Source: an uncultured virus (IMG/VR IMGVR_UViG_3300027759_000081) (lineage: Duplodnaviria > Heunggongvirae > Uroviricota > Caudoviricetes). From it: DNA of 64,000 bases. Shown piece after piece: positions 1-64,000 of the stretch. The notes under the pieces were generated by a model that saw only the letters and a program-made list of their open reading frames with translations, was not told the DNA's origin and did not search any database. Position numbers and translations under genes: made by a program. Location of the stretch: IMG/VR virus record IMGVR_UViG_3300027759_000081; one strand, given 5' to 3'. Position 1 is the first letter of the stretch. Each line of letters starts with the position of its first letter.

Positions 1-1
1 A

Positions 2-757
2 CTGCCGCTGCTTCCAGTTACCAGTGCTAGTTCAGGTGGAACTGGTACAAGCGCAACTGGACTCCTAGTTGGTTCATGGGTCTTTGGCTTTTTTAGAGAT
101 GTTGACAATCAAGATCCTGTTATTATTGGATCAATTCCTGGTGTCGAAGCGCTAAATGGACAAGGTATACCTGACACTGCAACAAGCAGTTCAATTGGAA
201 TCGCTGCAACATCTTTATATTCAAGTGGTGCGCCTATAGGTGGTCCGGCTGACACATCTACTCTTGACCCTGATATACCGACAATTAGTGGTGCGACAAA
301 CAGTGAAATTGCTCGTAACCTAGTTAACATTGCTCGAACACAAGTTGGTGAAAAAAATGGATCAAAATATCTTGGCGGAGGGTTGCCATGGTGCGCTGCA
401 TTTGTAGCATATTGTTTGGTTCGTTCAGGCGTGCCAAAAGAAGATTTGCCATCAAACCCAAATTTTTCATGGTCATATAAAGAATGGGCAAAGGGTAAAG
501 GCTCAAAATATGTTGCACTTGCTGCTGATAATACATACCAACCTGGTGATATTATAATTCGCCATCGAGGAGCTGTAGGATCAGGGTTTGGCCATATTGG
601 AATAATATCTGTAGGGTGCAATGATAGACGAAATGAAGCACACTCCACAATTGAAGGAAACACTGGAAGCCCGCGAGGAGTCTATGAACGCACTAAAAAA
701 TATTATTGGCCATGTGTCTTACGATGGAAATCTGATTCAGACGCGCCATTAGCTTAA
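2..757 (+). CDS. T4 gp5-like baseplate hub, N-terminal part (OB-fold plus CHAP amidase domain); 5' end truncated by the window
   Basis: Frame 2 is open from base 2 to the stop at 755-757 (same frame as track ORF 383..757). It reads LPVTSAS...GLLVGSWVFGFFRD..QDPVIIGSIPG (gp5 OB-fold), then PWCAAFV...GHIGI...TIEGNT (CHAP Cys/His motifs). Confidence 0.8.
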   Translation: MPLLPVTSASSGGTGTSATGLLVGSWVFGFFRDVDNQDPVIIGSIPGVEALNGQGIPDTATSSSIGIAATSLYSSGAPIGGPADTSTLDPDIPTISGATNSEIARNLVNIARTQVGEKNGSKYLGGGLPWCAAFVAYCLVRSGVPKEDLPSNPNFSWSYKEWAKGKGSKYVALAADNTYQPGDIIIRHRGAVGSGFGHIGIISVGCNDRRNEAHSTIEGNTGSPRGVYERTKKYYWPCVLRWKSDSDAPLA

Positions 758-765
758 TTTTTTTT

Positions 766-773
766 AATAAATA
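766..773 (+). promoter_or_regulatory. T4-type late promoter variant (AATAAATA)
   Basis: One mismatch to TATAAATA, 8 nt before the ATG at 782; same placement as the exact copies elsewhere in this module. Confidence 0.45.
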
Positions 774-781
774 ATAACATT

Positions 782-1609
782 ATGGCAGGTCAAGGTACAT
801 TTGGAACTCCACATCAATCAAATCAATCTGTTTATCCATACAACAATGTGACACAGACACGGTCTGGTCATTTATTTGAAGTTGATGACACACTTGGCGA
901 AGAGCGCATACATCAAAAACATAAATCTGGTACATACTATGAAATTGCATCTGACGGCACCTATGTTACAACTGTTGTTTCAGATCGATATACAACTGTG
1001 TGCGGCACTGACACAATAGCTATAACTGGTGATGCAAACATTGCCGTTAATGGATCTGTTAACCTAACCATAAATGGAAACTATAATGTTGAAGTTAATG
1101 GAAACATGAGTCAAACCGTAAAGGGCGAATATAAACTAAAAGTTGGTGCTGCACATAAAACTGAGGTTGGTGGTGACATTGCAGAAAACGTAGTTGGCAA
1201 AAAAGATAGCGTTATTGGAAATGGACTAATCAATACAGTACGCGCAGGAGGAGTAAAAAATATGATTGTAGGTGGTGTTGAAGACACTAATGCTGGTGAC
1301 TACACATCAATTTGCACTGGTTCAGTTTCAATGACTGGACTAACTGGCATGAGTTTATCGTCTCCCGCTGGTCCTGCTACTTTAGGCGGATTTGTTGCCG
1401 CAGTTGATAGTGCAACAACATTAACGCTTACTGGTTTAGCAGCCATTAATATGACAGCCCCACTTGTAAACATGACAACTCCACTTGTAACTATATTAAA
1501 TGGTGCACTTATTGCAACTCTTGATGTTCGTGCGCTTGGCGGAGTTGTAGGTTTATCAACGCACACACATGTTGAAACATCATCTGTTACATTACCAGGA
1601 TTAGGATAA
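782..1609 (+). CDS. T4 gp5-like C-terminal beta-helix spike protein with terminal HxH motif
   Basis: YPYNNVTQTRSGHLFEVDDT..ERIHQKHKSGTYYEI..DG gp5 motif, VxGxxxxx-type octapeptide repeats, ends ...LSTHTHVETS. Confidence 0.8.
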   Translation: MAGQGTFGTPHQSNQSVYPYNNVTQTRSGHLFEVDDTLGEERIHQKHKSGTYYEIASDGTYVTTVVSDRYTTVCGTDTIAITGDANIAVNGSVNLTINGNYNVEVNGNMSQTVKGEYKLKVGAAHKTEVGGDIAENVVGKKDSVIGNGLINTVRAGGVKNMIVGGVEDTNAGDYTSICTGSVSMTGLTGMSLSSPAGPATLGGFVAAVDSATTLTLTGLAAINMTAPLVNMTTPLVTILNGALIATLDVRALGGVVGLSTHTHVETSSVTLPGLG

Positions 1610-1610
1610 T

Positions 1611-3680
1611 ATGGCTATTACAAAATTTTTATATATTAGGCTGGCAGACAGCAATGGTGATGGATTTGACATCAATACTACAGGAATTCCGTTAACATAC
1701 AATGGAAACACCAGATCAGTTGTAGACCTAATTACTGGTGTCTATAGAATTACACAAGAGGCAACATCTGGACCGGGTGCACTTCCATGGGTTATTCAAT
1801 CAATACCCTTAACTGATGTTAATATAGAGGTTACTTACAATACTGGAATTCCTGCCCTCACTAATGTTCCAAAAAATGTTGGGAGATATGACTACAATAT
1901 ACGCACTACTCTAAAGAGTGACCCGACATACAAAGGTTATTTTACAACAGAATATTACGGCACAATTCCAGTTGACATTCCTGGTTGGGAGCCTGCTGTT
2001 AGAACTAATGCATTTAAATTAGATGTTGGTGGCATAGCATTAGAAAAAGATAAAGACACATCCAAGTATCTACTCATACGGCCGTGCCCGCTTACAATAA
2101 CTTTTGGAGACACTGTTCGTCCATACAACAAAAATGCACAAGCTATAACTTACACAACCTCACCAAAGGTGTTGGATTCAACCTCAGCAGATTTTGGTAA
2201 AGATATTCAAGTTGGTTTGGCATACGCTGGTACAAAGAGCATTGCTGCATATGCAGCGCCAGTTGAGATTGGAACATATTCAGTCAATGCAAATAGTATT
2301 GATATAAATTATGTTGGAAGTGCCAGTACAACATACACAATTAGACAACTTACAACAACTGAGGCCGCGTCAGCTCAGCAAGAGTATGACGCATTGGTGC
2401 GAGCCCTACCACCCAAAACACAAAATTGGGTAGACAGCAGTTCATCATTTTCCGATAATAACGCTAAACAGCAATTTATTGCAAGTGGAATACTTTCAGT
2501 TTTAGGAGAGATTAATGTTGGAGAAAACAATGCAGCTATGACTGCAGTTGCCGGACTTGATAAGGCTGCTACAATTATCGATTGCACAAAAAATCTTCCA
2601 CAAAAATTAATAACTGCTGTAGCAGTAAAGTTGTTATCACTCGTAGCAGCATATGTTCCGGGACTTGGAATTATTAATTTGATTACTCAAGTTCAAGCAA
2701 TTATTAATGATGTTCAAAAAATAATGGAACTTATTGAGTTTGTTAAAAATAATCCATATGCATTTCTTGATCAAGTGCTGACTGCATCTGGAGCCTATAA
2801 AAAACTTGGAAGTATTGCAAATGAAACAATAGCAAATATTGAAAACACATTTCCAAACTCAGCATCAACTGTAGGAGATGTCGGTCAGTTTATTACTGAT
2901 GTTGCAAATGGTATAATTGATGTTTGTGAAGCTGTTGACATTTATGGAAATCCAATTGCAAACAAAATAACAGCTGACAACACAGCAGTACCAACAGCAG
3001 TTCGTGGTTTTATTCCTCTTACAAATCAGCAACCAAGTGCAGCAAAAACTGACTATGAATATTTCCAGTTTCATTTAAGAGATGCATTATATAAAGACGG
3101 CGACAAAATTAAGAGTTTAAAAGACTCTGGAAATGTTGCTGAACTACGAGACTATATGACAATGCTTACAGCTGTTCATGAACTTGCATACAACTGGCAT
3201 GATAATATTGCATCTGTAGCAGCACCAGTTGGACTCTTAAGTGTGTCTCAAGCAACGCGTCTTCAAAATGTTGAAGACATACTTGGCACTGCTAGTGGGT
3301 TATTACAAGGCATCTATGGTACGCCTAATGCAATCAACAGTTCTGCACCAATAAACACAACATCTGCCTCTGGTGTGCGAGAAAACACGTCACCAGCAAC
3401 AGCTGGTCTAAACGCTGGATTGACTGCAGCAGCTAATGGACTGCGTGCAGTCTCTGGAGGGGTGTCTGCAATAGGAAGTTTTATATCAGGTGAGACACAA
3501 TATTCACTGAGACTCTTTAAAAATGAATTTAATTTTGCTGTAAAACAACAACTTGCAAAACATCCATATTGGTCAGCCAGTACAGTAAAAGAGTATAATG
3601 AGCGAGTACAACGAATACACTATGAGATGCAAGAGGGCACTCCAGCAATTCTCAGCAATCCAGCGTTTGCAAAAATATAA
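1611..3680 (+). CDS. Hypothetical baseplate-region protein (MBG/Ig-like segment plus helical C-terminal half)
   Basis: 689-aa ORF between gp5 and gp25; the segment ITFGDTVRPY...APVEIGTYSV...NYVGSASTTYTI resembles MBG-type domains. Confidence 0.55.
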   Translation: MAITKFLYIRLADSNGDGFDINTTGIPLTYNGNTRSVVDLITGVYRITQEATSGPGALPWVIQSIPLTDVNIEVTYNTGIPALTNVPKNVGRYDYNIRTTLKSDPTYKGYFTTEYYGTIPVDIPGWEPAVRTNAFKLDVGGIALEKDKDTSKYLLIRPCPLTITFGDTVRPYNKNAQAITYTTSPKVLDSTSADFGKDIQVGLAYAGTKSIAAYAAPVEIGTYSVNANSIDINYVGSASTTYTIRQLTTTEAASAQQEYDALVRALPPKTQNWVDSSSSFSDNNAKQQFIASGILSVLGEINVGENNAAMTAVAGLDKAATIIDCTKNLPQKLITAVAVKLLSLVAAYVPGLGIINLITQVQAIINDVQKIMELIEFVKNNPYAFLDQVLTASGAYKKLGSIANETIANIENTFPNSASTVGDVGQFITDVANGIIDVCEAVDIYGNPIANKITADNTAVPTAVRGFIPLTNQQPSAAKTDYEYFQFHLRDALYKDGDKIKSLKDSGNVAELRDYMTMLTAVHELAYNWHDNIASVAAPVGLLSVSQATRLQNVEDILGTASGLLQGIYGTPNAINSSAPINTTSASGVRENTSPATAGLNAGLTAAANGLRAVSGGVSAIGSFISGETQYSLRLFKNEFNFAVKQQLAKHPYWSASTVKEYNERVQRIHYEMQEGTPAILSNPAFAKI

Positions 3681-3682
3681 CG

Positions 3683-3690
3683 TATAAATA
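3683..3690 (+). promoter_or_regulatory. T4-type late promoter TATAAATA
   Basis: Exact gp55-recognised consensus, intergenic, 4 nt before the gp25 ATG. Confidence 0.7.
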
Positions 3691-3694
3691 GAAT

Positions 3695-4132
3695 ATGGGA
3701 ACTTCCTATTTATTGTCAGACTACAATCTTTCACAGTCATCTAACGTAGCACGTCAGCGCGTCTATGCTGATCTTGACAATTCTTTTTCGGTTCATCCAA
3801 TCTATAATGATGTTTTACCACTTATAGATCTTGACGCAGTAAAACAAAGTCTTAAAAATTTACTCCTAACAAACACATATGATCGTCCATTTCAACCAAA
3901 CATTGGTTCAAATATAAGGGAATTGCTTTTTGAAAATGCAAGTGTACTAGTTGAACTTGAATTGGAAGATAAGATACAAAGAACTATTGCACTCTATGAA
4001 CCACGTATACGCAACCCAATTGTAAATGTAACTGATGAATCAGATAAAAATGCATATCGAGTTTCAATAGGTTTTGAAGTTTCATATGATACAAACACTG
4101 AAATTATAATCTATCTAACACGCACAAGATAA
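3695..4132 (+). CDS. Baseplate wedge subunit, T4 gp25-like
   Basis: YADLD..F..HP...D...AVKQSLKNLLLT...RPFQPNIGS.IRELLFE...YEPRI is the GPW/gp25 family pattern. Confidence 0.9.
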   Translation: MGTSYLLSDYNLSQSSNVARQRVYADLDNSFSVHPIYNDVLPLIDLDAVKQSLKNLLLTNTYDRPFQPNIGSNIRELLFENASVLVELELEDKIQRTIALYEPRIRNPIVNVTDESDKNAYRVSIGFEVSYDTNTEIIIYLTRTR

Positions 4133-6006
4133 TGAGTACACAATTTTCACAGTCAGTAAACGTCACAAATTTAGACTTTGTTGATATAAAACAAAGTCTT
4201 ATTGATTATTTCAAATCAAATGACAGCCCATTTAAAGATTGGGACTATACTGGTTCAGGACTAAATACATTGATGGATGTGTTGGCACACAACACCCATT
4301 ATAACGCAGTGTTAGCGCACATGGCTGTAAATGAAAGCTTTATTGACTCTGCCCAATTACGCCAAAATGTTGTCTCTGCTGCAAAACTAATTGGATATAC
4401 CCCAAACAGTTACACTGCTCCAAAAGCAAAAGTTAACCTTTATGTCAATAGTCGTGACTCTAGTGTCAATAGTTATATAATTCCTGCAGGCACCAGCTTT
4501 TCATCAAACTTTCCTATTCCTAGACAGAGTGCTACATATAACTTTATCAACCTAACAGATATTGAATGTACACGTAATCAAACATCTGGTCTTTTAGAGG
4601 CAGTCGATCAAGAAATACATCAAGGATCAATTCAAACACGACGCATACAGATCAATTCAGCTGAAGATAAAAACGAGTATGTAATCTCTGATAAAAATAT
4701 AGACTTACGCACTCTAAATGTTGCTGTATATCAAAACAGTCGTCAAGACATTGGAGAAGTATACACAAAATTTACTGATGTTACAGATATAAATGAAACA
4801 ACTCCAATTTATTTTATCTATGAAAACTATTCTGGCAACTATGTAGTTTCATTTGGAAATGGTGTCTTTGGTAAAAAACCAGACAACTTAAACATTTTAG
4901 AATTACGATATTTGGTTACCGCTGGAGATGCTGCAAATACAAGCAATAAGTTTTCATACAACGGTGGTTTTGATAATCAAATATCATCTGTGTCTGTACA
5001 AACCTCAAGCCCAGCCTTTGGAGGGTCAACTAATGAATCAATTGGTAGCATCAAATATAATGCACCACTTCAATATATTGCTCAAAACCGTGCAGTTACT
5101 GCAGATGACTATAAGACACTCATTCAAAGTAAATTTGGAGTGCGTTCTATGGCTGTATGGGGTGGAGAAGAAAATAATCCGCCACAATATGGAAAAGTTT
5201 TTATGTCAATTAAAAAATCTGACGATGAAAACGATATTTTCTTAAGTTCTGCTGAAAAAGAAGAAATATTACAATATATAAGCGGTAAAAAGGTGCTGTC
5301 AATTTTACCTGAGATTGTTGATCCTGAATATATCAACATTGTTCTCGATGTGCTATTCAAATATAATCGAAACCTAACAACACTTACAGTAACTCAACTG
5401 CAAGATAAAATTAAGGAAACACTTGTTGCGTTTAGTAATAATTATTTAGAGTCATTTGACGGTGTATTTAGACATTCACAACTAGTTCGTGCTGTTGATA
5501 ATACAAGCCCTGCAATATTAAACTCACTTGTTCGAGTTTTTGTATCCAAGACATTTACTGTTGCGGTAGGTGATCCTAAAAATTTAACAATAGAATATGG
5601 CACAGCTCTTACAATTGATGATGGCCTTGCAATTGTAAAATCAACTGGATGGGTCTCTGGTGGAGTAATATACTATATAGGAGATGCACCTCATGCAAAA
5701 GACACCAATCTTCGACGTCTCTATAGTTATTACATTGACAGCAACAACAATGCTATAGTTGAAGATTCAAATATTGGAACACTCACATTGAGTACTGGAA
5801 CGCTGTCATTAAATGCATTTGGTGTTGACTCTGACACCGCAATTACAATTGATCTATTACCAAAATCAAATGATATTGTTTCACGTCGTAATCAATTAAT
5901 TCGTATTGACACACCTAGCATTAATGTCTATGGTGAAGTTGACACAATTGCAATTGGTGGATCAAGCAAGTCTATTGACTATAACACATTCAGCCGAGAT
6001 CGTTAA
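4132..6006 (+). CDS. Baseplate wedge subunit, T4 gp6-like
   Basis: LDFVDIKQSL..YF...F.DWDYTGSGLN.LMDVLAHNTHY..., FGNGVFGKKP, QNRAVTADDY, WGGEEN.PPQYGKVF. Confidence 0.92.
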   Translation: MSTQFSQSVNVTNLDFVDIKQSLIDYFKSNDSPFKDWDYTGSGLNTLMDVLAHNTHYNAVLAHMAVNESFIDSAQLRQNVVSAAKLIGYTPNSYTAPKAKVNLYVNSRDSSVNSYIIPAGTSFSSNFPIPRQSATYNFINLTDIECTRNQTSGLLEAVDQEIHQGSIQTRRIQINSAEDKNEYVISDKNIDLRTLNVAVYQNSRQDIGEVYTKFTDVTDINETTPIYFIYENYSGNYVVSFGNGVFGKKPDNLNILELRYLVTAGDAANTSNKFSYNGGFDNQISSVSVQTSSPAFGGSTNESIGSIKYNAPLQYIAQNRAVTADDYKTLIQSKFGVRSMAVWGGEENNPPQYGKVFMSIKKSDDENDIFLSSAEKEEILQYISGKKVLSILPEIVDPEYINIVLDVLFKYNRNLTTLTVTQLQDKIKETLVAFSNNYLESFDGVFRHSQLVRAVDNTSPAILNSLVRVFVSKTFTVAVGDPKNLTIEYGTALTIDDGLAIVKSTGWVSGGVIYYIGDAPHAKDTNLRRLYSYYIDSNNNAIVEDSNIGTLTLSTGTLSLNAFGVDSDTAITIDLLPKSNDIVSRRNQLIRIDTPSINVYGEVDTIAIGGSSKSIDYNTFSRDR

Positions 6007-6008
6007 CC

Positions 6009-8435
6009 ATGTTATTAAGTGTAGCAAATTCTAGACCACGAAACTTAGAGAGCTCTCGAGTCTCGTCACTATTTCCTGACACCGTACAGGAGAGTTCAAA
6101 AACACTCATAGAATTTGTTGAAAAATATTATGAGTATTTAAATGTTGTTGGATTGCCATCAAGCGAAATAGCAAATATAACATCTGCAAAAGACATTGAT
6201 GTTGTTTCAAACAAGTATCTTACTGAGATTCAAAGTTTAATTGCTCGTAATATACCAAACTCAGTTGCACTTGATAAGGTTACACTTTACAAAATAATTC
6301 TTCAATACTATCGTACTCGTGGTTCTGAAGACAGTATACATTCATTTTTCAAAATTTTCTTTGATGAGTTTGTAACCATATTTTATCCACGTGACTATCT
6401 TTTTGAGTTGTCTGGAGGACGCGGCCAATGGATGCCTATTGTGGCATCTCAATTGGCAACTGTAAACACAAACCCAAATAAAAACCAAATAAAAATAGTC
6501 AGTGACGCTATAATTGGTCCAGTGACTTCCAATGACAAGGCTCCATACACATTTGTTTTACAGAGCTATTCAAAGTTTGTATGGACACTAGATGGACGTG
6601 CTCCATCATCAACTGTACCGCACCTACAAAAAGTAAATTCACGTTGGGTCTACACATACGGCGATGTGGTTGTAACAAGTGCAAATAACACTACATGGCC
6701 AGATGAAGCACTTTGGAATACCTTTTCTCGTAATATTGAATATACGAGTGGAAACGCTGGATCAAACACAACTCGTAACATTGAGTATAAGACTCTTGAA
6801 ATTACTCCAGTTGGTGAAACAACTGAAACAATATTGCTTAAAAGGGATGACACCACTGATATATTAGCAACAGAGTCTGGAGACGAGTTGACGCTTGAAC
6901 AGTTTTTTACTCCTGAAGGGACTATAGACATAGTTGTTTCTGGTATTACTACTGAAAATAATCTAGATCCTAATACTTCTACAGACTATATTATAGTTCA
7001 AGATACAAGTATAACAAACACTGATGATGCTGTTATTGTAACAGAAGATGCAGGCAGTTCATTATATACCGCAATTACATCTAATATTGAATATGTCCAC
7101 CTGTTTACTGTAACTGCACTTCCATTGAATGCACTTAAGATAGATGATCTTATAAATTCATTGGAGACTGCCGGCACCAATACAGTGTATCGTTGTACTC
7201 AGATTAGCCCAACAATATGGGAATCAGTTACAACTGACTTTAGGATTTGGCAATATTCTGATTCAAAATCTTTTGCATCAGATCGATATAAGCTACATGA
7301 CGGAGAATTTTGGCAAAAATATTCATATCAAATAAAAACAACGCTGTCATATGACACATGGTCATATGACTATTTGAGATTTGTTCATCCAGCAGGTTTA
7401 AAATTATTTACAGCGCTTCTATACGAACTTCTAGCAAAATCAGAATGGAAACAATACATTGATTATATTTCATCTGACTCGACAACAGACTATACTTGGT
7501 TGGGTGCATACATTCCACCAGTAATTGGTTATCATACTCCAACAAGTCAACCAGGTTGGTTAACTTCTAGAGAGCGAGTATTGAAATTCCTTTTACAGGT
7601 GTTGCGAGATGCAAATGCAGACGAGTCACTTATTCGTATAATTGAACTTGTTCTTTCTTTTGAATCTTTAAATGAAGTCTATCGTGATAAAATTGTCCAC
7701 AATACATATCAATCATGGTTCAAGTTTATTGATACAACTGAATTAATTGCGGGATTCTCAGACAAGACAATAGCACTGGCTAATGCAGAATATTCTAGAG
7801 AAGACTTACCACTCTTTAGTAACTTATCATGCATAGTCACGCCAAAAGTAGTTGACTTTACATACTATCCATGGATGTATAGCGAGCTTATTCCACTTAA
7901 CACTTCGTCTCAAAGCATTGACCCAAATTATGTTTTGTCAGACGTAAATGTTTTTGATGTTGACTTTGAGCCATATATTAATAGCGAAATTTTACCTAGA
8001 GAAGCATCAACAGTATATAATTTACAGACAGAAAATAACAACTATTCAATAACTGAAGACAGTGAATTTGGATTTGTGACTGAAGGAAACATAACAAACA
8101 CCATATTTAACACATACACAATATCAGCACTAACAAATATTGTTACTCCCAATAACAGACCATTAGGATATCCTCCTATTAACGTATATTTTCATGTAGT
8201 TACAACTGGTGTGCTTGATGGCACACAGCTGTACTATACAACACGGTTTCCTTCTGTATTAGCAGTCACTAGTGGTGTTGTTACTATTACAAATGACTTT
8301 GCATCATTTGCAGTACAAATTAATGAGGCGCTTGCTCCTGGATTTCCAACGCAATCATTTAATATGGATTTAAGATTAAATAGTATAACAGGTCCAATAG
8401 TTGCTACGAGCAATCTTGTAATAATATTCCCCTAA
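6009..8435 (+). CDS. Baseplate wedge initiator, T4 gp7-like
   Basis: FVEKYYEYL, YRTRGSEDSI..FFKIFF, and LHDGEFWQKYSY...VHPAGLKLF motifs; follows gp6. Confidence 0.8.
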   Translation: MLLSVANSRPRNLESSRVSSLFPDTVQESSKTLIEFVEKYYEYLNVVGLPSSEIANITSAKDIDVVSNKYLTEIQSLIARNIPNSVALDKVTLYKIILQYYRTRGSEDSIHSFFKIFFDEFVTIFYPRDYLFELSGGRGQWMPIVASQLATVNTNPNKNQIKIVSDAIIGPVTSNDKAPYTFVLQSYSKFVWTLDGRAPSSTVPHLQKVNSRWVYTYGDVVVTSANNTTWPDEALWNTFSRNIEYTSGNAGSNTTRNIEYKTLEITPVGETTETILLKRDDTTDILATESGDELTLEQFFTPEGTIDIVVSGITTENNLDPNTSTDYIIVQDTSITNTDDAVIVTEDAGSSLYTAITSNIEYVHLFTVTALPLNALKIDDLINSLETAGTNTVYRCTQISPTIWESVTTDFRIWQYSDSKSFASDRYKLHDGEFWQKYSYQIKTTLSYDTWSYDYLRFVHPAGLKLFTALLYELLAKSEWKQYIDYISSDSTTDYTWLGAYIPPVIGYHTPTSQPGWLTSRERVLKFLLQVLRDANADESLIRIIELVLSFESLNEVYRDKIVHNTYQSWFKFIDTTELIAGFSDKTIALANAEYSREDLPLFSNLSCIVTPKVVDFTYYPWMYSELIPLNTSSQSIDPNYVLSDVNVFDVDFEPYINSEILPREASTVYNLQTENNNYSITEDSEFGFVTEGNITNTIFNTYTISALTNIVTPNNRPLGYPPINVYFHVVTTGVLDGTQLYYTTRFPSVLAVTSGVVTITNDFASFAVQINEALAPGFPTQSFNMDLRLNSITGPIVATSNLVIIFP

Positions 8436-8441
8436 ATATAA

Positions 8442-8449
8442 TATAAATA
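8442..8449 (+). promoter_or_regulatory. T4-type late promoter TATAAATA
   Basis: Exact consensus, intergenic, 7 nt before the ATG at 8457. Confidence 0.7.
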
Positions 8450-8456
8450 TAACCAT

Positions 8457-9446
8457 ATGCCAGACGTAAAATTTTCACAACTAAACCAACTGCAGGTAGC
8501 AGCAGATGATGATTATTTGCCAATTGTTGACAGCAGTGATAATGCAATGGGCATTAATGGCACAAACAAAAAAATCTCAATACTGAATTTAGCATACGGC
8601 ATAATTAATAGTCTGGAAATTGGATCAGTTGACCCGCAGATCTTAATGTCAATTGATGCATCTAAAATTGAGACAGGTACATTAGATGTCAATCGCATTC
8701 CTTCATTAGATGCATCTAAAATTAGCAGTGGTATTATTGACGCGGCCAGACTTCCAAGTTATGTCGATGATGTACTTGAATTTGCCAATTTTGCAGCTTT
8801 TCCGGCGACAGGTGAAATGCATAAAATTTATGTTACATTAGACACAAATAGAACTTATCGTTGGAGTGGTTCTGTTTACGTCGAAATTAATGTTGATCAA
8901 ACTATAACATTAACAAGTGACGTTACAGGTTCTGGAACAGGAACCTTTGCCGCAACAATAGCAACTGGTGCGGTGTCATTGGCCAAAATGGCAAATGTCT
9001 CTAGTAGCACGGTATTTTATCGCAAGACAGCTGGATCAGGTACACCTGAAGTTCAAACTTTAGCCACATTAAAGACAGATCTTGGGCTTACCGGCACAAA
9101 TAGTGGTGATCAAACTATTACTCTTACCGGTGCTGTTACTGGTTCTGGAACCGGAAGCTTTGCCACAACACTCGCTGATGATGTTGTATCATTAGCCAAA
9201 ATGGCAAATGTTGCCACGGCAACAGTATTTTATCGCAAGACAGCAGGAACTGGTGATCCTGAAGTTCAAACTTTAAGTACATTAAAGACAGATCTTAATT
9301 TAGTAGAAAAACTTGCCTCCAGCGAATATACAGTTACAAATCCAACATCAGTAAAAACATTTAATGCCACTACAGCAACAATTGATAATGTATGTGACGT
9401 TCTTGCAACATTAATTAAAACACTTAAAGATCGACAAATAATATAA
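8457..9446 (+). CDS. Tail fibre-like protein
   Basis: N-terminal KFSQL..DDYLPIVD..NKKIS motif, LPSYVDDVLEF....FPATGE..KIYV..DTNRTYRWSGS.YVEI module, and an internal 71-aa repeat. Confidence 0.7.
   Translation: MPDVKFSQLNQLQVAADDDYLPIVDSSDNAMGINGTNKKISILNLAYGIINSLEIGSVDPQILMSIDASKIETGTLDVNRIPSLDASKISSGIIDAARLPSYVDDVLEFANFAAFPATGEMHKIYVTLDTNRTYRWSGSVYVEINVDQTITLTSDVTGSGTGTFAATIATGAVSLAKMANVSSSTVFYRKTAGSGTPEVQTLATLKTDLGLTGTNSGDQTITLTGAVTGSGTGSFATTLADDVVSLAKMANVATATVFYRKTAGTGDPEVQTLSTLKTDLNLVEKLASSEYTVTNPTSVKTFNATTATIDNVCDVLATLIKTLKDRQII
8895..9296 (+). repeat. Diverged intragenic tandem duplication, period 213 bp (71 aa)
   Basis: DQTITLT..VTGSGTG.FA.T....VSLAKMANV...TVFYRKTAG.G.PEVQTL.TLKTDL starts at 8895 and again at 9108. 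Confidence 0.9.
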
Positions 9447-10696
9447 TGAATAAACTTTTTTTAACTCTTCTTTTACTTGCTTTAAGTATTTGCAATTTAT
9501 ATTCGCAAGCAACCGATCCAAATTGGCAATATGCTGATTTAAATCGTCTTGGAATATTGGATAGGAATAGTTTTGTGTTAACACCGCAAAAACCATATGT
9601 TTATAATGGTTATCCTGTATTTGAAATTACTGTACCGTCAGGTTATACAGAAATACAAGTGCGTGCAAGTTTAACAAATTTTGAACCTGGATTTTTACTT
9701 AAACAGGACGGAACATACACACATCATTATATTCCAACTGGTGTTACTATTAATGGTAAAAAACAATATAAAGCAATGGGAACATTTGATACACCGATCG
9801 TTGCATCTTGGAACGGATCAGCATGGGTTTTTGGAATTGGTGGACTTACATCAACAAATAATGTTGAATTTCCTTGGTTATGTACAACGTTCAGCGGAGG
9901 CACTGGAGGTGTAACATACCTTGCCCAAATAGAATATTTTGTGTATCGTACATGTACAACAGGAGCAGCTGCTGATGCTCAATGGGGACTAGGTTCAGGC
10001 GATCCTGATCCATGGGTCTATATTGCAAATCAAACTGCGGTATCTGGTGACAATAAAGAATTTAAGCGTCAAAAATGGAACTATGCAACATCACTTACAA
10101 GTCAATTGCAAGCACCTGTGACGCCAATTTGGCAGATTGATACAGCAACTGCTGCTGGAACCATCGGCGCCGGCGGCGGCAATGTTACTGTTACTGTTAC
10201 CGGAGCATTGGTTACCGGATCACCACTCACTGTAAATGTCGCCGTGCTTGCCAACGATACCGCATCCGTCTGGGCCGACAAAGTTCGTGTCGCCTTGGCA
10301 ACGCTTCATCACGCCAACATCCACGACTATATCGTCGGCGGCACAGGCAGCTCGATCTCACTCACAGCACGAGAGGCAGCAGCGAACGACACGACGCTGA
10401 ACATCGCTCTTGCCAACGGAACGACAACTGGCGTGACCGCAGCACCGACAAGTGCCAATACGGCGGAGGGCCGCGTCGGCGTAGCTTCGACTCCTGGATA
10501 TAAAGTAATTTTTCAACCAAGTCGAGGTAATCTTGGAGCAGCCGAATGGATGCAAGCAAACAAAGATAAACTTGTTTGGATATATCAAGTTGAAAATGTT
10601 GCCGGCAAACCAAAACATCCAAACGGTTCGGATGTATGGAATGCTATGGTTCCTACAGAATGGAGAACCAACAGAATAGAACTCTTTACTCCATAA
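9446..10696 (+). CDS. Hypothetical protein with predicted signal peptide and an inserted GC-rich beta-rich domain
   Basis: 416-aa ORF starting MNKLFLTLLLLALSICNLYSQ; translationally coupled to the upstream gene (TAATG). Confidence 0.7.
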   Translation: MNKLFLTLLLLALSICNLYSQATDPNWQYADLNRLGILDRNSFVLTPQKPYVYNGYPVFEITVPSGYTEIQVRASLTNFEPGFLLKQDGTYTHHYIPTGVTINGKKQYKAMGTFDTPIVASWNGSAWVFGIGGLTSTNNVEFPWLCTTFSGGTGGVTYLAQIEYFVYRTCTTGAAADAQWGLGSGDPDPWVYIANQTAVSGDNKEFKRQKWNYATSLTSQLQAPVTPIWQIDTATAAGTIGAGGGNVTVTVTGALVTGSPLTVNVAVLANDTASVWADKVRVALATLHHANIHDYIVGGTGSSISLTAREAAANDTTLNIALANGTTTGVTAAPTSANTAEGRVGVASTPGYKVIFQPSRGNLGAAEWMQANKDKLVWIYQVENVAGKPKHPNGSDVWNAMVPTEWRTNRIELFTP

Positions 10697-10748
10697 AACG
10701 TATATATATTTTATCATTTGAATGATGATAACAACAAATAAACACACT

Positions 10749-11753
10749 ATGAAAAAAATAATGCTAATTGCAAGCGCAATGCTTGCCTCACTGACGGGCG
10801 CAATACACGCACAAAATAACGATTTTAATATTTTAACATATCTTGAGGCTGCTCAAGCATCTGTTAAAACTAAAGAAGAAAAAGCTTTCAAAGATCAATA
10901 TACTTCAAGTCTTGGTGCAGGTTGGAAAGACACATGGCGCAACAGCACATTGCCACGACCAAATGATCATCTTGTAGAAATTTATATTGAAAAAGGTGAT
11001 TTTCCTGTTACTCTATGGTTTTTACAACCTTTTAGCAATTTAACTGCACTTAAAAAACAAGAATTGTTAACATACATTGGCGGTAAAACAACACTTACTA
11101 AAAATGATTTTATTGTAGTAAAAACTTTATCAACATACAATTCCGCAACAGCTGCTCGTAAAGATGACCTTGTGCAATTTTTAAAATGCGGACCTGAAAT
11201 TAAAGGTGAAGAATACTTCCAATTTTTAATCAGTAATTTGGAAATTCGTGGACTTCGTAATCCTACCGTTTGGCAATCAGCATTAACAATAAGCGAGTGG
11301 TTTACACTTGCAAGCGCAAATGCACATTTTTCTCCTACTACATTTGCAACTGGACGTGATGCAATTGCAATGAAAGCTGCTCGGCTGCTTCTTGAAAAAC
11401 GTAAAGCTGAAAATCTTTCAGTTGAAGGTGAGGAATTTGATGCAGCATTTGAACCAATTCTCAATGCTCTTAAAGCTCCAAAATTTACTGGACTTGCAGA
11501 GGCATGCGATACGGTTGGTATTGATATGAAACTTACCATCTCTGCTGCAAATATCGCAGCCACTAATATTGATTGGAGCGCACAAGAAGCGGTTGCTGCA
11601 ACTGTTGCCTCAGCGGCTGAACGTAATGGTACATTTATTACCGCATGGGGTGGAGCTGAAGTAAAAAATGAAGAAGGTCTTGGAAGTGTAATGTTTATTA
11701 AAGGTGAAAGTGCATATAATGCATGGCGTGCCGAAACCATCGCTAAAGATTAA
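10749..11753 (+). CDS. Hypothetical protein with predicted signal peptide
   Basis: Start chosen at MKKIMLIASAMLASLTGAIHA-Q (signal-peptide-like) within track ORF 10722..11753. Confidence 0.7.
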   Translation: MKKIMLIASAMLASLTGAIHAQNNDFNILTYLEAAQASVKTKEEKAFKDQYTSSLGAGWKDTWRNSTLPRPNDHLVEIYIEKGDFPVTLWFLQPFSNLTALKKQELLTYIGGKTTLTKNDFIVVKTLSTYNSATAARKDDLVQFLKCGPEIKGEEYFQFLISNLEIRGLRNPTVWQSALTISEWFTLASANAHFSPTTFATGRDAIAMKAARLLLEKRKAENLSVEGEEFDAAFEPILNALKAPKFTGLAEACDTVGIDMKLTISAANIAATNIDWSAQEAVAATVASAAERNGTFITAWGGAEVKNEEGLGSVMFIKGESAYNAWRAETIAKD

Positions 11754-11755
11754 TT

Positions 11756-12301
11756 ATGAAACTAATACTTCTTATTGCATATGCGTTTTGCCAAATTGCA
11801 CTTGCAAATACATATCCTAGTTTGCCAAGTGCATCAAACATGCTTGTGCAATCAGAGACAATTCGTATTCAAGTAGCACCATTTTATGGCGAAAGTTCTA
11901 CTGGTACAGTGAGTCTTGAAAATGTTAGAATTACTCCTATAGAATATTCAATTAATATATTACCTGAAAGAACAATTGCTGATGTTCCACAATTTTCCAA
12001 GTATAAGTTAAATGATCAACAACAGATTGAACAAACTTCTGCATTTGATCGAATGCAGCAAGTGGTACCAACAAAAAATATTGCTGAAATTACAACAGTT
12101 GAAACACCAGATCCATTTTCTATAAGATTAGAATTTGATTGGGTTGAACCTCATGGACAGTTTATGCAACAATTGTTAACTGATATTAAAGCCGCAAAAG
12201 CCGCTGGTAATACCGAAACTTATAAAAAGCTTACAGCACAATATCAAGCATGGGCTGACCAGTATTTGATTAAAGGCACACCTCCTATGGTTATGGAATA
12301 A
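11756..12301 (+). CDS. Hypothetical protein with predicted signal peptide
   Basis: 181 aa starting MKLILLIAYAFCQIALA-N (AxA-type cleavage site). Confidence 0.7.
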   Translation: MKLILLIAYAFCQIALANTYPSLPSASNMLVQSETIRIQVAPFYGESSTGTVSLENVRITPIEYSINILPERTIADVPQFSKYKLNDQQQIEQTSAFDRMQQVVPTKNIAEITTVETPDPFSIRLEFDWVEPHGQFMQQLLTDIKAAKAAGNTETYKKLTAQYQAWADQYLIKGTPPMVME

Positions 12302-12310
12302 CCATTATTT

Positions 12311-12318
12311 TATAAATA
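12311..12318 (+). promoter_or_regulatory. T4-type late promoter TATAAATA
   Basis: Exact consensus, intergenic, 6 nt before the ATG at 12325. Confidence 0.7.
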
Positions 12319-12324
12319 ACAAAT

Positions 12325-13659
12325 ATGGCTACACGTAAAATTTCAGAATTAACCGCGATAACAGCAATTACTGGTGATGACTTGTTGCTTGTTGTCGATG
12401 GCACAACTACGACTAATAAAATTACGGCAGCCAATGCAGCAACTAGTATTGTTAATCTTCCAACGGCAATACCAACAATTATACAGACTGCATTAGACCT
12501 TAAACTTAATTCATCTGCATACAGCGCTGCTGGTATTAGTGTTAAAACACCGGTTGTAGCTGCAACTGTTGGACCTATAACTCTAGCTTCAACGTTTGCT
12601 GGTTCAATTATTGATGGTGTGACATTGACAGCTGGAAATCGTCTCTTAGTTAAAAATCAAAGCACTGCCTCAGCAAATGGCATCTATGTAATCGCTGCAT
12701 CACCAACTGTTCCAGTACGAGCTGGAGACTTTGATACTTCTGGAGAAATAAACAACGGGTATGTACTTGTAAATGGTGGTACTACTCAACTAGGTAGTGG
12801 ATTTATAGTTCAATCTACAGTTACTACAGTTGGAACTGATCCAATTAATTTTGTTCAGTTTTCTGCTGCACTTGTGGGTTTAACTGCGGCGTCTGTCGGT
12901 CTTGGAAATGTTAATAATACGAGTGATGTAAATAAACCAATTAGCACTGCAACAAGCACCGCGCTTGCGGCAAAACAAAACACAATTATTGGTGCGGCAA
13001 GCACAATAACAACTAGCAATCTTACTGCAGACAGAGCATTAATTTCTGATGGTAGTGGCAAAGTTGCAGTTTCATCAGCGGTAACCTCTACCGAATTAGG
13101 TTATCTTGATGGAGTGACAAGTGCGGTTCAAACACAACTTGATGCCAAGGCTACACTTGCTAGTCCTACCTTTACAGGAACTCCGGTTCTTCCAACTGCA
13201 ACCATAGTCGGCACAGGCACAACTACACTTGCATCATTTTTAACACCACCCGGCGCCGTTATGACATTTGCAACGGCTAGCGCCCCAACCGGGTGGTTAG
13301 CGGCAAATGGAGCAGCGGTAAGTCGTACAACATACTCTGCATTATTTGATGCAATTGGTACAACGTATGGATCTGGAGACCTTACAACAACATTTAATCT
13401 TCCAGATCTTCGAGGAGAATTTGTTCGTGGTTTGGATTCTTCTCGTGGTGTTGATGCTGGACGTGTGATTGGTTCCTTTCAAGCAGATGAACTTAAAAGC
13501 CATACCCACACATTTCGTGGATATGGAGCTAGTCTTTCAAACGGAGCGAATACAGCAAGTGGCACAAATACTCAGAATTATACAATTAGCACAAATGCCA
13601 CAGGAGGCACCGAAACTCGCCCACGTAACATTGCACTCTTATATTGCATAAAATTCTAA
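12325..13659 (+). CDS. Tail fibre protein with phage tail-collar domain
   Basis: IDGVTLTAGNRLLVKNQ...NGIY module; C-terminal PPGAVMTFA...APTGWL.ANGAAVSRTTYSALF.AIGTTYG.GD..TTFNLPDLRGEFVRG...ETRPRNIALLYCIK collar signature. Confidence 0.85.
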   Translation: MATRKISELTAITAITGDDLLLVVDGTTTTNKITAANAATSIVNLPTAIPTIIQTALDLKLNSSAYSAAGISVKTPVVAATVGPITLASTFAGSIIDGVTLTAGNRLLVKNQSTASANGIYVIAASPTVPVRAGDFDTSGEINNGYVLVNGGTTQLGSGFIVQSTVTTVGTDPINFVQFSAALVGLTAASVGLGNVNNTSDVNKPISTATSTALAAKQNTIIGAASTITTSNLTADRALISDGSGKVAVSSAVTSTELGYLDGVTSAVQTQLDAKATLASPTFTGTPVLPTATIVGTGTTTLASFLTPPGAVMTFATASAPTGWLAANGAAVSRTTYSALFDAIGTTYGSGDLTTTFNLPDLRGEFVRGLDSSRGVDAGRVIGSFQADELKSHTHTFRGYGASLSNGANTASGTNTQNYTISTNATGGTETRPRNIALLYCIKF

Positions 13660-13671
13660 TATACCACACGT

Positions 13672-14925
13672 ATGCCGAAAAAAATTACACAATTTACTAC
13701 CGAAACAACTCTTGCAGATGGGGATCTTTTTACTGTTGTCGATATTAGCGACAGCACAATGAGTACTGCAGGAACAAATAAAATTATTACTGCCCTTAAT
13801 GCTGCAAATTCAATTGCTTCAAAAATTACAAGTGTTCCAACAATTGTGTCAAATGCATTGGCTGCAAAGGCGAATATTGCTGCTCCAACCTTTACTGGAA
13901 ATGTAAATCTACCGTCTACAACAACAATAGGTGACATCTCTTCTACCGAATTAGGGCATCTTAATGGTGTATCAAGTGCAATTCAAACACAACTTGATGG
14001 CAAAGCTGCTTTGACCGGTGCAACTTTTTCTGGCACTGTAACAGCATCCACTTTTGCCGGAAATGCAACAACTGCAACAACACTTCAAACTGCCCGAGCG
14101 ATTGCTGTAAGTGGAGCTGTCACTGGAACTGCTAATTTTAATGGCTCTGCTGCAATTAGTATATCAACAACACTTGCTGATGCAGTTGTGTCTCCTGCTA
14201 AACTTTCAACAGGTGGACCAAGTTGGAATAGCGGTGGTACACTGTCTGCAACAGCGTTTAGTGGTCCACTCACTGGAGCTGTTACTGGAACTGCAAGTGG
14301 CAACATTAGACAGGGTACTGGAACTAGTCAATTAACTAATATTGTTTCAATTGGTTGGAGTGCAGCCTCTAAACTACGAGTTCAGGTAGACTCCACTGAC
14401 TATGCGGCAACTTGGCCAATTGATATAGCTGGAAATGCTGCTACAGCAACTACAGCTACAGCACTTGCTCAGCCATATACACTTAGAACAGCACAAGCAA
14501 GCACAAGCGGAACATCTATTGATTTTGCTGGAATTCCATCATGGGTTAACCGTATTACGGTAATGTTTAATGGTGTTAGCACCAATGGTAGCAGTGACCC
14601 ACTCATTCAACTTGGAGATGCAGGTGGTATTGAAACTGCTGGATATGTTGCACATTCGAGTGATCGTGGAGCAGATGTTACATCGACGGCAGGATTTATT
14701 TTAACGAGAGCTAGTGTAGCAAGTTCAGCACTGTATGGTATTGCTACAATTTGTAAGCTTAGTGGTAATTTATGGGTTTCTTCTGCAAACATTTCAATTA
14801 CAGATCTTGTTTCTTCTTCAGTTGGGTCAAAAACACTTTCTGATACGCTTACTCAACTCAAAATCACGACTGTGAATGGGACAGATGTTTTTGACGCTGG
14901 ATCCATCAATATTTCGTACGAGTAA
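13672..14925 (+). CDS. Tail fibre-like protein
   Basis: Shared N-terminal KIT..D.FTVVD..NKIIT motif, ELGHLNGVSSAIQTQLD and GNATTATTLQTAR fibre repeats, and a beta-rich C-terminal domain. Confidence 0.75.
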   Translation: MPKKITQFTTETTLADGDLFTVVDISDSTMSTAGTNKIITALNAANSIASKITSVPTIVSNALAAKANIAAPTFTGNVNLPSTTTIGDISSTELGHLNGVSSAIQTQLDGKAALTGATFSGTVTASTFAGNATTATTLQTARAIAVSGAVTGTANFNGSAAISISTTLADAVVSPAKLSTGGPSWNSGGTLSATAFSGPLTGAVTGTASGNIRQGTGTSQLTNIVSIGWSAASKLRVQVDSTDYAATWPIDIAGNAATATTATALAQPYTLRTAQASTSGTSIDFAGIPSWVNRITVMFNGVSTNGSSDPLIQLGDAGGIETAGYVAHSSDRGADVTSTAGFILTRASVASSALYGIATICKLSGNLWVSSANISITDLVSSSVGSKTLSDTLTQLKITTVNGTDVFDAGSINISYE

Positions 14926-14963
14926 TATATGCGATAACCGCAATATACTCCTATAAGTTTTCG

Positions 14964-14971
14964 TATAAATA
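14964..14971 (+). promoter_or_regulatory. T4-type late promoter TATAAATA
   Basis: Exact consensus in the intergenic region before the gp8-like gene. Confidence 0.7.
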
Positions 14972-14989
14972 CATTAAATAATACTAAGT

Positions 14990-16363
14990 ATGGCAGCAAT
15001 TGTAACAGAACACTTTCGTAGAAATAACGTCTTATCATTTTTAACAGACATTCAAGACACCGACAATAATTATTATTTAGGTATTGGAAAGTCTGATAAA
15101 TGGGGACCAGATGAGTCACTCTCTACGCTCACCATTCCAATTCCAACTGGTACTTATGCTGAGGAAAATGATACATTATCAAACCTCGTGTCTTGTGTTA
15201 AAATTAACCAATCAAATGCAAGTCTTGTAATACCAAACGTAAAATTTAACATTGGTTCTAAATACAAAGTATATTCACCACTTGATCCTGAATGTTTTTA
15301 TCCGTCAACTGTTGGAGGAAACACACTTAACCCATGTTATGCGACTATTGGTAGTCGCGTTTATCTTTGCTTGGCAAATAACAATAACGGAGTCACTGTA
15401 GATTCACCATCTGCAACAGACTATCGAGCAATTAAAAACAGTGATAGTTATGTTTGGATTCTTGTAGACAACAATTTAGGTCTGTTTAATACACCTCAGT
15501 TTATTAACATTACAACTGGAACTGCAGCGTTATCTATCGTCAACGGTATTAAAAATGATGGTGGTGGACTGCTCTATGGCTTTAGTGTAAAAGATGGAGG
15601 AGTTGGTTATACAGTTGGAAGCAGTACTGCAACATTTACTGCACGACAAGTTGGTAACGCGTCACCTATCTCAATTACATGTACTGTAGTCGCTGATTCT
15701 GCTGGCAAAATTACAAGGGTGACTCTGCCATTCAACTATTCATATACCGCAGCATCATCAAAAAATATACTTGGTGGTGCATTTACATTCTCTAGCGGTA
15801 GTGGTGCAATTATAATTCCAAACATTGCTCCAGCAGACGGATTTGCATATGAACCATCACGGGTTTTGCCAGCCTGGTATGCTGGAATTTCAGTTGATGT
15901 AGTTGATAATATTTCAAATGACGGGTTCTATATTCCATATCGTCAAATTTCTATAATTAAAAATTTAGAATATGATCCTGCAGTAGTTAACGTTGACACG
16001 CTTGGAGCACTTCGTTATCTTCTTCTCAGTGGACCCCCAGCAGTTGCAACATCAGTTGGCGATGTTATTACTTTTGCTAACTCTGTTGCAACAGCATATT
16101 TTGATACATACTCAACAGTTGTTGTAGACAGTGTCACAGAACATAGAGTATATTTCCATCAAAATAATGCAACAGGTTATGGCGCAATTCCAGCAAGTGG
16201 CACATTTACAAATTCAGCAAGTGCCACAACAATTGCATACACTTCAGTAGAAGAAGGCGAATATGTGCAACACACTGGTGATATTGTCTTTACTGAAAAT
16301 CGTAAACCAATCACCCGCCAAAGCGGTCAAACTGAAGAAATTAAGATTATCATTCAATTCTAA
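14990..16363 (+). CDS. Baseplate wedge subunit, T4 gp8-like
   Basis: MAAIVTEHFR..N...F...YYLGIGK...W N-terminus, RVYLCL.N, YRQISIIKN, and C-terminal ENRKPITR...QTEEIKIIIQF. Confidence 0.85.
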   Translation: MAAIVTEHFRRNNVLSFLTDIQDTDNNYYLGIGKSDKWGPDESLSTLTIPIPTGTYAEENDTLSNLVSCVKINQSNASLVIPNVKFNIGSKYKVYSPLDPECFYPSTVGGNTLNPCYATIGSRVYLCLANNNNGVTVDSPSATDYRAIKNSDSYVWILVDNNLGLFNTPQFINITTGTAALSIVNGIKNDGGGLLYGFSVKDGGVGYTVGSSTATFTARQVGNASPISITCTVVADSAGKITRVTLPFNYSYTAASSKNILGGAFTFSSGSGAIIIPNIAPADGFAYEPSRVLPAWYAGISVDVVDNISNDGFYIPYRQISIIKNLEYDPAVVNVDTLGALRYLLLSGPPAVATSVGDVITFANSVATAYFDTYSTVVVDSVTEHRVYFHQNNATGYGAIPASGTFTNSASATTIAYTSVEEGEYVQHTGDIVFTENRKPITRQSGQTEEIKIIIQF

Positions 16364-19300
16364 TGGCTATTACAACATACATTTCTAATTACCATGATGA
16401 CTATGTCACATCAAAAAATGGCGACAAAAATTATCTTCGCATATTATTTAAACCAGGATACAGCGTACAAGTAAGAGAACTTAATCAATTACAGAGTGCG
16501 CTTCAAGATCAAATCAATCGATTTGGATCAAGTGTCTGGAAAAAAGATGTTGCAGTAATTGGTGGCAAGGCTAGTTTTTTACCGGCTATTAATAGTGTAA
16601 AACTTGACCTCAGTTTTACAATAAGCGGCACATCATACACTACTGCCACTGTTGCAGAAAATGCAAAGACTATAATTGATACGTCAAATGATTTGCGTGG
16701 TGAAGTACTTGGACATGAACTAGTATCTGGAAACATCTATAAGTTTTATTATACATACACAAATTCAGGCAATGGTGGAGAAAAAACGTTTGGTACGGAT
16801 GTTAATCGTTCACATAGAATTATCCTAAAGAACACCGACTCTACAATCCCAGAGGGCGAGCTGCCATCAGTATCAAATGCACGACTATCAGAGAGCGGCG
16901 CTACTGGATATGCATCAGCCGTTGTCTGTGAGAGTGGAGTTTTCTTTACAAAAGGATCATTTGTTGCAGTTCCAACTCAAACAATATTTTTAGACAAGGT
17001 CGATGTAAATACAACATTTACTGGATATGCAACATTAGAGATTAATGAAAATATAGTGTCATATTCAAATGATGACACACTTCTGGACAATGCAAATGGT
17101 ACACCAAACTATAGTGCTCCTGGTGCAGATCGTTATCAAATTGACCTATCACTAGCATGGATCACTAAAACTGACTATGAGAGTTTAACTAATACAAGTG
17201 AGTATATCAAACTACTCTATGTTAATGACTCTCGTCCAGAAGAAATTATACTTGCTGATGAGTATGCTGAAATTAACGACATACTCGCAAAACGCACAAG
17301 TGAAGAGTCTGGTAACTATACAGTAAATCCTTTTGGAATTCAAGTTCGCGAACTCTATGATGGTGATGCACTTCCAGTAAATTGTATCGTAACTGGAACA
17401 ACATATAAAATTCAAAGTTTAGGCACTACACCAACTAACACATGGACAAACATGGGTGCAGGCGCTTCTCCAGTAATAGGAACTGAGTTTGTTGCTGGTG
17501 TAAATGCAACTGGCATTGCATCAGTTCTTACAACAACTGGTCGTGTAAGCGAAGTTGAATACATTCATGGAGTCTATAAAGCAGACAATCTCGATTCAGT
17601 TGGTTATACTTTGACGCCACTTGCAACAAAAAAGGCAGCAATCTCTGATGCTAAAGGCAAATATAACATTACACTTGAACCAAGTGTTGCATATGTTGAT
17701 GGTTACAGAGTAAATCTTGATCGTGCCTTAAATCTTAATGCTCCAAAGGCACGTGAAACTACTGCAGTCAATGTTGATATAAGTGCAAATATTGGAAGCT
17801 ACTTTATTGGAAACATTCAAACTGGAATCTTACCTACACTTTCTACAGTAACAAACACATACAGTCTGTATGCAAGTCTTAACGGAAGTGCAGCACGAAC
17901 ATCTGGATCAACAACTGTAACAATCACTGCGACAGCTCATGGTTTATCAAATGGAAATACTGTTCTTTTAAGAAGTGATGAAGCAACTATACCTAATGGG
18001 TCATATACCATTGGAGGCGTAACAGCCAATACATTTACTATTACGACTACAGGTAATACCAGTGAAAAATCTAACATTGCAATAACTTTTAGTGTTGTAA
18101 TTGGTACATGCAAAATACGCGCATTTGAGACAACTGGAACAACTTCTGAATATCGCTGCTATGTCTATGACATTACATTTAGTGGCACTTCGACTGCAGA
18201 TTGGAACATTCGTCGATTTGATAACATTAATAAAATTGCTGGAAACAATTTTGAATATAATGTTACGAGCGATAATCTATTACAACAAACCAATAACACT
18301 AGCGTATTTCCACTGCCATACAACGCAGCCAGTACACTTGAAGGTGTTACATTTTACACTCAACAATATTTTACAGGCACAACCGGCACTGCTGGTGCTA
18401 TTACATTAAATGCCGAAGACAACACCATATTTAGTGACATTGATACAACAATAGTTGTGGTAAGTGATGCTGTTCGTGCTTCTACTGCACGTACCATTAC
18501 GGCTTCATCAGATTCTAAGACTCTTACAATAACACCAATTAGCTCAGCATGGACAAACGGTGCAACCTATAGTATTACTTCTAAGGTACAAGTTACAAAT
18601 GCAAACCTTGCTGCACGTGTTACAAAGAGCATTGCAAGTGCAACTGATTCAATAACAGTAAGCAATGGAATTAATAGTGTCTTTTATCTTTCCAAGACAG
18701 ACATTATAAGAATTAAAACTGTGCTACACACAAGTAATTCTAATAATGATATTACTGCACTCTTTGAACTTTTTGATAATGGTCAACGTGACACTCACTA
18801 TACAAATGGTCGTGTTCGTTATATTGGTACTGCAGCACTCTCTGGAACAATAAGCGTTGAATATGAATATTATGCTCGCTTTGGTGGTGATATACTCTCT
18901 CGCCGAGCAGTAATGTACACTGCTAATTCATACAGCCCAAACGACAACAGCGTTGGTACGCTCTATGATGACATTCCATCATACAACGGAGTTAAACTTT
19001 CTGATGTCGTTGATTTTAGACATGATCTTGTCTATGCAACAAGCGGCGGAGCTTTAGGCTCAATAGCAACAAACTCAAATAAACTTGTACTTGATCCAAA
19101 CACTCCAATAAGTGCGCTTGTAACATTTTACTTGCCACGTATTGATAAGGTTGTTGTTAATTCTGGTTCTCAATTTTCTATAGTACAAGGTGTGCCATCG
19201 CTAACTCCAGTAGAGCCAAGTTCTCCAAAAAATGCAATGACTCTCTATACCCTTGAGATTCCTGCATACACAGCAGACGTAAATGATATTGTCAAAAACT

Positions 19301-22020
19301 ATGTTGACAATCGTCGATACACAATGCGTGATATTGGTGCAATTGAAAGTCGTATTTCAAACATTGAATACTACACATCTCTATCACTCTTAGAACGTTC
19401 TGCAAATGACAAACCAATTTTTGACTCAGCCGGTGAACGCTTTAAAAACGGCATACTCGTTGATAACTTTGTTGGTCATGGTGTTGGTGATGTTTTTGAC
19501 CCAACATACGCATGCTCAGTTGATCGTGCAAACAACATTTTACGTCCTCGTTATAACACAAGTAACATTGACCTTGTAATTGATAGTTCAACCTCTATTG
19601 GCATAACTGGAATTAAAACTGCTGATAGCGGAAAAATAAGAATTCATGACAGTCTTATAACGTTAAACTATGACGAAGTTGAACTTGTCTCTCACCTAAA
19701 AGCAACCGATCACATTAGTGTTCATCCTCATATCTATGCAAAGATTAGTGGATCAATTCGTCTATCACCAAGTGCAGACAACTGGAAAGATACAATAACA
19801 CGTCCAGATCTCGTTGTTCAGGATGACTCTGCATTTGATGCAATACGATTTATTGCAGAGGATCCATCATTAGACATACTTGGTACCGATTGGAACAACT
19901 GGGAAAGAGCATGGGGCGGCACAAGTACAACTCGCAATCGAGTGCGTCGTCGCCGTCGTCGTGGTGTACAAACTATAACATCAACTGATTTTACTGATAC
20001 ACGAACCGGAACACTTACAACTCTAAGTGAAACAAACATACAAAAGAGTTTAGGTGAAAATGTTGTAGAGACTGCAATTATTCCATTTATACGCTCTCGT
20101 AAAGTATATTTCCATGCAACTGGATTAAAGGCAAACACACGTGTCTATCCATACTTTGATGATAAAGACATTTCAAGTTACACAAATGCAGTAATTGATA
20201 ATGATAGCGGTAAATTTATTGTTCCAACAACAATTTCTGATAATATCACACTTCGATTTGACGATGTAGAAACATCAGGCCTGCCTGCGCCCGAATCTGG
20301 ATTTACTGCCTATGGAGCTCCACTCGTTACAGACGCAAGTGGTCAACTGTTTGGTTCGTTTATTATACCAAACAACGACTCAATGCGTTTTCGCACTGGT
20401 GAGCGTGCGTTTAAACTTACAGATGATGTAAGAAACAGTTCATCTGAATCAAGTTTTGCTTCAACTCAATATATTGCAAGTGGAATTCTTGAAACACGTC
20501 AAGAGACAATATTGTCTACAAAAACACCACAATTTAATGTAGAGCAACTCTCTGAAACAAATTCAGGTGTTGTTACAAATGTTCGAACACGATGGAGAGA
20601 CCCTATTGCACAAAGCTTCTTGATTGATCCAAATGAATTTCCAGAGGGTGTCTTTATTACATCAGTTGATGTATATTTCCAAAGAAAAGCACTTGCAGAT
20701 TCTGTTGAAGTCTATGTTGTAACAATGGAAAATGGTGCACCGACAAGCACAGTGGTACCATACTCACGTAAGAGTCTAAGCCCATCAAGTGTGTCAGTAA
20801 GCTCAAATGGTTCAAGTGCAACAAACTTTGCATTTACTGACCCAGTCTATCTTAAAGCAGATGAAGAGTATGCACTTGTAGTCTCTTCAAACAGTGGTGA
20901 ATATCGTTGCTGGTATGCAATACTTGGAAATGTAGATGTTGTCACTGACAAACGTGTTGAAAAACAAGAGTATCTTGGAACATTTTTCACCAGTGCAAAT
21001 ACATCAACATGGACTCCGCAACAAGAACAAGACCTAAAGTTCCGCATCAATCGTGCAGACTTTGTTGCTGGTCCTGCAAACATAGACTTTAGAACACAAC
21101 TACACACTGGTGTTGAGTCCATTACTATTGGAACAAATTCTGGATATACTACAGCACCAACAGTGATTATTACTCCAGCCTCTGGATCTGGCGGTGGTGG
21201 TGCAACAGCAGTTGCAGTCTTAAATCCTCTAAATAATACAATATCAGCTATACGTATAACAAATCGTGGATCTGGATACACATTACCACCAGATATAACA
21301 TTCAGTGCAGGTAATGCTGTAGCAACTGCAAAACTCGTTGAAGTTCCTGTCTCAGTCTATAATTTACGTCAACCAAACCTGCTCTTTAACTCTACAACAA
21401 TAGATCATTCTGTACAGTTTGGCACACAGAGCCCAGTACGCATTGAAAAGGGAATAAACAACTATATTCCACGTGAATACAGCAACTTAAATTCTCATAT
21501 CTTAAAATCAATTGGTCAAACAACCTTTGCTGGCCCTCGTGCAATTGTAAAGTCTGCACTTTCCACAGCAGACTCTGCATTATCACCAGTAATTGATATT
21601 GACGGTTCATCACTCCTAACAATTACAAACATTGTAAATAATGTTTCTACTGGTGAGACTGGATTAGGACCTGGTCAAAGCGTTGCACGATATATCACTC
21701 GCAAGGTTGACCTAAATGATCCAGCTGACCTGTTGAATGTCTATATATCAACCAATCGTCCAACAGCAGACAGCAATATTAAAGTCTATGTTAAATTTGG
21801 TTTTGATACATCAACACCATTTGACCTTGTGCCATGGGTTGAATTAAACCCAACAACACCAATTCCAATTAATTCGGACACAACTGTATACAGTGAGTCT
21901 GAGTATGTGATTGATCCAAATGATGACTTTATTTCATTCCAAGTTAAAGTCGTAATGTTGTCAAATAATATCTTTGACATTCCAACAGTACGTGATTTTA
22001 GAGCAATTGCAACAGTTTAA
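16363..22020 (+). CDS. Large virion structural protein (VrlC/DUF4815-like) of T4-like phages
   Basis: 1885 aa; YHDD....KNYLRILFKPGYSVQVRELNQLQS, NYSAPGADRY, NRRYTMRDIG.IE.RI.NIEYYTSLSLLE, RFKNGILVDNF, DPIAQSF, ends VRDFRAIA. Confidence 0.85.
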   Translation: MAITTYISNYHDDYVTSKNGDKNYLRILFKPGYSVQVRELNQLQSALQDQINRFGSSVWKKDVAVIGGKASFLPAINSVKLDLSFTISGTSYTTATVAENAKTIIDTSNDLRGEVLGHELVSGNIYKFYYTYTNSGNGGEKTFGTDVNRSHRIILKNTDSTIPEGELPSVSNARLSESGATGYASAVVCESGVFFTKGSFVAVPTQTIFLDKVDVNTTFTGYATLEINENIVSYSNDDTLLDNANGTPNYSAPGADRYQIDLSLAWITKTDYESLTNTSEYIKLLYVNDSRPEEIILADEYAEINDILAKRTSEESGNYTVNPFGIQVRELYDGDALPVNCIVTGTTYKIQSLGTTPTNTWTNMGAGASPVIGTEFVAGVNATGIASVLTTTGRVSEVEYIHGVYKADNLDSVGYTLTPLATKKAAISDAKGKYNITLEPSVAYVDGYRVNLDRALNLNAPKARETTAVNVDISANIGSYFIGNIQTGILPTLSTVTNTYSLYASLNGSAARTSGSTTVTITATAHGLSNGNTVLLRSDEATIPNGSYTIGGVTANTFTITTTGNTSEKSNIAITFSVVIGTCKIRAFETTGTTSEYRCYVYDITFSGTSTADWNIRRFDNINKIAGNNFEYNVTSDNLLQQTNNTSVFPLPYNAASTLEGVTFYTQQYFTGTTGTAGAITLNAEDNTIFSDIDTTIVVVSDAVRASTARTITASSDSKTLTITPISSAWTNGATYSITSKVQVTNANLAARVTKSIASATDSITVSNGINSVFYLSKTDIIRIKTVLHTSNSNNDITALFELFDNGQRDTHYTNGRVRYIGTAALSGTISVEYEYYARFGGDILSRRAVMYTANSYSPNDNSVGTLYDDIPSYNGVKLSDVVDFRHDLVYATSGGALGSIATNSNKLVLDPNTPISALVTFYLPRIDKVVVNSGSQFSIVQGVPSLTPVEPSSPKNAMTLYTLEIPAYTADVNDIVKNYVDNRRYTMRDIGAIESRISNIEYYTSLSLLERSANDKPIFDSAGERFKNGILVDNFVGHGVGDVFDPTYACSVDRANNILRPRYNTSNIDLVIDSSTSIGITGIKTADSGKIRIHDSLITLNYDEVELVSHLKATDHISVHPHIYAKISGSIRLSPSADNWKDTITRPDLVVQDDSAFDAIRFIAEDPSLDILGTDWNNWERAWGGTSTTRNRVRRRRRRGVQTITSTDFTDTRTGTLTTLSETNIQKSLGENVVETAIIPFIRSRKVYFHATGLKANTRVYPYFDDKDISSYTNAVIDNDSGKFIVPTTISDNITLRFDDVETSGLPAPESGFTAYGAPLVTDASGQLFGSFIIPNNDSMRFRTGERAFKLTDDVRNSSSESSFASTQYIASGILETRQETILSTKTPQFNVEQLSETNSGVVTNVRTRWRDPIAQSFLIDPNEFPEGVFITSVDVYFQRKALADSVEVYVVTMENGAPTSTVVPYSRKSLSPSSVSVSSNGSSATNFAFTDPVYLKADEEYALVVSSNSGEYRCWYAILGNVDVVTDKRVEKQEYLGTFFTSANTSTWTPQQEQDLKFRINRADFVAGPANIDFRTQLHTGVESITIGTNSGYTTAPTVIITPASGSGGGGATAVAVLNPLNNTISAIRITNRGSGYTLPPDITFSAGNAVATAKLVEVPVSVYNLRQPNLLFNSTTIDHSVQFGTQSPVRIEKGINNYIPREYSNLNSHILKSIGQTTFAGPRAIVKSALSTADSALSPVIDIDGSSLLTITNIVNNVSTGETGLGPGQSVARYITRKVDLNDPADLLNVYISTNRPTADSNIKVYVKFGFDTSTPFDLVPWVELNPTTPIPINSDTTVYSESEYVIDPNDDFISFQVKVVMLSNNIFDIPTVRDFRAIATV

Positions 22021-22024
22021 CTTT

Positions 22025-22255
22025 ATGCCAGCCAAGAAAAAAATTAAAGTAGAAGAAAACGCTGCATTAGAGCGAGACTCTTTTTCTAATGCAATATTAA
22101 ATACTGATCGTAGTGCATACAATGCAGCAGTTCGTCGTAAAAAACATATAAGACAACAGGAAAATACAATTTGTGAATTACAAAACCAAGTTGAAGATTT
22201 ACTTGCCTGGAAAGAGGAAATAATAAAATTATTGGCAAAACCCGGTAATAAATAA
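22025..22255 (+). CDS. Small conserved coiled-coil protein following the VrlC-like gene
   Basis: KVE....LERD..SNAILNTD...Y pattern then a heptad C-terminus, as typically seen at this locus in T4-like phages; start at ATG 22025. Confidence 0.65.
   Translation: MPAKKKIKVEENAALERDSFSNAILNTDRSAYNAAVRRKKHIRQQENTICELQNQVEDLLAWKEEIIKLLAKPGNK
22247..22254 (+). promoter_or_regulatory. T4-type late promoter variant (AATAAATA)
   Basis: One mismatch to consensus, 7 nt before the ATG at 22262. Confidence 0.45.
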
Positions 22256-22261
22256 TACAAT

Positions 22262-25200
22262 ATGGATTCTATTCAATTTACAAATTTTTCTACTGATGGA
22301 GTAGTTATTAGCGATACCTTTGAAACCTGGCGTCAAAAGACAAATGGTATTATAACCGAAGTATCTGACCTTCGTGCTGATGTTTCACCATTATTTTTTA
22401 CTAATGGAAACTCGCGTACAGTCACGCTTGACACTGCTCAAGAAATATCTGGTATTAAAACATTTTCAGCTGGAACATCTTCATCACCAACTCTAAAAGT
22501 TGGAAATTCAGGACTCTATGAGAGTGCAGCAACACTAATATCAACATCACCGTTGCAGTCTTCAAAACTTATTGCAACTTCTGAACTTCAACTTGGAAGT
22601 TCAACATACAGCGTTCCAGCAAATAACCCAACTGAACGTTCACTTTTAGACAAAAGTGGAAACACTTTAACTTGGACAACATATTCAAGTATTATATCAG
22701 ATATACGGGCGCAAGGAGCAGCAGCAGTAACAACTACAAATATTGTATTGCCTGTTGGTTCTATTATTGAATATTCAGCAGTTAGTGCACCGACTGGTTG
22801 GTTGACATGTAACGGAGCTCGATTTAGAGGTGGTGACTATCCTGAACTTGCAACGTTGTTATTAAACACATATGGCCCAGTGTATACAACAGCTACAGGA
22901 ACTACTGTTGCGCCAAATGCTTATAATGCTGCACACTATTACACTCTTCCATCTGTAAGTGGTTCAATAATGAAGGCCACTCCAGATCGGGTTATCAACA
23001 CGTTTATTGATCGTGGTAATGTTTTTGATATTATTAAAGGTGGTGTTTCAGTTGAAAGCCTGTCTTTGACTGACGGTGGCACTGGAACGCTCAACCTTAA
23101 AATTAATAACACGCTCTCAATTAATGCAGCTCGTGAATTGGGTGTTGCCGATCTTCCAATAGATGGTGCCAAAATTGTTAATGGTACACTGACACCAGCA
23201 AAACTATCAATTGGTGCACCTGTTTGGGACTCAACCTCTGCACTCTATGAAGGCTCGGCCTCCCCAGACAATCGTGTTGCAACTCGAAAGTATGTAACTG
23301 ATCTTGCGTTTAAAGCTGGTCCTGTTGCGCGTTTAATCGATAAACCGTCGAGCGCACGTCACACCTCTGCACCAGCAAGTGGTTATTTTGCATACATCAA
23401 TCATGATGGTGTGCCTGTTATGACAGGTGCAAGTCATAATGGTCGATTTGGACATGTAAGTAAATATTCAAATTCAGAAATGCCACTTCCAGACAATCGT
23501 CGGGCGGTAAGTCTACATATAAGTTATAGACAAACAGCAGCCTTAGATGACACTGGTCAATTATGGACACTGGGTCTTAATCATTATAATATGTTTAATA
23601 CTGCTGCAGCAGCAGCAAACCACTATGAGTGGACTCTAGCTTACGCTCCGTTGTATAGCTTTTCATCTGGCAATAAGATTAAAAAGGTGATAATGTCTGG
23701 CTCTCTTGATATTGCCACGCTTGGAGTAATTGATACCTCTAACAGACTATGGATATCTGGAGCAAATCAATATGGAATATTGGGTCGCAATGACACGTTA
23801 AATACTGATCAGCGAGTTGGTGATATAGAGTCTACTTGGGTCTTAGAAAATGTACTTGATGCAATAATAGTTGGAAGTTATAGTGGAAGCGCTTTTCCTG
23901 AAACGTGCATAGCGCTTACTCCAACTGGTCTAAGAATTGCTGGTTATGGCGCGAATGGACTAGGCGGCAATGGAACAGCAACAGCTATTAATAAAGTTTA
24001 CAACCTTATTACTGTGTCTGGCGTTACTGACTATAGTGCATGTGAACTCTATGGCTCTGGTGAAGACAGCAATACTACAGCTTTTCTATTAGACACAACT
24101 ACAAACATAATATATGGATGGGGTTATGGGGCCAATGGTATATTTGGAGACAACAGCACAGCAGCTAAAAATATTCCTACCATAATTTGGAATAACCCAG
24201 ATGTTATTATTGATAAAGTATATTCAACTCATCATAACAATGATACAGCAGCATATCTACTTGGAAACCAAAAAAGTTCTGTAGTTGCAGTTGGATCAAC
24301 TTTAACTGGAGCTGCAACAAGTTCTACGCTTGGAACTGCAGTAGCAATTAATGGAGCAGGAACAGTATTTACGGTTGGTGCACCTGGAGTAGGCAATGGA
24401 CTTGTGAATATACACACTGTTTCTGGAAACACTATAAGTCTTTCAACTACACTTACTGGTCCTGCATCTGGTAGTAGATTTGGTGAAGCAGTTGCGGTTA
24501 ACCTAGTTGGAAATGTGCTTGCAGTTGGTGCACCAAACACAACCTCTAATACTGGACGAGTAGTTGTCTATGCAAATTCTGGTGGTACATGGTCCCAACG
24601 CGGTGCAAACATTGAAAAACTCTCAGAAACAAGCGCAAAGGCTGGATCAAGTGTTGCACTCAGTTCTGATGGTAACGTCCTGGTTGTTGGCTCTCCAAAC
24701 TTTGGTACAAGTTCAAACCGAGGTAAAGTTACTACTTGGAGATGGAATGGAACTGCTTGGGTAGAATTTGGAAATGCGATAGAATCCAATACAGCATCTT
24801 CATTTTTCGGTAAGCGAGTTGCATGCAACTCTGCAGGTACAACAATTGCATTTAGTTCAGATCTTAATAATGGAACAGTCCATGCATATGAATTAATCAA
24901 TAATGCATGGGTTCAATTAGGAACACCTATAACAGGTCTAACTGCTGCAGATGCAAACGGAACTGGTATTGCGCTAAACTCTCTTGGTGATATACTTGCA
25001 ATTGGTGCACCTGGAAATGATTCGAGTGGAACAAACTTTGGTCAAACTCGAGTGTTTAAATTAAATACATCCAAACAATGGATGCCATACGGCAGTCCAA
25101 TTAATGGTAAATCAGCAAATGACGCTAGTGGAACTCGCGTTGCACTTAGTGCTGATGGCGATACACTTGTGATTGGTGCACCAGATGCATCTAGTGTTGG

Positions 25201-25882
25201 ATTAGCAACCAATGGTCGTGTGAGTGTCTATCGATATATAAACGGTATTTGGAAACTTGTTGCTGGCGATATTAATGGAGCTGCTGCATCAGAAAAATCA
25301 GGATTAGCACTTGCAGTCACATCAGACGCTTCGAAGATTTTAATTGGTTCTCCTAATTTTACGAGTGCCAGTTTAAGTAACCGAGGAGCAGTTCGTCTAT
25401 TCGAATTTGCAAATACAACATCTACAACTTCAAATGTATGGTGCTCTGGAACAAATACAGACAATAAATTTGGACTGGCTGGAGACTCCAATACATGGAG
25501 AACAATTGGTGGCCTGCCGACCGGCTATGAGATTGTTGATTTTTATGTTGGAAATGGATATGAAGCAAACACAATAAATTTTGTAAAGACATATCGTGCA
25601 AGTGATCAGAAATTCTACCTGTTTGTTGCAGGTGCTAACGATACATATTCAGCTGGAATTGGTTATACTGGAGCTATAAATTCATGGGCGCGATTAAACT
25701 TAGCATCAACTGTAATTGAAAAAATAATTGATGTACAAACTGTTGCATCATATGGGTATGGTGACTATACTATGCTACACTTAAATGATGGAGCATTATA
25801 TTTTGCTGGTTATAACGCATGGATTATTGATCCGGCTCTGCCAAATAACTTTGAGCGATATGACTTTACTCGCATTAAATAA
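22262..25882 (+). CDS. Tail fibre / receptor-binding protein with collar domain, RCC1-like repeats and FG-GAP propeller
   Basis: N-terminal DTFETWRQKTN; collar PVGSII....APTGWLTCNG......YPELA; G.N.YG.LG RCC1-like repeats; seven G..VA.s.dG..l.vGaP repeats. Confidence 0.8.
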   Translation: MDSIQFTNFSTDGVVISDTFETWRQKTNGIITEVSDLRADVSPLFFTNGNSRTVTLDTAQEISGIKTFSAGTSSSPTLKVGNSGLYESAATLISTSPLQSSKLIATSELQLGSSTYSVPANNPTERSLLDKSGNTLTWTTYSSIISDIRAQGAAAVTTTNIVLPVGSIIEYSAVSAPTGWLTCNGARFRGGDYPELATLLLNTYGPVYTTATGTTVAPNAYNAAHYYTLPSVSGSIMKATPDRVINTFIDRGNVFDIIKGGVSVESLSLTDGGTGTLNLKINNTLSINAARELGVADLPIDGAKIVNGTLTPAKLSIGAPVWDSTSALYEGSASPDNRVATRKYVTDLAFKAGPVARLIDKPSSARHTSAPASGYFAYINHDGVPVMTGASHNGRFGHVSKYSNSEMPLPDNRRAVSLHISYRQTAALDDTGQLWTLGLNHYNMFNTAAAAANHYEWTLAYAPLYSFSSGNKIKKVIMSGSLDIATLGVIDTSNRLWISGANQYGILGRNDTLNTDQRVGDIESTWVLENVLDAIIVGSYSGSAFPETCIALTPTGLRIAGYGANGLGGNGTATAINKVYNLITVSGVTDYSACELYGSGEDSNTTAFLLDTTTNIIYGWGYGANGIFGDNSTAAKNIPTIIWNNPDVIIDKVYSTHHNNDTAAYLLGNQKSSVVAVGSTLTGAATSSTLGTAVAINGAGTVFTVGAPGVGNGLVNIHTVSGNTISLSTTLTGPASGSRFGEAVAVNLVGNVLAVGAPNTTSNTGRVVVYANSGGTWSQRGANIEKLSETSAKAGSSVALSSDGNVLVVGSPNFGTSSNRGKVTTWRWNGTAWVEFGNAIESNTASSFFGKRVACNSAGTTIAFSSDLNNGTVHAYELINNAWVQLGTPITGLTAADANGTGIALNSLGDILAIGAPGNDSSGTNFGQTRVFKLNTSKQWMPYGSPINGKSANDASGTRVALSADGDTLVIGAPDASSVGLATNGRVSVYRYINGIWKLVAGDINGAAASEKSGLALAVTSDASKILIGSPNFTSASLSNRGAVRLFEFANTTSTTSNVWCSGTNTDNKFGLAGDSNTWRTIGGLPTGYEIVDFYVGNGYEANTINFVKTYRASDQKFYLFVAGANDTYSAGIGYTGAINSWARLNLASTVIEKIIDVQTVASYGYGDYTMLHLNDGALYFAGYNAWIIDPALPNNFERYDFTRIK

Positions 25883-25885
25883 ATA
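25878..25885 (+). promoter_or_regulatory. T4-type late promoter variant (AATAAATA); last such site in the module
   Basis: One mismatch to consensus, 5 nt before the ATG at 25891. Confidence 0.45.
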
Positions 25886-25890
25886 ACAAT

Positions 25891-26772
25891 ATGTCTAATT
25901 ATTCTAAAATCGTTTTAAAAAATAGTAACGTTACCGCCGCGCTTCCGCAGACCGACTTTCTCGACTTTGGTGAGATTGCTTTAAACTATAGAGATAAGAA
26001 AATTTATTTTAAAAATGCTGATGGCAACATTACACTATTTGAGACTCCAGATATTAGTATAAATGGTGTCGCTAATACAATTGTTCGTCGTGACTCTACT
26101 GGCAAAGGACTCTTTGTTGGTTTATCGACAACAGTAAGTTCTGCTCAACCATCAATACTTACAATAAATGAAGGAGCTGGATCTGGTGCGTTGATTCAGT
26201 CCAACACTGGAACCTATCATGCAGAGTTTGGTAATATTGCTTCAGACAACGCTGCTGCAATTGATCGCGTTCGCGGTTCATACACCTTTTTCTATAACGG
26301 CTATAAAGGAAAAATCAAATCTTCAAATATAACTGCAGATCGTGATTGGACACTACCAAATGCAAGCGGTACAGTTGCATTAACAACTGATATTACAGTG
26401 TCACTAACTGGATCGGAAGTATTAACTAATAAGACACTTACCAATCCTACGATCAACAACTATACTGAGGGTGTTGTAGCCATTGGCAACAGTGGTACAA
26501 CAAAAACTATTAGTTTGACATCAGGTACATTTCAAACTGTTACATTGACAGGCAGTTGCACATTTACAATGCCTACGGCCACTGCAGGTAAAAGTTTTAT
26601 ACTTAAAGTGTTGACTGGTGCGGGTGGATATACGGCGACTTTTACTGGAGTGAAATTTCCAGATAACACTGCGCCTGTTGTTACAGCCACAGCAGGACGA
26701 TATGACATATTTTCCTTTATTGCTGATGGCACCGCATGGAGCGGATCGGCAATTCAAAACTTTACACCATAA
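25891..26772 (+). CDS. Tail fibre-associated protein
   Basis: N-terminal IVLKNS.....P....L..GEIALN..DKKIYFK (fibre N-domain type), LTNKTLT.P.IN repeat, and C-terminal beta domain ending YDIFSF..DGT.W.G...QNF. Confidence 0.7.
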   Translation: MSNYSKIVLKNSNVTAALPQTDFLDFGEIALNYRDKKIYFKNADGNITLFETPDISINGVANTIVRRDSTGKGLFVGLSTTVSSAQPSILTINEGAGSGALIQSNTGTYHAEFGNIASDNAAAIDRVRGSYTFFYNGYKGKIKSSNITADRDWTLPNASGTVALTTDITVSLTGSEVLTNKTLTNPTINNYTEGVVAIGNSGTTKTISLTSGTFQTVTLTGSCTFTMPTATAGKSFILKVLTGAGGYTATFTGVKFPDNTAPVVTATAGRYDIFSFIADGTAWSGSAIQNFTP

Positions 26773-26773
26773 T

Positions 26774-27562
26774 ATGTTTGCCACACGCAATTTTATTCTT
26801 ACACGATCATCTGGTCCCGAAGCCGCCTACATTGCAGCCCTAACAGCCGCAGGTGCTACTGTGACTGCCCCACAGAGAGCAGCCATATCGTCCTTCATGT
26901 CTGGCGAGATTGCAGCTGGACGTTGGGACAAGCATAAGCGTCTTTACTTTCCAGTCTGGCAACTTGCAGCGGCAAACGCGATCTGTATGAAGTCACTAAC
27001 CAGTGGCACGTTTGTTGGATCAGTTACTCACGCGACCAAAGGTATTGTCACGAGTTCAAATGGCAGGATGAACACTAACACCAATTTGGGTGCATTGGGT
27101 ATAACGAACACTAGTTTCCATTTTGCAATGCTCTTGCCAGAAGGTCCAGAAGAAGGTTATGCCATGCCATTTAGTGTAAATGACTATTCCACAAATAGTA
27201 TTTATCAGTTTTGGAATGACGGTTATTCTCACACTCGCGTGATGGAACGGATATTTGAGAGTAATTTTTGGACACTCCAACCCAGTGTCGTTAGTCTTGG
27301 TAACGACAGTGCTGCAAATAATCTTTACTTGAAAGAACGCACATCTAGTTCTACGGAATCAGATGTTATTGCTGGTAGCGTGGCAACGGCATTTCCCTCC
27401 GCTAATTTGTTTATTTTAGCAACAAGCATCGGAGAAATTGGGATGAACCTGCCAATGGGGGCGTTTAGCACCAGCACTGAATTATCATCGGCGCAGGATG
27501 CAGCCTACACCACTGCGCTCAAAACTCTTTGGGAATCAACTACTGGCCTTACACTAGCATGA
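26774..27562 (+). CDS. Hypothetical fibre-associated protein
   Basis: Start chosen at ATG 26774 (MFATRNF...), 1 nt after the previous stop, in frame with track ORF 26678..27562; visibly more GC-rich than upstream genes. Confidence 0.6.
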   Translation: MFATRNFILTRSSGPEAAYIAALTAAGATVTAPQRAAISSFMSGEIAAGRWDKHKRLYFPVWQLAAANAICMKSLTSGTFVGSVTHATKGIVTSSNGRMNTNTNLGALGITNTSFHFAMLLPEGPEEGYAMPFSVNDYSTNSIYQFWNDGYSHTRVMERIFESNFWTLQPSVVSLGNDSAANNLYLKERTSSSTESDVIAGSVATAFPSANLFILATSIGEIGMNLPMGAFSTSTELSSAQDAAYTTALKTLWESTTGLTLA

Positions 27563-27861
27563 TCGGATACCTCACAACTCAAGAGCAGGCAGAAGCAATC
27601 AACGCCGCCATTGCAAAAGCGCAGACGGATCGCGGATTTCCCGTGTTCTGGCTGGCTGGCAGCATCCCTATCCAGAGTGGCATACACGAAGGAATGCACT
27701 TTATTCCCTGCGATAATGACCTACTCTCAACCCCACTGATCGGCAACCCTCCTCAAACACCAGTGGATTTCCCTGAGTTTCAGGTTATCGTAGAGACGCT
27801 TGGAGGACTTGAAGCACGCATCAACCTCGATCCCGAAACAATCAAACTTCCTGAACAATGA
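27559..27861 (+). CDS. Hypothetical protein
   Basis: ATGA overlap with the previous stop; MIGYLTTQEQAEAIN... Confidence 0.6.
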   Translation: MIGYLTTQEQAEAINAAIAKAQTDRGFPVFWLAGSIPIQSGIHEGMHFIPCDNDLLSTPLIGNPPQTPVDFPEFQVIVETLGGLEARINLDPETIKLPEQ

Positions 27862-28061
27862 ACGTCCCGACAGAATGGATACTAATGGTGCTCCTTGCAC
27901 TCGCCACAGTTATTTCAAGTCTTGCCGCAATCATTTATAAATCGTTGTCTGCCGAGATTGCTACACTTCGCACTATTGTAACCAAACTCCAGGATGATGT
28001 GGATCGCCTAAGCAAGGGTTGCGGACTCGGAACCTGTCTCTACAAAAATCGACACCTATGA
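27858..28061 (+). CDS. Membrane protein with one TM helix plus coiled coil (holin/spanin-like)
   Basis: WILMVLLALATVISSLAAIIY hydrophobic helix, then heptads; ATGA overlaps at both ends; in the lysis cluster. Confidence 0.55.
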   Translation: MNVPTEWILMVLLALATVISSLAAIIYKSLSAEIATLRTIVTKLQDDVDRLSKGCGLGTCLYKNRHL

Positions 28062-28216
28062 AAACGACACTAATCGGACTGCTTGCAGCCATCGCCGCTA
28101 CTATTCAGACCACTGTCCAGGACGGCAACTCGATTGCTGACTGGAAGACGTGGATCTTGCCTGTCAGCCTTGCCGTTCTCGGCTACTTGTCAAAAGACGC
28201 TACCCCTTCCACATAA
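28058..28216 (+). CDS. Putative holin (two short hydrophobic helices)
   Basis: MKTTLIGLLAAIAATIQ...WILPVSLAVLGYLSKD; upstream of the endolysin. Confidence 0.55.
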   Translation: MKTTLIGLLAAIAATIQTTVQDGNSIADWKTWILPVSLAVLGYLSKDATPST

Positions 28217-28383
28217 TGAAAACCATCCTTGCTTTTGCCATCTTAGCTTTAGCTTCCTGCGTCTCGACTGTTACTACAACAACCTTACCTGACGGTACGG
28301 TAACTGTGGTTGAACAGTGCGGCATCGACCAGTACAGTGTTACGGCTGCTACCGAGATTATAACTGTTACAGCAACTAAATAA
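28216..28383 (+). CDS. Small lipoprotein (o-spanin-like)
   Basis: MKTILAFAILALASC lipobox; TAATG coupling with the previous gene. Confidence 0.6.
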   Translation: MKTILAFAILALASCVSTVTTTTLPDGTVTVVEQCGIDQYSVTAATEIITVTATK

Positions 28384-28403
28384 TAACTCCAAGACCCTGA
28401 CAA

Positions 28404-28838
28404 ATGAAACCAAGACCTAATGAATCGTTTACCTCATGGTTTGACCGTCAGGGTTTTAAGCATTTTAAATCAGATGAGTTAACCTGGTATTTTAGCAAGG
28501 TCAGAAACGGAGTTAAGAACTCTACTCCACCTCGCGAATTGTGGATTAACATCGTTCCTACTATTAAGATACTTGATGATCTTCGAGAACATTTTGGTAA
28601 GAGCCTAGAAATATCCTCTACTTACCGGGCTCTACCGTATAACAGAGCAATTGGTTCGCCAGATGGATCTATGCATGTTAAGTTTAAAGCAGTAGACTTT
28701 ATAGTATCAGGTATAAGTCCTGCGACTGTATCAGCTGTGTTACGTAAATGGAGGAACGAAGGTAAGTTTGTCGGTGGCATCGGCAAGTATCCTACCTTCG
28801 TTCATCTTGACACACGCGACTATAACGCAACTTGGTAA
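28404..28838 (+). CDS. Endolysin, peptidase M15 family
   Basis: ISSTYR...YNRAIG....SMH.KFKAVD and FVHLDTR zinc-peptidase M15 motifs. Confidence 0.85.
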   Translation: MKPRPNESFTSWFDRQGFKHFKSDELTWYFSKVRNGVKNSTPPRELWINIVPTIKILDDLREHFGKSLEISSTYRALPYNRAIGSPDGSMHVKFKAVDFIVSGISPATVSAVLRKWRNEGKFVGGIGKYPTFVHLDTRDYNATW

Positions 28839-30283
28839 TCGAAGAACGCTTCGATCTTATCAAGCACCTGGCGTGAGACAACCTCCTTGGCCTTAAGTGC
28901 CTGAACCACCTTAACATCGGGTGAGTTCAGGCATATAAGGTCGTAATAGGTAACTTTATTACGCTGACCAATGCGGTGGTTGCGATCCTCTGATTGGAGT
29001 CTATGCTCAAGGTTAAAGCCGTTGGAATAGTAAATCGATACAGTAGCTTCGACAAGGGTCAGGGACTTGCCGGCTACACGTGGTGAAGCAAGGAACACAG
29101 ACGTCCCAGGTATTTCTCTAAACTTTTTAATGTTGCTCTCACGCTGTTCACCCTCTACACGACCAGATACCTCGTACACCGGGCAGATACCCTTAAGAGT
29201 TTCCTGGATGATCTGCATATCCTCTTGGAAGTAACCCCATACGATAGCCTTGGTACCAGCAGGAAGATCCTCGATGAGTTGCTTAAGGCGTTCTGGCTTG
29301 TTAGACTTTACACGTTGAACGTTACCCTCATCATCCTTGCAGTGGCCGCCAGCAATCTGGAGCGTTTTAGTCAGCACACTTAAAGCATTTTCTACAGTAA
29401 CAAGACCCTGTCCGATGTTTGTCATCATGGCTTTCTTAAGCAAGTTATTATGTAGGTCCTGCTCGTCTGTAGACTCTACGTAGATTGGAGCATAGACCTT
29501 GTCAGGCAAATCAAGACAGTCTGCTTTTAAGAGCCGTGAGGAGAATGGCTGAATGCGTTTGGCCAAATCATCAAGCTCACGATAACCTACTGTCTGCATG
29601 ATCTGTCGATTGTAACCGATCTGCATGGGTTGCATGATAGAGTAGTAAGCACGGAACGAAGTAAAGCTCTTGAATCCAGTAACACCCAGCTTTAGGAACT
29701 CACACTGAGCAAACAGGTCGATGGGCGACTGTGTGATTGGGGTACCAGTAAGGATACGGCGATACTGGCAACGCTTACCGATAGCAATACACTGCTTAGT
29801 GCGACCAGCAGTAGGACTCTTGATTGTAGTAGATTCGTCCACAACCATCATAGTAGAACTGTGAGCATCACGAAACTGTTCGGTATACTTACTGCCACCC
29901 ATGTTCTTACCTGACAGTGATTCGATATTAACGATAAGAATATCGAGTACACCGGGGACAGGGACTAGGCCATTAGCTAGTTCATCCTTTTTCGCCTTTG
30001 TAGTATACGAACTCCACACTGTTACGCGCACAGGTAGATGCTCAGGCCAGTGGGTTGGGAACTCGTTTAGAATCCAGTTAAGGTAGTAACCTTTCTCTGC
30101 GGTAATGATTATTGAATCGATCTTCTCATTGACGAATAGCCATTGTGCTGTATCGATAACAACCTTTGACTTGCCAGTGCCCATCTCCCAGAAGAGAGCA
30201 TAGTACTGGTAATCGCGAGTCTGTTCGAATATATTGCGTTGATGATTAAACGGTGTTGTCTTGTATTGGAATACGTGGTCCAT
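28820..30283 (-). CDS. SNF2-family helicase
   Basis: FWEMGTGKSK Walker A, VVDES, ILTGTP, QSEDRNHRIGQ motif VI. Confidence 0.9.
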   Translation of the reverse strand: MDHVFQYKTTPFNHQRNIFEQTRDYQYYALFWEMGTGKSKVVIDTAQWLFVNEKIDSIIITAEKGYYLNWILNEFPTHWPEHLPVRVTVWSSYTTKAKKDELANGLVPVPGVLDILIVNIESLSGKNMGGSKYTEQFRDAHSSTMMVVDESTTIKSPTAGRTKQCIAIGKRCQYRRILTGTPITQSPIDLFAQCEFLKLGVTGFKSFTSFRAYYSIMQPMQIGYNRQIMQTVGYRELDDLAKRIQPFSSRLLKADCLDLPDKVYAPIYVESTDEQDLHNNLLKKAMMTNIGQGLVTVENALSVLTKTLQIAGGHCKDDEGNVQRVKSNKPERLKQLIEDLPAGTKAIVWGYFQEDMQIIQETLKGICPVYEVSGRVEGEQRESNIKKFREIPGTSVFLASPRVAGKSLTLVEATVSIYYSNGFNLEHRLQSEDRNHRIGQRNKVTYYDLICLNSPDVKVVQALKAKEVVSRQVLDKIEAFFDYQVAL

Positions 30284-30374
30284 GGTATTTAACGGGGAAT
30301 TTAAGGGGTGTGTGATGTCATTGATATTATCCCTGGTGGTCTCTAGGATTACGATAGATAATTTATCGTGGACG

Positions 30375-31928
30375 CTAGTGTCCTCTTATGATGGTGTCTA
30401 GGGGATAGTGATTAGGCGTAGAAGGATGTATAACGTAGAGAGCATTGATGGCGCGGGTAAGTGCTACATACCAGACACGTGCTTCGTCTTCTGGATTATT
30501 CTTGTACTCACGATAGGTGCGCTGTGCCATGTCCATGAACACAACCACATTTTCTGCCTGGCCGCCTTTAACTCCATGGATAGTGTTAATGCGTATGCGC
30601 GCCTCGCCAGTTAGCTTCTCACCACGCTTGAGAGCGGTAAGTAGATACTCGCGTTGGTAAGAGTCAATGCGGTCAAATGCCTCGTGCCATATTGCTGTAG
30701 TAATTAAACCGAAATCACGTTCAAGATCGAGGATGTTAATGGTACGCTCTGGATCTGCTTCTTTAAGTCTGGACTTCTTGCCATACTGCACGCCAACTCG
30801 TGATGTCATCCACTCATAAACAGATAAGACTTGAGAGACAGTAGCTATACCGCCGTTGCGTAAGCGTTCCCATACACGGATGTCAGCAAGGAGTTGAGGG
30901 TCGATTGGATTCTCGACAGAAGATTCGAACACATAACCTTTGCGCATACAAAGCTCTTGATAGGTTTTTAGCAAGTAAGAGTTACGTGCCAGTAATAGCC
31001 AAGACCCTGTACTTAAATCCAGTTGGTCGATGTCTGATATAAACTTAGCGACGCCTAGTTCTAATCTTGGCTTCCACACTTTAGACAAGCGGTTAGATAC
31101 CTGGCTAATGACTGCATTCGCACATGTTGCTATCTTAGAAGGAACACGATAGCTTTGATCAAGAACTACAGTCTTACCTACTGGCAGATTGATGAACTGG
31201 TTTACATCTGCACCAGCCCATTTAAAGATTGCTTGGTCATCGTCACCAGCAACGTATACTTCGCCAGTGTGCTCTGCTAATTTAGCAACCATGCTCCACT
31301 GGATAGGCGACAAGTCCTGTGCTTCGTCTACAAATAGAACGTCAAATGGTGGTACGTTACCGTGTTTAATAAACTGCTCGATGATGTCAGTAAAGTCCTG
31401 CTTGCCTGTCTCTAGTTTGTAGGCGTTAATAGTTTCCTGCATTTGCTGGATCTCGTACACACTTAGGTTTTCGTCAACCCAGTCAGCATGTACCTGCTGG
31501 ATAGTCTTTTCCTGGATGCGTGCAAGGTTAGCAAGGAATAACAAGCGATCGCCTTTCGTCTGTCCGTGGAAAGATCCATCGTCTTTGAGACCGCGATAGG
31601 AGATATGTAAGTTTAGAGAACGTGCAATGTTAATGTAGTCGCCTACACTCATGACCATCTTGGTAGAGTAACCGAGCTGGCGGAATGCAAAGCTATGTAG
31701 AGTTCTGAAGTAAGTAAGATCCTCGGAACTAAGACCGAACTTTTCAGCAGCACGTGTGACTGCTTCAGTAGCTGCACGCTTTGTGAAGGCGACAAAACAG
31801 ATTCTGTTAGGAGGATAATAGATCAAGCAGTCCGATAACTGCTGCATCAGGGTGGTGGTCTTACCTGTTCCAGGTGGACCGAGAAATAGCTTTACTTTGC
31901 TAGGGTTCCAATTAGATAATTGACTCAT
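30375..31928 (-). CDS. UvrD/Rep-like SF1 helicase
   Basis: GPPGTGKTT, VDEAQD, AGDDDQAI, QSYR, TIHGVKGGQAENV, YVALTRA. Start chosen at MSQLS (the track gives 31976). Confidence 0.9.
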   Translation of the reverse strand: MSQLSNWNPSKVKLFLGPPGTGKTTTLMQQLSDCLIYYPPNRICFVAFTKRAATEAVTRAAEKFGLSSEDLTYFRTLHSFAFRQLGYSTKMVMSVGDYINIARSLNLHISYRGLKDDGSFHGQTKGDRLLFLANLARIQEKTIQQVHADWVDENLSVYEIQQMQETINAYKLETGKQDFTDIIEQFIKHGNVPPFDVLFVDEAQDLSPIQWSMVAKLAEHTGEVYVAGDDDQAIFKWAGADVNQFINLPVGKTVVLDQSYRVPSKIATCANAVISQVSNRLSKVWKPRLELGVAKFISDIDQLDLSTGSWLLLARNSYLLKTYQELCMRKGYVFESSVENPIDPQLLADIRVWERLRNGGIATVSQVLSVYEWMTSRVGVQYGKKSRLKEADPERTINILDLERDFGLITTAIWHEAFDRIDSYQREYLLTALKRGEKLTGEARIRINTIHGVKGGQAENVVVFMDMAQRTYREYKNNPEDEARVWYVALTRAINALYVIHPSTPNHYPLDTIIRGH

Positions 31929-33438
31929 TCTGTTTTGGTATTTCGAAAGGAGATTTTTGAATCCATTTTTTAGCATGGATCTTATAGCAGTTAATGCCCT
32001 TGCCTTTGATATTAAAGAACACGTGTTCTGCTTTCATATCTTTTAGGATGACAGCGATCTTAGAAGACTTGAACTCGTTAAAGCGTCTTACAGTCAGGTA
32101 ATCTACGAAGTCACGTAGTCTAAAGTGGGCAAAGTCTTGGTTAATCCAGACGTTACCAGCAACAAGAATATCTTTATCACGCTCGCCGTGGCCAGATGAT
32201 TTTACATTAATGAAGTCTTCGAGGTAAGATCTAAGCATACCAGCAGGTGTGGACTCATGAGGTATGTGCACGATGTTTACTGTCTCAAGTAGTGAACCTA
32301 CAATCTCAGACCAGTTCTCACGCTTTAGTACTGGCGGCATGATATTCATTTGATCCATGCAAGCCTTTTGAAAGCGCACTGGATTCTGAAGATCATCTGT
32401 GGTTAGTTCGATACGGCCGCCGCCTTCGATGTCGATAAACCACACTGGTGGAGAGGACTCGTACTTGGTAAGTGTGCCCATAGCCGGCATACCTGTTGAA
32501 GGTCCAATGCCATACTTAACTGTGCGACACTTGTTGCGGTTACAGTATGAAGCCATGGGTTGCGATGAGCACATGTATCTGTACTCTTTCTTCTTAAGCG
32601 ACTTGATAACACCCTGCACTTCGGTAGAAGGCAAAGGTGGATCCATGAATTTATTATTAAGCTCATCTAAATCGAGTGCCCACTTATCAGGGTTTTTCAT
32701 GATGGCATAAACACCTAATTGCATCAACCCGTTATTCCTAGTACCTTCAGGAAATCCTTGATGGCATAAACAGTTTAAGCATGGAGGAGCGTCTTTACCA
32801 AGTGGATCTTTAGGTGCTGATTCATAGGCACTTAGGGTCTCAGAGTCGACCATCTTGTGCTGCACAAGTTTAAGGAACTCGCCAATGTCTTTGACAGGCG
32901 CACCTTCTTTAATTGCATAACGATCAGTGTTTGATCCACCAAAGTATGGCATGTTGATCCATGAACCGGCATCACCACGGTCTACTAATAGTTCGGATTG
33001 TTTTGGGAAAATCTCGGATCCGCCCACACCGAGTATGGAAGCGAATTCTCCGAGCCTCAGCTTCATCATAGTAGCTGGGATATAATCAGTCGTAAAACAG
33101 TACAGGTGTACACCACCTGATTTGGTTCTGCACGCTACAAGAGGTAGGCCGTGCTTGCGTACTCGAGCTTCTATAGTCTCGGGTGTTACAGCGTAGTCGT
33201 CAACATCAATGGCGCCGAACCTACACTTATTATTGGAGTTGATCGGGATTATCCCAAGACCCTGTTCTCCGTCAAGGTGTTTGCTCCATAATTCTGTAGT
33301 GGGTTCTCCTACTAATGAAGCAGCCTTGCCCTTAACTTTACCTGATTCGTCATATGAGGATTTCTTTATCATGTAAACGCCATAGGCATTTTCAAATCCT
33401 TCGAATATAGTAGCAAACTGGCTAGCGTAAGGGTGCAT
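31912..33438 (-). CDS. Archaeo-eukaryotic primase (AEP) family protein with PriCT-like domain
   Basis: GAIDVD, RTKSGGVHLY, and PPCL....GFPEGTRNNGL followed by a Cys cluster (C..QPM..YC...KC). Confidence 0.8.
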   Translation of the reverse strand: MHPYASQFATIFEGFENAYGVYMIKKSSYDESGKVKGKAASLVGEPTTELWSKHLDGEQGLGIIPINSNNKCRFGAIDVDDYAVTPETIEARVRKHGLPLVACRTKSGGVHLYCFTTDYIPATMMKLRLGEFASILGVGGSEIFPKQSELLVDRGDAGSWINMPYFGGSNTDRYAIKEGAPVKDIGEFLKLVQHKMVDSETLSAYESAPKDPLGKDAPPCLNCLCHQGFPEGTRNNGLMQLGVYAIMKNPDKWALDLDELNNKFMDPPLPSTEVQGVIKSLKKKEYRYMCSSQPMASYCNRNKCRTVKYGIGPSTGMPAMGTLTKYESSPPVWFIDIEGGGRIELTTDDLQNPVRFQKACMDQMNIMPPVLKRENWSEIVGSLLETVNIVHIPHESTPAGMLRSYLEDFINVKSSGHGERDKDILVAGNVWINQDFAHFRLRDFVDYLTVRRFNEFKSSKIAVILKDMKAEHVFFNIKGKGINCYKIHAKKWIQKSPFEIPKQNESII

Positions 33439-33481
33439 ATTACAATAAACAATAATCGGTAATAATATAGAGTGCTAATAA

Positions 33482-33510
33482 CCGGCACTGGCGAATTACA
33501 CCAGTGCCGG
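33482..33510 (-). terminator. Hairpin, probable intrinsic terminator
   Basis: Perfect 10-bp stem CCGGCACTGG / CCAGTGCCGG, downstream of the minus-strand gene ending at 33530; the U-tract is weak. Confidence 0.55.
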
Positions 33511-33529
33511 CTGCATAGCAAGGGTTTAG

Positions 33530-34312
33530 TTAGAGAATGTCTTCTTCGATATGATTGGACTGGTTACCAATCAGAAGGTTAGAGTTCTCATTGGTCTCGC
33601 GAACCGCATTAACGAGACTTGTAATAAGACTCGCTTCAGTATGAGGTTGTGGAGCAGCCTCAATCTTCCAACCACGCCACGTTCCTTTAGAGTTAGACTC
33701 CGGAATAGTGGACAGGTAATAAGCGCGTGAGTACATGGGAAGCGTATTGCCGTTAGGACCAGTGAACGTCTTCATCATGTTAAGCCACACACGAGACTTC
33801 TTAAGCTGAGTGCTAGTAAGAGTCATGAGTGCATCGCCAATCGATTCTGCACCTTGCAGAAGACGAACAAAGAAGTAAGCAGTAGTAACAATGTTATTGC
33901 CATTAGGCAGTACATCTTTACCTGTCTTCTCATCGCGCTTAGCACTGTTAAGAATGTTTGGATTGATATGGGTAGCGACGATGCCACCACCCGCGGATTT
34001 TGGACGCCATTCGAGATACACCAACTTATAGAAGTAAGGTGTCACGCGTACAGGGTCCTTGCCTTCGCTATGTAGGATCTCACGGGTTACAGTGTTGATG
34101 ATGTCACCAACCTTAACTCCAGGGATTGCCTTACTTGCGTGGTCTACGTGATCTGCATCATATTCAGCAGATCCCTTTTGTACGATTGTAAGAATTGGAA
34201 TGCCCAGATCTTGTTGACCAAGATTCTCCAGTCCGCTAGGACCTTCGTGGGATTCCCAATTATATGCTGCTACACCCTCTTGAGGGTCCGATTGTTTTGC
34301 TTGTTTTGCCAT
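33530..34312 (-). CDS. Putative single-stranded DNA-binding / replication accessory protein
   Basis: 260 aa in the replication cluster; GLENL...DL.IP.L.IVQ, STQLKKSR.W, N.KG.W.GW.I, and an acidic C-terminus (EEDIL). Confidence 0.55.
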   Translation of the reverse strand: MAKQAKQSDPQEGVAAYNWESHEGPSGLENLGQQDLGIPILTIVQKGSAEYDADHVDHASKAIPGVKVGDIINTVTREILHSEGKDPVRVTPYFYKLVYLEWRPKSAGGGIVATHINPNILNSAKRDEKTGKDVLPNGNNIVTTAYFFVRLLQGAESIGDALMTLTSTQLKKSRVWLNMMKTFTGPNGNTLPMYSRAYYLSTIPESNSKGTWRGWKIEAAPQPHTEASLITSLVNAVRETNENSNLLIGNQSNHIEEDIL

Positions 34313-34326
34313 TGTTTTGTTTTTAG

Positions 34327-34854
34327 TTAGGAGAGCTTTGTCCGGCTCCCCTGGTATACGGAGAATAATGCTTCTGGAAGTGTTTCACCCTTGCCATATA
34401 CTTCACGCACGAATGCGCCAAGCGTGGAGTGATGTACATTTTCAGATAATCTGAAACCTGGATTCTCTTGAATGAATTCAAGAGCTGAGTCACGCTCATC
34501 GCGTGTGAACTGGCGGATGGCTTCGGTCTTGATGATACCACCGTGACCGTTTTCATCTAGCCACGAGAATCCTCCGTCGAGGATTTTAGCGTAGTAGAAC
34601 GGTTTGATTTCTACCTTACGACCGTTAGTGAGTGTAAGTGATTTCATACCGAGTGCGTCCATCCTATCTGGAATAAGTTTAGTAGAGACTTGCTCTAGTT
34701 CTGCCTTGAGTTCCTTGAGTTGGTTCTCTTTTTCCTTGATGCTGTCTTCTAATTGAGATTGCCGAAGGCAAAGCTCAGTTAGTGAATTAAGTTCCTGGTC
34801 GTCTACAGGAAGGCCCGTGAGGGGATTTACGACGATGTCTAGTTGTTGCGACAT
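34327..34854 (-). CDS. Conserved phage replication-cluster hypothetical protein
   Basis: Coiled coil, IPDRMD.LGMKSLTL.NG, F.WL.ENGHGGIIK, VHHSTL.AFVRE. Confidence 0.65.
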   Translation of the reverse strand: MSQQLDIVVNPLTGLPVDDQELNSLTELCLRQSQLEDSIKEKENQLKELKAELEQVSTKLIPDRMDALGMKSLTLTNGRKVEIKPFYYAKILDGGFSWLDENGHGGIIKTEAIRQFTRDERDSALEFIQENPGFRLSENVHHSTLGAFVREVYGKGETLPEALFSVYQGSRTKLS

Positions 34855-34860
34855 AATAAT

Positions 34861-34889
34861 ACAATATACAATCGTGATAACAGAGTAAA
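34861..34889 (-). promoter_or_regulatory. Putative sigma70-type promoter
   Basis: Minus strand TTTACT-17 nt-TATTGT directly upstream of the ATG at 34854. Confidence 0.35.
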
Positions 34890-34891
34890 TA

Positions 34892-35296
34892 CTAAAGATT
34901 CATGTTAGTTAATATAGTCCAACATTCGCCTTTATAGAATTGTTTAATAGGCAAATCAAGTACCCGTAAGTAATCGCCTACAATCTCAATTTTTTCTACG
35001 GGGTTTCTGTAAATAGAACAGATCTGATTCTCTTCACAGAAGACTAACACCCAAGCTCGTCCATTTGCTCTGACATGTTTTAAACCCCACACCCTTTGCT
35101 CAGGTCTTAGCAATGGAAGTTCATCAACCTTTGTAGTAACCTTTAGTTCTAACCAGAAGCCTTGGCATCTGGGAATTTGGATATAAGTATCAGGGATTCC
35201 GTTTTTAGTAGAACTCTCAATGTTAGTTACATGAGCGCCTTTAACTGCTAAGTGGCTTTTAAGCCATGTTCTGAATTTAGTTTCTCTTACTTCCAT
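34892..35296 (-). CDS. VRR-NUC / PD-(D/E)xK nuclease (resolvase-like)
   Basis: E..F...., GIPD...FWLELK....LRPEQ..W. Confidence 0.75.
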   Translation of the reverse strand: MEVRETKFRTWLKSHLAVKGAHVTNIESSTKNGIPDTYIQIPRCQGFWLELKVTTKVDELPLLRPEQRVWGLKHVRANGRAWVLVFCEENQICSIYRNPVEKIEIVGDYLRVLDLPIKQFYKGECWTILTNMNL

Positions 35297-37197
35297 GATG
35301 TGCCGTAATCTAGATCTACTTTAATAGGAACAGATATGTCAACGCAGGTTTCCATACACCGTTTAATAGCTTGCGCTTCTTCCTCGCTTGATACAGGGTA
35401 GTTAAGCTCGTCATGAACTTGCATATAAGGTATATGCCCTAGTTCGTTAAACACTTTAAGCATGGCAAACTTAGTCATGTCTGCCGCAGATCCTTGGATC
35501 AGTGCGTTAAGTGCCTTGCGTGTATCAGCACGACGTATTGCTACGCCTTTCCACTTTTCTAGTGCTAACTCACGAGTATCTACTGGCCAGCAATCGTCAG
35601 CAACTTTACATGCAGCACCGAAGTTAGCGGGTTCCCACATGTTAAAGTGTCGACGACGACCAGACAGGGTCTTAATGAACCCACGATTTTGAGCGGCTTG
35701 CTCGCACTTTTCTCCTAGTTGTTTAACGAATGGAACGTGCAGGTCGAATTGATCAAGGATGGCACGAGCTTTGATATGGTCACAGCGGAGTTTGGCTGCA
35801 AGTTTGTCGATGCCCATACCATAGCATCTTCCGAGGTAAAGATCTTTTGCCTGAGGTCGTTCGACAGAGGCGAGTTGGACCATAAGATTGTAGAAGTCCT
35901 GGTCAGGATTATCTCGGTAGACTTGGGCTGCATCAGCCGCGCCGGGCAAGCCCATTCTCTCAGCAAAACCGATGAGAATTCTAGGCTCCTGCTGCGAGTA
36001 ATCGAGCTTGGCCCACGACGATCCACTAGGAGCACAGAATAATCCTCTAATACGTTTACCCGACTTAGATCTGGAAGGGACCTGTTGCGGATTTGGATTT
36101 GAAGCTGCCATACGCCCAGTCCTAGTTCCTCCATCATCAGAAGCCAGCTGCTTCCATTGTGGGTGAACCCATCCATTGATTTGATTTCCGACAATCCAAC
36201 CGTCAATGAATGTCGAAGCAAGTCGATTATACTCTCGAGCGTCCCGGACTTTCTTGAGGAACGGGAAGCTGCTTCCTTCAAGGAACTCTTTAGTAAATGA
36301 AGGATTGCCTTTTGGTGTGGTAGGATACTGCAATCCGTGGTGGTCGCAATAGATTTTAAGGGAGACTCCGCTCCAGATATCGAGGCGCGGGAGACCGGCG
36401 CCGTAATCCTCAGCAAGGTGTTCAGTGATAATATTTTCTTTAGCATAATACTCTTTTGATAATTGTCGCGCTGCTTCTACATCTACAGGGATGCCGCGCA
36501 GTCGCATTTCCCATAGTATTGGCTGAATTGCCAGTTCCAATTGAAGTACTTCATCAAGACCCTGTTCACGGATCTCTTTCATTTGGTGGTGCCAGATATG
36601 GACGGGTGCCCATGCATCCCATTCGGCGTATGCACCTACGTAGATAGGACTTAGCATCCACAATCCGCCTTTAGGATCTACACCGAAGTCTTTAGCTGCT
36701 TCATTAAGCTTTTCTTCGTCTTTAGTCTGGCCGAGTCGACGTCGTGCAATCTCTTCGAGTGACGCAGGTTTTTCTTCGTCAATGAGTGGCTCAGCAATCT
36801 GTATGTCGAAGATCTTTGCTTTGCAAGTAATACCGAGCGACCAGATAGCTTCACGCTCATACATCGTGTTGGCTCCTACAAGGGTCTTGGAGGTATCACC
36901 GACTATAGATTCTAAGAACTTGAGGCATGATTCGCGAGGCATTTGATGTTGCTTGCCATACTCATGGTCAAACGGGAAATACCAGCTGGCATCACCTGTT
37001 GACATGGAGAACCCGACCACCTTGGCATCACCTCGTATGAAGCCTGGACCCTTAGATTTAAGATGTGGATCCTTAGTCTCGACGTCAAAGCCGATTAGAT
37101 CTACGTTATTAATGTTAGGAAACTCTTTTGGACAACGCCATTCTGATGGTGGTTCCCATAAAGGCATTTGCCCTGGTATGTCTTTGTGTTTACGCAT
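35287..37197 (-). CDS. polA: Family A DNA polymerase with 3'-5' exonuclease domain
   Basis: Exo I FDVET, YAEWDA, TGRMAASNPNPQQVP, motif A DYSQQEPR, motif B RPQAKDLYLGRCYGMG, motif C QVHDEL. Confidence 0.93.
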   Translation of the reverse strand: MRKHKDIPGQMPLWEPPSEWRCPKEFPNINNVDLIGFDVETKDPHLKSKGPGFIRGDAKVVGFSMSTGDASWYFPFDHEYGKQHQMPRESCLKFLESIVGDTSKTLVGANTMYEREAIWSLGITCKAKIFDIQIAEPLIDEEKPASLEEIARRRLGQTKDEEKLNEAAKDFGVDPKGGLWMLSPIYVGAYAEWDAWAPVHIWHHQMKEIREQGLDEVLQLELAIQPILWEMRLRGIPVDVEAARQLSKEYYAKENIITEHLAEDYGAGLPRLDIWSGVSLKIYCDHHGLQYPTTPKGNPSFTKEFLEGSSFPFLKKVRDAREYNRLASTFIDGWIVGNQINGWVHPQWKQLASDDGGTRTGRMAASNPNPQQVPSRSKSGKRIRGLFCAPSGSSWAKLDYSQQEPRILIGFAERMGLPGAADAAQVYRDNPDQDFYNLMVQLASVERPQAKDLYLGRCYGMGIDKLAAKLRCDHIKARAILDQFDLHVPFVKQLGEKCEQAAQNRGFIKTLSGRRRHFNMWEPANFGAACKVADDCWPVDTRELALEKWKGVAIRRADTRKALNALIQGSAADMTKFAMLKVFNELGHIPYMQVHDELNYPVSSEEEAQAIKRCMETCVDISVPIKVDLDYGTSWK

Positions 37198-37360
37198 TTG
37201 CTTTGTTACGATGGTAGTAATCTTTTAGATATTGTAACCGATGAACGTGGTTTTTAAAGTGGTTTTCTTTGCTGCGTGCTTTAGTACAGTCCATGCATTC
37301 TACACGACCTTCATAGGCACGCTTATAGTCACGACATTTATGGCAATAGATTATTCTCAT
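37190..37360 (-). CDS. Small zinc-finger protein (56 aa, not in the ORF track)
   Basis: Translated by hand: MRIIYCHKCRDYKRAYEGRVECMDCTKARS...; CxxC-x12-CxxC. ATGA overlap with the ligase stop, and its own stop overlaps the polA start. Confidence 0.6.
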   Translation of the reverse strand: MRIIYCHKCRDYKRAYEGRVECMDCTKARSKENHFKNHVHRLQYLKDYYHRNKANA

Positions 37361-38187
37361 TTATCTGTTCGTATTCCTTTGTAGATTGGGAAGCGTGGTA
37401 TGCCGTCTTTCGATAACTCGAAATACTTTACGGTAATTTTCTGGCCTATGAAATAATGCGGTGAAACTGATCTCTCATGATCGTTAAGTCCTGAACCAGC
37501 AGTAAACGTCTTCTCAGCAGTATCTCCTACTGCAAGAACTAAGGCACCGATCATTCCATTATACTTGCCTTTACCGTTTTCGATACCGACGCAGGTATAT
37601 TCTGCTTCATGGAAGTCTTTCATCTTTAGTAGATGCGATGACCGCTTTTGCTCATACATGGACTGTGGATTCTTGAGCATAATACCTTCACCACCTTGGC
37701 GAGTGATTTCGTTATGCCAGTTACTAAGTTCGTCCAAGCATTTCACAATGTCTTGTTCGACATGAATAAGATGCGGGATGTCAGCGTCTTCAATCATCAT
37801 CCTAAGATCGTCGTTGCGAATTGCAAACGAGTCTCTTTCAGAAATGAGATCGAAAACGTGGAACTCAATACCCCACCACTCATCACCGTGTCGACGAACA
37901 ATTCCACTGCACTCGTTGAAGCGTCCCCGGCTAATATAAAGTTCTCCGTCCAGGAACCTTCCGTGTAAGGGAAGCTTTTCCAGCGAGGCAGTAAAATGGT
38001 AAGGAGCATCAAGACGATTTCCGTTTCGTGTCCAAAATGATTTACCATCGAAGATGGCACGGACTCCATCGAGTTTTTCTGAGGCATACCAACCGATAAC
38101 ATTGTGTTTATCAGGTAAGTACTTTTTAGCGAGCATTGGTGAGACCATATAATATCCAGGGGTGTAGTGTTGAGAATCCAGTATCAT
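37357..38187 (-). CDS. ATP-dependent DNA ligase (minimal type)
   Basis: SEKLDGVRA adenylation motif, LDGEL, FDL, GGEGIMLK, LLKMK, and C-terminal OB domain ending PRFP.Y. Confidence 0.9.
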   Translation of the reverse strand: MILDSQHYTPGYYMVSPMLAKKYLPDKHNVIGWYASEKLDGVRAIFDGKSFWTRNGNRLDAPYHFTASLEKLPLHGRFLDGELYISRGRFNECSGIVRRHGDEWWGIEFHVFDLISERDSFAIRNDDLRMMIEDADIPHLIHVEQDIVKCLDELSNWHNEITRQGGEGIMLKNPQSMYEQKRSSHLLKMKDFHEAEYTCVGIENGKGKYNGMIGALVLAVGDTAEKTFTAGSGLNDHERSVSPHYFIGQKITVKYFELSKDGIPRFPIYKGIRTDK

Positions 38188-38986
38188 AAAGCAATTCGTT
38201 ATTTGCTTTATCTATCCTTGAATATAGCACCCTCTGAAAGTTCAGGGAATCTCCAAGAGACGTGCACAGGCTCTTTAAATTTATCTTCGCCTCTGGATCC
38301 GGTGTAGGTGTATACTGCTCTGAAGAAATTACAGATTTGGCCTTCTCTAGATCCTTAAAGTAGATATGGCGAGATGCAGCGGTGTGGTGCATGTAACCAA
38401 TCTCATACAGTTTACCGGTACGGGCATACAATTCAATTGCAACCTGAATGGTAAGCATAGTCATTGTAACTACATCGTAAGGAGCACCTAACCACAGATC
38501 GTTAGAGCGCATAGTAACAAATGTCTGGATACGCTCATCACGAATCATGAATTGTACGCTTAACGTGCAGGGTATATCTTTTGAAGGGCCAGGACGCTCG
38601 CGCCAGATGTTGATAACAGATTGACGGGAGTAAGGATCATTGATTAAGCAATCTACTGCATAACAGATCTGATCGATAATCTTAGGACCGTAGGCGCCAG
38701 TCAAACGAATGCCGTCGTCAGAGAATTTCTTATATGACGGAGCAAACTCAAGAAGCATATCGACCCTGTTCTCGCCGGCAAGTATCCACCATGCCTCAGC
38801 GAACATAAAGTCATAAGAGATCCTACGTCCAGGAACCGTGAGAAAAGGCTTCGACATCGGAAAGCAGGCTGTATCGCCGAGAAGTTCCTTAGTCTTATTT
38901 CCACGGACTTCTACGTCATTACCTACACGAACTAATGTTCCGAGCATTTCTAACCAATAATTATTGAATGAGGAGTATAGCTTCAT
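38126..38986 (-). CDS. Thymidylate-synthase-fold enzyme, dCMP (hydroxy)methylase type
   Basis: SDDG...GAYG, SRQSVI.IW, catalytic DIPCT, MRSNDLWLGAPYD (Asp where ThyA has the dUMP-specifying Asn), SRHIY. Confidence 0.8.
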   Translation of the reverse strand: MKLYSSFNNYWLEMLGTLVRVGNDVEVRGNKTKELLGDTACFPMSKPFLTVPGRRISYDFMFAEAWWILAGENRVDMLLEFAPSYKKFSDDGIRLTGAYGPKIIDQICYAVDCLINDPYSRQSVINIWRERPGPSKDIPCTLSVQFMIRDERIQTFVTMRSNDLWLGAPYDVVTMTMLTIQVAIELYARTGKLYEIGYMHHTAASRHIYFKDLEKAKSVISSEQYTPTPDPEAKINLKSLCTSLGDSLNFQRVLYSRIDKANNELLYDTGFSTLHPWILYGLTNAR

Positions 38987-39531
38987 AGATTTGAAAGGCC
39001 GTAGATAAATGCGTTAACCTGACCTGAACGATCGATTTTCTGATTAGAGATAAAGTTATCTAACCAATAAGTAAGCACATTGGGATGTTCTTTCTCGAAC
39101 TTACTAAGCAGTCGCATATACCCGTCGTAAATACTTGCGTACACAGAAGGGTCGTATGGGTGGTCAGGGTCTTGATTCTTAGCATGCTCCTCAATAGCAT
39201 TAGCACGCATGCAAAAGATATACACGGCATGAGGTTTTAGAAGTTCTATAAACTGGTCGACTGGAGTTGAAGGACGACCACGAAGAGCAGTGCCATAGAC
39301 TACATCGCTTGGCCACAATCTGTCGAACACTATCGTGCGACCTTGTTCTACATTTACAATCGCATTATGAATAGCGTTAAGCTGGTACAATGCCATGGCA
39401 TCGTGATCTACTAAACCTTTGCCAGCAGTCATGTGCCAGTATGTAGCGTTAAGGCGGTATGCAATAGATTTAGCCAGGGTTGTTTTGCCGCAGTTGTCTG
39501 GGCCTTCTACAATAATGATTTTCGGTCTCAT
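38983..39531 (-). CDS. Deoxynucleoside monophosphate kinase (thymidylate kinase-like P-loop)
   Basis: IIIVEGPDNCGKTT and FDRLWPSDVVYG; ATGA-coupled to the TS-like gene. Confidence 0.85.
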   Translation of the reverse strand: MRPKIIIVEGPDNCGKTTLAKSIAYRLNATYWHMTAGKGLVDHDAMALYQLNAIHNAIVNVEQGRTIVFDRLWPSDVVYGTALRGRPSTPVDQFIELLKPHAVYIFCMRANAIEEHAKNQDPDHPYDPSVYASIYDGYMRLLSKFEKEHPNVLTYWLDNFISNQKIDRSGQVNAFIYGLSNL

Positions 39532-39992
39532 ACTAGGTCGCTATGATCAGGGCCGTTCCAGCCTTGGGGTTTAATGATGTCGAAGCCAGATCCATACTTT
39601 GAATTAGTAGGATTGCCACGTTGTTTTTCCATGTTAGCAGTGTGTACACGCTTCCAGGCTTCAGCAAAGTCCCAGCCGCGTCGGTATGCAGTACCCAATG
39701 CAATGTACATAATGTCGACAAGCGCATCAAGAGTTTCCTCGTCATCTTCATCTTCTACAGCTTCCGCGTACTCTTCGGCTTCATCAGCCAAACGAAGATG
39801 GCGTAATTCCCATTCTTCAATGGTCATCTTGTCGCGATTTTTGCTTAACCAGTTGTCAAGCATATCGCCATCAGGTTGTTGCTCAGATGCAACAGCAACC
39901 TTGCTATTATTCTGTTCAAGCCCGAACTTCTCGTGGAAGCGGGCAATATCGGTTAATGGAGTAAACTCCTGATTTGTATTAAACGCGTTCAT
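39528..39992 (-). CDS. MazG-like / PRA-PH family nucleoside-triphosphate pyrophosphohydrolase
   Basis: FHEKFG, DEAEEY.EA......ETLDALVDIMYIALG, AWKRVHTANMEK, IIKPQGW..PD. Confidence 0.85.
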   Translation of the reverse strand: MNAFNTNQEFTPLTDIARFHEKFGLEQNNSKVAVASEQQPDGDMLDNWLSKNRDKMTIEEWELRHLRLADEAEEYAEAVEDEDDEETLDALVDIMYIALGTAYRRGWDFAEAWKRVHTANMEKQRGNPTNSKYGSGFDIIKPQGWNGPDHSDLV

Positions 39993-40097
39993 ATATTTAT
40001 TGGAGAGTATTAGCCGCTAACGGCGGCAAGTCGCTGAGTGTAGGATATTATAGACCGCTTGATTCAGCTCTCGGTCTTCCACACACATTATGGAAAT

Positions 40098-40973
40098 TTA
40101 CCGGGACATATCTTTCCAATGCTCGGATGAGCCCCAAGGCGCCTGGCAGTCTTTGACGTGTGCCCATCCGTTATCTAGTTGTGGAAGTTCATTTGCTCTT
40201 GGATGCCGCAGTTCCCACAAGCAGTTGCGTGATTGTGCTGGGAACATAGGAGCAAAGATAGTAGAAAGCACGTTAGTGTCGTAGTACTCACGAAGGTCGT
40301 TGAACACTTCTAAGTACTGAGGAGACATGTGCGGTTTGTAATCACTGATTGAAGCGAATGTTCCGTGCACATCCTCGATATGGAAGCCAGTCTCACAGAG
40401 CATACCACCGAACGCGGCGTATGTCATCTCGTTAACATGGTTAGCAGCACAGGACTTATAATCCCAGCAGGGAGTAGAGATCCACACGCGGCCCATATTA
40501 GGATCGATAAGGCGTAGCATACTGTCAAGCATTTCCTTAAGCATTACCGGCTCAACGTGCTCAGCAACCTCAAAGCAAACAATATCTGTAATGTTGCCCT
40601 CTAGACCCTGACACCGGTTGTCTACGAAATCCCTGCAGAATAGTGTATGCGGATATAAGGTAGTTACTTCACCCATCTTACCCTTACGAGCAGCCTCGAC
40701 AGAGTCTGGGAGCATTTGACCAGCGTCGATGCCGATGTATTGCTTTGGAATCATCTTGCTGGAGTACAGGGTCTTGGCAAATGGGAGCTCACGTCCACAT
40801 CCGATATCCATGATACGAGCTGTAGCATAACGCTTTTGCTCCATCATTCGCTTCATTACATGCGACCATCGAAAGCAGTGAGCAATGTAGTCGCGGTGTA
40901 GGAATCCTCTCTTTTCGGCCTGATCAATACTGAGGAAGGTAGTATCGACAGATTTGCCTCGTTCGTTTGCCAT
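40098..40973 (-). CDS. Class I SAM-dependent methyltransferase (small-molecule/O-methyltransferase-like)
   Basis: H.FRW, motif I IMDIGCG, YIGID, CFEVAEHV, ISTP...HVNE; no DPPY/NPPY or PC motif typical of DNA MTases. Confidence 0.8.
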   Translation of the reverse strand: MANERGKSVDTTFLSIDQAEKRGFLHRDYIAHCFRWSHVMKRMMEQKRYATARIMDIGCGRELPFAKTLYSSKMIPKQYIGIDAGQMLPDSVEAARKGKMGEVTTLYPHTLFCRDFVDNRCQGLEGNITDIVCFEVAEHVEPVMLKEMLDSMLRLIDPNMGRVWISTPCWDYKSCAANHVNEMTYAAFGGMLCETGFHIEDVHGTFASISDYKPHMSPQYLEVFNDLREYYDTNVLSTIFAPMFPAQSRNCLWELRHPRANELPQLDNGWAHVKDCQAPWGSSEHWKDMSR

Positions 40974-40974
40974 A

Positions 40975-41298
40975 TTAGTTGTCTGTTATTTGTGTTTGTG
41001 GTTTACCGTTAACATAGAGCTCAATATCCGCGCAAAATACCCCATCGCTATCTAGGGATATTTTACCATCGAATTCTGCATGCTCCATTATATCGAGAAA
41101 GTTTTCTATGCGCAATGTGATTTTAGGACCGAAGGTGGCACACATGGCAAAGAACAAGTCGCGTTGTGAAGCAAGACTTTTCTCTGCAGCCACTAGTTCT
41201 TCTTGGAGTTCTTTATAGGCGGTTTGAATTTGCTTGTTAGCAGCCTGAAGGCTTTTATTATGGCTAAACAATTGATTCATGCGTTCTTGTGTCGTCAT
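40975..41298 (-). CDS. Hypothetical protein (coiled-coil N-terminus)
   Basis: 107-aa ORF, tightly packed upstream of the methyltransferase. Confidence 0.6.
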   Translation of the reverse strand: MTTQERMNQLFSHNKSLQAANKQIQTAYKELQEELVAAEKSLASQRDLFFAMCATFGPKITLRIENFLDIMEHAEFDGKISLDSDGVFCADIELYVNGKPQTQITDN

Positions 41299-41304
41299 GT
41301 TTTA

Positions 41305-41333
41305 ATAGTATATCCCCGTTTTATCTTAGTAAA
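41305..41333 (-). promoter_or_regulatory. Putative sigma70-type promoter for the methyltransferase/nucleotide operon
   Basis: Minus strand TTTACT-17 nt-TACTAT just upstream of the ATG at 41298. Confidence 0.4.
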
Positions 41334-41353
41334 TATAAATTTGTCCGTTCAGT

Positions 41354-41388
41354 AAACAAAGAACCCCCACCGTTTCCGGCAGGGGTCT
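41354..41388 (-). terminator. Probable intrinsic terminator
   Basis: Imperfect GC stem ACCCC..CCG / CGG..GGGGT with an A-rich tract on its left (U-rich on the minus strand), after the gene ending at 41414. Confidence 0.55.
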
Positions 41389-41413
41389 TCGATTATTTGC
41401 GTTTAGCTACACG

Positions 41414-41821
41414 TTATGCCGTTGGGGCTTCCGCTGGGACTTCGGATTTAGTAGGGGACTCAATGGTCACGAATCCTTTTTCCGTCAGCGTTTTCTGGTA
41501 GTAGCTCAGGATGCGGCCTTGTGGTTGGCGGGTAGTAACCACGCCGTCCATTTGGGCCACAAGATCCTTGCGGGTAAGACCTGCAGGACCTGCAGCCTTA
41601 ACAATGTTTGCGATAGCTTGCGCTTGTGGTGCGAGCTTGTTGTTGACGTCTTTGTCGTCAGGTTGTGGATCGACCGTGCGAAAGATGTCGCTTTCCTTGG
41701 TCGATTGACCGGCGGGACGACCGACTTTCTTCGGTGCAGTTTCTTTCTTACCTGCAGTCTTATCAGGAGCTGCGGGTGGTGTAGCGGTATTCTCAGTTGC
41801 GGTTGTATTTTTCTTAGCCAT
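41414..41821 (-). CDS. Putative winged-helix DNA-binding protein, paralog 1
   Basis: Basic low-complexity N-terminus (KKVGRP) plus PQAQAI....LTRKDL....TTRQPQGRILSYYQKTL..KG. Confidence 0.55.
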   Translation of the reverse strand: MAKKNTTATENTATPPAAPDKTAGKKETAPKKVGRPAGQSTKESDIFRTVDPQPDDKDVNNKLAPQAQAIANIVKAAGPAGLTRKDLVAQMDGVVTTRQPQGRILSYYQKTLTEKGFVTIESPTKSEVPAEAPTA

Positions 41822-41934
41822 TGTCTTATTTTCTTTTTGTTGTTTGTGAAATGCGATAGTTAGTCGCGAGAAGGTAATAGTAGTGTGTAGAAGTTGCTTG
41901 TATACTTAAAAATAACAGACTTTCCAAATATTTT

Positions 41935-42114
41935 TCAGTCAGAAATTATTGAATAGTAGCAATGCAGTTCGTCTGACTTCCATATTTCGTAGTTACCTGA
42001 TCCAGATACGTGGACGCGTACCCAATCAGTAGCTGGTGGTGTAGTGTTCGGATTAGTACCTAAGTCCATGTATCCGGCTTTTATCATTTCGGTTGTCGTC
42101 GTAATAGAGCTCAT
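41935..42114 (-). CDS. Small hypothetical protein (59 aa, not in the ORF track)
   Basis: Translated by hand: MSSITTTTEMIKAGYMDLG...YYSIISD; starts 4 nt after the upstream stop and fills the gap. Confidence 0.5.
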   Translation of the reverse strand: MSSITTTTEMIKAGYMDLGTNPNTTPPATDWVRVHVSGSGNYEIWKSDELHCYYSIISD

Positions 42115-42118
42115 ATTA

Positions 42119-42748
42119 TTATTCTACAAATTCGAGTTTACCTGCCTTAATAAGAGCGGGTCTATAGTATTGAAAGATGCGGAATGGATCTTGCTTTGTC
42201 TTCAGCAATCCACTGTCGCGTAAGCGATCCATAAGCTCGCGCACGTCAGACTCACTAACGAATTCCTTATCAGAATCCTGATGTAAGCCTATAAGTGCAC
42301 GATGAACTATAATCGCCTGATTCTGCATGTGGACATCGTTAGAACCTTCGATCGCCCTGTACCCACGACGATCAAGACTTCTCTTGCGCTCACGCTGTCC
42401 AGTATGATCGTTAATGACTGCACCAGTGCGGTATGTAGTAGAGCGATCATTGGCGCGCATATACAGCTTACCCCAGATTGCCTTAGTCAGGGTCTTCTTA
42501 GGAGCATTCTTGAGTGCAGGTCGTTGGTACATAGCAAGGTAAATGCTGTGTAGCTCTTCGACATCTTCGTCATTGTAGCCGTCGTCGTAGTCTTCCCAGT
42601 TCTGGTACTCTTCACGACGCATCATAATGAATATGCGATCTTCCCATAAGTCGAAGCGAAACCATTCGTTCGTGTTGTTTTTAACCAACACTGCGGCGAG
42701 CATCTTCTCAGTGATAGGGAAGTCGTAGCTGGAATTAGTCTTCTCCAT
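42119..42748 (-). CDS. Putative winged-helix DNA-binding protein, paralog 2
   Basis: C-terminal NQAIIV....VSESDV....LKTKQDPFRIFQYYRPALIKAG. Start chosen at MEKTNSS, preceded by GGAGG. Confidence 0.55.
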   Translation of the reverse strand: MEKTNSSYDFPITEKMLAAVLVKNNTNEWFRFDLWEDRIFIMMRREEYQNWEDYDDGYNDEDVEELHSIYLAMYQRPALKNAPKKTLTKAIWGKLYMRANDRSTTYRTGAVINDHTGQRERKRSLDRRGYRAIEGSNDVHMQNQAIIVHRALIGLHQDSDKEFVSESDVRELMDRLRDSGLLKTKQDPFRIFQYYRPALIKAGKLEFVE

Positions 42749-43130
42749 AGTTACCTCCGGGTTCAGGGTTACCTGCTGGCGATATGGAACATTCGAAGCA
42801 GCTACCGCCTTGTAGCGGCATGCCACACTGTCCGCATATACGCTTTGCATTGGAGTCGGACACTAAGTCGCGGAGCTTCGGTGGAAGATCGTCCGGATTG
42901 ATCGTCCGCTCCAACGGCTTTGGGACTGAGACATGGGTCGCATCTTCTACGAGCCGTGGCAAGACTCCCTCCCTGCGCTCGACAGGGTCAGGGTCTTGTA
43001 GTAAATCGATGTAGTGAGGATCGATTTTGACGGTCATTACCTGACCGGGTGTGTATGCGATCAGGCGGAACCCATTCGCATTTGCTATAGACTGGAGAGC
43101 GTCCAGTACGGTGTTTTGTTGTGGTGTCAT
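42735..43130 (-). CDS. Hypothetical protein with C-terminal zinc ribbon
   Basis: CGQCGMPLQGGSCFEC. Confidence 0.55.
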   Translation of the reverse strand: MTPQQNTVLDALQSIANANGFRLIAYTPGQVMTVKIDPHYIDLLQDPDPVERREGVLPRLVEDATHVSVPKPLERTINPDDLPPKLRDLVSDSNAKRICGQCGMPLQGGSCFECSISPAGNPEPGGNYGED

Positions 43131-43133
43131 ATA

Positions 43134-43283
43134 TTAGAGAGTGTAACAACCACAGCATGGTGCATCTTCACAATCGCAGATGCGTCCATCCTGTGGGCGG
43201 TTATTTGGTTCATAGTCACGTTCGTATTCACGGTCCCAATTATGGTCCTCTGATTCAATGTCTGGTTTATGCGGTGCGTTCAT
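43134..43283 (-). CDS. Small acidic Cys-rich protein (49 aa, not in the ORF track)
   Basis: Translated by hand: MNAPHKPDIESEDHNWDREYERDYEPNNRPQDGRICDCEDAPCCGCYTL. Confidence 0.6.
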   Translation of the reverse strand: MNAPHKPDIESEDHNWDREYERDYEPNNRPQDGRICDCEDAPCCGCYTL

Positions 43284-43383
43284 AGATTTATATAGTGTAA
43301 ACTAGAATGACACCAGGGGAAATTTAAATGTATCACATACATCCTTTTTATCCCTGGTGTCTCTCTGTAGGTACAAGTATTGC

Positions 43384-43626
43384 CTATAACTTTGTAGGAA
43401 CTAACACTTGGTGTGTATGTTCAAACATTTGTACGACGTAACCTCGTGGCACTTTCGTGCACATAAACACTGCTGGTACAAGCGTGTTCTTTTTATTTAT
43501 GGTTGCGGTTATTAGTTTACCGTCTGGTATATCTACAGTATTGTCTTGTTTTACTACAGCAGTCGGTCCGTATTTCTGTGCTACTATTTGTTCTATGTAT
43601 TGTTCGATCATATGCGTTGTATCCAT
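43384..43626 (-). CDS. Hypothetical early protein
   Basis: In-strand ORF (track 43384..43650); start uncertain. Confidence 0.5.
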   Translation of the reverse strand: MDTTHMIEQYIEQIVAQKYGPTAVVKQDNTVDIPDGKLITATINKKNTLVPAVFMCTKVPRGYVVQMFEHTHQVLVPTKL

Positions 43627-43976
43627 TGTTCTCTGATTGGTGTTTCCCATTCTACAAATTCAAATACGTCATAAAACGTATTCTCGCTTATAGATAAAAG
43701 TATTTCGTCTAGTGTGTTATTCGATGTCCACATCTCCTGCTCTTCAGGAAAGAAATAGTAGCCTGCACCAGTGCCTTGGCTTGCTTCCCAGATGATGTAT
43801 TTGTAGCGCGGATCATTGTCCACACCTACGAGCAGCCATGTATGCGCGTGCCCGTCTTTTTTATTATGCAGCTTATTGATAAGAGCATAGGATCTTGCAC
43901 CCTGTAGCAGGGATTTGCGGTTAAACTTTTCTCTTAGTTCTTCCGCTGTGAGTGGCGTGTATATAATTGCACTCAT
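43608..43976 (-). CDS. Hypothetical early protein
   Basis: 122-aa in-strand ORF, tightly packed. Confidence 0.55.
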   Translation of the reverse strand: MSAIIYTPLTAEELREKFNRKSLLQGARSYALINKLHNKKDGHAHTWLLVGVDNDPRYKYIIWEASQGTGAGYYFFPEEQEMWTSNNTLDEILLSISENTFYDVFEFVEWETPIREQWIQRI

Positions 43977-43977
43977 A

Positions 43978-44250
43978 TTAGTTGTACATAATGCCTACGG
44001 TCTTGCAATGGTGTTCCCACAGGCTAATAGCAAGCTCGTTTACTTGTTCGAGGAAGTATACGACTGATATTGTACCTGATTTTGCACTTACTGCTAAACA
44101 GGTCATTTGTACGATTGAAAGCATTTCGAATCTACCGTCGAGTTCTAATTCATGGTTAAACAGGCATTCTGTCATCTGCTCGATAAGCTTGTGACTATCA
44201 TCGTGATGTTCTTGTATTACTGCGTATAAGCGATTTTTTAATGAGTTCAT
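43978..44250 (-). CDS. Hypothetical early protein
   Basis: In-strand ORF; start chosen at MNSLKNR (the track extends it to 44349). Confidence 0.5.
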   Translation of the reverse strand: MNSLKNRLYAVIQEHHDDSHKLIEQMTECLFNHELELDGRFEMLSIVQMTCLAVSAKSGTISVVYFLEQVNELAISLWEHHCKTVGIMYN

Positions 44251-44370
44251 GTTATTGCGGTTGGTTATTGATTGTGATACCCGTCTAATAACGGGCAACG
44301 AGCTCATAATAGTATATGTAGAATCTATGTACATTAAAAAGGTACACACCAGGATATATTTATCAATGTA

Positions 44371-44404
44371 TATTACCGATTATTACCTTGTTATTACCGA
44401 TTAT
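44371..44404. repeat. Two direct copies of the 13-mer TATTACCGATTAT, 21 bp apart
   Basis: Exact copies at 44371-44383 and 44392-44404; reverse-complement copies at 33452-33464 (exact) and 46019-46031 (1 mismatch). Confidence 0.85.
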
Positions 44405-44899
44405 ATTATGGATAATTACCAGCGTGACAGACGTTTTCGGGAGCGATAAACTTTGTAAGTTGTTTAGAGTCAATGACTTAGGGTTTTCCCTTATACACTT
44501 TTCAGTCTGGTAAGGGTGCAAGTTATTATGGTTATTATGACTTTGGGTCATTATTATACTTTTTTAATTTTTCTTCCATGGAGTTGCCAGAGATTGGTAA
44601 ACTTAAGTGGTTCATAGAGACCCTGAATGAGTAAATTGAAATAATTGATCAAAAATGATAATATCATAATATAATTATTTATAAGCAGTTAATAGTCAAT
44701 GACTTATAAATAATTTGATCCTAATAACCAGATAATAATTCGTAATAACAATGAGTTATCTTATAATATAACACTTCTACATGGGCAGTGAATTATTGTT
44801 GCTGGGCAGTTGGCAGCGGATGACGGAGTAGGCAGTTGGTGGAAGGACCGTGGTCGATGGCAACACTCCTCTGTTCACTATCCAAGCCAAAACTGCACG

Positions 44900-44933
44900 A
44901 AAAAAAGGCCACCCAGCTTGCGCCGAGTGGCCT
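44900..44933 (-). terminator. Intrinsic terminator
   Basis: AGGCCAC / GTGGCCT stem with an A7 tract on its left (U7 on the minus strand), just after the gene ending at 44948. Confidence 0.7.
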
Positions 44934-44947
44934 CGATTCGTGTTTCC

Positions 44948-45334
44948 TTATGCGATTACGCGCTCTTTGGCGCGGGTCAGCCAACCCTCGTCCTCCATGC
45001 GCTTCTGGTAGAAGGCGTAGATGCGCTCAGGTGTCTGCTTGGTGTTCAGCTTTTCAGCCTCCTCGCCGATCCAGCCGAGAATCTCAGCGCGGGACACGGT
45101 TTTGCCAGCAGCTTTCTCATGAATAATGTCATGGCATGTGAGCATCTGTTTGGGATACTTCATTGCAGGGTCAACAATCTTGTCATTGATGGTGACAAAA
45201 TAAACCAACTTGCCTGCATCAGCAGTGGTTGCCGGACCTAGGTCAGCAATCAATGCTTCGATTGCTGCGGTCATTTCTGATTTGTTCATTGCAGTCATTG
45301 ATTGCAATGCCGATACGATTTCATGTCTCTTCAT
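44948..45334 (-). CDS. Putative winged-helix DNA-binding protein, paralog 3
   Basis: PKQMLTC....VSRAEIL....LNTKQTPERIYAFYQKRM..EG; has its own promoter and terminator. Start chosen at MKRHEIV (track 45373). Confidence 0.55.
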   Translation of the reverse strand: MKRHEIVSALQSMTAMNKSEMTAAIEALIADLGPATTADAGKLVYFVTINDKIVDPAMKYPKQMLTCHDIIHEKAAGKTVSRAEILGWIGEEAEKLNTKQTPERIYAFYQKRMEDEGWLTRAKERVIA

Positions 45335-45390
45335 ATATGTGTGTGTATTTATGTTTTTCTCACGGAGAGGCATTTTTGCCGCTCGTTTTT

Positions 45391-45418
45391 ATTATACCCA
45401 ATCATGGGAATTCGTAAA
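45391..45418 (-). promoter_or_regulatory. Putative sigma70-type early promoter
   Basis: Minus strand TTTACG-16 nt-TATAAT, with an AT-rich region upstream. Confidence 0.5.
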
Positions 45419-45528
45419 CAATTATTTTTGTACGCAAAACGTAACTCATTCATATTCAATTACTTACGACCAAATTTATTTTTTTTATTTAATTAAGAAA
45501 GCTTAACCAATATGCACATGGAAGACAA

Positions 45529-45670
45529 GCGCGCGTGCGTGTGCGTGCGTACGCGAGTTGAGGCAGGCGCGTACGCGAATTGAGGCGCACGCGCGTAACG
45601 CATACGTGCGCGAGTTGAGGCGCGTGCGCGCGCGAGTTGAGGCGCGTGCGCGCGTGCGAGTTGAGGCGTG
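45529..45670. repeat. Five GCGA(G/A)TTGAGGC units embedded in alternating purine-pyrimidine (CG/TG/CA) tracts
   Basis: Units start at 45553, 45575, 45610, 45632 and 45656 (spacings 22, 35, 22, 24). Confidence 0.9.
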
Positions 45671-46134
45671 GACCGGCCTGGGGGGCCTTTTCACTTCGCG
45701 CGGAGTATGATACGGACCCATATAAAAATTCCGGGAAATCTGGCGCATGATTCGGATATCGTAAACCGTCACCCGCAGAGCTTGAGGATATAGGGATAAT
45801 ATAAGATATTACGGATTATTATGTAAGTTATTGGATCGGTTTATTTATAAGTCATTGACTATCAAGACCTTCCGTAGGCTAGTATTAGGGTTATTATCAT
45901 TTTTGATTAAAATCGAAAATAAAAAAATAATTGATAAAAAAGTCCTAATAGGTAATATAATAGTTATAAGTCATTGACTATCAATCACTTACAAAGGTCT
46001 GGTCGTAATAACACAATAATAGTCGGTAATACATTTCTAATTATGTGTACAGACAGGGTCTTGAACACTGACCCTCCGAAGCTTTTATATTTACTTTTGT
46101 AACCAGAATTTGGTTAAATATGCACCTATAGACT

Positions 46135-46662
46135 ATGGCCAAACGTGAAAAGCAACGAGTCCCAAGTGTGGAAGAGATCCAAGAACTGCAGAGGCGGAAG
46201 AAGGAGTTGGCCACTGCGACTATCGGAGCGACTGGTCCTGTAATGATCAAGGCTCCGTTGAACATGAGCAACGAACCACGTATGGGTGCGGCCGTTCGTA
46301 TATCCACGCCACCAGTAGGATTAGTAGCTACCGATCAATCGCCCAAGACCCTGTCCCCGGATAAGCCTGCATCACTAGGAGATATACTTATTTCTCAAGA
46401 TTTAGATCCTGCTGCGGAACTCTTACGCATGTATAACGAGCGCGAGGAAGACATTAACAGCCCAGACTATGGCAAGTTCGTTATGAAACCTAACGAGCGT
46501 AGGCACCTGATGTTGGAACTGCTGAAGTATACACATCCTCAGTTAAAGTCGATCGATCACAAGGGAATGACCAACAACGCCGTTACGGTTATTCTGAATA
46601 TGCCAGACGGTACACAGAGCCACAAACAAGTAGAATCGAGAGGAAAAGTTATCGATGCCTGA
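46135..46662 (+). CDS. Probable terminase small subunit
   Basis: Overlaps the TerL start; DP..EL...., ELLKYTHPQLKSID motif, and a C-terminal VIDA. Confidence 0.6.
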   Translation: MAKREKQRVPSVEEIQELQRRKKELATATIGATGPVMIKAPLNMSNEPRMGAAVRISTPPVGLVATDQSPKTLSPDKPASLGDILISQDLDPAAELLRMYNEREEDINSPDYGKFVMKPNERRHLMLELLKYTHPQLKSIDHKGMTNNAVTVILNMPDGTQSHKQVESRGKVIDA

Positions 46663-47962
46663 AATTAGATTACCCGCATTTTATACTCCACGTATTTATC
46701 AAGAAGCAGTCTGGAACTATATGTTGCAGGACAAGTTAGGTCTGCGCGCATCAATGGTGTGGCATCGACGTGGAGGGAAAGACTTAACTGCAATTAACAT
46801 ATGCGCCATGAAGTCGTTCCAGCGCGTGGGCACATACTGGCACGTACTGCCTACATATAAACAGGGTAAGCAAATTGTCTGGGAAGGTATGACAGGCGAT
46901 GGTACGCCGTTCATTGATTCCTTTCCCAAAGAGCTGGTTACACGGAAGCGTGAGGTTGACCTGCAGATTGACCTTATTAACGGGAGTAAGTACCGTGTTG
47001 TTGGTTCGGACAATGTTGACAGCATTGTTGGTACTAATCCTATCGGTGTGGTTTTCTCAGAGTATAGTCTGCAGGATCCTAGTGCGTGGGATTATATTAG
47101 ACCGATTTTGGCTGAGAATGGCGGGTGGGCAATGTTCATCTTTACTCCGCGTGGTAAGAACCATGGGTATACGCTTCATGAGATGGCGCGTAAGAATCCT
47201 GATCGATGGTTCTCCCAGACCCTGTCCATCGAAGATACTGGTGCAGTCGATAAGCAAACTATCGAGGACGAGCGTAAGGATGGTATGGCTGAGGAGTTGA
47301 TCCAGCAGGAGTATTATTGCTCGTTCAATGCTCCTCTGGTCGGTTCATATTATGCTACCCAGTTAACCAATGCGGAAAAAGAGGGAAGGATTCGGAATTG
47401 CCCTTGGGAGCCACTACTGCCAGTACATACCTTCTGGGATCTGGGCGTTGACGACCATACCACAATCTGGTTTATGCAGGAGTATGCAGATGAATTTAGG
47501 TTCATAGACTACTACTCAAATTCGGGAGAAGGTCTACCTCACTACATTAAAGAATTAAATACGAAGCAGTATGTTTATGGTCGTCACTATGCACCACATG
47601 ATATTAAGGTGCGCGAATTCTCGTCTGGCAAATCGCGTTATGAGACGGCCAAAGGTCTGGGTATTACGTTTCAGATTGTAGCAAAACACGATCTGTCAGA
47701 TGGTATCGAGCAGACACGTAACATCCTGCCGCGCTGTTATTTCGACGAGACAAAGTGTGATACGGGAATCCAGTGCTTAAAATCCTATCGTAAAGAATGG
47801 AACGAGATGATGAAGACCTACTCTACAACACCGGTACACGATTGGGCTTCCCACGGTGCTGATGCGTTTCGTATGTTCGCATGGCGGTCTAAGGATCTCG
47901 CAAGACAGAGAAAAGGTAAACCTAAAAGTTCTACAGTAGATGAGTACAACTACCTTGGATAA
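46655..47962 (+). CDS. terL: Terminase large subunit
   Basis: PR.YQ, WHRRGGKD Walker A variant, VVFSEY Walker B, FTPRGKNH, QEYYCSF, nuclease WDLG..D and HD..SHGADAFR. Confidence 0.92.
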   Translation: MPEIRLPAFYTPRIYQEAVWNYMLQDKLGLRASMVWHRRGGKDLTAINICAMKSFQRVGTYWHVLPTYKQGKQIVWEGMTGDGTPFIDSFPKELVTRKREVDLQIDLINGSKYRVVGSDNVDSIVGTNPIGVVFSEYSLQDPSAWDYIRPILAENGGWAMFIFTPRGKNHGYTLHEMARKNPDRWFSQTLSIEDTGAVDKQTIEDERKDGMAEELIQQEYYCSFNAPLVGSYYATQLTNAEKEGRIRNCPWEPLLPVHTFWDLGVDDHTTIWFMQEYADEFRFIDYYSNSGEGLPHYIKELNTKQYVYGRHYAPHDIKVREFSSGKSRYETAKGLGITFQIVAKHDLSDGIEQTRNILPRCYFDETKCDTGIQCLKSYRKEWNEMMKTYSTTPVHDWASHGADAFRMFAWRSKDLARQRKGKPKSSTVDEYNYLG

Positions 47963-48335
47963 AGTAATACTAGCTGCAGAGGAGGTTTACAGGAATGAAG
48001 ATTGTGCCCGCAGCTTTGAGGAAGATTTATATTTACATCTGCATACCCAGGGATGTATTGTCTTCAAAGATGAAAACAACCTAGCACTTGTTAGACCTGT
48101 AAATGAACACGATCCTTACGAAAATCTTACCTACCCAGGATACATCTCACCTGAGCCAAATGCTTGGTGGGTTTATATGCTCGTTGGCGACGTGCCTTTT
48201 CTTGTTAGCTTACTTCCTAATCGATTTGATCGTATCGGTTGGGAAAGGAAAAATAAACCACGATTCTATAACCTCAATAAAGTAAAACAATGGACTTCAA
48301 CGATGGACCACACTGGGATGAAACCTTATTTATGA
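47940..48335 (+). CDS. Hypothetical protein
   Basis: 131-aa ORF overlapping the TerL end. Confidence 0.6.
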   Translation: MSTTTLDKVILAAEEVYRNEDCARSFEEDLYLHLHTQGCIVFKDENNLALVRPVNEHDPYENLTYPGYISPEPNAWWVYMLVGDVPFLVSLLPNRFDRIGWERKNKPRFYNLNKVKQWTSTMDHTGMKPYL

Positions 48336-48547
48336 ACGGACGCCTTGCACGCCTACACAAAGGAGGATCTTCTGCAAAACCTCCTCAACTTCCAAACACG
48401 CCAGCACGGCCTGCTGAAGCTGCTAAGACTGTAGCAACAAATGCAGAACGAGACCCTGCACGTCGTAGGATGCGCGGATTTGGATCTACTATCCTTAGTA
48501 GTTCTATGTCTGACGACAAAAGAGGCGCATCTATTCTAGGGGGTTAA
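48290..48547 (+). CDS. Small virion-associated protein upstream of the portal gene
   Basis: Pro-rich, then RRRMRGFGSTIL....SILGG C-terminus, typical of the pre-portal small protein in podoviruses. Confidence 0.55.
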   Translation: MDFNDGPHWDETLFMNGRLARLHKGGSSAKPPQLPNTPARPAEAAKTVATNAERDPARRRMRGFGSTILSSSMSDDKRGASILGG

Positions 48548-48548
48548 T

Positions 48549-50144
48549 ATGTCGGACGACAATATCGCAATGGAAACCATGTTGATCTTGGCTGGTGCCA
48601 AGAATCAGCGATCAGTCTGGAACTCACGTTTTCAGGAGGTAGTCGATTATTGTCGTCCCAACGCTGATAGCTTTACTGGTAAGAAGAGTCCAGGTCAGAG
48701 TAACACCGATCAGATTTATGATGCCACTGCAGTTGATGCATTGGAAGAATTTGCTACGTCGATTCATTCTTATGTTGCCAACCCTACTGATCGTTATTTT
48801 GATTTTCGTTCTACTAACCCTCGGTACGCTAATGATCGTCGGGTAAAACTCTGGTGTGAGCATGTTACAGATACAATCTACCATTACTACTCTGCAGCTA
48901 ATTCAGGGTATACTGGTTCGATGTCTGAAACATTCCTTGACATTGGTTCGTTCGGTACCTCTGTACAGTATCAATACTGGAAAGACGGACTGCACTTCAA
49001 GACGTTTGCACTAGCTGATTGCTGGATTAAAGAAAATTCCGATGGATTTGTAGACACCCTCGTAAGAGAGATTAACTGGACAGCGCGTCAGGTTATGCAA
49101 GAGTTTGGCAAGATGCCACCAAAACTCAATGAAAAGACACGCGAAAAACCTGATACCCCTCTTACTGTTATCCACCTGGTTATCCCTAGGTCTGATACTC
49201 GCTTCTTACAGCACATCAAGCCCGCTAAAAACTTTGCTTCTATTTGGGTGTGTATGGATACTAAAGAGACCTTGAAAATCGATGGTTTTCAATGGTTCCC
49301 TTTCCATACTCCGCGCTGGTTAAAGATGTCGACGGAAGTGTATGGTCGCAGTCCTGCACTTAAGGCAATGCCTGATATTAAGATGCTTAACCGCCTTGAG
49401 TTTCAACTTCTTAAAGGTTACTCGAAAGCAACTGATCCTCCGTTGATTGTTCCTTCTGAGGCGTTCCTTGTTCCACTTAAGACCCACCCTGGTGCGGTTA
49501 ATTACAAGGAACCCGGATCTGATCCGATTGAATCTCTTCCACCTGTTAACTTCTCAATTCCGGAAAACAAAGCAGAACAAAAGCGTGAGGCAATCCGCAA
49601 GTACTTCTACAACGATGTCTTCCGTCTGGAAAAAGAGAACGTAGAGATGACTGCGTACGAAGCACAAGATCGTCGCGAAGAAAAACTTCGTAAGATTGCG
49701 CCTATGACAGGACGACTCAATATGGAACTACTTGGTCCCCAATTGACCCTGTCCTACCTTCTTTGCACCAGGCACGGTGCAATCGATCCTCCACCATTCG
49801 AAATACAAGGTGGTTTGAAAATCGAGTACTCTTCTCCTGCTGCCCGCGCTCAGACAAGCCTTCGTGCTGTGGGTCTGGACAGGTACATCCAGCGTCTTAT
49901 TCCCGCTGCGCAGATTAACCCAGAGGTCTTCGCCAGTGTCAACTGGGCAGGTTACTCAAGAGAGATGGCGCTGGCTATGGGAACAAGCGAGAAGATACTT
50001 TATTCGCCTGAAGAAATGGAAGCCATTAACTCCCAGAAAGCGGAGGCTGAACAGCAGCAAGCCATGGTTCAAATGGCTGAACCTGCTTCCAAGGCTATTA
50101 AAAATCTTAGCGATTCTGGGATTAACCTTGGAGGTATGATGTGA
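48549..50144 (+). CDS. Portal (T7-like head-to-tail connector)
   Basis: 531 aa; IYDATA..A, FGTS, PRW....EVYGRSPA..A.PDIKMLN, DPPL.VP, MTAYE...R.EEK. Confidence 0.9.
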   Translation: MSDDNIAMETMLILAGAKNQRSVWNSRFQEVVDYCRPNADSFTGKKSPGQSNTDQIYDATAVDALEEFATSIHSYVANPTDRYFDFRSTNPRYANDRRVKLWCEHVTDTIYHYYSAANSGYTGSMSETFLDIGSFGTSVQYQYWKDGLHFKTFALADCWIKENSDGFVDTLVREINWTARQVMQEFGKMPPKLNEKTREKPDTPLTVIHLVIPRSDTRFLQHIKPAKNFASIWVCMDTKETLKIDGFQWFPFHTPRWLKMSTEVYGRSPALKAMPDIKMLNRLEFQLLKGYSKATDPPLIVPSEAFLVPLKTHPGAVNYKEPGSDPIESLPPVNFSIPENKAEQKREAIRKYFYNDVFRLEKENVEMTAYEAQDRREEKLRKIAPMTGRLNMELLGPQLTLSYLLCTRHGAIDPPPFEIQGGLKIEYSSPAARAQTSLRAVGLDRYIQRLIPAAQINPEVFASVNWAGYSREMALAMGTSEKILYSPEEMEAINSQKAEAEQQQAMVQMAEPASKAIKNLSDSGINLGGMM

Positions 50145-50401
50145 TCCGAGGAATAGTTAAAGAAGTATCCACATACCTGCAGTTCAAAAGGGACTGCAGG
50201 GAAATTTTTACCACACCACAAGGACGAAGGATTCTTTCGTATCTTATGAAAAAGGGGTGTGTCACGACTGCAGTAGCCTGCGTAGATCGTGATGAATCTT
50301 TGCGCAATGAGGGGATGCAGCGCCTAGTGCTGTCTCTTCTTAAGGCGACATATCGCAACGAAACAGAACTAGAACAACAACTCGAAGAAGAACAATTATG
50401 A
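50141..50401 (+). CDS. Small conserved head-module protein (Bbp19-like)
   Basis: IFTTPQGRRIL..L.......NEG.QRLVL; between portal and scaffold. Confidence 0.65.
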   Translation: MIRGIVKEVSTYLQFKRDCREIFTTPQGRRILSYLMKKGCVTTAVACVDRDESLRNEGMQRLVLSLLKATYRNETELEQQLEEEQL

Positions 50402-51303
50402 CACGATTCGGACAACTAAGACTACTATTTAACGAAGACGGCGGAGGCGACGGAGGCGGCGGAGGAGGTACTCCACCACCACCACCAACTCCACCAGCCC
50501 CAGGATCTATTCTCCAAACTGGAGGAGGCGGTACTGAAACATGGTACGGCACACTTCCTGATGAGTTTAAAGTTAACCCATACGTTACACAGTCGAAAGA
50601 CCTTGCAGGATTTGTTAAATCCGCTATCGATACTAAGTCGATGGTTGGTGCCAACACTATCCGTCTTCCAGGTGAGAAAGCTACTCCTGAAGAACGTTCA
50701 GAATTCTACAATAAACTTGGTCGTCCTTCTGACCACACTGGTTACAAGCCCACTGTTGCTCCAGTCGAAGGTGTTGTCGATTCTGCTGTCAACGAACAAA
50801 TGACCAAGAAGTTCCATGAACTCGGTCTTACCAGTCAACAAGGTCAAGCAATTCTTGACGAGTATTATGGCGTGCTTAACGGCGGATTTACTGCTCATAA
50901 CGATAACCTTGTTACTCAACGTGAACAAGCAATGACTACTCTTAAAGGGGAGTGGGGTCAAAACTACGATGCCAATGTTAAGACTGCACAACTTGCAGTT
51001 CGTGAACTTGGTGGTCAAGAACTCTTTGAGGTTCTCGAAGGTGCTGGTCTAGCAGACAATCCACAAATCATTAAGTTCCTGCACAACGCTGGAACAAAGT
51101 TGCTTGATGATGCAGCTATTGGCGGTGGAAATAATCAGTTTGCTGGTTCAATCGAAGGTGCCTCTGCTGAGATTGGCCGCCTGAAGACTGACCCTGAGTT
51201 CATGCGTGTCTGGGGCGATGCTCAAGCACCTGGACATAAAGAAGCAGTAGATAAGTGGCTTGCACTTCACCGCACTGCTTTCCCAGGTAAGTCAGAAGAT
51301 TGA
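50398..51303 (+). CDS. Capsid assembly scaffolding protein
   Basis: Gly/Pro-rich N-terminus, W...LP.E, FYNKLGRP, LGLT..Q, LK.EWG..YD.N, GL.DNP..IK; precedes the capsid gene. Confidence 0.8.
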   Translation: MTRFGQLRLLFNEDGGGDGGGGGGTPPPPPTPPAPGSILQTGGGGTETWYGTLPDEFKVNPYVTQSKDLAGFVKSAIDTKSMVGANTIRLPGEKATPEERSEFYNKLGRPSDHTGYKPTVAPVEGVVDSAVNEQMTKKFHELGLTSQQGQAILDEYYGVLNGGFTAHNDNLVTQREQAMTTLKGEWGQNYDANVKTAQLAVRELGGQELFEVLEGAGLADNPQIIKFLHNAGTKLLDDAAIGGGNNQFAGSIEGASAEIGRLKTDPEFMRVWGDAQAPGHKEAVDKWLALHRTAFPGKSED

Positions 51304-51327
51304 TCGTAATCTTTTTTAAAAAAAGTA

Positions 51328-51356
51328 TTTACAGCAGATAACAGTTGGGTTATCAT
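51328..51356 (+). promoter_or_regulatory. Putative sigma70-type promoter for the capsid gene
   Basis: TTTACA-17 nt-TATCAT, preceded by an AT tract. Confidence 0.5.
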
Positions 51357-51496
51357 GATACCTGAGATCAGACTACTCTTCGGAACCTGATCATTGTGGT
51401 AACCCACACGTGATGCACCGTTAAGCATAAGGTGAAGACCCGCATTCGCGGACTATTGGAACCGGAACTCACAATCCAACCAACCAATAAACAAAT

Positions 51497-52399
51497 ATGT
51501 CCTTCCAAGTAGATACTGCTTTGGTTAATTCGTACCACTCGAATATCCAAATCAAGTTCCAACAAAAAGGATCCCGTCTTCGCCCTTATGTGAGGATGGA
51601 ATCCCAAAATTCGGAATTTGATTTCTTCGACCGAATTGGCCCCACCGCCGCTGTTAAAGTGAAAAACCGCCACAGCGACACTCCCCTCATTTCCACCCCA
51701 CATGACCGCAGGCGCAACGCGACTGAGGATTATGACTGGGCGGATTTGATTGACCGTAAAGATCGCCTGCGTATGCTTGCTGATCCCACCTCGTCCTACA
51801 ACACCAACGCCGTTTACGCGCTTGGTCGTGCCATGGACATCGAAATCGTACGTGCAGCGTTTGGTGCTTCTTTCTCCGGTAAGACTGGCCAAACCTCAAT
51901 CTCATTCCCTGCTACTCAGGAAATTGCGGTTAACTACACTGATTCCGGTGGTTCTGGTAACACCAACCTTACGATCGACAAGTTGCGGAAAATCCGCCTC
52001 ATGTTCGACCTTGAGGAAGCCGTTGACTGGGATGCTGCTGAGGAACTCTACATGGCAGTTACTGCCTGGCAGATTAACTCTCTTCTCCGTGAGGATGAGA
52101 TCAACAACATCGACTACGCTGCTATTAAAGCACTTGTCAATGGTAAGATCGACACCTTCATGGGTATCAAGTTTATCCGTGTTCACCCCTCTATTCTTCC
52201 GAAGTCGGGAGATATTCGTTCCTGCCCCGTTTGGACCCGTCAGGGTATCCTCCTCGGTGTTGCGGATGAAGTGAACACTGATATCGGACCTCGTCGTGAC
52301 AAGCGCAACTCCGTTCAAGTCTATGTCTGCGGTTCCTTTGGAGCTACTCGGATGTGGGAAGAGCAGGTTGTGAAGGTCCTCGCCGATGAAACCAAGTAA
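51497..52399 (+). CDS. Major capsid protein
   Basis: 300 aa; QQKGSRLR..V, DTP.....H.RR....DY.WADLID..D.LR.L.DP.S.Y......ALGR.MD, LV.G.I..FMG.KF, GATR..E..VV. Confidence 0.9.
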   Translation: MSFQVDTALVNSYHSNIQIKFQQKGSRLRPYVRMESQNSEFDFFDRIGPTAAVKVKNRHSDTPLISTPHDRRRNATEDYDWADLIDRKDRLRMLADPTSSYNTNAVYALGRAMDIEIVRAAFGASFSGKTGQTSISFPATQEIAVNYTDSGGSGNTNLTIDKLRKIRLMFDLEEAVDWDAAEELYMAVTAWQINSLLREDEINNIDYAAIKALVNGKIDTFMGIKFIRVHPSILPKSGDIRSCPVWTRQGILLGVADEVNTDIGPRRDKRNSVQVYVCGSFGATRMWEEQVVKVLADETK

Positions 52400-52429
52400 T
52401 CCCTGACATAACAGAAAGGAACTAATACT

Positions 52430-52921
52430 ATGGCTCAATTCGATTCAAAACAAATCAAGCAATGGGAAGCACTGGGACACGGTCCCCTAATGCCAAACGA
52501 ACTTCATGGACGGGTACGCGTTGCGTACTTCCAGTTCCAAGCTGATCGTGATGCAGTAGGTGGAGTGATCGCCCAGAACGATACTGTGCGACTTCTTCAA
52601 CTACCTGCTCAAGCACGTCTTGTTTATGGTGCGTTTAAGCATGGCGCATTTGGTGCAAGCGTTACTCTTGACCTCGGTCTCCGTGGTCTGGATAACTCTG
52701 GATATTACAATCTGGCGGGAACGCTAGCAGATGATCCAGATTACCTTGCAACTTCCATTGCAATTGCTACTGCTTCTACTGCTCCAGTAGAACTATTCGA
52801 AGAACCCGCTGGTCTCTTTTACCTAACGGATAAAGAGGTTGAACTCTACGCTACATTCAAAGGAGCTAATCCTGCGGATAACGTCGAGATCTCCGGTGTT
52901 ATCTTCTACGTAGTGGACTAA
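52430..52921 (+). CDS. Putative minor capsid / decoration protein
   Basis: 163-aa beta-rich ORF directly after the capsid gene and before a strong terminator; ends YVVD. Confidence 0.6.
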   Translation: MAQFDSKQIKQWEALGHGPLMPNELHGRVRVAYFQFQADRDAVGGVIAQNDTVRLLQLPAQARLVYGAFKHGAFGASVTLDLGLRGLDNSGYYNLAGTLADDPDYLATSIAIATASTAPVELFEEPAGLFYLTDKEVELYATFKGANPADNVEISGVIFYVVD

Positions 52922-52942
52922 TCTCCTTAGTTGCGATAACCT

Positions 52943-52988
52943 GTAAGAGCTCGGCGGTTTAACTACCGTCGGGCTCTTACTTCTTCCT
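52943..52988 (+). terminator. Intrinsic terminator after the capsid genes
   Basis: 16-bp stem GTAAGAGCTCGGCGGT / ACCGTCGGGCTCTTAC (with G-U pairs), then TTCTTCCT. Confidence 0.7.
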
Positions 52989-52993
52989 TAATT

Positions 52994-53584
52994 ATGTACA
53001 ACGCCCTATCAATATGTAATGGTGCCCTTCAAAAGATCGGCATAGCACGAATCATGTCCCTTGATGAACAGAGCAAGGAGGCTAGAACTTGTCAGTCTGA
53101 ATATGACAAAGTACGCCGTACCGTTCTGCGTCTCTATCCCTGGGCATTTGCTGCTGAACGAGTCATGCTGGCCCCAGACCCTGTTCCACCTGCTTTCGAA
53201 TATGAGTACAAGTTTGCTCTCCCTTCTGACTATCTCCGTATTACAGATCTATATGATTATGACGGCGAATGGAAGGTTGAGGGTTCTTGGTTGCTTTGCA
53301 ACATTGACTCAGTATCGCTTAAATATATCCGCAACCTCGAGGATTTTACCAACGTCGACGCTTTATTTATTGATTGCTTTGAGTGGTATCTTGCCTATGA
53401 AATTGCTCGTTACCTTACTGAATCCGAAACCGTTCGCGAAGAAGCTCTACGGGGGTTTAAAAACCTCATGCCAATGGCAAAGTTTGTTCAGTCGACAGAG
53501 GGTTCTCAATTAAGTTTCGACTCATACGATCTTCTTGAAGCTCGCCGAGGTTCACGCTTTGTAAGAGATCCAGGGACTAACTAA
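52994..53584 (+). CDS. Tail tubular protein A (T7 gp11-like adaptor)
   Basis: ICNGAL.KIG...I.SLDE.SKEA..C...YD..R..VLR.YPW.FA, F.LPSD.LR. Confidence 0.85.
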   Translation: MYNALSICNGALQKIGIARIMSLDEQSKEARTCQSEYDKVRRTVLRLYPWAFAAERVMLAPDPVPPAFEYEYKFALPSDYLRITDLYDYDGEWKVEGSWLLCNIDSVSLKYIRNLEDFTNVDALFIDCFEWYLAYEIARYLTESETVREEALRGFKNLMPMAKFVQSTEGSQLSFDSYDLLEARRGSRFVRDPGTN

Positions 53585-53585
53585 T

Positions 53586-56087
53586 ATGCAAAAGGCAAAC
53601 TTACATAAGACAAACTTTTCTGCTGGTGAGGTATCTCCAGCAATGGGAGGTCGTCTTGATACCGCTCGGTTTAAGAATGGTGCAGCAGAAATTACTAATT
53701 TCGTTGTGCAACCACAGGGTGGATTAGTTCGCCGAATGGGAACTAAGTTTATTACTGAAGTAAAAGATTCCACTAAGGTACACAAGTTAGTTCCATTTAG
53801 ACCGTCTATTCAGGAAGCCTATATTCTTGAGTTTGGAAATAACAGCATTCGAATAATAAATAACGATGCTGTAGTGCTTAACACAGGAGTTCCAATAAAC
53901 TTAGTAACTACATACTCATCTGCACAATTAACCGAGATATACTATACTCAGTCAGCAGATGTTTTGTATGTTGCCCACCCAGATCATGCTCCTAAACGGG
54001 TTTTAAGTTACGATGTTGATGACTGGGCGATAGAACTTGCTACTACAGAAGACGGTCCTTACCAATCTCCTCAACCAGGGGATTCTTCAATTACTTTATG
54101 GCTGACAGATATAGTGCATAGAGCTAAACTTACTTCAACCACAAATGAGTTTGGTCCACTTTCACTTAATAAAGGTGTAGAGTATTGGAAAGATGGATCC
54201 TTGCTTTTAGCATTTATACGTAGTTCTATTATAGGAGTTACTAATAACGTTACAATAGAACCAGTGGCAAGAGTAGTTGATTTAAAACAGTTAGATAATT
54301 CTGCAGTTATTACATTTGATACGCTTCAGACCAAAGTGTATGCTTCTAGAACTATATGGTCAACTGAAACAGAACAGTCGTATATTCGTAATCCTAGTGC
54401 TGGTGCTGGGTGGGTTAAAATGACTACACACAGTCCAATTCCAGTAGTTATAGGTACTTCACCAAATAGTTATGCTGCGGATGTTATGAATTCTGATGCT
54501 GGTTACCCTCAAATGCATGCAGCTGTTGGGGCTGTAGGTAAGCGTTCTTTTAGTGACGAAACTATTACAGCTATATTACGTTCTTCCACTCCTTTATTTC
54601 TAACCCCTGATGATATAGGTCGTCAGTTCCGACTTAACTTTAGTGGTAAGATAGTTTGGGGAACAATCACTTCCATTACTAGTACAACTCAGGTTAACGT
54701 ATCACTTGGAAATATGGTTCCTAAAGATTCGCTTGATTCAAATCTTTATATAAACAATGCTGAAACAACAGATTGGAGACTTGGTTCGTGGTTTACTGGA
54801 AATTACCCGCGTGTTGTTACATTCCACCAAGGTCGCTTAATTTATGCAGGAACAAAGCTAGAACAGAATAGAATCTGGTTTAGTAAGGCTGATGATTATG
54901 TATCTTTTGCTACTACTAACTTATTAGGAGAAGTTCTTGATGATAACGGAATCAATATAGGTATTGTATCTGGCGAAGTAAACACTATTCTATGGGCTCA
55001 ATCTGGACCAGTACTTCTTGTCGGCACTAATGGAGAAGAGTTCCAGGTTAAACCTACCTCTATAAGTGAAGCACTTACGTCAACTAACATTAACGTAACA
55101 GTTCAAACTCCATACGGGTCAGAGTCAAACATTCGACCTGTTAAGATTGGTCCTTCCACATTGTTTGTACAAAATCATGGACAGCGTTTACGTGAGTTAA
55201 TGTACAACTTTGAGATTGATTCTTTTGTAGCATCTGATACAACTGTTATATCTGAACACATTTTCCGTAAACACCTTTCAGCGGTTGATATGGCTTACAC
55301 CCAGACACCAAACTCAGTACTCTGGTTTCTTGGCGCTGATGGTAAACTAATTTCTCTTACTTACGAGAAAGACCAAGAAGTTTATGCCTGGACAAATCAT
55401 GAACTAGGTGGTAACGCTTTTGTCGAATCAATCGCTTCTATTCCTTCAGAAGTAGGTATGCAGGATCGATTGCACATGATTGTCCGAAGGACGATTAACG
55501 GAGTTACCAAACGCTATATTGAGCGGTTTGACGATGAGTTTAATCCTTCTAGTCCTACGGATAAAGATGGTATGAATTATCTGGATTGCTCTTACCACTA
55601 TAAAGGTGCTGCAATTACAACTGTTACTGGTCTTAGTCACCTTGAAGGAGAACTGGTTAGTGTGGTAGCAAACAACGCTATTCATCCTGATAGAACAGTA
55701 GTTTCAGGTCAAATACAACTCGAATATAGTGCTACTGACGTCTTAGTTGGATATACCTACGAATCTAGAGTGCAGACCCTGCCTACCGATGATGGTTCCC
55801 AGTTCGGTACTTCTCACGGTAAACTGAAAAAGGTTCATCGCGTCGATTGCCAGTTGCTTAATACAATCGGTATTAAATACGGTCGCGATCTAAATCAGAT
55901 GGAGATACCAAGAAGTTTCCGTGAAACTAACGGGGTTATGGGTCAGTCGCCTGATCTGTTTACTGGAATTATCCAACTGACTGATGAAAGTTCTTTTAAT
56001 AGAGATGGGCAATATTTTATTGTACAAGATCAACCTTACCCATGTACTATACTCTCCTTGATGCCAATCATTAAAGTCAATGAGTAA
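53586..56087 (+). CDS. Tail tubular protein B (T7 gp12-like nozzle)
   Basis: TNFSAGEVSP...GR.D, N....QGG..RR.GT.F, QSADVLY..H, YP..V.FHQGRL, AW..H. Confidence 0.88.
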   Translation: MQKANLHKTNFSAGEVSPAMGGRLDTARFKNGAAEITNFVVQPQGGLVRRMGTKFITEVKDSTKVHKLVPFRPSIQEAYILEFGNNSIRIINNDAVVLNTGVPINLVTTYSSAQLTEIYYTQSADVLYVAHPDHAPKRVLSYDVDDWAIELATTEDGPYQSPQPGDSSITLWLTDIVHRAKLTSTTNEFGPLSLNKGVEYWKDGSLLLAFIRSSIIGVTNNVTIEPVARVVDLKQLDNSAVITFDTLQTKVYASRTIWSTETEQSYIRNPSAGAGWVKMTTHSPIPVVIGTSPNSYAADVMNSDAGYPQMHAAVGAVGKRSFSDETITAILRSSTPLFLTPDDIGRQFRLNFSGKIVWGTITSITSTTQVNVSLGNMVPKDSLDSNLYINNAETTDWRLGSWFTGNYPRVVTFHQGRLIYAGTKLEQNRIWFSKADDYVSFATTNLLGEVLDDNGINIGIVSGEVNTILWAQSGPVLLVGTNGEEFQVKPTSISEALTSTNINVTVQTPYGSESNIRPVKIGPSTLFVQNHGQRLRELMYNFEIDSFVASDTTVISEHIFRKHLSAVDMAYTQTPNSVLWFLGADGKLISLTYEKDQEVYAWTNHELGGNAFVESIASIPSEVGMQDRLHMIVRRTINGVTKRYIERFDDEFNPSSPTDKDGMNYLDCSYHYKGAAITTVTGLSHLEGELVSVVANNAIHPDRTVVSGQIQLEYSATDVLVGYTYESRVQTLPTDDGSQFGTSHGKLKKVHRVDCQLLNTIGIKYGRDLNQMEIPRSFRETNGVMGQSPDLFTGIIQLTDESSFNRDGQYFIVQDQPYPCTILSLMPIIKVNE

Positions 56088-56517
56088 CCTTACGCTAGAA
56101 CGTTTAGACAAGGAAAATTTCCTAGAATTTATTTCTAGGCACTATTTTAGCGCAAAGATGGATAATCCAGAATTTTACCAGGGATATATCCATGATAGAT
56201 CAATGGGTTATATTGTCCTGGAGGATGGCCGATCGATTGGTGCATTCGGAATAAATATAGCCTACAACGGGGTTGGCGAATGTTGGTTGTTTAGCACAGA
56301 TAAACTTAATCGTTACCCTATCTGGATGGTCAAACAATTTAAAAACATTACTAACGAAGTTCTTAACCGTGGACTGCACCGCGTTCAAATGTTTGTAGAA
56401 AACACAAGGTTAGATTATCATCGCTTTGCACAGATTTTAGGATTTGAATTCGAAGGAGTTTTACGTAAACACTCAACAACTGCAATCGACCACGCGGTCT
56501 ACTCTAAAATAAAATGA
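56080..56517 (+). CDS. GNAT-fold protein (T7 gp13-like position)
   Basis: G.GECW, RVQ..V.......RFA..LGF..EG.LRK; follows tail tubular B. Confidence 0.65.
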   Translation: MSNLTLERLDKENFLEFISRHYFSAKMDNPEFYQGYIHDRSMGYIVLEDGRSIGAFGINIAYNGVGECWLFSTDKLNRYPIWMVKQFKNITNEVLNRGLHRVQMFVENTRLDYHRFAQILGFEFEGVLRKHSTTAIDHAVYSKIK

Positions 56518-56981
56518 CAGGTATCGAATGGGTTTTCTTAGCTTCAGCTATTGCTAGTGCTGGTGTTGGAGCATACAGCTCTTATCAGCAAGGTAAAGCT
56601 GCTGACGAACAAGCAAAGTATCAATCTCAAACCGCCCTACTCAATGCGAAAGCTATGGGTGAGGAGTCTGATTACGAGGCTACTCGTATCCGCGAAAAAT
56701 ATCGCAGACTTCGTGGGTCACAGATTGCTTCTGCTACTAAGGCGGGTATATCAATTGACGGATCTACTGGCGATCTTATGGCAGAAACAAATGTTCAAGA
56801 AGATCTTGACGTTATGTCTGTTCTCTACAAAGGGAAGCAAGCTATACTTGGTGAGAAATTTAAATCTGATCTGTTTATTAGTCAAGGTAAGAATGCCCGT
56901 AAAGAAGGCAAGATCGGTGTAGCTTCATCACTCATTGGTGGTGTTTCTGATGTAACTGCTAACTGGCCAACTATTCAATAA
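56514..56981 (+). CDS. Internal virion (ejection) protein, small (T7 gp14-like)
   Basis: Hydrophobic Ala/Gly N-terminus, then Q/A-rich helix and G.Q.A...AG....GS motif. Confidence 0.7.
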   Translation: MTGIEWVFLASAIASAGVGAYSSYQQGKAADEQAKYQSQTALLNAKAMGEESDYEATRIREKYRRLRGSQIASATKAGISIDGSTGDLMAETNVQEDLDVMSVLYKGKQAILGEKFKSDLFISQGKNARKEGKIGVASSLIGGVSDVTANWPTIQ

Positions 56982-56982
56982 T

Positions 56983-59487
56983 ATGCCCGACATTCCTAGA
57001 ACATTTTCAAACGCAAGCATCCTTGGAGGAACTAACTTTTCTACTCAAGCACCGCAAGGAGCTTTTGGTGCAGACATGTCCTCCCTTGGTGCGGCTATTA
57101 GCGGACTTGGTCGTTCTATTGTAATCAATAAAAAGACACGTGATAAGATCGAAGAAGAAGATCGTAAAAAAGAAGAAGCACAGTGGCTTAACAGATCTCT
57201 TTCTGAGTATCAGAGAAAGATTACTGATTTTGAAACCAACCCTGAAAACAGAAGTCGTGTCGACTATCTTCCCTCATTCCTGGCTAACGCAGATAACACC
57301 GCTTCTGGCTACATGGAAGGAGCACCATCTGCCGAATCTTACGATGCATTCCAAGAAAAAGCTCGAGAGATAGTAGATCAGCGTTATGGACGTTCTGCTG
57401 CTCTTGGTGCCAACAATGAGATGCAAGCCGACATAATCGCTATTGATCAGTCCTGGGGATTGACGATGCAATCTTACCAATCATTTGCACCCATAGACCC
57501 TGACAGTGCGGCCAACGATCTTTTCACCGGACTTCAGACTGCTACAGACCATGTTCTTGAATTATATGGAGAAATTGCTCCTAATGAAGCAAAAGCAATG
57601 GTTACCCGTAGAATAGTAGATACTACTCTTGCTCTTATAGAAAAATCTCCAGATAAGGCAAAATGGCTTATTGATAACAACGGTGTCTACATTGATCAGC
57701 AAACGCGCCAGACGTTGCTAAATAAAATAGAAACTAAGAAAGCAACAGGTTCACTACTTCTTAAAGAAGACTTTAACACTGTTCGTGAAAAATCACTGAT
57801 TGCTGCAGAACGAACCGGGAACTACAAATCGCTACCTATCGAGGATTATCAAATGATTTATCCTGGTGAGGAAGCACAACTAATGAAACAGCGTGATGAC
57901 CAGACTGCGCAGGCTTCTTTAGATTCTCACGGGTTTATTGCTGAAACAAAAAGCATGATCCCTGCTGAAAAGTTAAGGCTTGCTAAAGAGTTTGAGGATA
58001 CCCGTAAAACTGAAAAAGAACTTCGGGCTTTTGCCTCTATTGTTTCGCCAGCTTTAATTGAAGATTCTCGCTTGTATAATGAAGATCCAGTAGCTTGGCA
58101 AATAGAAAATAATCCAACTGTTCAGACCATCGGGACTGATATGGAGACTTTACAGTTTAATGAAACTGACGAGGGTCAACCGGGTATACTTCCTATGCCT
58201 GGTACTGAAAGAGGAACAGGTGTTGGTGAAGCCCCTATTTCTCTAGACGGTTCGGTCAAAACAGATGTTGCTGGCATAAAGCAAGTTCCAACTATGGATC
58301 AAGCTGTTGCTTCTAGAGAGCAGTATTATCGCGCTATTCTTAGATCCCAGGGTGCTGCTGGTGAAGGTGAGGATCCTACACGTTACATGAACCGCCCACG
58401 CAGTGAGTGGCGTATCATGACTAAAAACGAGGCTGACAATGCATCTGCCCAGATTAACGGTGCCGATATTGACAATGTCATTCAGGTGGTAGATTCTATT
58501 CTGTCCAAGTATCCTTCAGATGATTTAAGAGCTCAAGCAATATCTGATCTGATGACAATACCTCAGAACAAGATTAAAGCTGAGTATGCTATTGTGTTTC
58601 AGAATCGTGATCAACCATGGCTTCCAGAGTTTATTGGTAACCTTCGCTCACTTGATTCATTAACTGAGATGAATAAAGTAGATGCTTCTAAAGTAAAAAC
58701 TTCGATCTCTTCTAATGGTTTATGGAACTCCTTTAAAAATACTATTATCGGACCACAGGACCAACGTGCTGACGAAGTTAAAGGATACTTTAACGCCATT
58801 GAAACTGACGTAAAAGTAATGGTAGCTAAAGGTAAGAAGATTGAAGACGCCGTAGATATTTCCATTAACCGTATCCTTGCCTCAACGATGAAACCTACAA
58901 AATTGGCTCTTCCAGGTATGAATGACGGTCCCCCTGGTCAAATCAATTGGGATATGTGGGGCAATAAAAAACCACAGATTTGGATTCCAGTACAACCAGA
59001 AGGATTTTCTAGAAAACTTAACCAAACAGAGATTGATAATTACGGACAACGTATGGGTGTCGCTCTTGCCAATATCCACCCCGATGATATTGATGTTTCC
59101 CAGTTCCCTAACTTTGAACAAACTGAAGACAAAACAAAGCAACAGGAACTTATTTACAACAAGATTGTAAAAACCGGATCTTACTACCCAGAACCCGGAG
59201 GAGCCTATTGGCGTGTCACTGTTGAAAGTGATTCCGGTCAACGTGTGGATTTACGAGATAAAGAAGGCAGGTTCTTTCGACTTCCTCTTAAAAACGTTCC
59301 TGCATATAAAAGAAAAGGTTTATTTATGGAAGGTCTGGAAATGAAAGGATTTACTCCAGATACCTGGTCTTGGAAAGAAACCGAGACCTTTGTAGACTAT
59401 CCTGAAGGAGGTGAACAACCTACACCCATAAATAATTGGAAAAAAACTTACCCTAAAACCGGAGCCTTCTGGCAATTTACACGATGA
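56983..59487 (+). CDS. Internal virion (ejection) protein, medium
   Basis: 834-aa mostly helical ORF starting MP.IP; position between the gp14-like gene and larger ejection proteins. Confidence 0.6.
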   Translation: MPDIPRTFSNASILGGTNFSTQAPQGAFGADMSSLGAAISGLGRSIVINKKTRDKIEEEDRKKEEAQWLNRSLSEYQRKITDFETNPENRSRVDYLPSFLANADNTASGYMEGAPSAESYDAFQEKAREIVDQRYGRSAALGANNEMQADIIAIDQSWGLTMQSYQSFAPIDPDSAANDLFTGLQTATDHVLELYGEIAPNEAKAMVTRRIVDTTLALIEKSPDKAKWLIDNNGVYIDQQTRQTLLNKIETKKATGSLLLKEDFNTVREKSLIAAERTGNYKSLPIEDYQMIYPGEEAQLMKQRDDQTAQASLDSHGFIAETKSMIPAEKLRLAKEFEDTRKTEKELRAFASIVSPALIEDSRLYNEDPVAWQIENNPTVQTIGTDMETLQFNETDEGQPGILPMPGTERGTGVGEAPISLDGSVKTDVAGIKQVPTMDQAVASREQYYRAILRSQGAAGEGEDPTRYMNRPRSEWRIMTKNEADNASAQINGADIDNVIQVVDSILSKYPSDDLRAQAISDLMTIPQNKIKAEYAIVFQNRDQPWLPEFIGNLRSLDSLTEMNKVDASKVKTSISSNGLWNSFKNTIIGPQDQRADEVKGYFNAIETDVKVMVAKGKKIEDAVDISINRILASTMKPTKLALPGMNDGPPGQINWDMWGNKKPQIWIPVQPEGFSRKLNQTEIDNYGQRMGVALANIHPDDIDVSQFPNFEQTEDKTKQQELIYNKIVKTGSYYPEPGGAYWRVTVESDSGQRVDLRDKEGRFFRLPLKNVPAYKRKGLFMEGLEMKGFTPDTWSWKETETFVDYPEGGEQPTPINNWKKTYPKTGAFWQFTR

Positions 59488-62400
59488 GCATGCTTTTTTC
59501 TACAGTAAACGGATCGGCTTTGCCTAGCGCAAAGTCAGACATTCCATCAAGCACTTTCTATTCTACTGCATTCGAGCAGGGTATGAAAGAGTCAATGCTA
59601 ACTTCTCTGTATCGCATGTCAGAGTACAGTCTAGCAAAAGAATACGATCCAGAACTTAACCCATATATTCCTCGTAAAGAAGCTATTGACTGGGCAAAAA
59701 ATGAAGGAGTTAACATAAATTTCGATTACGATCCTACTAGCGATGAAATGAGTCTGCTTGTTGAAAGAAAGAGAGAAGAGAATGATCGTCAGGCTATTCT
59801 TGCAGCTGGTACAACTGGTGGCGGTCGTATTGCTGGTAGTATGGGAGTTCAGTTTCTTGGATCGATTTTAAACCCAGTCGATCTTCCACTTATGTTTTTA
59901 CCCATTGTGGGGTCTGGGGCCAAAGCTGCTCAAGCAACAAGTGCAGTTTCACGAATCGTTGCTCGTGGACTAGTTACAGAGGAAGTTCTTGCCGCTCGTG
60001 GATTAGCCATGAAAGGCTATACAGCTGCTATTATTGAAGGAACAGTTGGTCAAGCAATCACTGAAATTCCGCTAATGATTTCAAATCAGCAAAGCAAGAT
60101 TGACTACACAGGAAGTGACTTTGTTACTAACATCGCTCTTGCTGGTGTCTTTGGTGCAGGCATAAACACACTTCGACTTGGCGTTAACGGGATACTTAAT
60201 ATGCAACGACGTCTTACACCTGAGACCCAAGAGAACATGATGGCTGGTGCACAGGATGACTTTTTGCGTGGACGAGATATTGATCCAGGTAGGTATGTTG
60301 ACTTAGATGATGAGGTAGGTATGAACAAGACCCTGACCAACACAGTCAGAGATTATGATGCCGCTGATGCCAAATTTAAGGAAAACTACGCTACTCTTTC
60401 ACCAAAGCAAAAAGATCTGTACGAGTTTAATAAAGGCAACAAGCTTGTTGATGGTAATGGTTTACCGGTAATTGTATACCATGGCCGTACTTGGCAGGGC
60501 GATCAATTCGATCCTACAACTCTTGGTAAAAACACGGGCGCTAGCAGTGCAAAAGAAGGATTTTTCTTTGCTGGTAGTCCGAAAACTTCTCAGTACTATA
60601 TTCTTAAATCGGAATTTCAGAATGATCCACGTGTCTCTGACATTATGGATAAAATGGATGCGATACAAAAAGAACTTAGAGAGAATCCAAATGAAGCAAA
60701 TGAAATTCTTAAGTCTGAGATCAAAGCACTTGGTAATGAAGCTGCTGACCGCCTAGGTGTGGACTCTGTTTTCCGTGAAGGTGGCAATGTAAGTGCGTTT
60801 ATGGTGTCAATGAAGAATCCAAAAATCGTTGACTTTAATGGTGAGTTTCATCGTCCACAAACTTACAAGCAAGTTATTGCTGAAGCAAAGGCTGCTGGTC
60901 ACGACGGTGTAGTTATTAGGAACACTTTTGACGGTGGACCACTTGACGATATTTATGTTGCATTCGATCAAAATAGTATTAAGTCTGCTTACGAATATCG
61001 TATTGTTAGAGAGGCTAATAATAAAGTAGCCAGCAATCAGCAAGCGATTGCTGACTATAAAGCACGTGAAGAAAAGAAAGCTCAGGCCCGAGCACAGATA
61101 CTTCAGAAAGAAATCGATGACGGAAAGATGGTTCCACAAGAACAAATTAAACCGCATCGTGATCAACCTGACGAAGCAGAGTTTGCTGCTATGGATGAAG
61201 AACTAGACTTCCTCCGCGGACTAGATCTTGAAGAAGAAGACTGGAATAAGATGACTGGTCGGATGGCTGATACAGGTTCTAAACCACCTACTAAAAGTGA
61301 ATTTACTGATGAGTTAATGCCAGATAGCAAAGTTAGAGATAACTCCGGTAACCTTATAAAACTATATCATGGTGGGGAAAAAGGAATTACATCGTTTGAT
61401 CAATTAAAGAGACCTGGTTCTGCATACAAGCAAAATTCTCTTCATTCAGAAGGGATATGGTTTACCCCAAATAAAGGCGAAAAAGGTGTGCAGGAAGATG
61501 AGTTCATGTCTAGTTATGCCTCAACCTATGCGTTAAATTATCCTGAAGGAGAAATTTATGAGGTATATGTAAACATAACTAACCCTAAAAAAATAGGCCA
61601 AGAAGAAGCTAACTATCTTACTCTTGATGAATTGGTTGCTCAAGGTTATGATGGGGCCTATACTATTGACACGGGTTTCTGGATTGCTACTGATCCAAAA
61701 CAAATTCAGTTTGTTCCGAAAGACACCTTCCCCTCTAAACAACCTACTAAAAGTGAGTGGGACTCACGAGCAGAAAAACTTAGAATGTTTACTAACGATC
61801 TTACTTTCGACCAGTGGCATAAACTTACTAACACACCACTTTTTGGTGGAAAATATGAAACTAGTACTGACTTACTTGTTGAGGGTTTTCGGTTGTACAT
61901 GCCGGATATTGCAAAAGCGTTTGATACACTTCTTGAAATTGACCCGACTCTTAACGAAATTCCTGTACGGTTTAACAAAGATCTTATGACAAATGAGAAC
62001 GCTTGGGGTTTGTACGATGCCTCAATTGATACTATAACCCTGAACGGATCTTCTTCCCCAAAAACATTTTTGCATGAATTAGTTCATGGTTCAGCGGTTC
62101 GCCGTTTCCGTAAAGATCTTTCCTCTACAATGGGATCTGTTAGGACCACGGTTCTAAAAGGAGATAACTACCTAAAGTCGCTGATTGATTACAGCAAGAA
62201 AACCAAGAATAAACCTATGGCAAAACTTGTACAAGCCTATGAGTTAGCGGTTAAAAAGTTTGAAACTGATTATGATGGTAATCTTCGAAAATATCTTAAC
62301 GGTAATGACGAAGTTTTCTTTAACGAACTTGAAGTACCTTTTTACGGACTACTTAACTTTGACGAATTTATTGCAGAAGGATTAACAAATCGAACATTCC

Positions 62401-62678
62401 AACTTTTCTTACAATCAATTCCTGCAGTTAAGGGTTCTCCTAAAACCTTACTTGAATCCTTTGTCGATACTTTCAGAGAGTTCTTTTTTATGAAAACAAC
62501 CTGGGAAGGTCAAAAAGGAACGACTACTCTTTTAGACGAAGTCCTTCAAGATTATTCTGAAATGGTTAAACAAGGTATCCGCAAACCTACTGACTATCTT
62601 AAATCTGTTCAGAAAATGTCTTCTGCTGATGTAAACGCACCGCTCCTTCAAAAAGTCTCTAACTGCTTACTACTATAA
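59484..62678 (+). CDS. Internal virion / polyvalent protein with two ADP-ribosyltransferase-like domains and a zincin-like HExxH domain
   Basis: LVDGNGLPVIVYHG...GFFFA...GHDGVVI and VRDNSGNLIKLYHGG...GIWFT...GYDG; later FLHELVH...DEFIAE. Confidence 0.7.
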   Translation: MSMLFSTVNGSALPSAKSDIPSSTFYSTAFEQGMKESMLTSLYRMSEYSLAKEYDPELNPYIPRKEAIDWAKNEGVNINFDYDPTSDEMSLLVERKREENDRQAILAAGTTGGGRIAGSMGVQFLGSILNPVDLPLMFLPIVGSGAKAAQATSAVSRIVARGLVTEEVLAARGLAMKGYTAAIIEGTVGQAITEIPLMISNQQSKIDYTGSDFVTNIALAGVFGAGINTLRLGVNGILNMQRRLTPETQENMMAGAQDDFLRGRDIDPGRYVDLDDEVGMNKTLTNTVRDYDAADAKFKENYATLSPKQKDLYEFNKGNKLVDGNGLPVIVYHGRTWQGDQFDPTTLGKNTGASSAKEGFFFAGSPKTSQYYILKSEFQNDPRVSDIMDKMDAIQKELRENPNEANEILKSEIKALGNEAADRLGVDSVFREGGNVSAFMVSMKNPKIVDFNGEFHRPQTYKQVIAEAKAAGHDGVVIRNTFDGGPLDDIYVAFDQNSIKSAYEYRIVREANNKVASNQQAIADYKAREEKKAQARAQILQKEIDDGKMVPQEQIKPHRDQPDEAEFAAMDEELDFLRGLDLEEEDWNKMTGRMADTGSKPPTKSEFTDELMPDSKVRDNSGNLIKLYHGGEKGITSFDQLKRPGSAYKQNSLHSEGIWFTPNKGEKGVQEDEFMSSYASTYALNYPEGEIYEVYVNITNPKKIGQEEANYLTLDELVAQGYDGAYTIDTGFWIATDPKQIQFVPKDTFPSKQPTKSEWDSRAEKLRMFTNDLTFDQWHKLTNTPLFGGKYETSTDLLVEGFRLYMPDIAKAFDTLLEIDPTLNEIPVRFNKDLMTNENAWGLYDASIDTITLNGSSSPKTFLHELVHGSAVRRFRKDLSSTMGSVRTTVLKGDNYLKSLIDYSKKTKNKPMAKLVQAYELAVKKFETDYDGNLRKYLNGNDEVFFNELEVPFYGLLNFDEFIAEGLTNRTFQLFLQSIPAVKGSPKTLLESFVDTFREFFFMKTTWEGQKGTTTLLDEVLQDYSEMVKQGIRKPTDYLKSVQKMSSADVNAPLLQKVSNCLLL

Positions 62679-64000
62679 TGGCCCGTAAATCCGTATCTGA
62701 TTGTACCAAAGGGATCAAGTCCCTTGTCCGTGATAAGAAAATGACCGACGTCCAAGCCGACGAGCTTGTAGTACGCATCAATAATCTTGCCAATAATCGC
62801 GTGGTTAAAACCAAAATGAAACTTGAAGACGCCCTTAAGGAAATTGAAGGCGAAATCATAAATTCAGTAAAGTTTGAAGCCAAGGTTAATGAGCGTAATC
62901 GGTTGTTGACTATTAACGCAAAACGTGAGGTAAAAGAAGCAGTTAAGAAATTTGATACGTGGGGCGAGGGACTTCAGTCTCTTCTTGAAGGGGGAAACTT
63001 ATCTAAGCCAGGTGCACGACTCAGCGTAGACTACAAAGCGCGTGCGATGTACAATCAGTATTTCGGATCGTTTATTGCAGAGATTGAACAGCTTGGAATA
63101 ATGAGAGAGTTCAGATCAGGTAAACTTGATCGTGAGATTTATCAGGAAATTTCAGAGCTTAATAAGAAAGGTGGAACACCAGGCATATCTAAAAATGATT
63201 CTGCTCTTAAGATTGCTAGTTCATACAATCGTGTCCGCAAAGAAATGGTGTCACGTCAGAACAGAGCTGGTGCATACATTCGTGATCTTGACGGTTATAT
63301 CATGCGTCAGAGTCATGACACTGGAGAAATTCAGAAATTAGGTAGAGATGCCAATGGCAAGTTAAGCAAAGCTGAATCCTTTAAAAAGTGGTATCAAGTT
63401 GTGCTTCCGCTACTTGACCATCAAGCAACCTTCAGAGGACTTCCACCTAAAGACTTCATGGAAAAAGTTCACGAAAGTCTTTACACTGGAGTTCATGGAG
63501 CCCCATCTGGTGAAGCCGAGATTGCTGAGTTCTTTGCTCATGGATCTATGGCCCGTTCAGCTTCCGCAAGCAGGGTCTTACACTTTAAAGATGCCAATGC
63601 TTCGTTTGAGTACAATCAGATGTTTGGTTCTAAAAACTTCTCTGATGGTCTTCTAAACGATATGCTGTTCCGTTCACGTAACATCACGATGATGGAAACG
63701 TTTGGACCGAACCCTAAGCAAACATATCAAGAGATTGTTAACGATCTTCGCAAGGAGGCGCGCACTCGTGAGGACGCCGCTGAGCAAGTTAAGCGCATAG
63801 ACGACTGGCGTGTTAAAGCAGCATGGTCTGAAGTATCTGGTGAGAATGAATATCCTGCCAACATTACGCTAGATAAAATTTCTAGTAGTATAAGGATTGT
63901 AACTCAACTATCTAAAATGGGTGGAGTCGTTCTTAGCTCTATGGGCGATAAAGCATTCTTACAATCTGAGATGTCATTCCAAGGACTTTCTCAAATGGAA
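62678..64000 (+). CDS. Large internal virion (ejection) protein; 3' end truncated by the window
   Basis: TAATG-coupled start at 62678; hand translation MARKSVSDCTKGIK...NRAGAYIRDLDGYIMRQSHD...SRVLHFKDA...FGPNP resembles podovirus ejection proteins. Absent from the track because it has no stop in the window. Confidence 0.7.
   Translation, partial: MARKSVSDCTKGIKSLVRDKKMTDVQADELVVRINNLANNRVVKTKMKLEDALKEIEGEIINSVKFEAKVNERNRLLTINAKREVKEAVKKFDTWGEGLQSLLEGGNLSKPGARLSVDYKARAMYNQYFGSFIAEIEQLGIMREFRSGKLDREIYQEISELNKKGGTPGISKNDSALKIASSYNRVRKEMVSRQNRAGAYIRDLDGYIMRQSHDTGEIQKLGRDANGKLSKAESFKKWYQVVLPLLDHQATFRGLPPKDFMEKVHESLYTGVHGAPSGEAEIAEFFAHGSMARSASASRVLHFKDANASFEYNQMFGSKNFSDGLLNDMLFRSRNITMMETFGPNPKQTYQEIVNDLRKEARTREDAAEQVKRIDDWRVKAAWSEVSGENEYPANITLDKISSSIRIVTQLSKMGGVVLSSMGDKAFLQSEMSFQGLSQME

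Follow-up and report, generated by a model that had tools for sequence, protein, structure and literature searches.

The 64,000-nucleotide stretch of viral DNA analysed here (the window) raises the question of why one octamer, AGACCCTG, recurs throughout a single part of it, and of what might read that octamer. The part concerned is a podovirus genome. Positions 27129–64000 are 99.995% identical (blastn) to G001, a complete 39,443-bp IMG/VR record that serves as the counterpart of the podovirus part, and positions 26814–27232 match G001 1–419 with 94.5% identity (blastn). G+C content rises stepwise from ~0.38 to ~0.45 at the podovirus boundary. The first ~28 kb of the window is another, T4-like phage, attached through assembly. 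The source phage is a small freshwater podovirus of ~39 kb.

A scan of the whole window gave exactly 21 exact matches to AGACCCTG (14 on the plus strand, 7 on the minus strand), all within positions 28392–63578 (Table 1). An earlier note had reported at least 21 dispersed copies at the same coordinates and on the same strands. Its rough estimate of about one copy by chance was borne out by dinucleotide-preserving shuffles (n = 100; mean 0.94, maximum 5) and by an order-2/3 Markov expectation of 0.8–1.2 copies in 28001–64000. The restriction to the podovirus part also held: positions 1–28000 contain no exact copy (0.2 expected, Markov), and all the near-matches that had been listed are present, including the one near 265 (the last, given as 51190, lies at 51189). 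Within 28001–64000, AGACCCTG is the commonest 8-mer and GACCCTG (n = 27) the commonest 7-mer; the density is about one copy per 1.8 kb, counting both strands. The complete G001 genome has 22 sites, in which the core is preceded by C (16/22) and A (15/22) and followed by A or T (19/22, never G) and then C (14/22). The fuller form of the word is C-A-AGACCCTG-W-C, in agreement with the consensus cAAGACCCTGwc proposed earlier.

Table 1. Copies of AGACCCTG, near-matches and candidate reader genes in the window
Feature	Position	Strand	Context
Podovirus genome extent	26814..64000	.	circularly permuted; ~2.2 kb beyond window end
AGACCCTG	28392..28399	+	intergenic, directly upstream of endolysin ORF (start 28404); intact in G002
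AGACCCTG	29403..29410	+	SNF2-type helicase gene, antisense (Q-G-L); intact in G002, lost in G003
AGACCCTG	31002..31009	+	UvrD-type helicase gene, antisense; intact in G002
AGACCCTG	33257..33264	+	primase gene, antisense (Q-G-L); homologous place retained in G003
AGACCCTG	35665..35672	-	DNA polymerase A gene, sense (K-T-L); homologous place retained in G003
AGACCCTG	36557..36564	+	DNA polymerase A gene, antisense
AGACCCTG	39165..39172	-	kinase-like gene, sense (Q-D-P-D); homologous place retained in G003
AGACCCTG	40603..40610	+	class I methyltransferase-domain gene, antisense
AGACCCTG	40767..40774	-	same gene as 40603 site, sense; 1 mismatch in G003
AGACCCTG	42488..42495	-	wHTH paralog 2 gene, sense; intact in G002
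AGACCCTG	42989..42996	-	ORF 42735-43130, sense; overlapping TGACCCTG near-copy at 42983
AGACCCTG	44618..44625	+	central non-coding control region
AGACCCTG	46054..46061	-	central control region
AGACCCTG	46346..46353	+	ORF 46135-46662, sense (K-T-L)
AGACCCTG	47217..47224	+	large terminase gene, sense
AGACCCTG	48451..48458	+	ORF 48290-48547, sense
AGACCCTG	53176..53183	+	tail tubular protein A gene, sense
AGACCCTG	55774..55781	+	tail tubular B / nozzle gene, sense; 1 mismatch in G003
AGACCCTG	57495..57502	+	ORF 56983-59487, sense; in G002 core intact, flanks changed
AGACCCTG	60328..60335	+	ORF 59484-62678, sense
AGACCCTG	63571..63578	-	virion structural gene 62678-64000+, antisense
Near-match AGACCCTT	36880	-	
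Near-match CGACCCTG	38761	+	
Near-match TGACCCTG	45166	-	
Near-match TGACCCTG	49744	+	
Near-match TGACCCTG	51189	+	
Near-match TGACCCTG	265		in the T4-like part
AEP primase (candidate reader 1)	31912..33438	-	508 aa; PF22548, phrog_21866
Candidate nickase, small protein	34892..35296	-	sole nuclease candidate; phrog_2165; MW202510.1 homolog annotated VRR-NUC by depositor
wHTH paralog 1 (candidate reader 2)	41414..41821	-	135 aa; model pLDDT 71
wHTH paralog 2	42119..42850	-	243 aa; shared C-terminal block ..TKQ..RI..YY..
wHTH paralog 3	44948..45373	-	141 aa; within central control region

AGACCCTG is a DNA-level word under selection, as the earlier note had suspected: codon-preserving shuffles (n = 500) gave a mean of 5.35 copies and a maximum of 10, against 21 observed. 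The sites are mostly genic (18 of 21, with 3 intergenic), and the genic ones fall into five frame/orientation classes, encoding K/Q-T-L (7), x-D-P-x (5), Q-G-L (4), T-G-S (1) and S-R-V-L (1). The word is used at 18 of the 62 places (29%) that the encoded peptides permit, against 2.0 expected; five control octamers are realised at 0–4 of 20–55 such places. In a close relative, G002 (95.7% overall identity), no decay was seen, all 16 aligned sites being intact (0.957^128 ~ 0.004). The distant relative G003 (59.6% nucleotide identity) still has 18 copies, with 3 of the 12 fully aligned sites common to it and the window. Copy number is kept while positions turn over.

The strength of this enrichment bears on the suggestion that a modifying enzyme targets the word and that mismatch correction towards this target enriched it, as proposed for HIP1 in cyanobacteria, which we consider very improbable. 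The 20-fold excess and 29% saturation of synonymous opportunities far exceed the effect of Vsr in E. coli. The phage does encode a nucleotide-modification-like module, in which the class I methyltransferase is accompanied by a kinase, a MazG-like pyrophosphatase and a homolog of thymidylate synthase/pyrimidine hydroxymethylase. A gene of the related phage MW202510 is annotated as a G:T/U glycosylase, and a link between HIP1 and methyltransferases has been published (PMC4390886). However, the sole methyltransferase is a member of a generic viral class I SAM family, and no DNA methyltransferase family was found in the 46 proteins scanned, so the option of site-specific modification raised in the earlier note is left without support. 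Neither a glycosylase nor a Vsr-like gene is present among the window-phage ORFs scanned.

Variants of the word in related phages have the general form A-A-N-N-CCCTG and are built on a common CCCTG core: AGTCCCTG (12 copies against 0.52 expected in MW202510, 17 copies in G030, 7 in G041), AAACCCTG (G018 and G029), AACCCCTG (G012), TCCCTGTTC (G008), AAGCCCTGG (G023) and CCCCTGGA. Other words are GTCCCTGT in G031, counted here with the AGTCCCTG carriers (15 against 0.64), GACCCTGG in G028 and CCCCTGG(A) in G039 (15 against 1.6). Every variant word spans at least three frame/orientation classes, and the phages that bear them have 42–54% G+C and come from different samples. Since the word or a slight variant of it is retained in related phages, some machinery presumably reads it, and the variants on a shared core argue for a reader whose specificity has drifted from one lineage to another. 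This reader is probably a protein of the phage itself; a phage-encoded reader is more likely than a host-encoded one.

Within the clade the distribution of the word is patchy. A CCCTG-type word is missing in 9 of the 25 clade genomes and in most of the 51 further primase-bearing loci (at least 12 kb). One of the nine is a close relative, G027, which has 2 copies of GTCCCTG only although it shares 81% capsid identity with G031 (20 copies); it keeps every conserved gene found. Such patchiness, and loss of the word without loss of conserved genes as a host switch would allow, are what might be expected of a signal that the host dictates and the phage copies, whether a Chi-like RecBCD/AddAB site, an uptake-type sequence or a word spared by host defence. 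The asymmetric short word also resembles Chi, for which asymmetric words of 5–8 nt are typical. We nevertheless regard a host-dictated signal as decidedly unlikely: a single reader of drifting specificity accounts better than a range of hosts for one core across phages of such different G+C content and origin. Judged from these sequences, a Chi-like signal in particular appears less likely because the related phages bear one- or two-base variants of the core. Moreover, the four sites nearest the G001 right end would be wrongly oriented for Chi (if the G001 ends are real), and the closest opposed pair of sites is 164 nt apart, unlike the terminator pairs of uptake sequences. No close relative emerged when 185,579 species genomes were scanned with the capsid and the primase.

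Among the specific readers considered, we place primer start sites first, followed in order by nick sites, a duplex-binding protein and a host signal. Our tentative first choice is the phage's own AEP primase, which would read the words as preferred starts for primers of discontinuous DNA synthesis. Because chance alone would supply a given 8-base site only about once per genome, the phage would then have to write the word in, mainly via synonymous codon choice, leaving each template strand primable every few kb. A primase of such specificity would prime phage DNA, not host DNA. The primase model (pLDDT 83) comprises a Prim-Pol domain (residues 1–207; Z 19.8 against CAPP Prim-Pol, VIA), a helical Cys-rich middle (~219–305) and a winged-helix domain (392–502), of which residues 397–498 match the pCW3 oriT-binding winged-helix protein (Z 8.5); for some homologs PriCT_1 is listed. 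The ORFs scanned include no DnaG/TOPRIM primase. Both folds fit the primase reading, as do the excess over dinucleotide and codon shuffles, the intact sites of G002, the turnover at held density in G003 and the CCCTG core common to the variants. The sites of G001 are also evenly spaced, with a CV of 0.58 for all sites (P 0.004–0.005) and of 0.50 for the 15 majority-strand sites (P 0.004; largest gap 5.1 kb on the 39.3-kb circle).

Against primer start sites, even spacing was absent by the same analysis in G003, MW202510, G012 and G008, and strand choice in G001 followed two replication arcs no better than shuffled labels (P 0.44). The known replicative primases use 3–4-nt sites, and one that required 8 nt would be out of the ordinary. 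The word-free genomes in the clade, and most of the further primase-bearing loci, also count against it: the nine clade genomes, G027 with its conserved genes among them, retain a primase of similar likeness (39–48% to that of the window) but no CCCTG-type word. Word-free lineages would, under the primase reading, have a primase with relaxed specificity. A precedent for an 8-nt template word is offered by the AEP primase-polymerase of phage NrS-1, whose helix-bundle domain recognises such a word plus GTG; its authors suggest a role for the 8-mer in start-site choice (PMC8718748).

The words could instead be sites at which a phage nickase cuts one strand of mature or replicating DNA, the cut falling on whichever strand bears the word, in the manner of T5, phiKMV-like or tf-like phages; we hold this to be possible but rather unlikely. 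The only experimentally shown enriched 8–9-mer in phage genes that we found is WACTRTGAC, the motif at 13 nicks of phage Rembedalsseter. In 61 related podoviruses it exceeds the chance expectation (9.0 vs 0.7); it lies within coding sequences and is retained despite low nucleotide similarity (PMC11780129). The phage encodes a ligase and the small candidate nickase of Table 1. However, WACTRTGAC is described there as lying on one strand only (PMC11780129), whereas the word here lies on both (14:7 in the window, 15:7 in G001, 11:7 in G003, 9:3 in MW202510), and AGACCCTG is unlike it in sequence. The Pfam search of the candidate nickase gave no VRR-NUC match, and homologs of its gene occur in relatives that include the motif-free G027 and G013.

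The three wHTH paralogs named in the earlier note are present. The word would, on a further and unlikely reading, be a site for a duplex-binding phage protein (one of these paralogs or the primase winged helix) that marks, compacts or labels the genome. Paralog 1 has a basic, Lys/Ala/Pro-rich tail with a GRP (AT-hook-like) motif, and among known folds it most resembles a winged-helix domain; with an E of 0.22, despite a probability of 0.96, the assignment is weak. An enriched word is present in 14 of the 15 clade genomes whose paralog-1 homolog has the signature T[RK]QPxxR[IV], and in 0 of the 8 in which the signature differs or the homolog is undetected, except for a weak TGACCCTG enrichment in G007 (10 vs 2.0); G012 (divergent signature, word present) falls outside both counts. 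On the capsid tree, however, only about four independent contrasts underlie this association, some two in its favour and two (G027, G012) against it. There is no enrichment of intergenic sites, and a conventional palindromic operator-like repeat in the central control region, TAAGTCATTGACTTA (at least 4 copies), is a more obvious target for such regulators.

Among known systems, Chi is likewise an asymmetric octamer that acts anywhere irrespective of genes. A host enzyme defines Chi, and the host chromosome carries it in excess and with a skew, whereas the word family here follows the phage clade. The T7 gp4 site is 5'-GTC-3' within GGGTC and the E. coli DnaG-type site is CTG; the complement of the word, CAGGGTCT, includes GGGTC, the word ends in CTG, and sites again lie on both strands at kb-scale spacing. 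The enzyme family differs, however, the AGTCCCTG variant lacks GTC, and the T7 and DnaG sites are 3–5 nt, for which enrichment is not needed.

With tf, Rembedalsseter, T5 and phiKMV-like phages the podovirus shares a short asymmetric word, 10–20-fold over chance and written through genes, a roughly 40–45-kb genome with two transcription arms, and a motif retained in relatives at shifting positions (PMC11780129). The motif sequences are unrelated, and theirs, as described in that source, lies on one strand and is clustered towards one genome end (PMC11780129), whereas ours occupies both strands (~2:1) and the whole genome; nicks were seen there, and here the word is known from sequence. Like pRN1 ORF904 (GTG) and the NrS-1 enzyme (5'-TTTGGTTA-3' plus GTG), the phage has an AEP Prim-Pol-fold primase domain followed by a helical region. 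Residues 219–305 form a putative helix bundle, and in contrast to those two enzymes the protein also bears a C-terminal winged helix. Genome-wide enrichment of the 8-mer is a feature of the present phage, whereas none is reported for NrS-1 in the parts of the source cited here; recognition of an 8-nt word nevertheless has its precedent in that phage enzyme (PMC8718748).

The octamer AGACCCTG, singled out in an earlier note as a DNA-level signal, occurs exactly 21 times in the window, at all of the positions and on all of the strands given there (see the table of features). Dinucleotide shuffles gave a mean of 0.94 copies (maximum 5), the order-2/3 Markov expectation for the podovirus part is 0.8-1.2, and AGACCCTG is the commonest 8-mer in that part. 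Its proposed restriction to the podovirus also held, with no copy in the first 28 kb (0.2 expected). The reported near-matches were confirmed, as was the TGACCCTG at 265, and the logo reaches C-A-AGACCCTG-(A/T)-C, in line with the extended consensus. In G001, a complete 39,443-bp IMG/VR record that matches the podovirus part, the word is present in 22 copies and the reversed-word control in none.

Codon usage does not account for this excess, as the earlier note had argued from the gene context of the sites: 3 are intergenic and 18 lie inside 16 genes, in five frame/orientation classes. When synonymous codons were permuted inside each of 36 ORFs, 500 times and with intergenic DNA unchanged, 5.35 copies were obtained (sd 1.4, maximum 10) vs the 21 observed. 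We also counted, across 37 ORFs, every place whose peptide permits the word. It is present at 18 of 62 such places vs 2.0 predicted from codon usage, including 4/5 Q-G-L places and 7/19 K/Q/E-T-L places; five control octamers were realized 0-4 times among 20-55 compatible places.

The sites show no decay in the close relative G002 (95.7% identity to the window over 29,216 aligned bases), where every one of the 16 sites that align retains its word, although the flanks of some have changed; the chance of zero change over 128 site positions at this divergence is ~0.004. G002 has three extra AGACCCTG sites where the window shows near-variants. In the distant relative G003 (59.6% identity over aligned codons), the word is retained in the same place at 3 of 12 fully aligned window sites, with 2 more partly aligned and 7 unaligned. 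Yet G003 contains 18 copies (1.0 expected), 11 of which align to non-word window sequence; selection therefore maintains the number of sites, not individual sites. Fragments resembling G003 were rejected as a decay test because they are 99% identical to it and hence uninformative.

Features of the window and of the corresponding gap in the relative G003
Feature	Position	Strand	Description
T4-like myovirus part	1 to ~26,800		G+C 0.35-0.40
Podovirus part	26814-64000		G+C ~0.45
Junction segment	26814-27232		94.5% copy of G001 1-419
Match to G001	27129-64000		99.995% identity
AGACCCTG	28392, 29403, 31002, 33257, 36557, 40603, 44618, 46346, 47217, 48451, 53176, 55774, 57495, 60328	+	14 copies
AGACCCTG	35665, 39165, 40767, 42488, 42989, 46054, 63571	-	7 copies
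Near-matches	about 36880, 38761, 45166, 49744, 51190
AEP primase	31912-33438	-	508 aa
Nucleotide-modification-like module	38126-40973	-	Thymidylate-synthase homolog, small kinase, MazG-like pyrophosphatase, class I SAM methyltransferase
wHTH paralogs 1-3	41414-41821, 42119-42850, 44948-45373	-
Central divergent control region	44349-46135		At least 4 palindrome copies, AT-rich repeats
Operator-like palindrome TAAGTCATTGACTTA	44452-44480, 44678-44706, 45848-45871, 45963-45991	both orientations
G+C-rich array between gene arms	45530-45675		~22-bp units (GCGCGTGCG...CGAGTTGAGGC), AT-rich flanks
Site-free portal-to-capsid block	48549-52399		Largest gap in the window, 4.7 kb
Gap across same structural core, G003	27329-36631 (G003)		9.3 kb

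The window is two phages joined. The first carries a T4-like myovirus baseplate/tail-fiber set (tail-lysozyme hub, wedge subunits and fibers). The structural genes of the podovirus (T7-type portal, capsid, tail tubular proteins A and B, internal virion proteins) lie on the + strand, its replication and nucleotide-metabolism arm on the - strand. G001 carries a 104-bp end repeat, and its first 419 bp, copied at the junction, recur past the window end. From the match to G001 and this end copy, the podovirus genome is therefore whole and circularly permuted. Assembly is the simplest explanation for its attachment to foreign DNA, and the join looks like a chimeric assembly rather than a natural hybrid. 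Parts of the sequence are present in 13 runs from 9 studies, labeled freshwater, estuary, sediment or plain metagenome, and none of the 13 runs contains half of the sampled words. All 13 consist of assembled contigs; of 1,034 differences, the 40 listed all lie outside the sites, too small a share for a usable count. The primase protein is also recorded from a contig of 66,440 bp, and primase relatives at 58-66% identity appear as protein matches. When 22 kb was compared by megablast with 50,697 phage records, no near-identical record was found, and a metagenome scan found no close relatives other than G001 and G002.

To survey words across relatives we examined 38 records as whole sequences, together with 51 of 80 primase-centered loci (at least 12 kb) and 45 of 73 capsid-centered loci (at least 10 kb). 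In three low-G+C relatives of 31-59 kb, G014, G015 and G019 (loci L097-L104), GACCCTG reaches 8, 15 and 10 copies, a five-fold enrichment, but was rejected as a signal: 24 of 25 copies in G015 and G019 and 6 of 8 in G014 read GAC-CCT-G (Asp-Pro) in one sense frame, a coding effect. These three genomes warn that a k-mer excess by itself may be a codon effect, and scoring was therefore limited to words spread across at least three frame/orientation classes. Frame-bound codon repeats (GCTGCAGC in G011, GCAGCAGC in G003/G038) and ribosome-binding sites (AAAGGAGA words) were likewise rejected. Further top words, TCTCGAGA in G007 and CTCATGAG in G027, are palindromes.

The clade, defined as phages sharing the structural genes of the window, comprises 25 rows of a capsid tree in which G001 and G002 count as the window lineage and records lacking a capsid homolog are excluded. 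Thirteen of the 25 genomes have words with an exact CCCTG core, and three have related pyrimidine-rich words (see the table of words). The latter three form a sister group with T-richer words, so that the word is evidently able to shift off the CCCTG core. A single genome, G031, has both AGTCCCTGT (8 copies) and AGACCCTGT (5 copies). No word was found in the remaining nine (G007, G010, G011, G013, G027, G034, G035, G036 and G038), seven of which form one clade on the capsid tree, G007 and G027 being isolated losses. GTCCCTG occurs twice in G027 vs 20 times in G031; the two capsids are 81% identical, every conserved G031 gene has a G027 homolog, and no gene uniquely missing in G027 was found. 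In G027 (L250-L252), close to the AGTCCCTG phages, a longer element that includes CTCCGTGCCGAAGGC (GC hairpin, GAAG loop) occurs six times.

Words of the CCCTG family and related words in the clade
Genome	Word	Copies vs expected
Window, G003	AGACCCTG
MW202510	AGTCCCTG	12 vs 0.52
G030	AGTCCCTG	17
G041	AGTCCCTG	7 vs 0.53
G031	GTCCCTGT (grouped under AGTCCCTG)	15 vs 0.64
G018, G029	AAACCCTG
G012	AACCCCTG	10 vs 0.66
G008	TCCCTGTTC
G023	AAGCCCTGG
G028	GACCCTGG	17 vs 2.6
G039	CCCCTGG(A), i.e. CCCCTGGA word	15 vs 1.6
G033 (L265-L267)	CCCTTGTA (pyrimidine-rich)	9 vs 0.93
G032 (L270-L272)	CCTTTGGA (pyrimidine-rich)	17 vs 1.8
G037 (L282-L284)	CCTCTTGGA (pyrimidine-rich)	9 vs 0.42

AGACCCTG is thus real, under DNA-level selection, private to the phage clade and drifting in sequence, and a phage-encoded reader therefore probably fits it better than a host signal. 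That the word is dictated by the host, in the manner of Chi, we regard as quite unlikely. Chi sites are read by the RecBCD/AddAB of the host, are over-represented and strand-skewed in its chromosome, and face the DNA ends. On the linear map of G001, with the 104-bp repeat taken as the ends, eight of ten left-arm sites face one way, as do the four nearest the right end. A capsid-based search of 185,579 species genomes gave no host, and a primase-profile search hit MAGs from many phyla, at 26 loci with no more than 52% identity.

The sites in G001 are more evenly spaced than random (CV 0.58, P 0.004-0.005), as are its 15 majority-strand sites (CV 0.50, P 0.004; widest gap 5.1 kb); such evenness is absent in G003, MW202510, G012 and G008. 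The word is about twice as common on the sense strand of the structural genes (15:7 in G001, 11:7 in G003, 9:3 in the phage record MW202510), and the ratio in the window is 14:7. A two-arc (replication-fork) strand model was rejected, since it fit no better than shuffled labels. The strand of the word switches (46054 - / 46346 +) ~0.4 kb from the G+C-rich array, which resembles origin iterons. The portal-to-capsid block contains no site, and G003 has a gap across this structural core as well; the most conserved genes seem either to avoid the word or to leave little room for it.

Among candidate readers we rank the AEP primase of the phage first, because of the both-strand, kb-scale and partly even spacing of the sites, its DNA-reading domains and the precedent of an 8-nt word. 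We propose tentatively, at somewhat less than even chances, that it would start primers at the words. It has a Prim-Pol catalytic domain (PF22548; structural match to 7nqf_B, Z 19.8, rmsd 3.1, 189 aligned), a helical, Cys-rich middle (helices 219-304 in the model) and a winged helix (residues 392-502) that resembles origin- and oriT-binding domains, with structural matches to the oriT-binding TcpK of pCW3 (Z 8.5) and to the winged helices of Cch, SaPI Rep and ORC (Z 6-8.5 over all these matches). The modeled winged helix could bind duplex DNA. Residues 1-287 align to RepB' (3h20) with Z 7.4 but an rmsd of 15.5, the middle having been modeled within the whole protein, and PF08708 (PriCT) is listed for some primase homologs only. 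AEP primases can recognize specific template words, among them an 8-mer in phage NrS-1 (PMC8718748); in the pRN1 and NrS-1 systems the template word is bound by a helix-bundle domain (PriCT) that follows the catalytic domain. The word is not universal with an orthologous primase: nine of the 25 clade genomes have no CCCTG-type word, and the same is true of the majority of the 51 primase-centered loci (at least 12 kb).

A duplex-binding phage protein ranks third and is an unlikely reader. The three wHTH-like paralogs pointed out in the earlier note were recovered. These are early proteins with a common C-terminal winged-helix-like block (..TKQ..RI..YYQ..L...G), paired by regex and MAFFT where BLASTP at E 0.01 fails; the tail of paralog 1 is rich in Lys, Ala and Pro and includes a GRP motif. 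Of 15 genomes with the paralog 1 signature T[RK]QPxxR[IV], 14 carry a word, and strong words are absent from all 8 genomes that lack it. Mapped onto the tree, this association shrinks to about two contrasts in favor and two opposed, and the operator-like palindrome of the control region suits wHTH proteins better than the word does. No gene tracks the word by presence or absence, the VRR-NUC-like gene and the methyltransferase included; the small VRR-NUC-like candidate occurs in word-free genomes too.

We rank last, as very improbable, the reading of the word as a by-product of modification or biased repair. Among the 46 proteins scanned, no DNA methyltransferase with matching specificity was found; the only methyltransferase is a class I SAM enzyme (Methyltransf_23) of a generic viral family that is not a DNA methyltransferase family, and its sequence found only chance matches in the PDB. 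The module that contains it suggests that a pyrimidine of the phage DNA is replaced or hypermodified. The counterpart of its thymidylate-synthase homolog in MW202510.1 is annotated as a pyrimidine hydroxymethylase, and that phage additionally has a dCMP deaminase.

A more speculative proposal, which we think rather doubtful, is that the A-A-N-N-CCCTG words serve as a "barcode" of the genome: a primase or nickase of the phage would act only on the word of its own lineage, distinguishing phage DNA from that of the host and of co-infecting relatives, and one- or two-base switches of word and reader would split lineages. An abundant clade of freshwater phages would then have a self-recognition code in its genes. 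If a phage enzyme does read an eight-base word written into the genome, replication or DNA processing would be sequence-addressed and codon choice constrained genome-wide; the word would also serve as a handle for separating phage lineages in metagenomes, and naturally diversified sequence-specific enzymes (AGA/AGT/AAA/AAC...CCCTG) would be available for study. Literature searches for the word and for related phenomena, with supplementary files outside their scope, found no description of it; for the octamer itself they returned primer lists only.

The finding also bears on the old open question of the purpose of phage nick motifs: the clade has sites on both strands, and its natural changes and losses of specificity allow direct comparison. 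In nick-associated systems, a physical single-strand break lies at each motif copy in virion DNA. Like those of T5, tf-like and phiKMV-like phages, the word is far over chance, dispersed, mainly genic, and kept in relatives at varying positions. Programmed nicking at the words, ranked second, is a possibility we hold with less conviction than priming. Nick motifs are the sole demonstrated enriched words of this kind in phage genes that we found (PMC11780129), but those demonstrated are one-stranded, whereas the podovirus word occupies both strands in the window, G001, G003 and MW202510. Priming and nicking could conceivably be the same process, should junctions between fragments stay unsealed where priming sites are fixed. 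Unlike methyltransferase targets or HIP1-like words, the word occurs in a phage in whose 46 scanned proteins no DNA methyltransferase was detected. USS/DUS uptake sequences saturate the host genome and frequently form close inverted terminator pairs, whereas opposed copies in the window come no nearer to each other than 164 nt. As in the AEP primase systems with recognized words (pRN1, NrS-1), a Prim-Pol domain is present in the podovirus.
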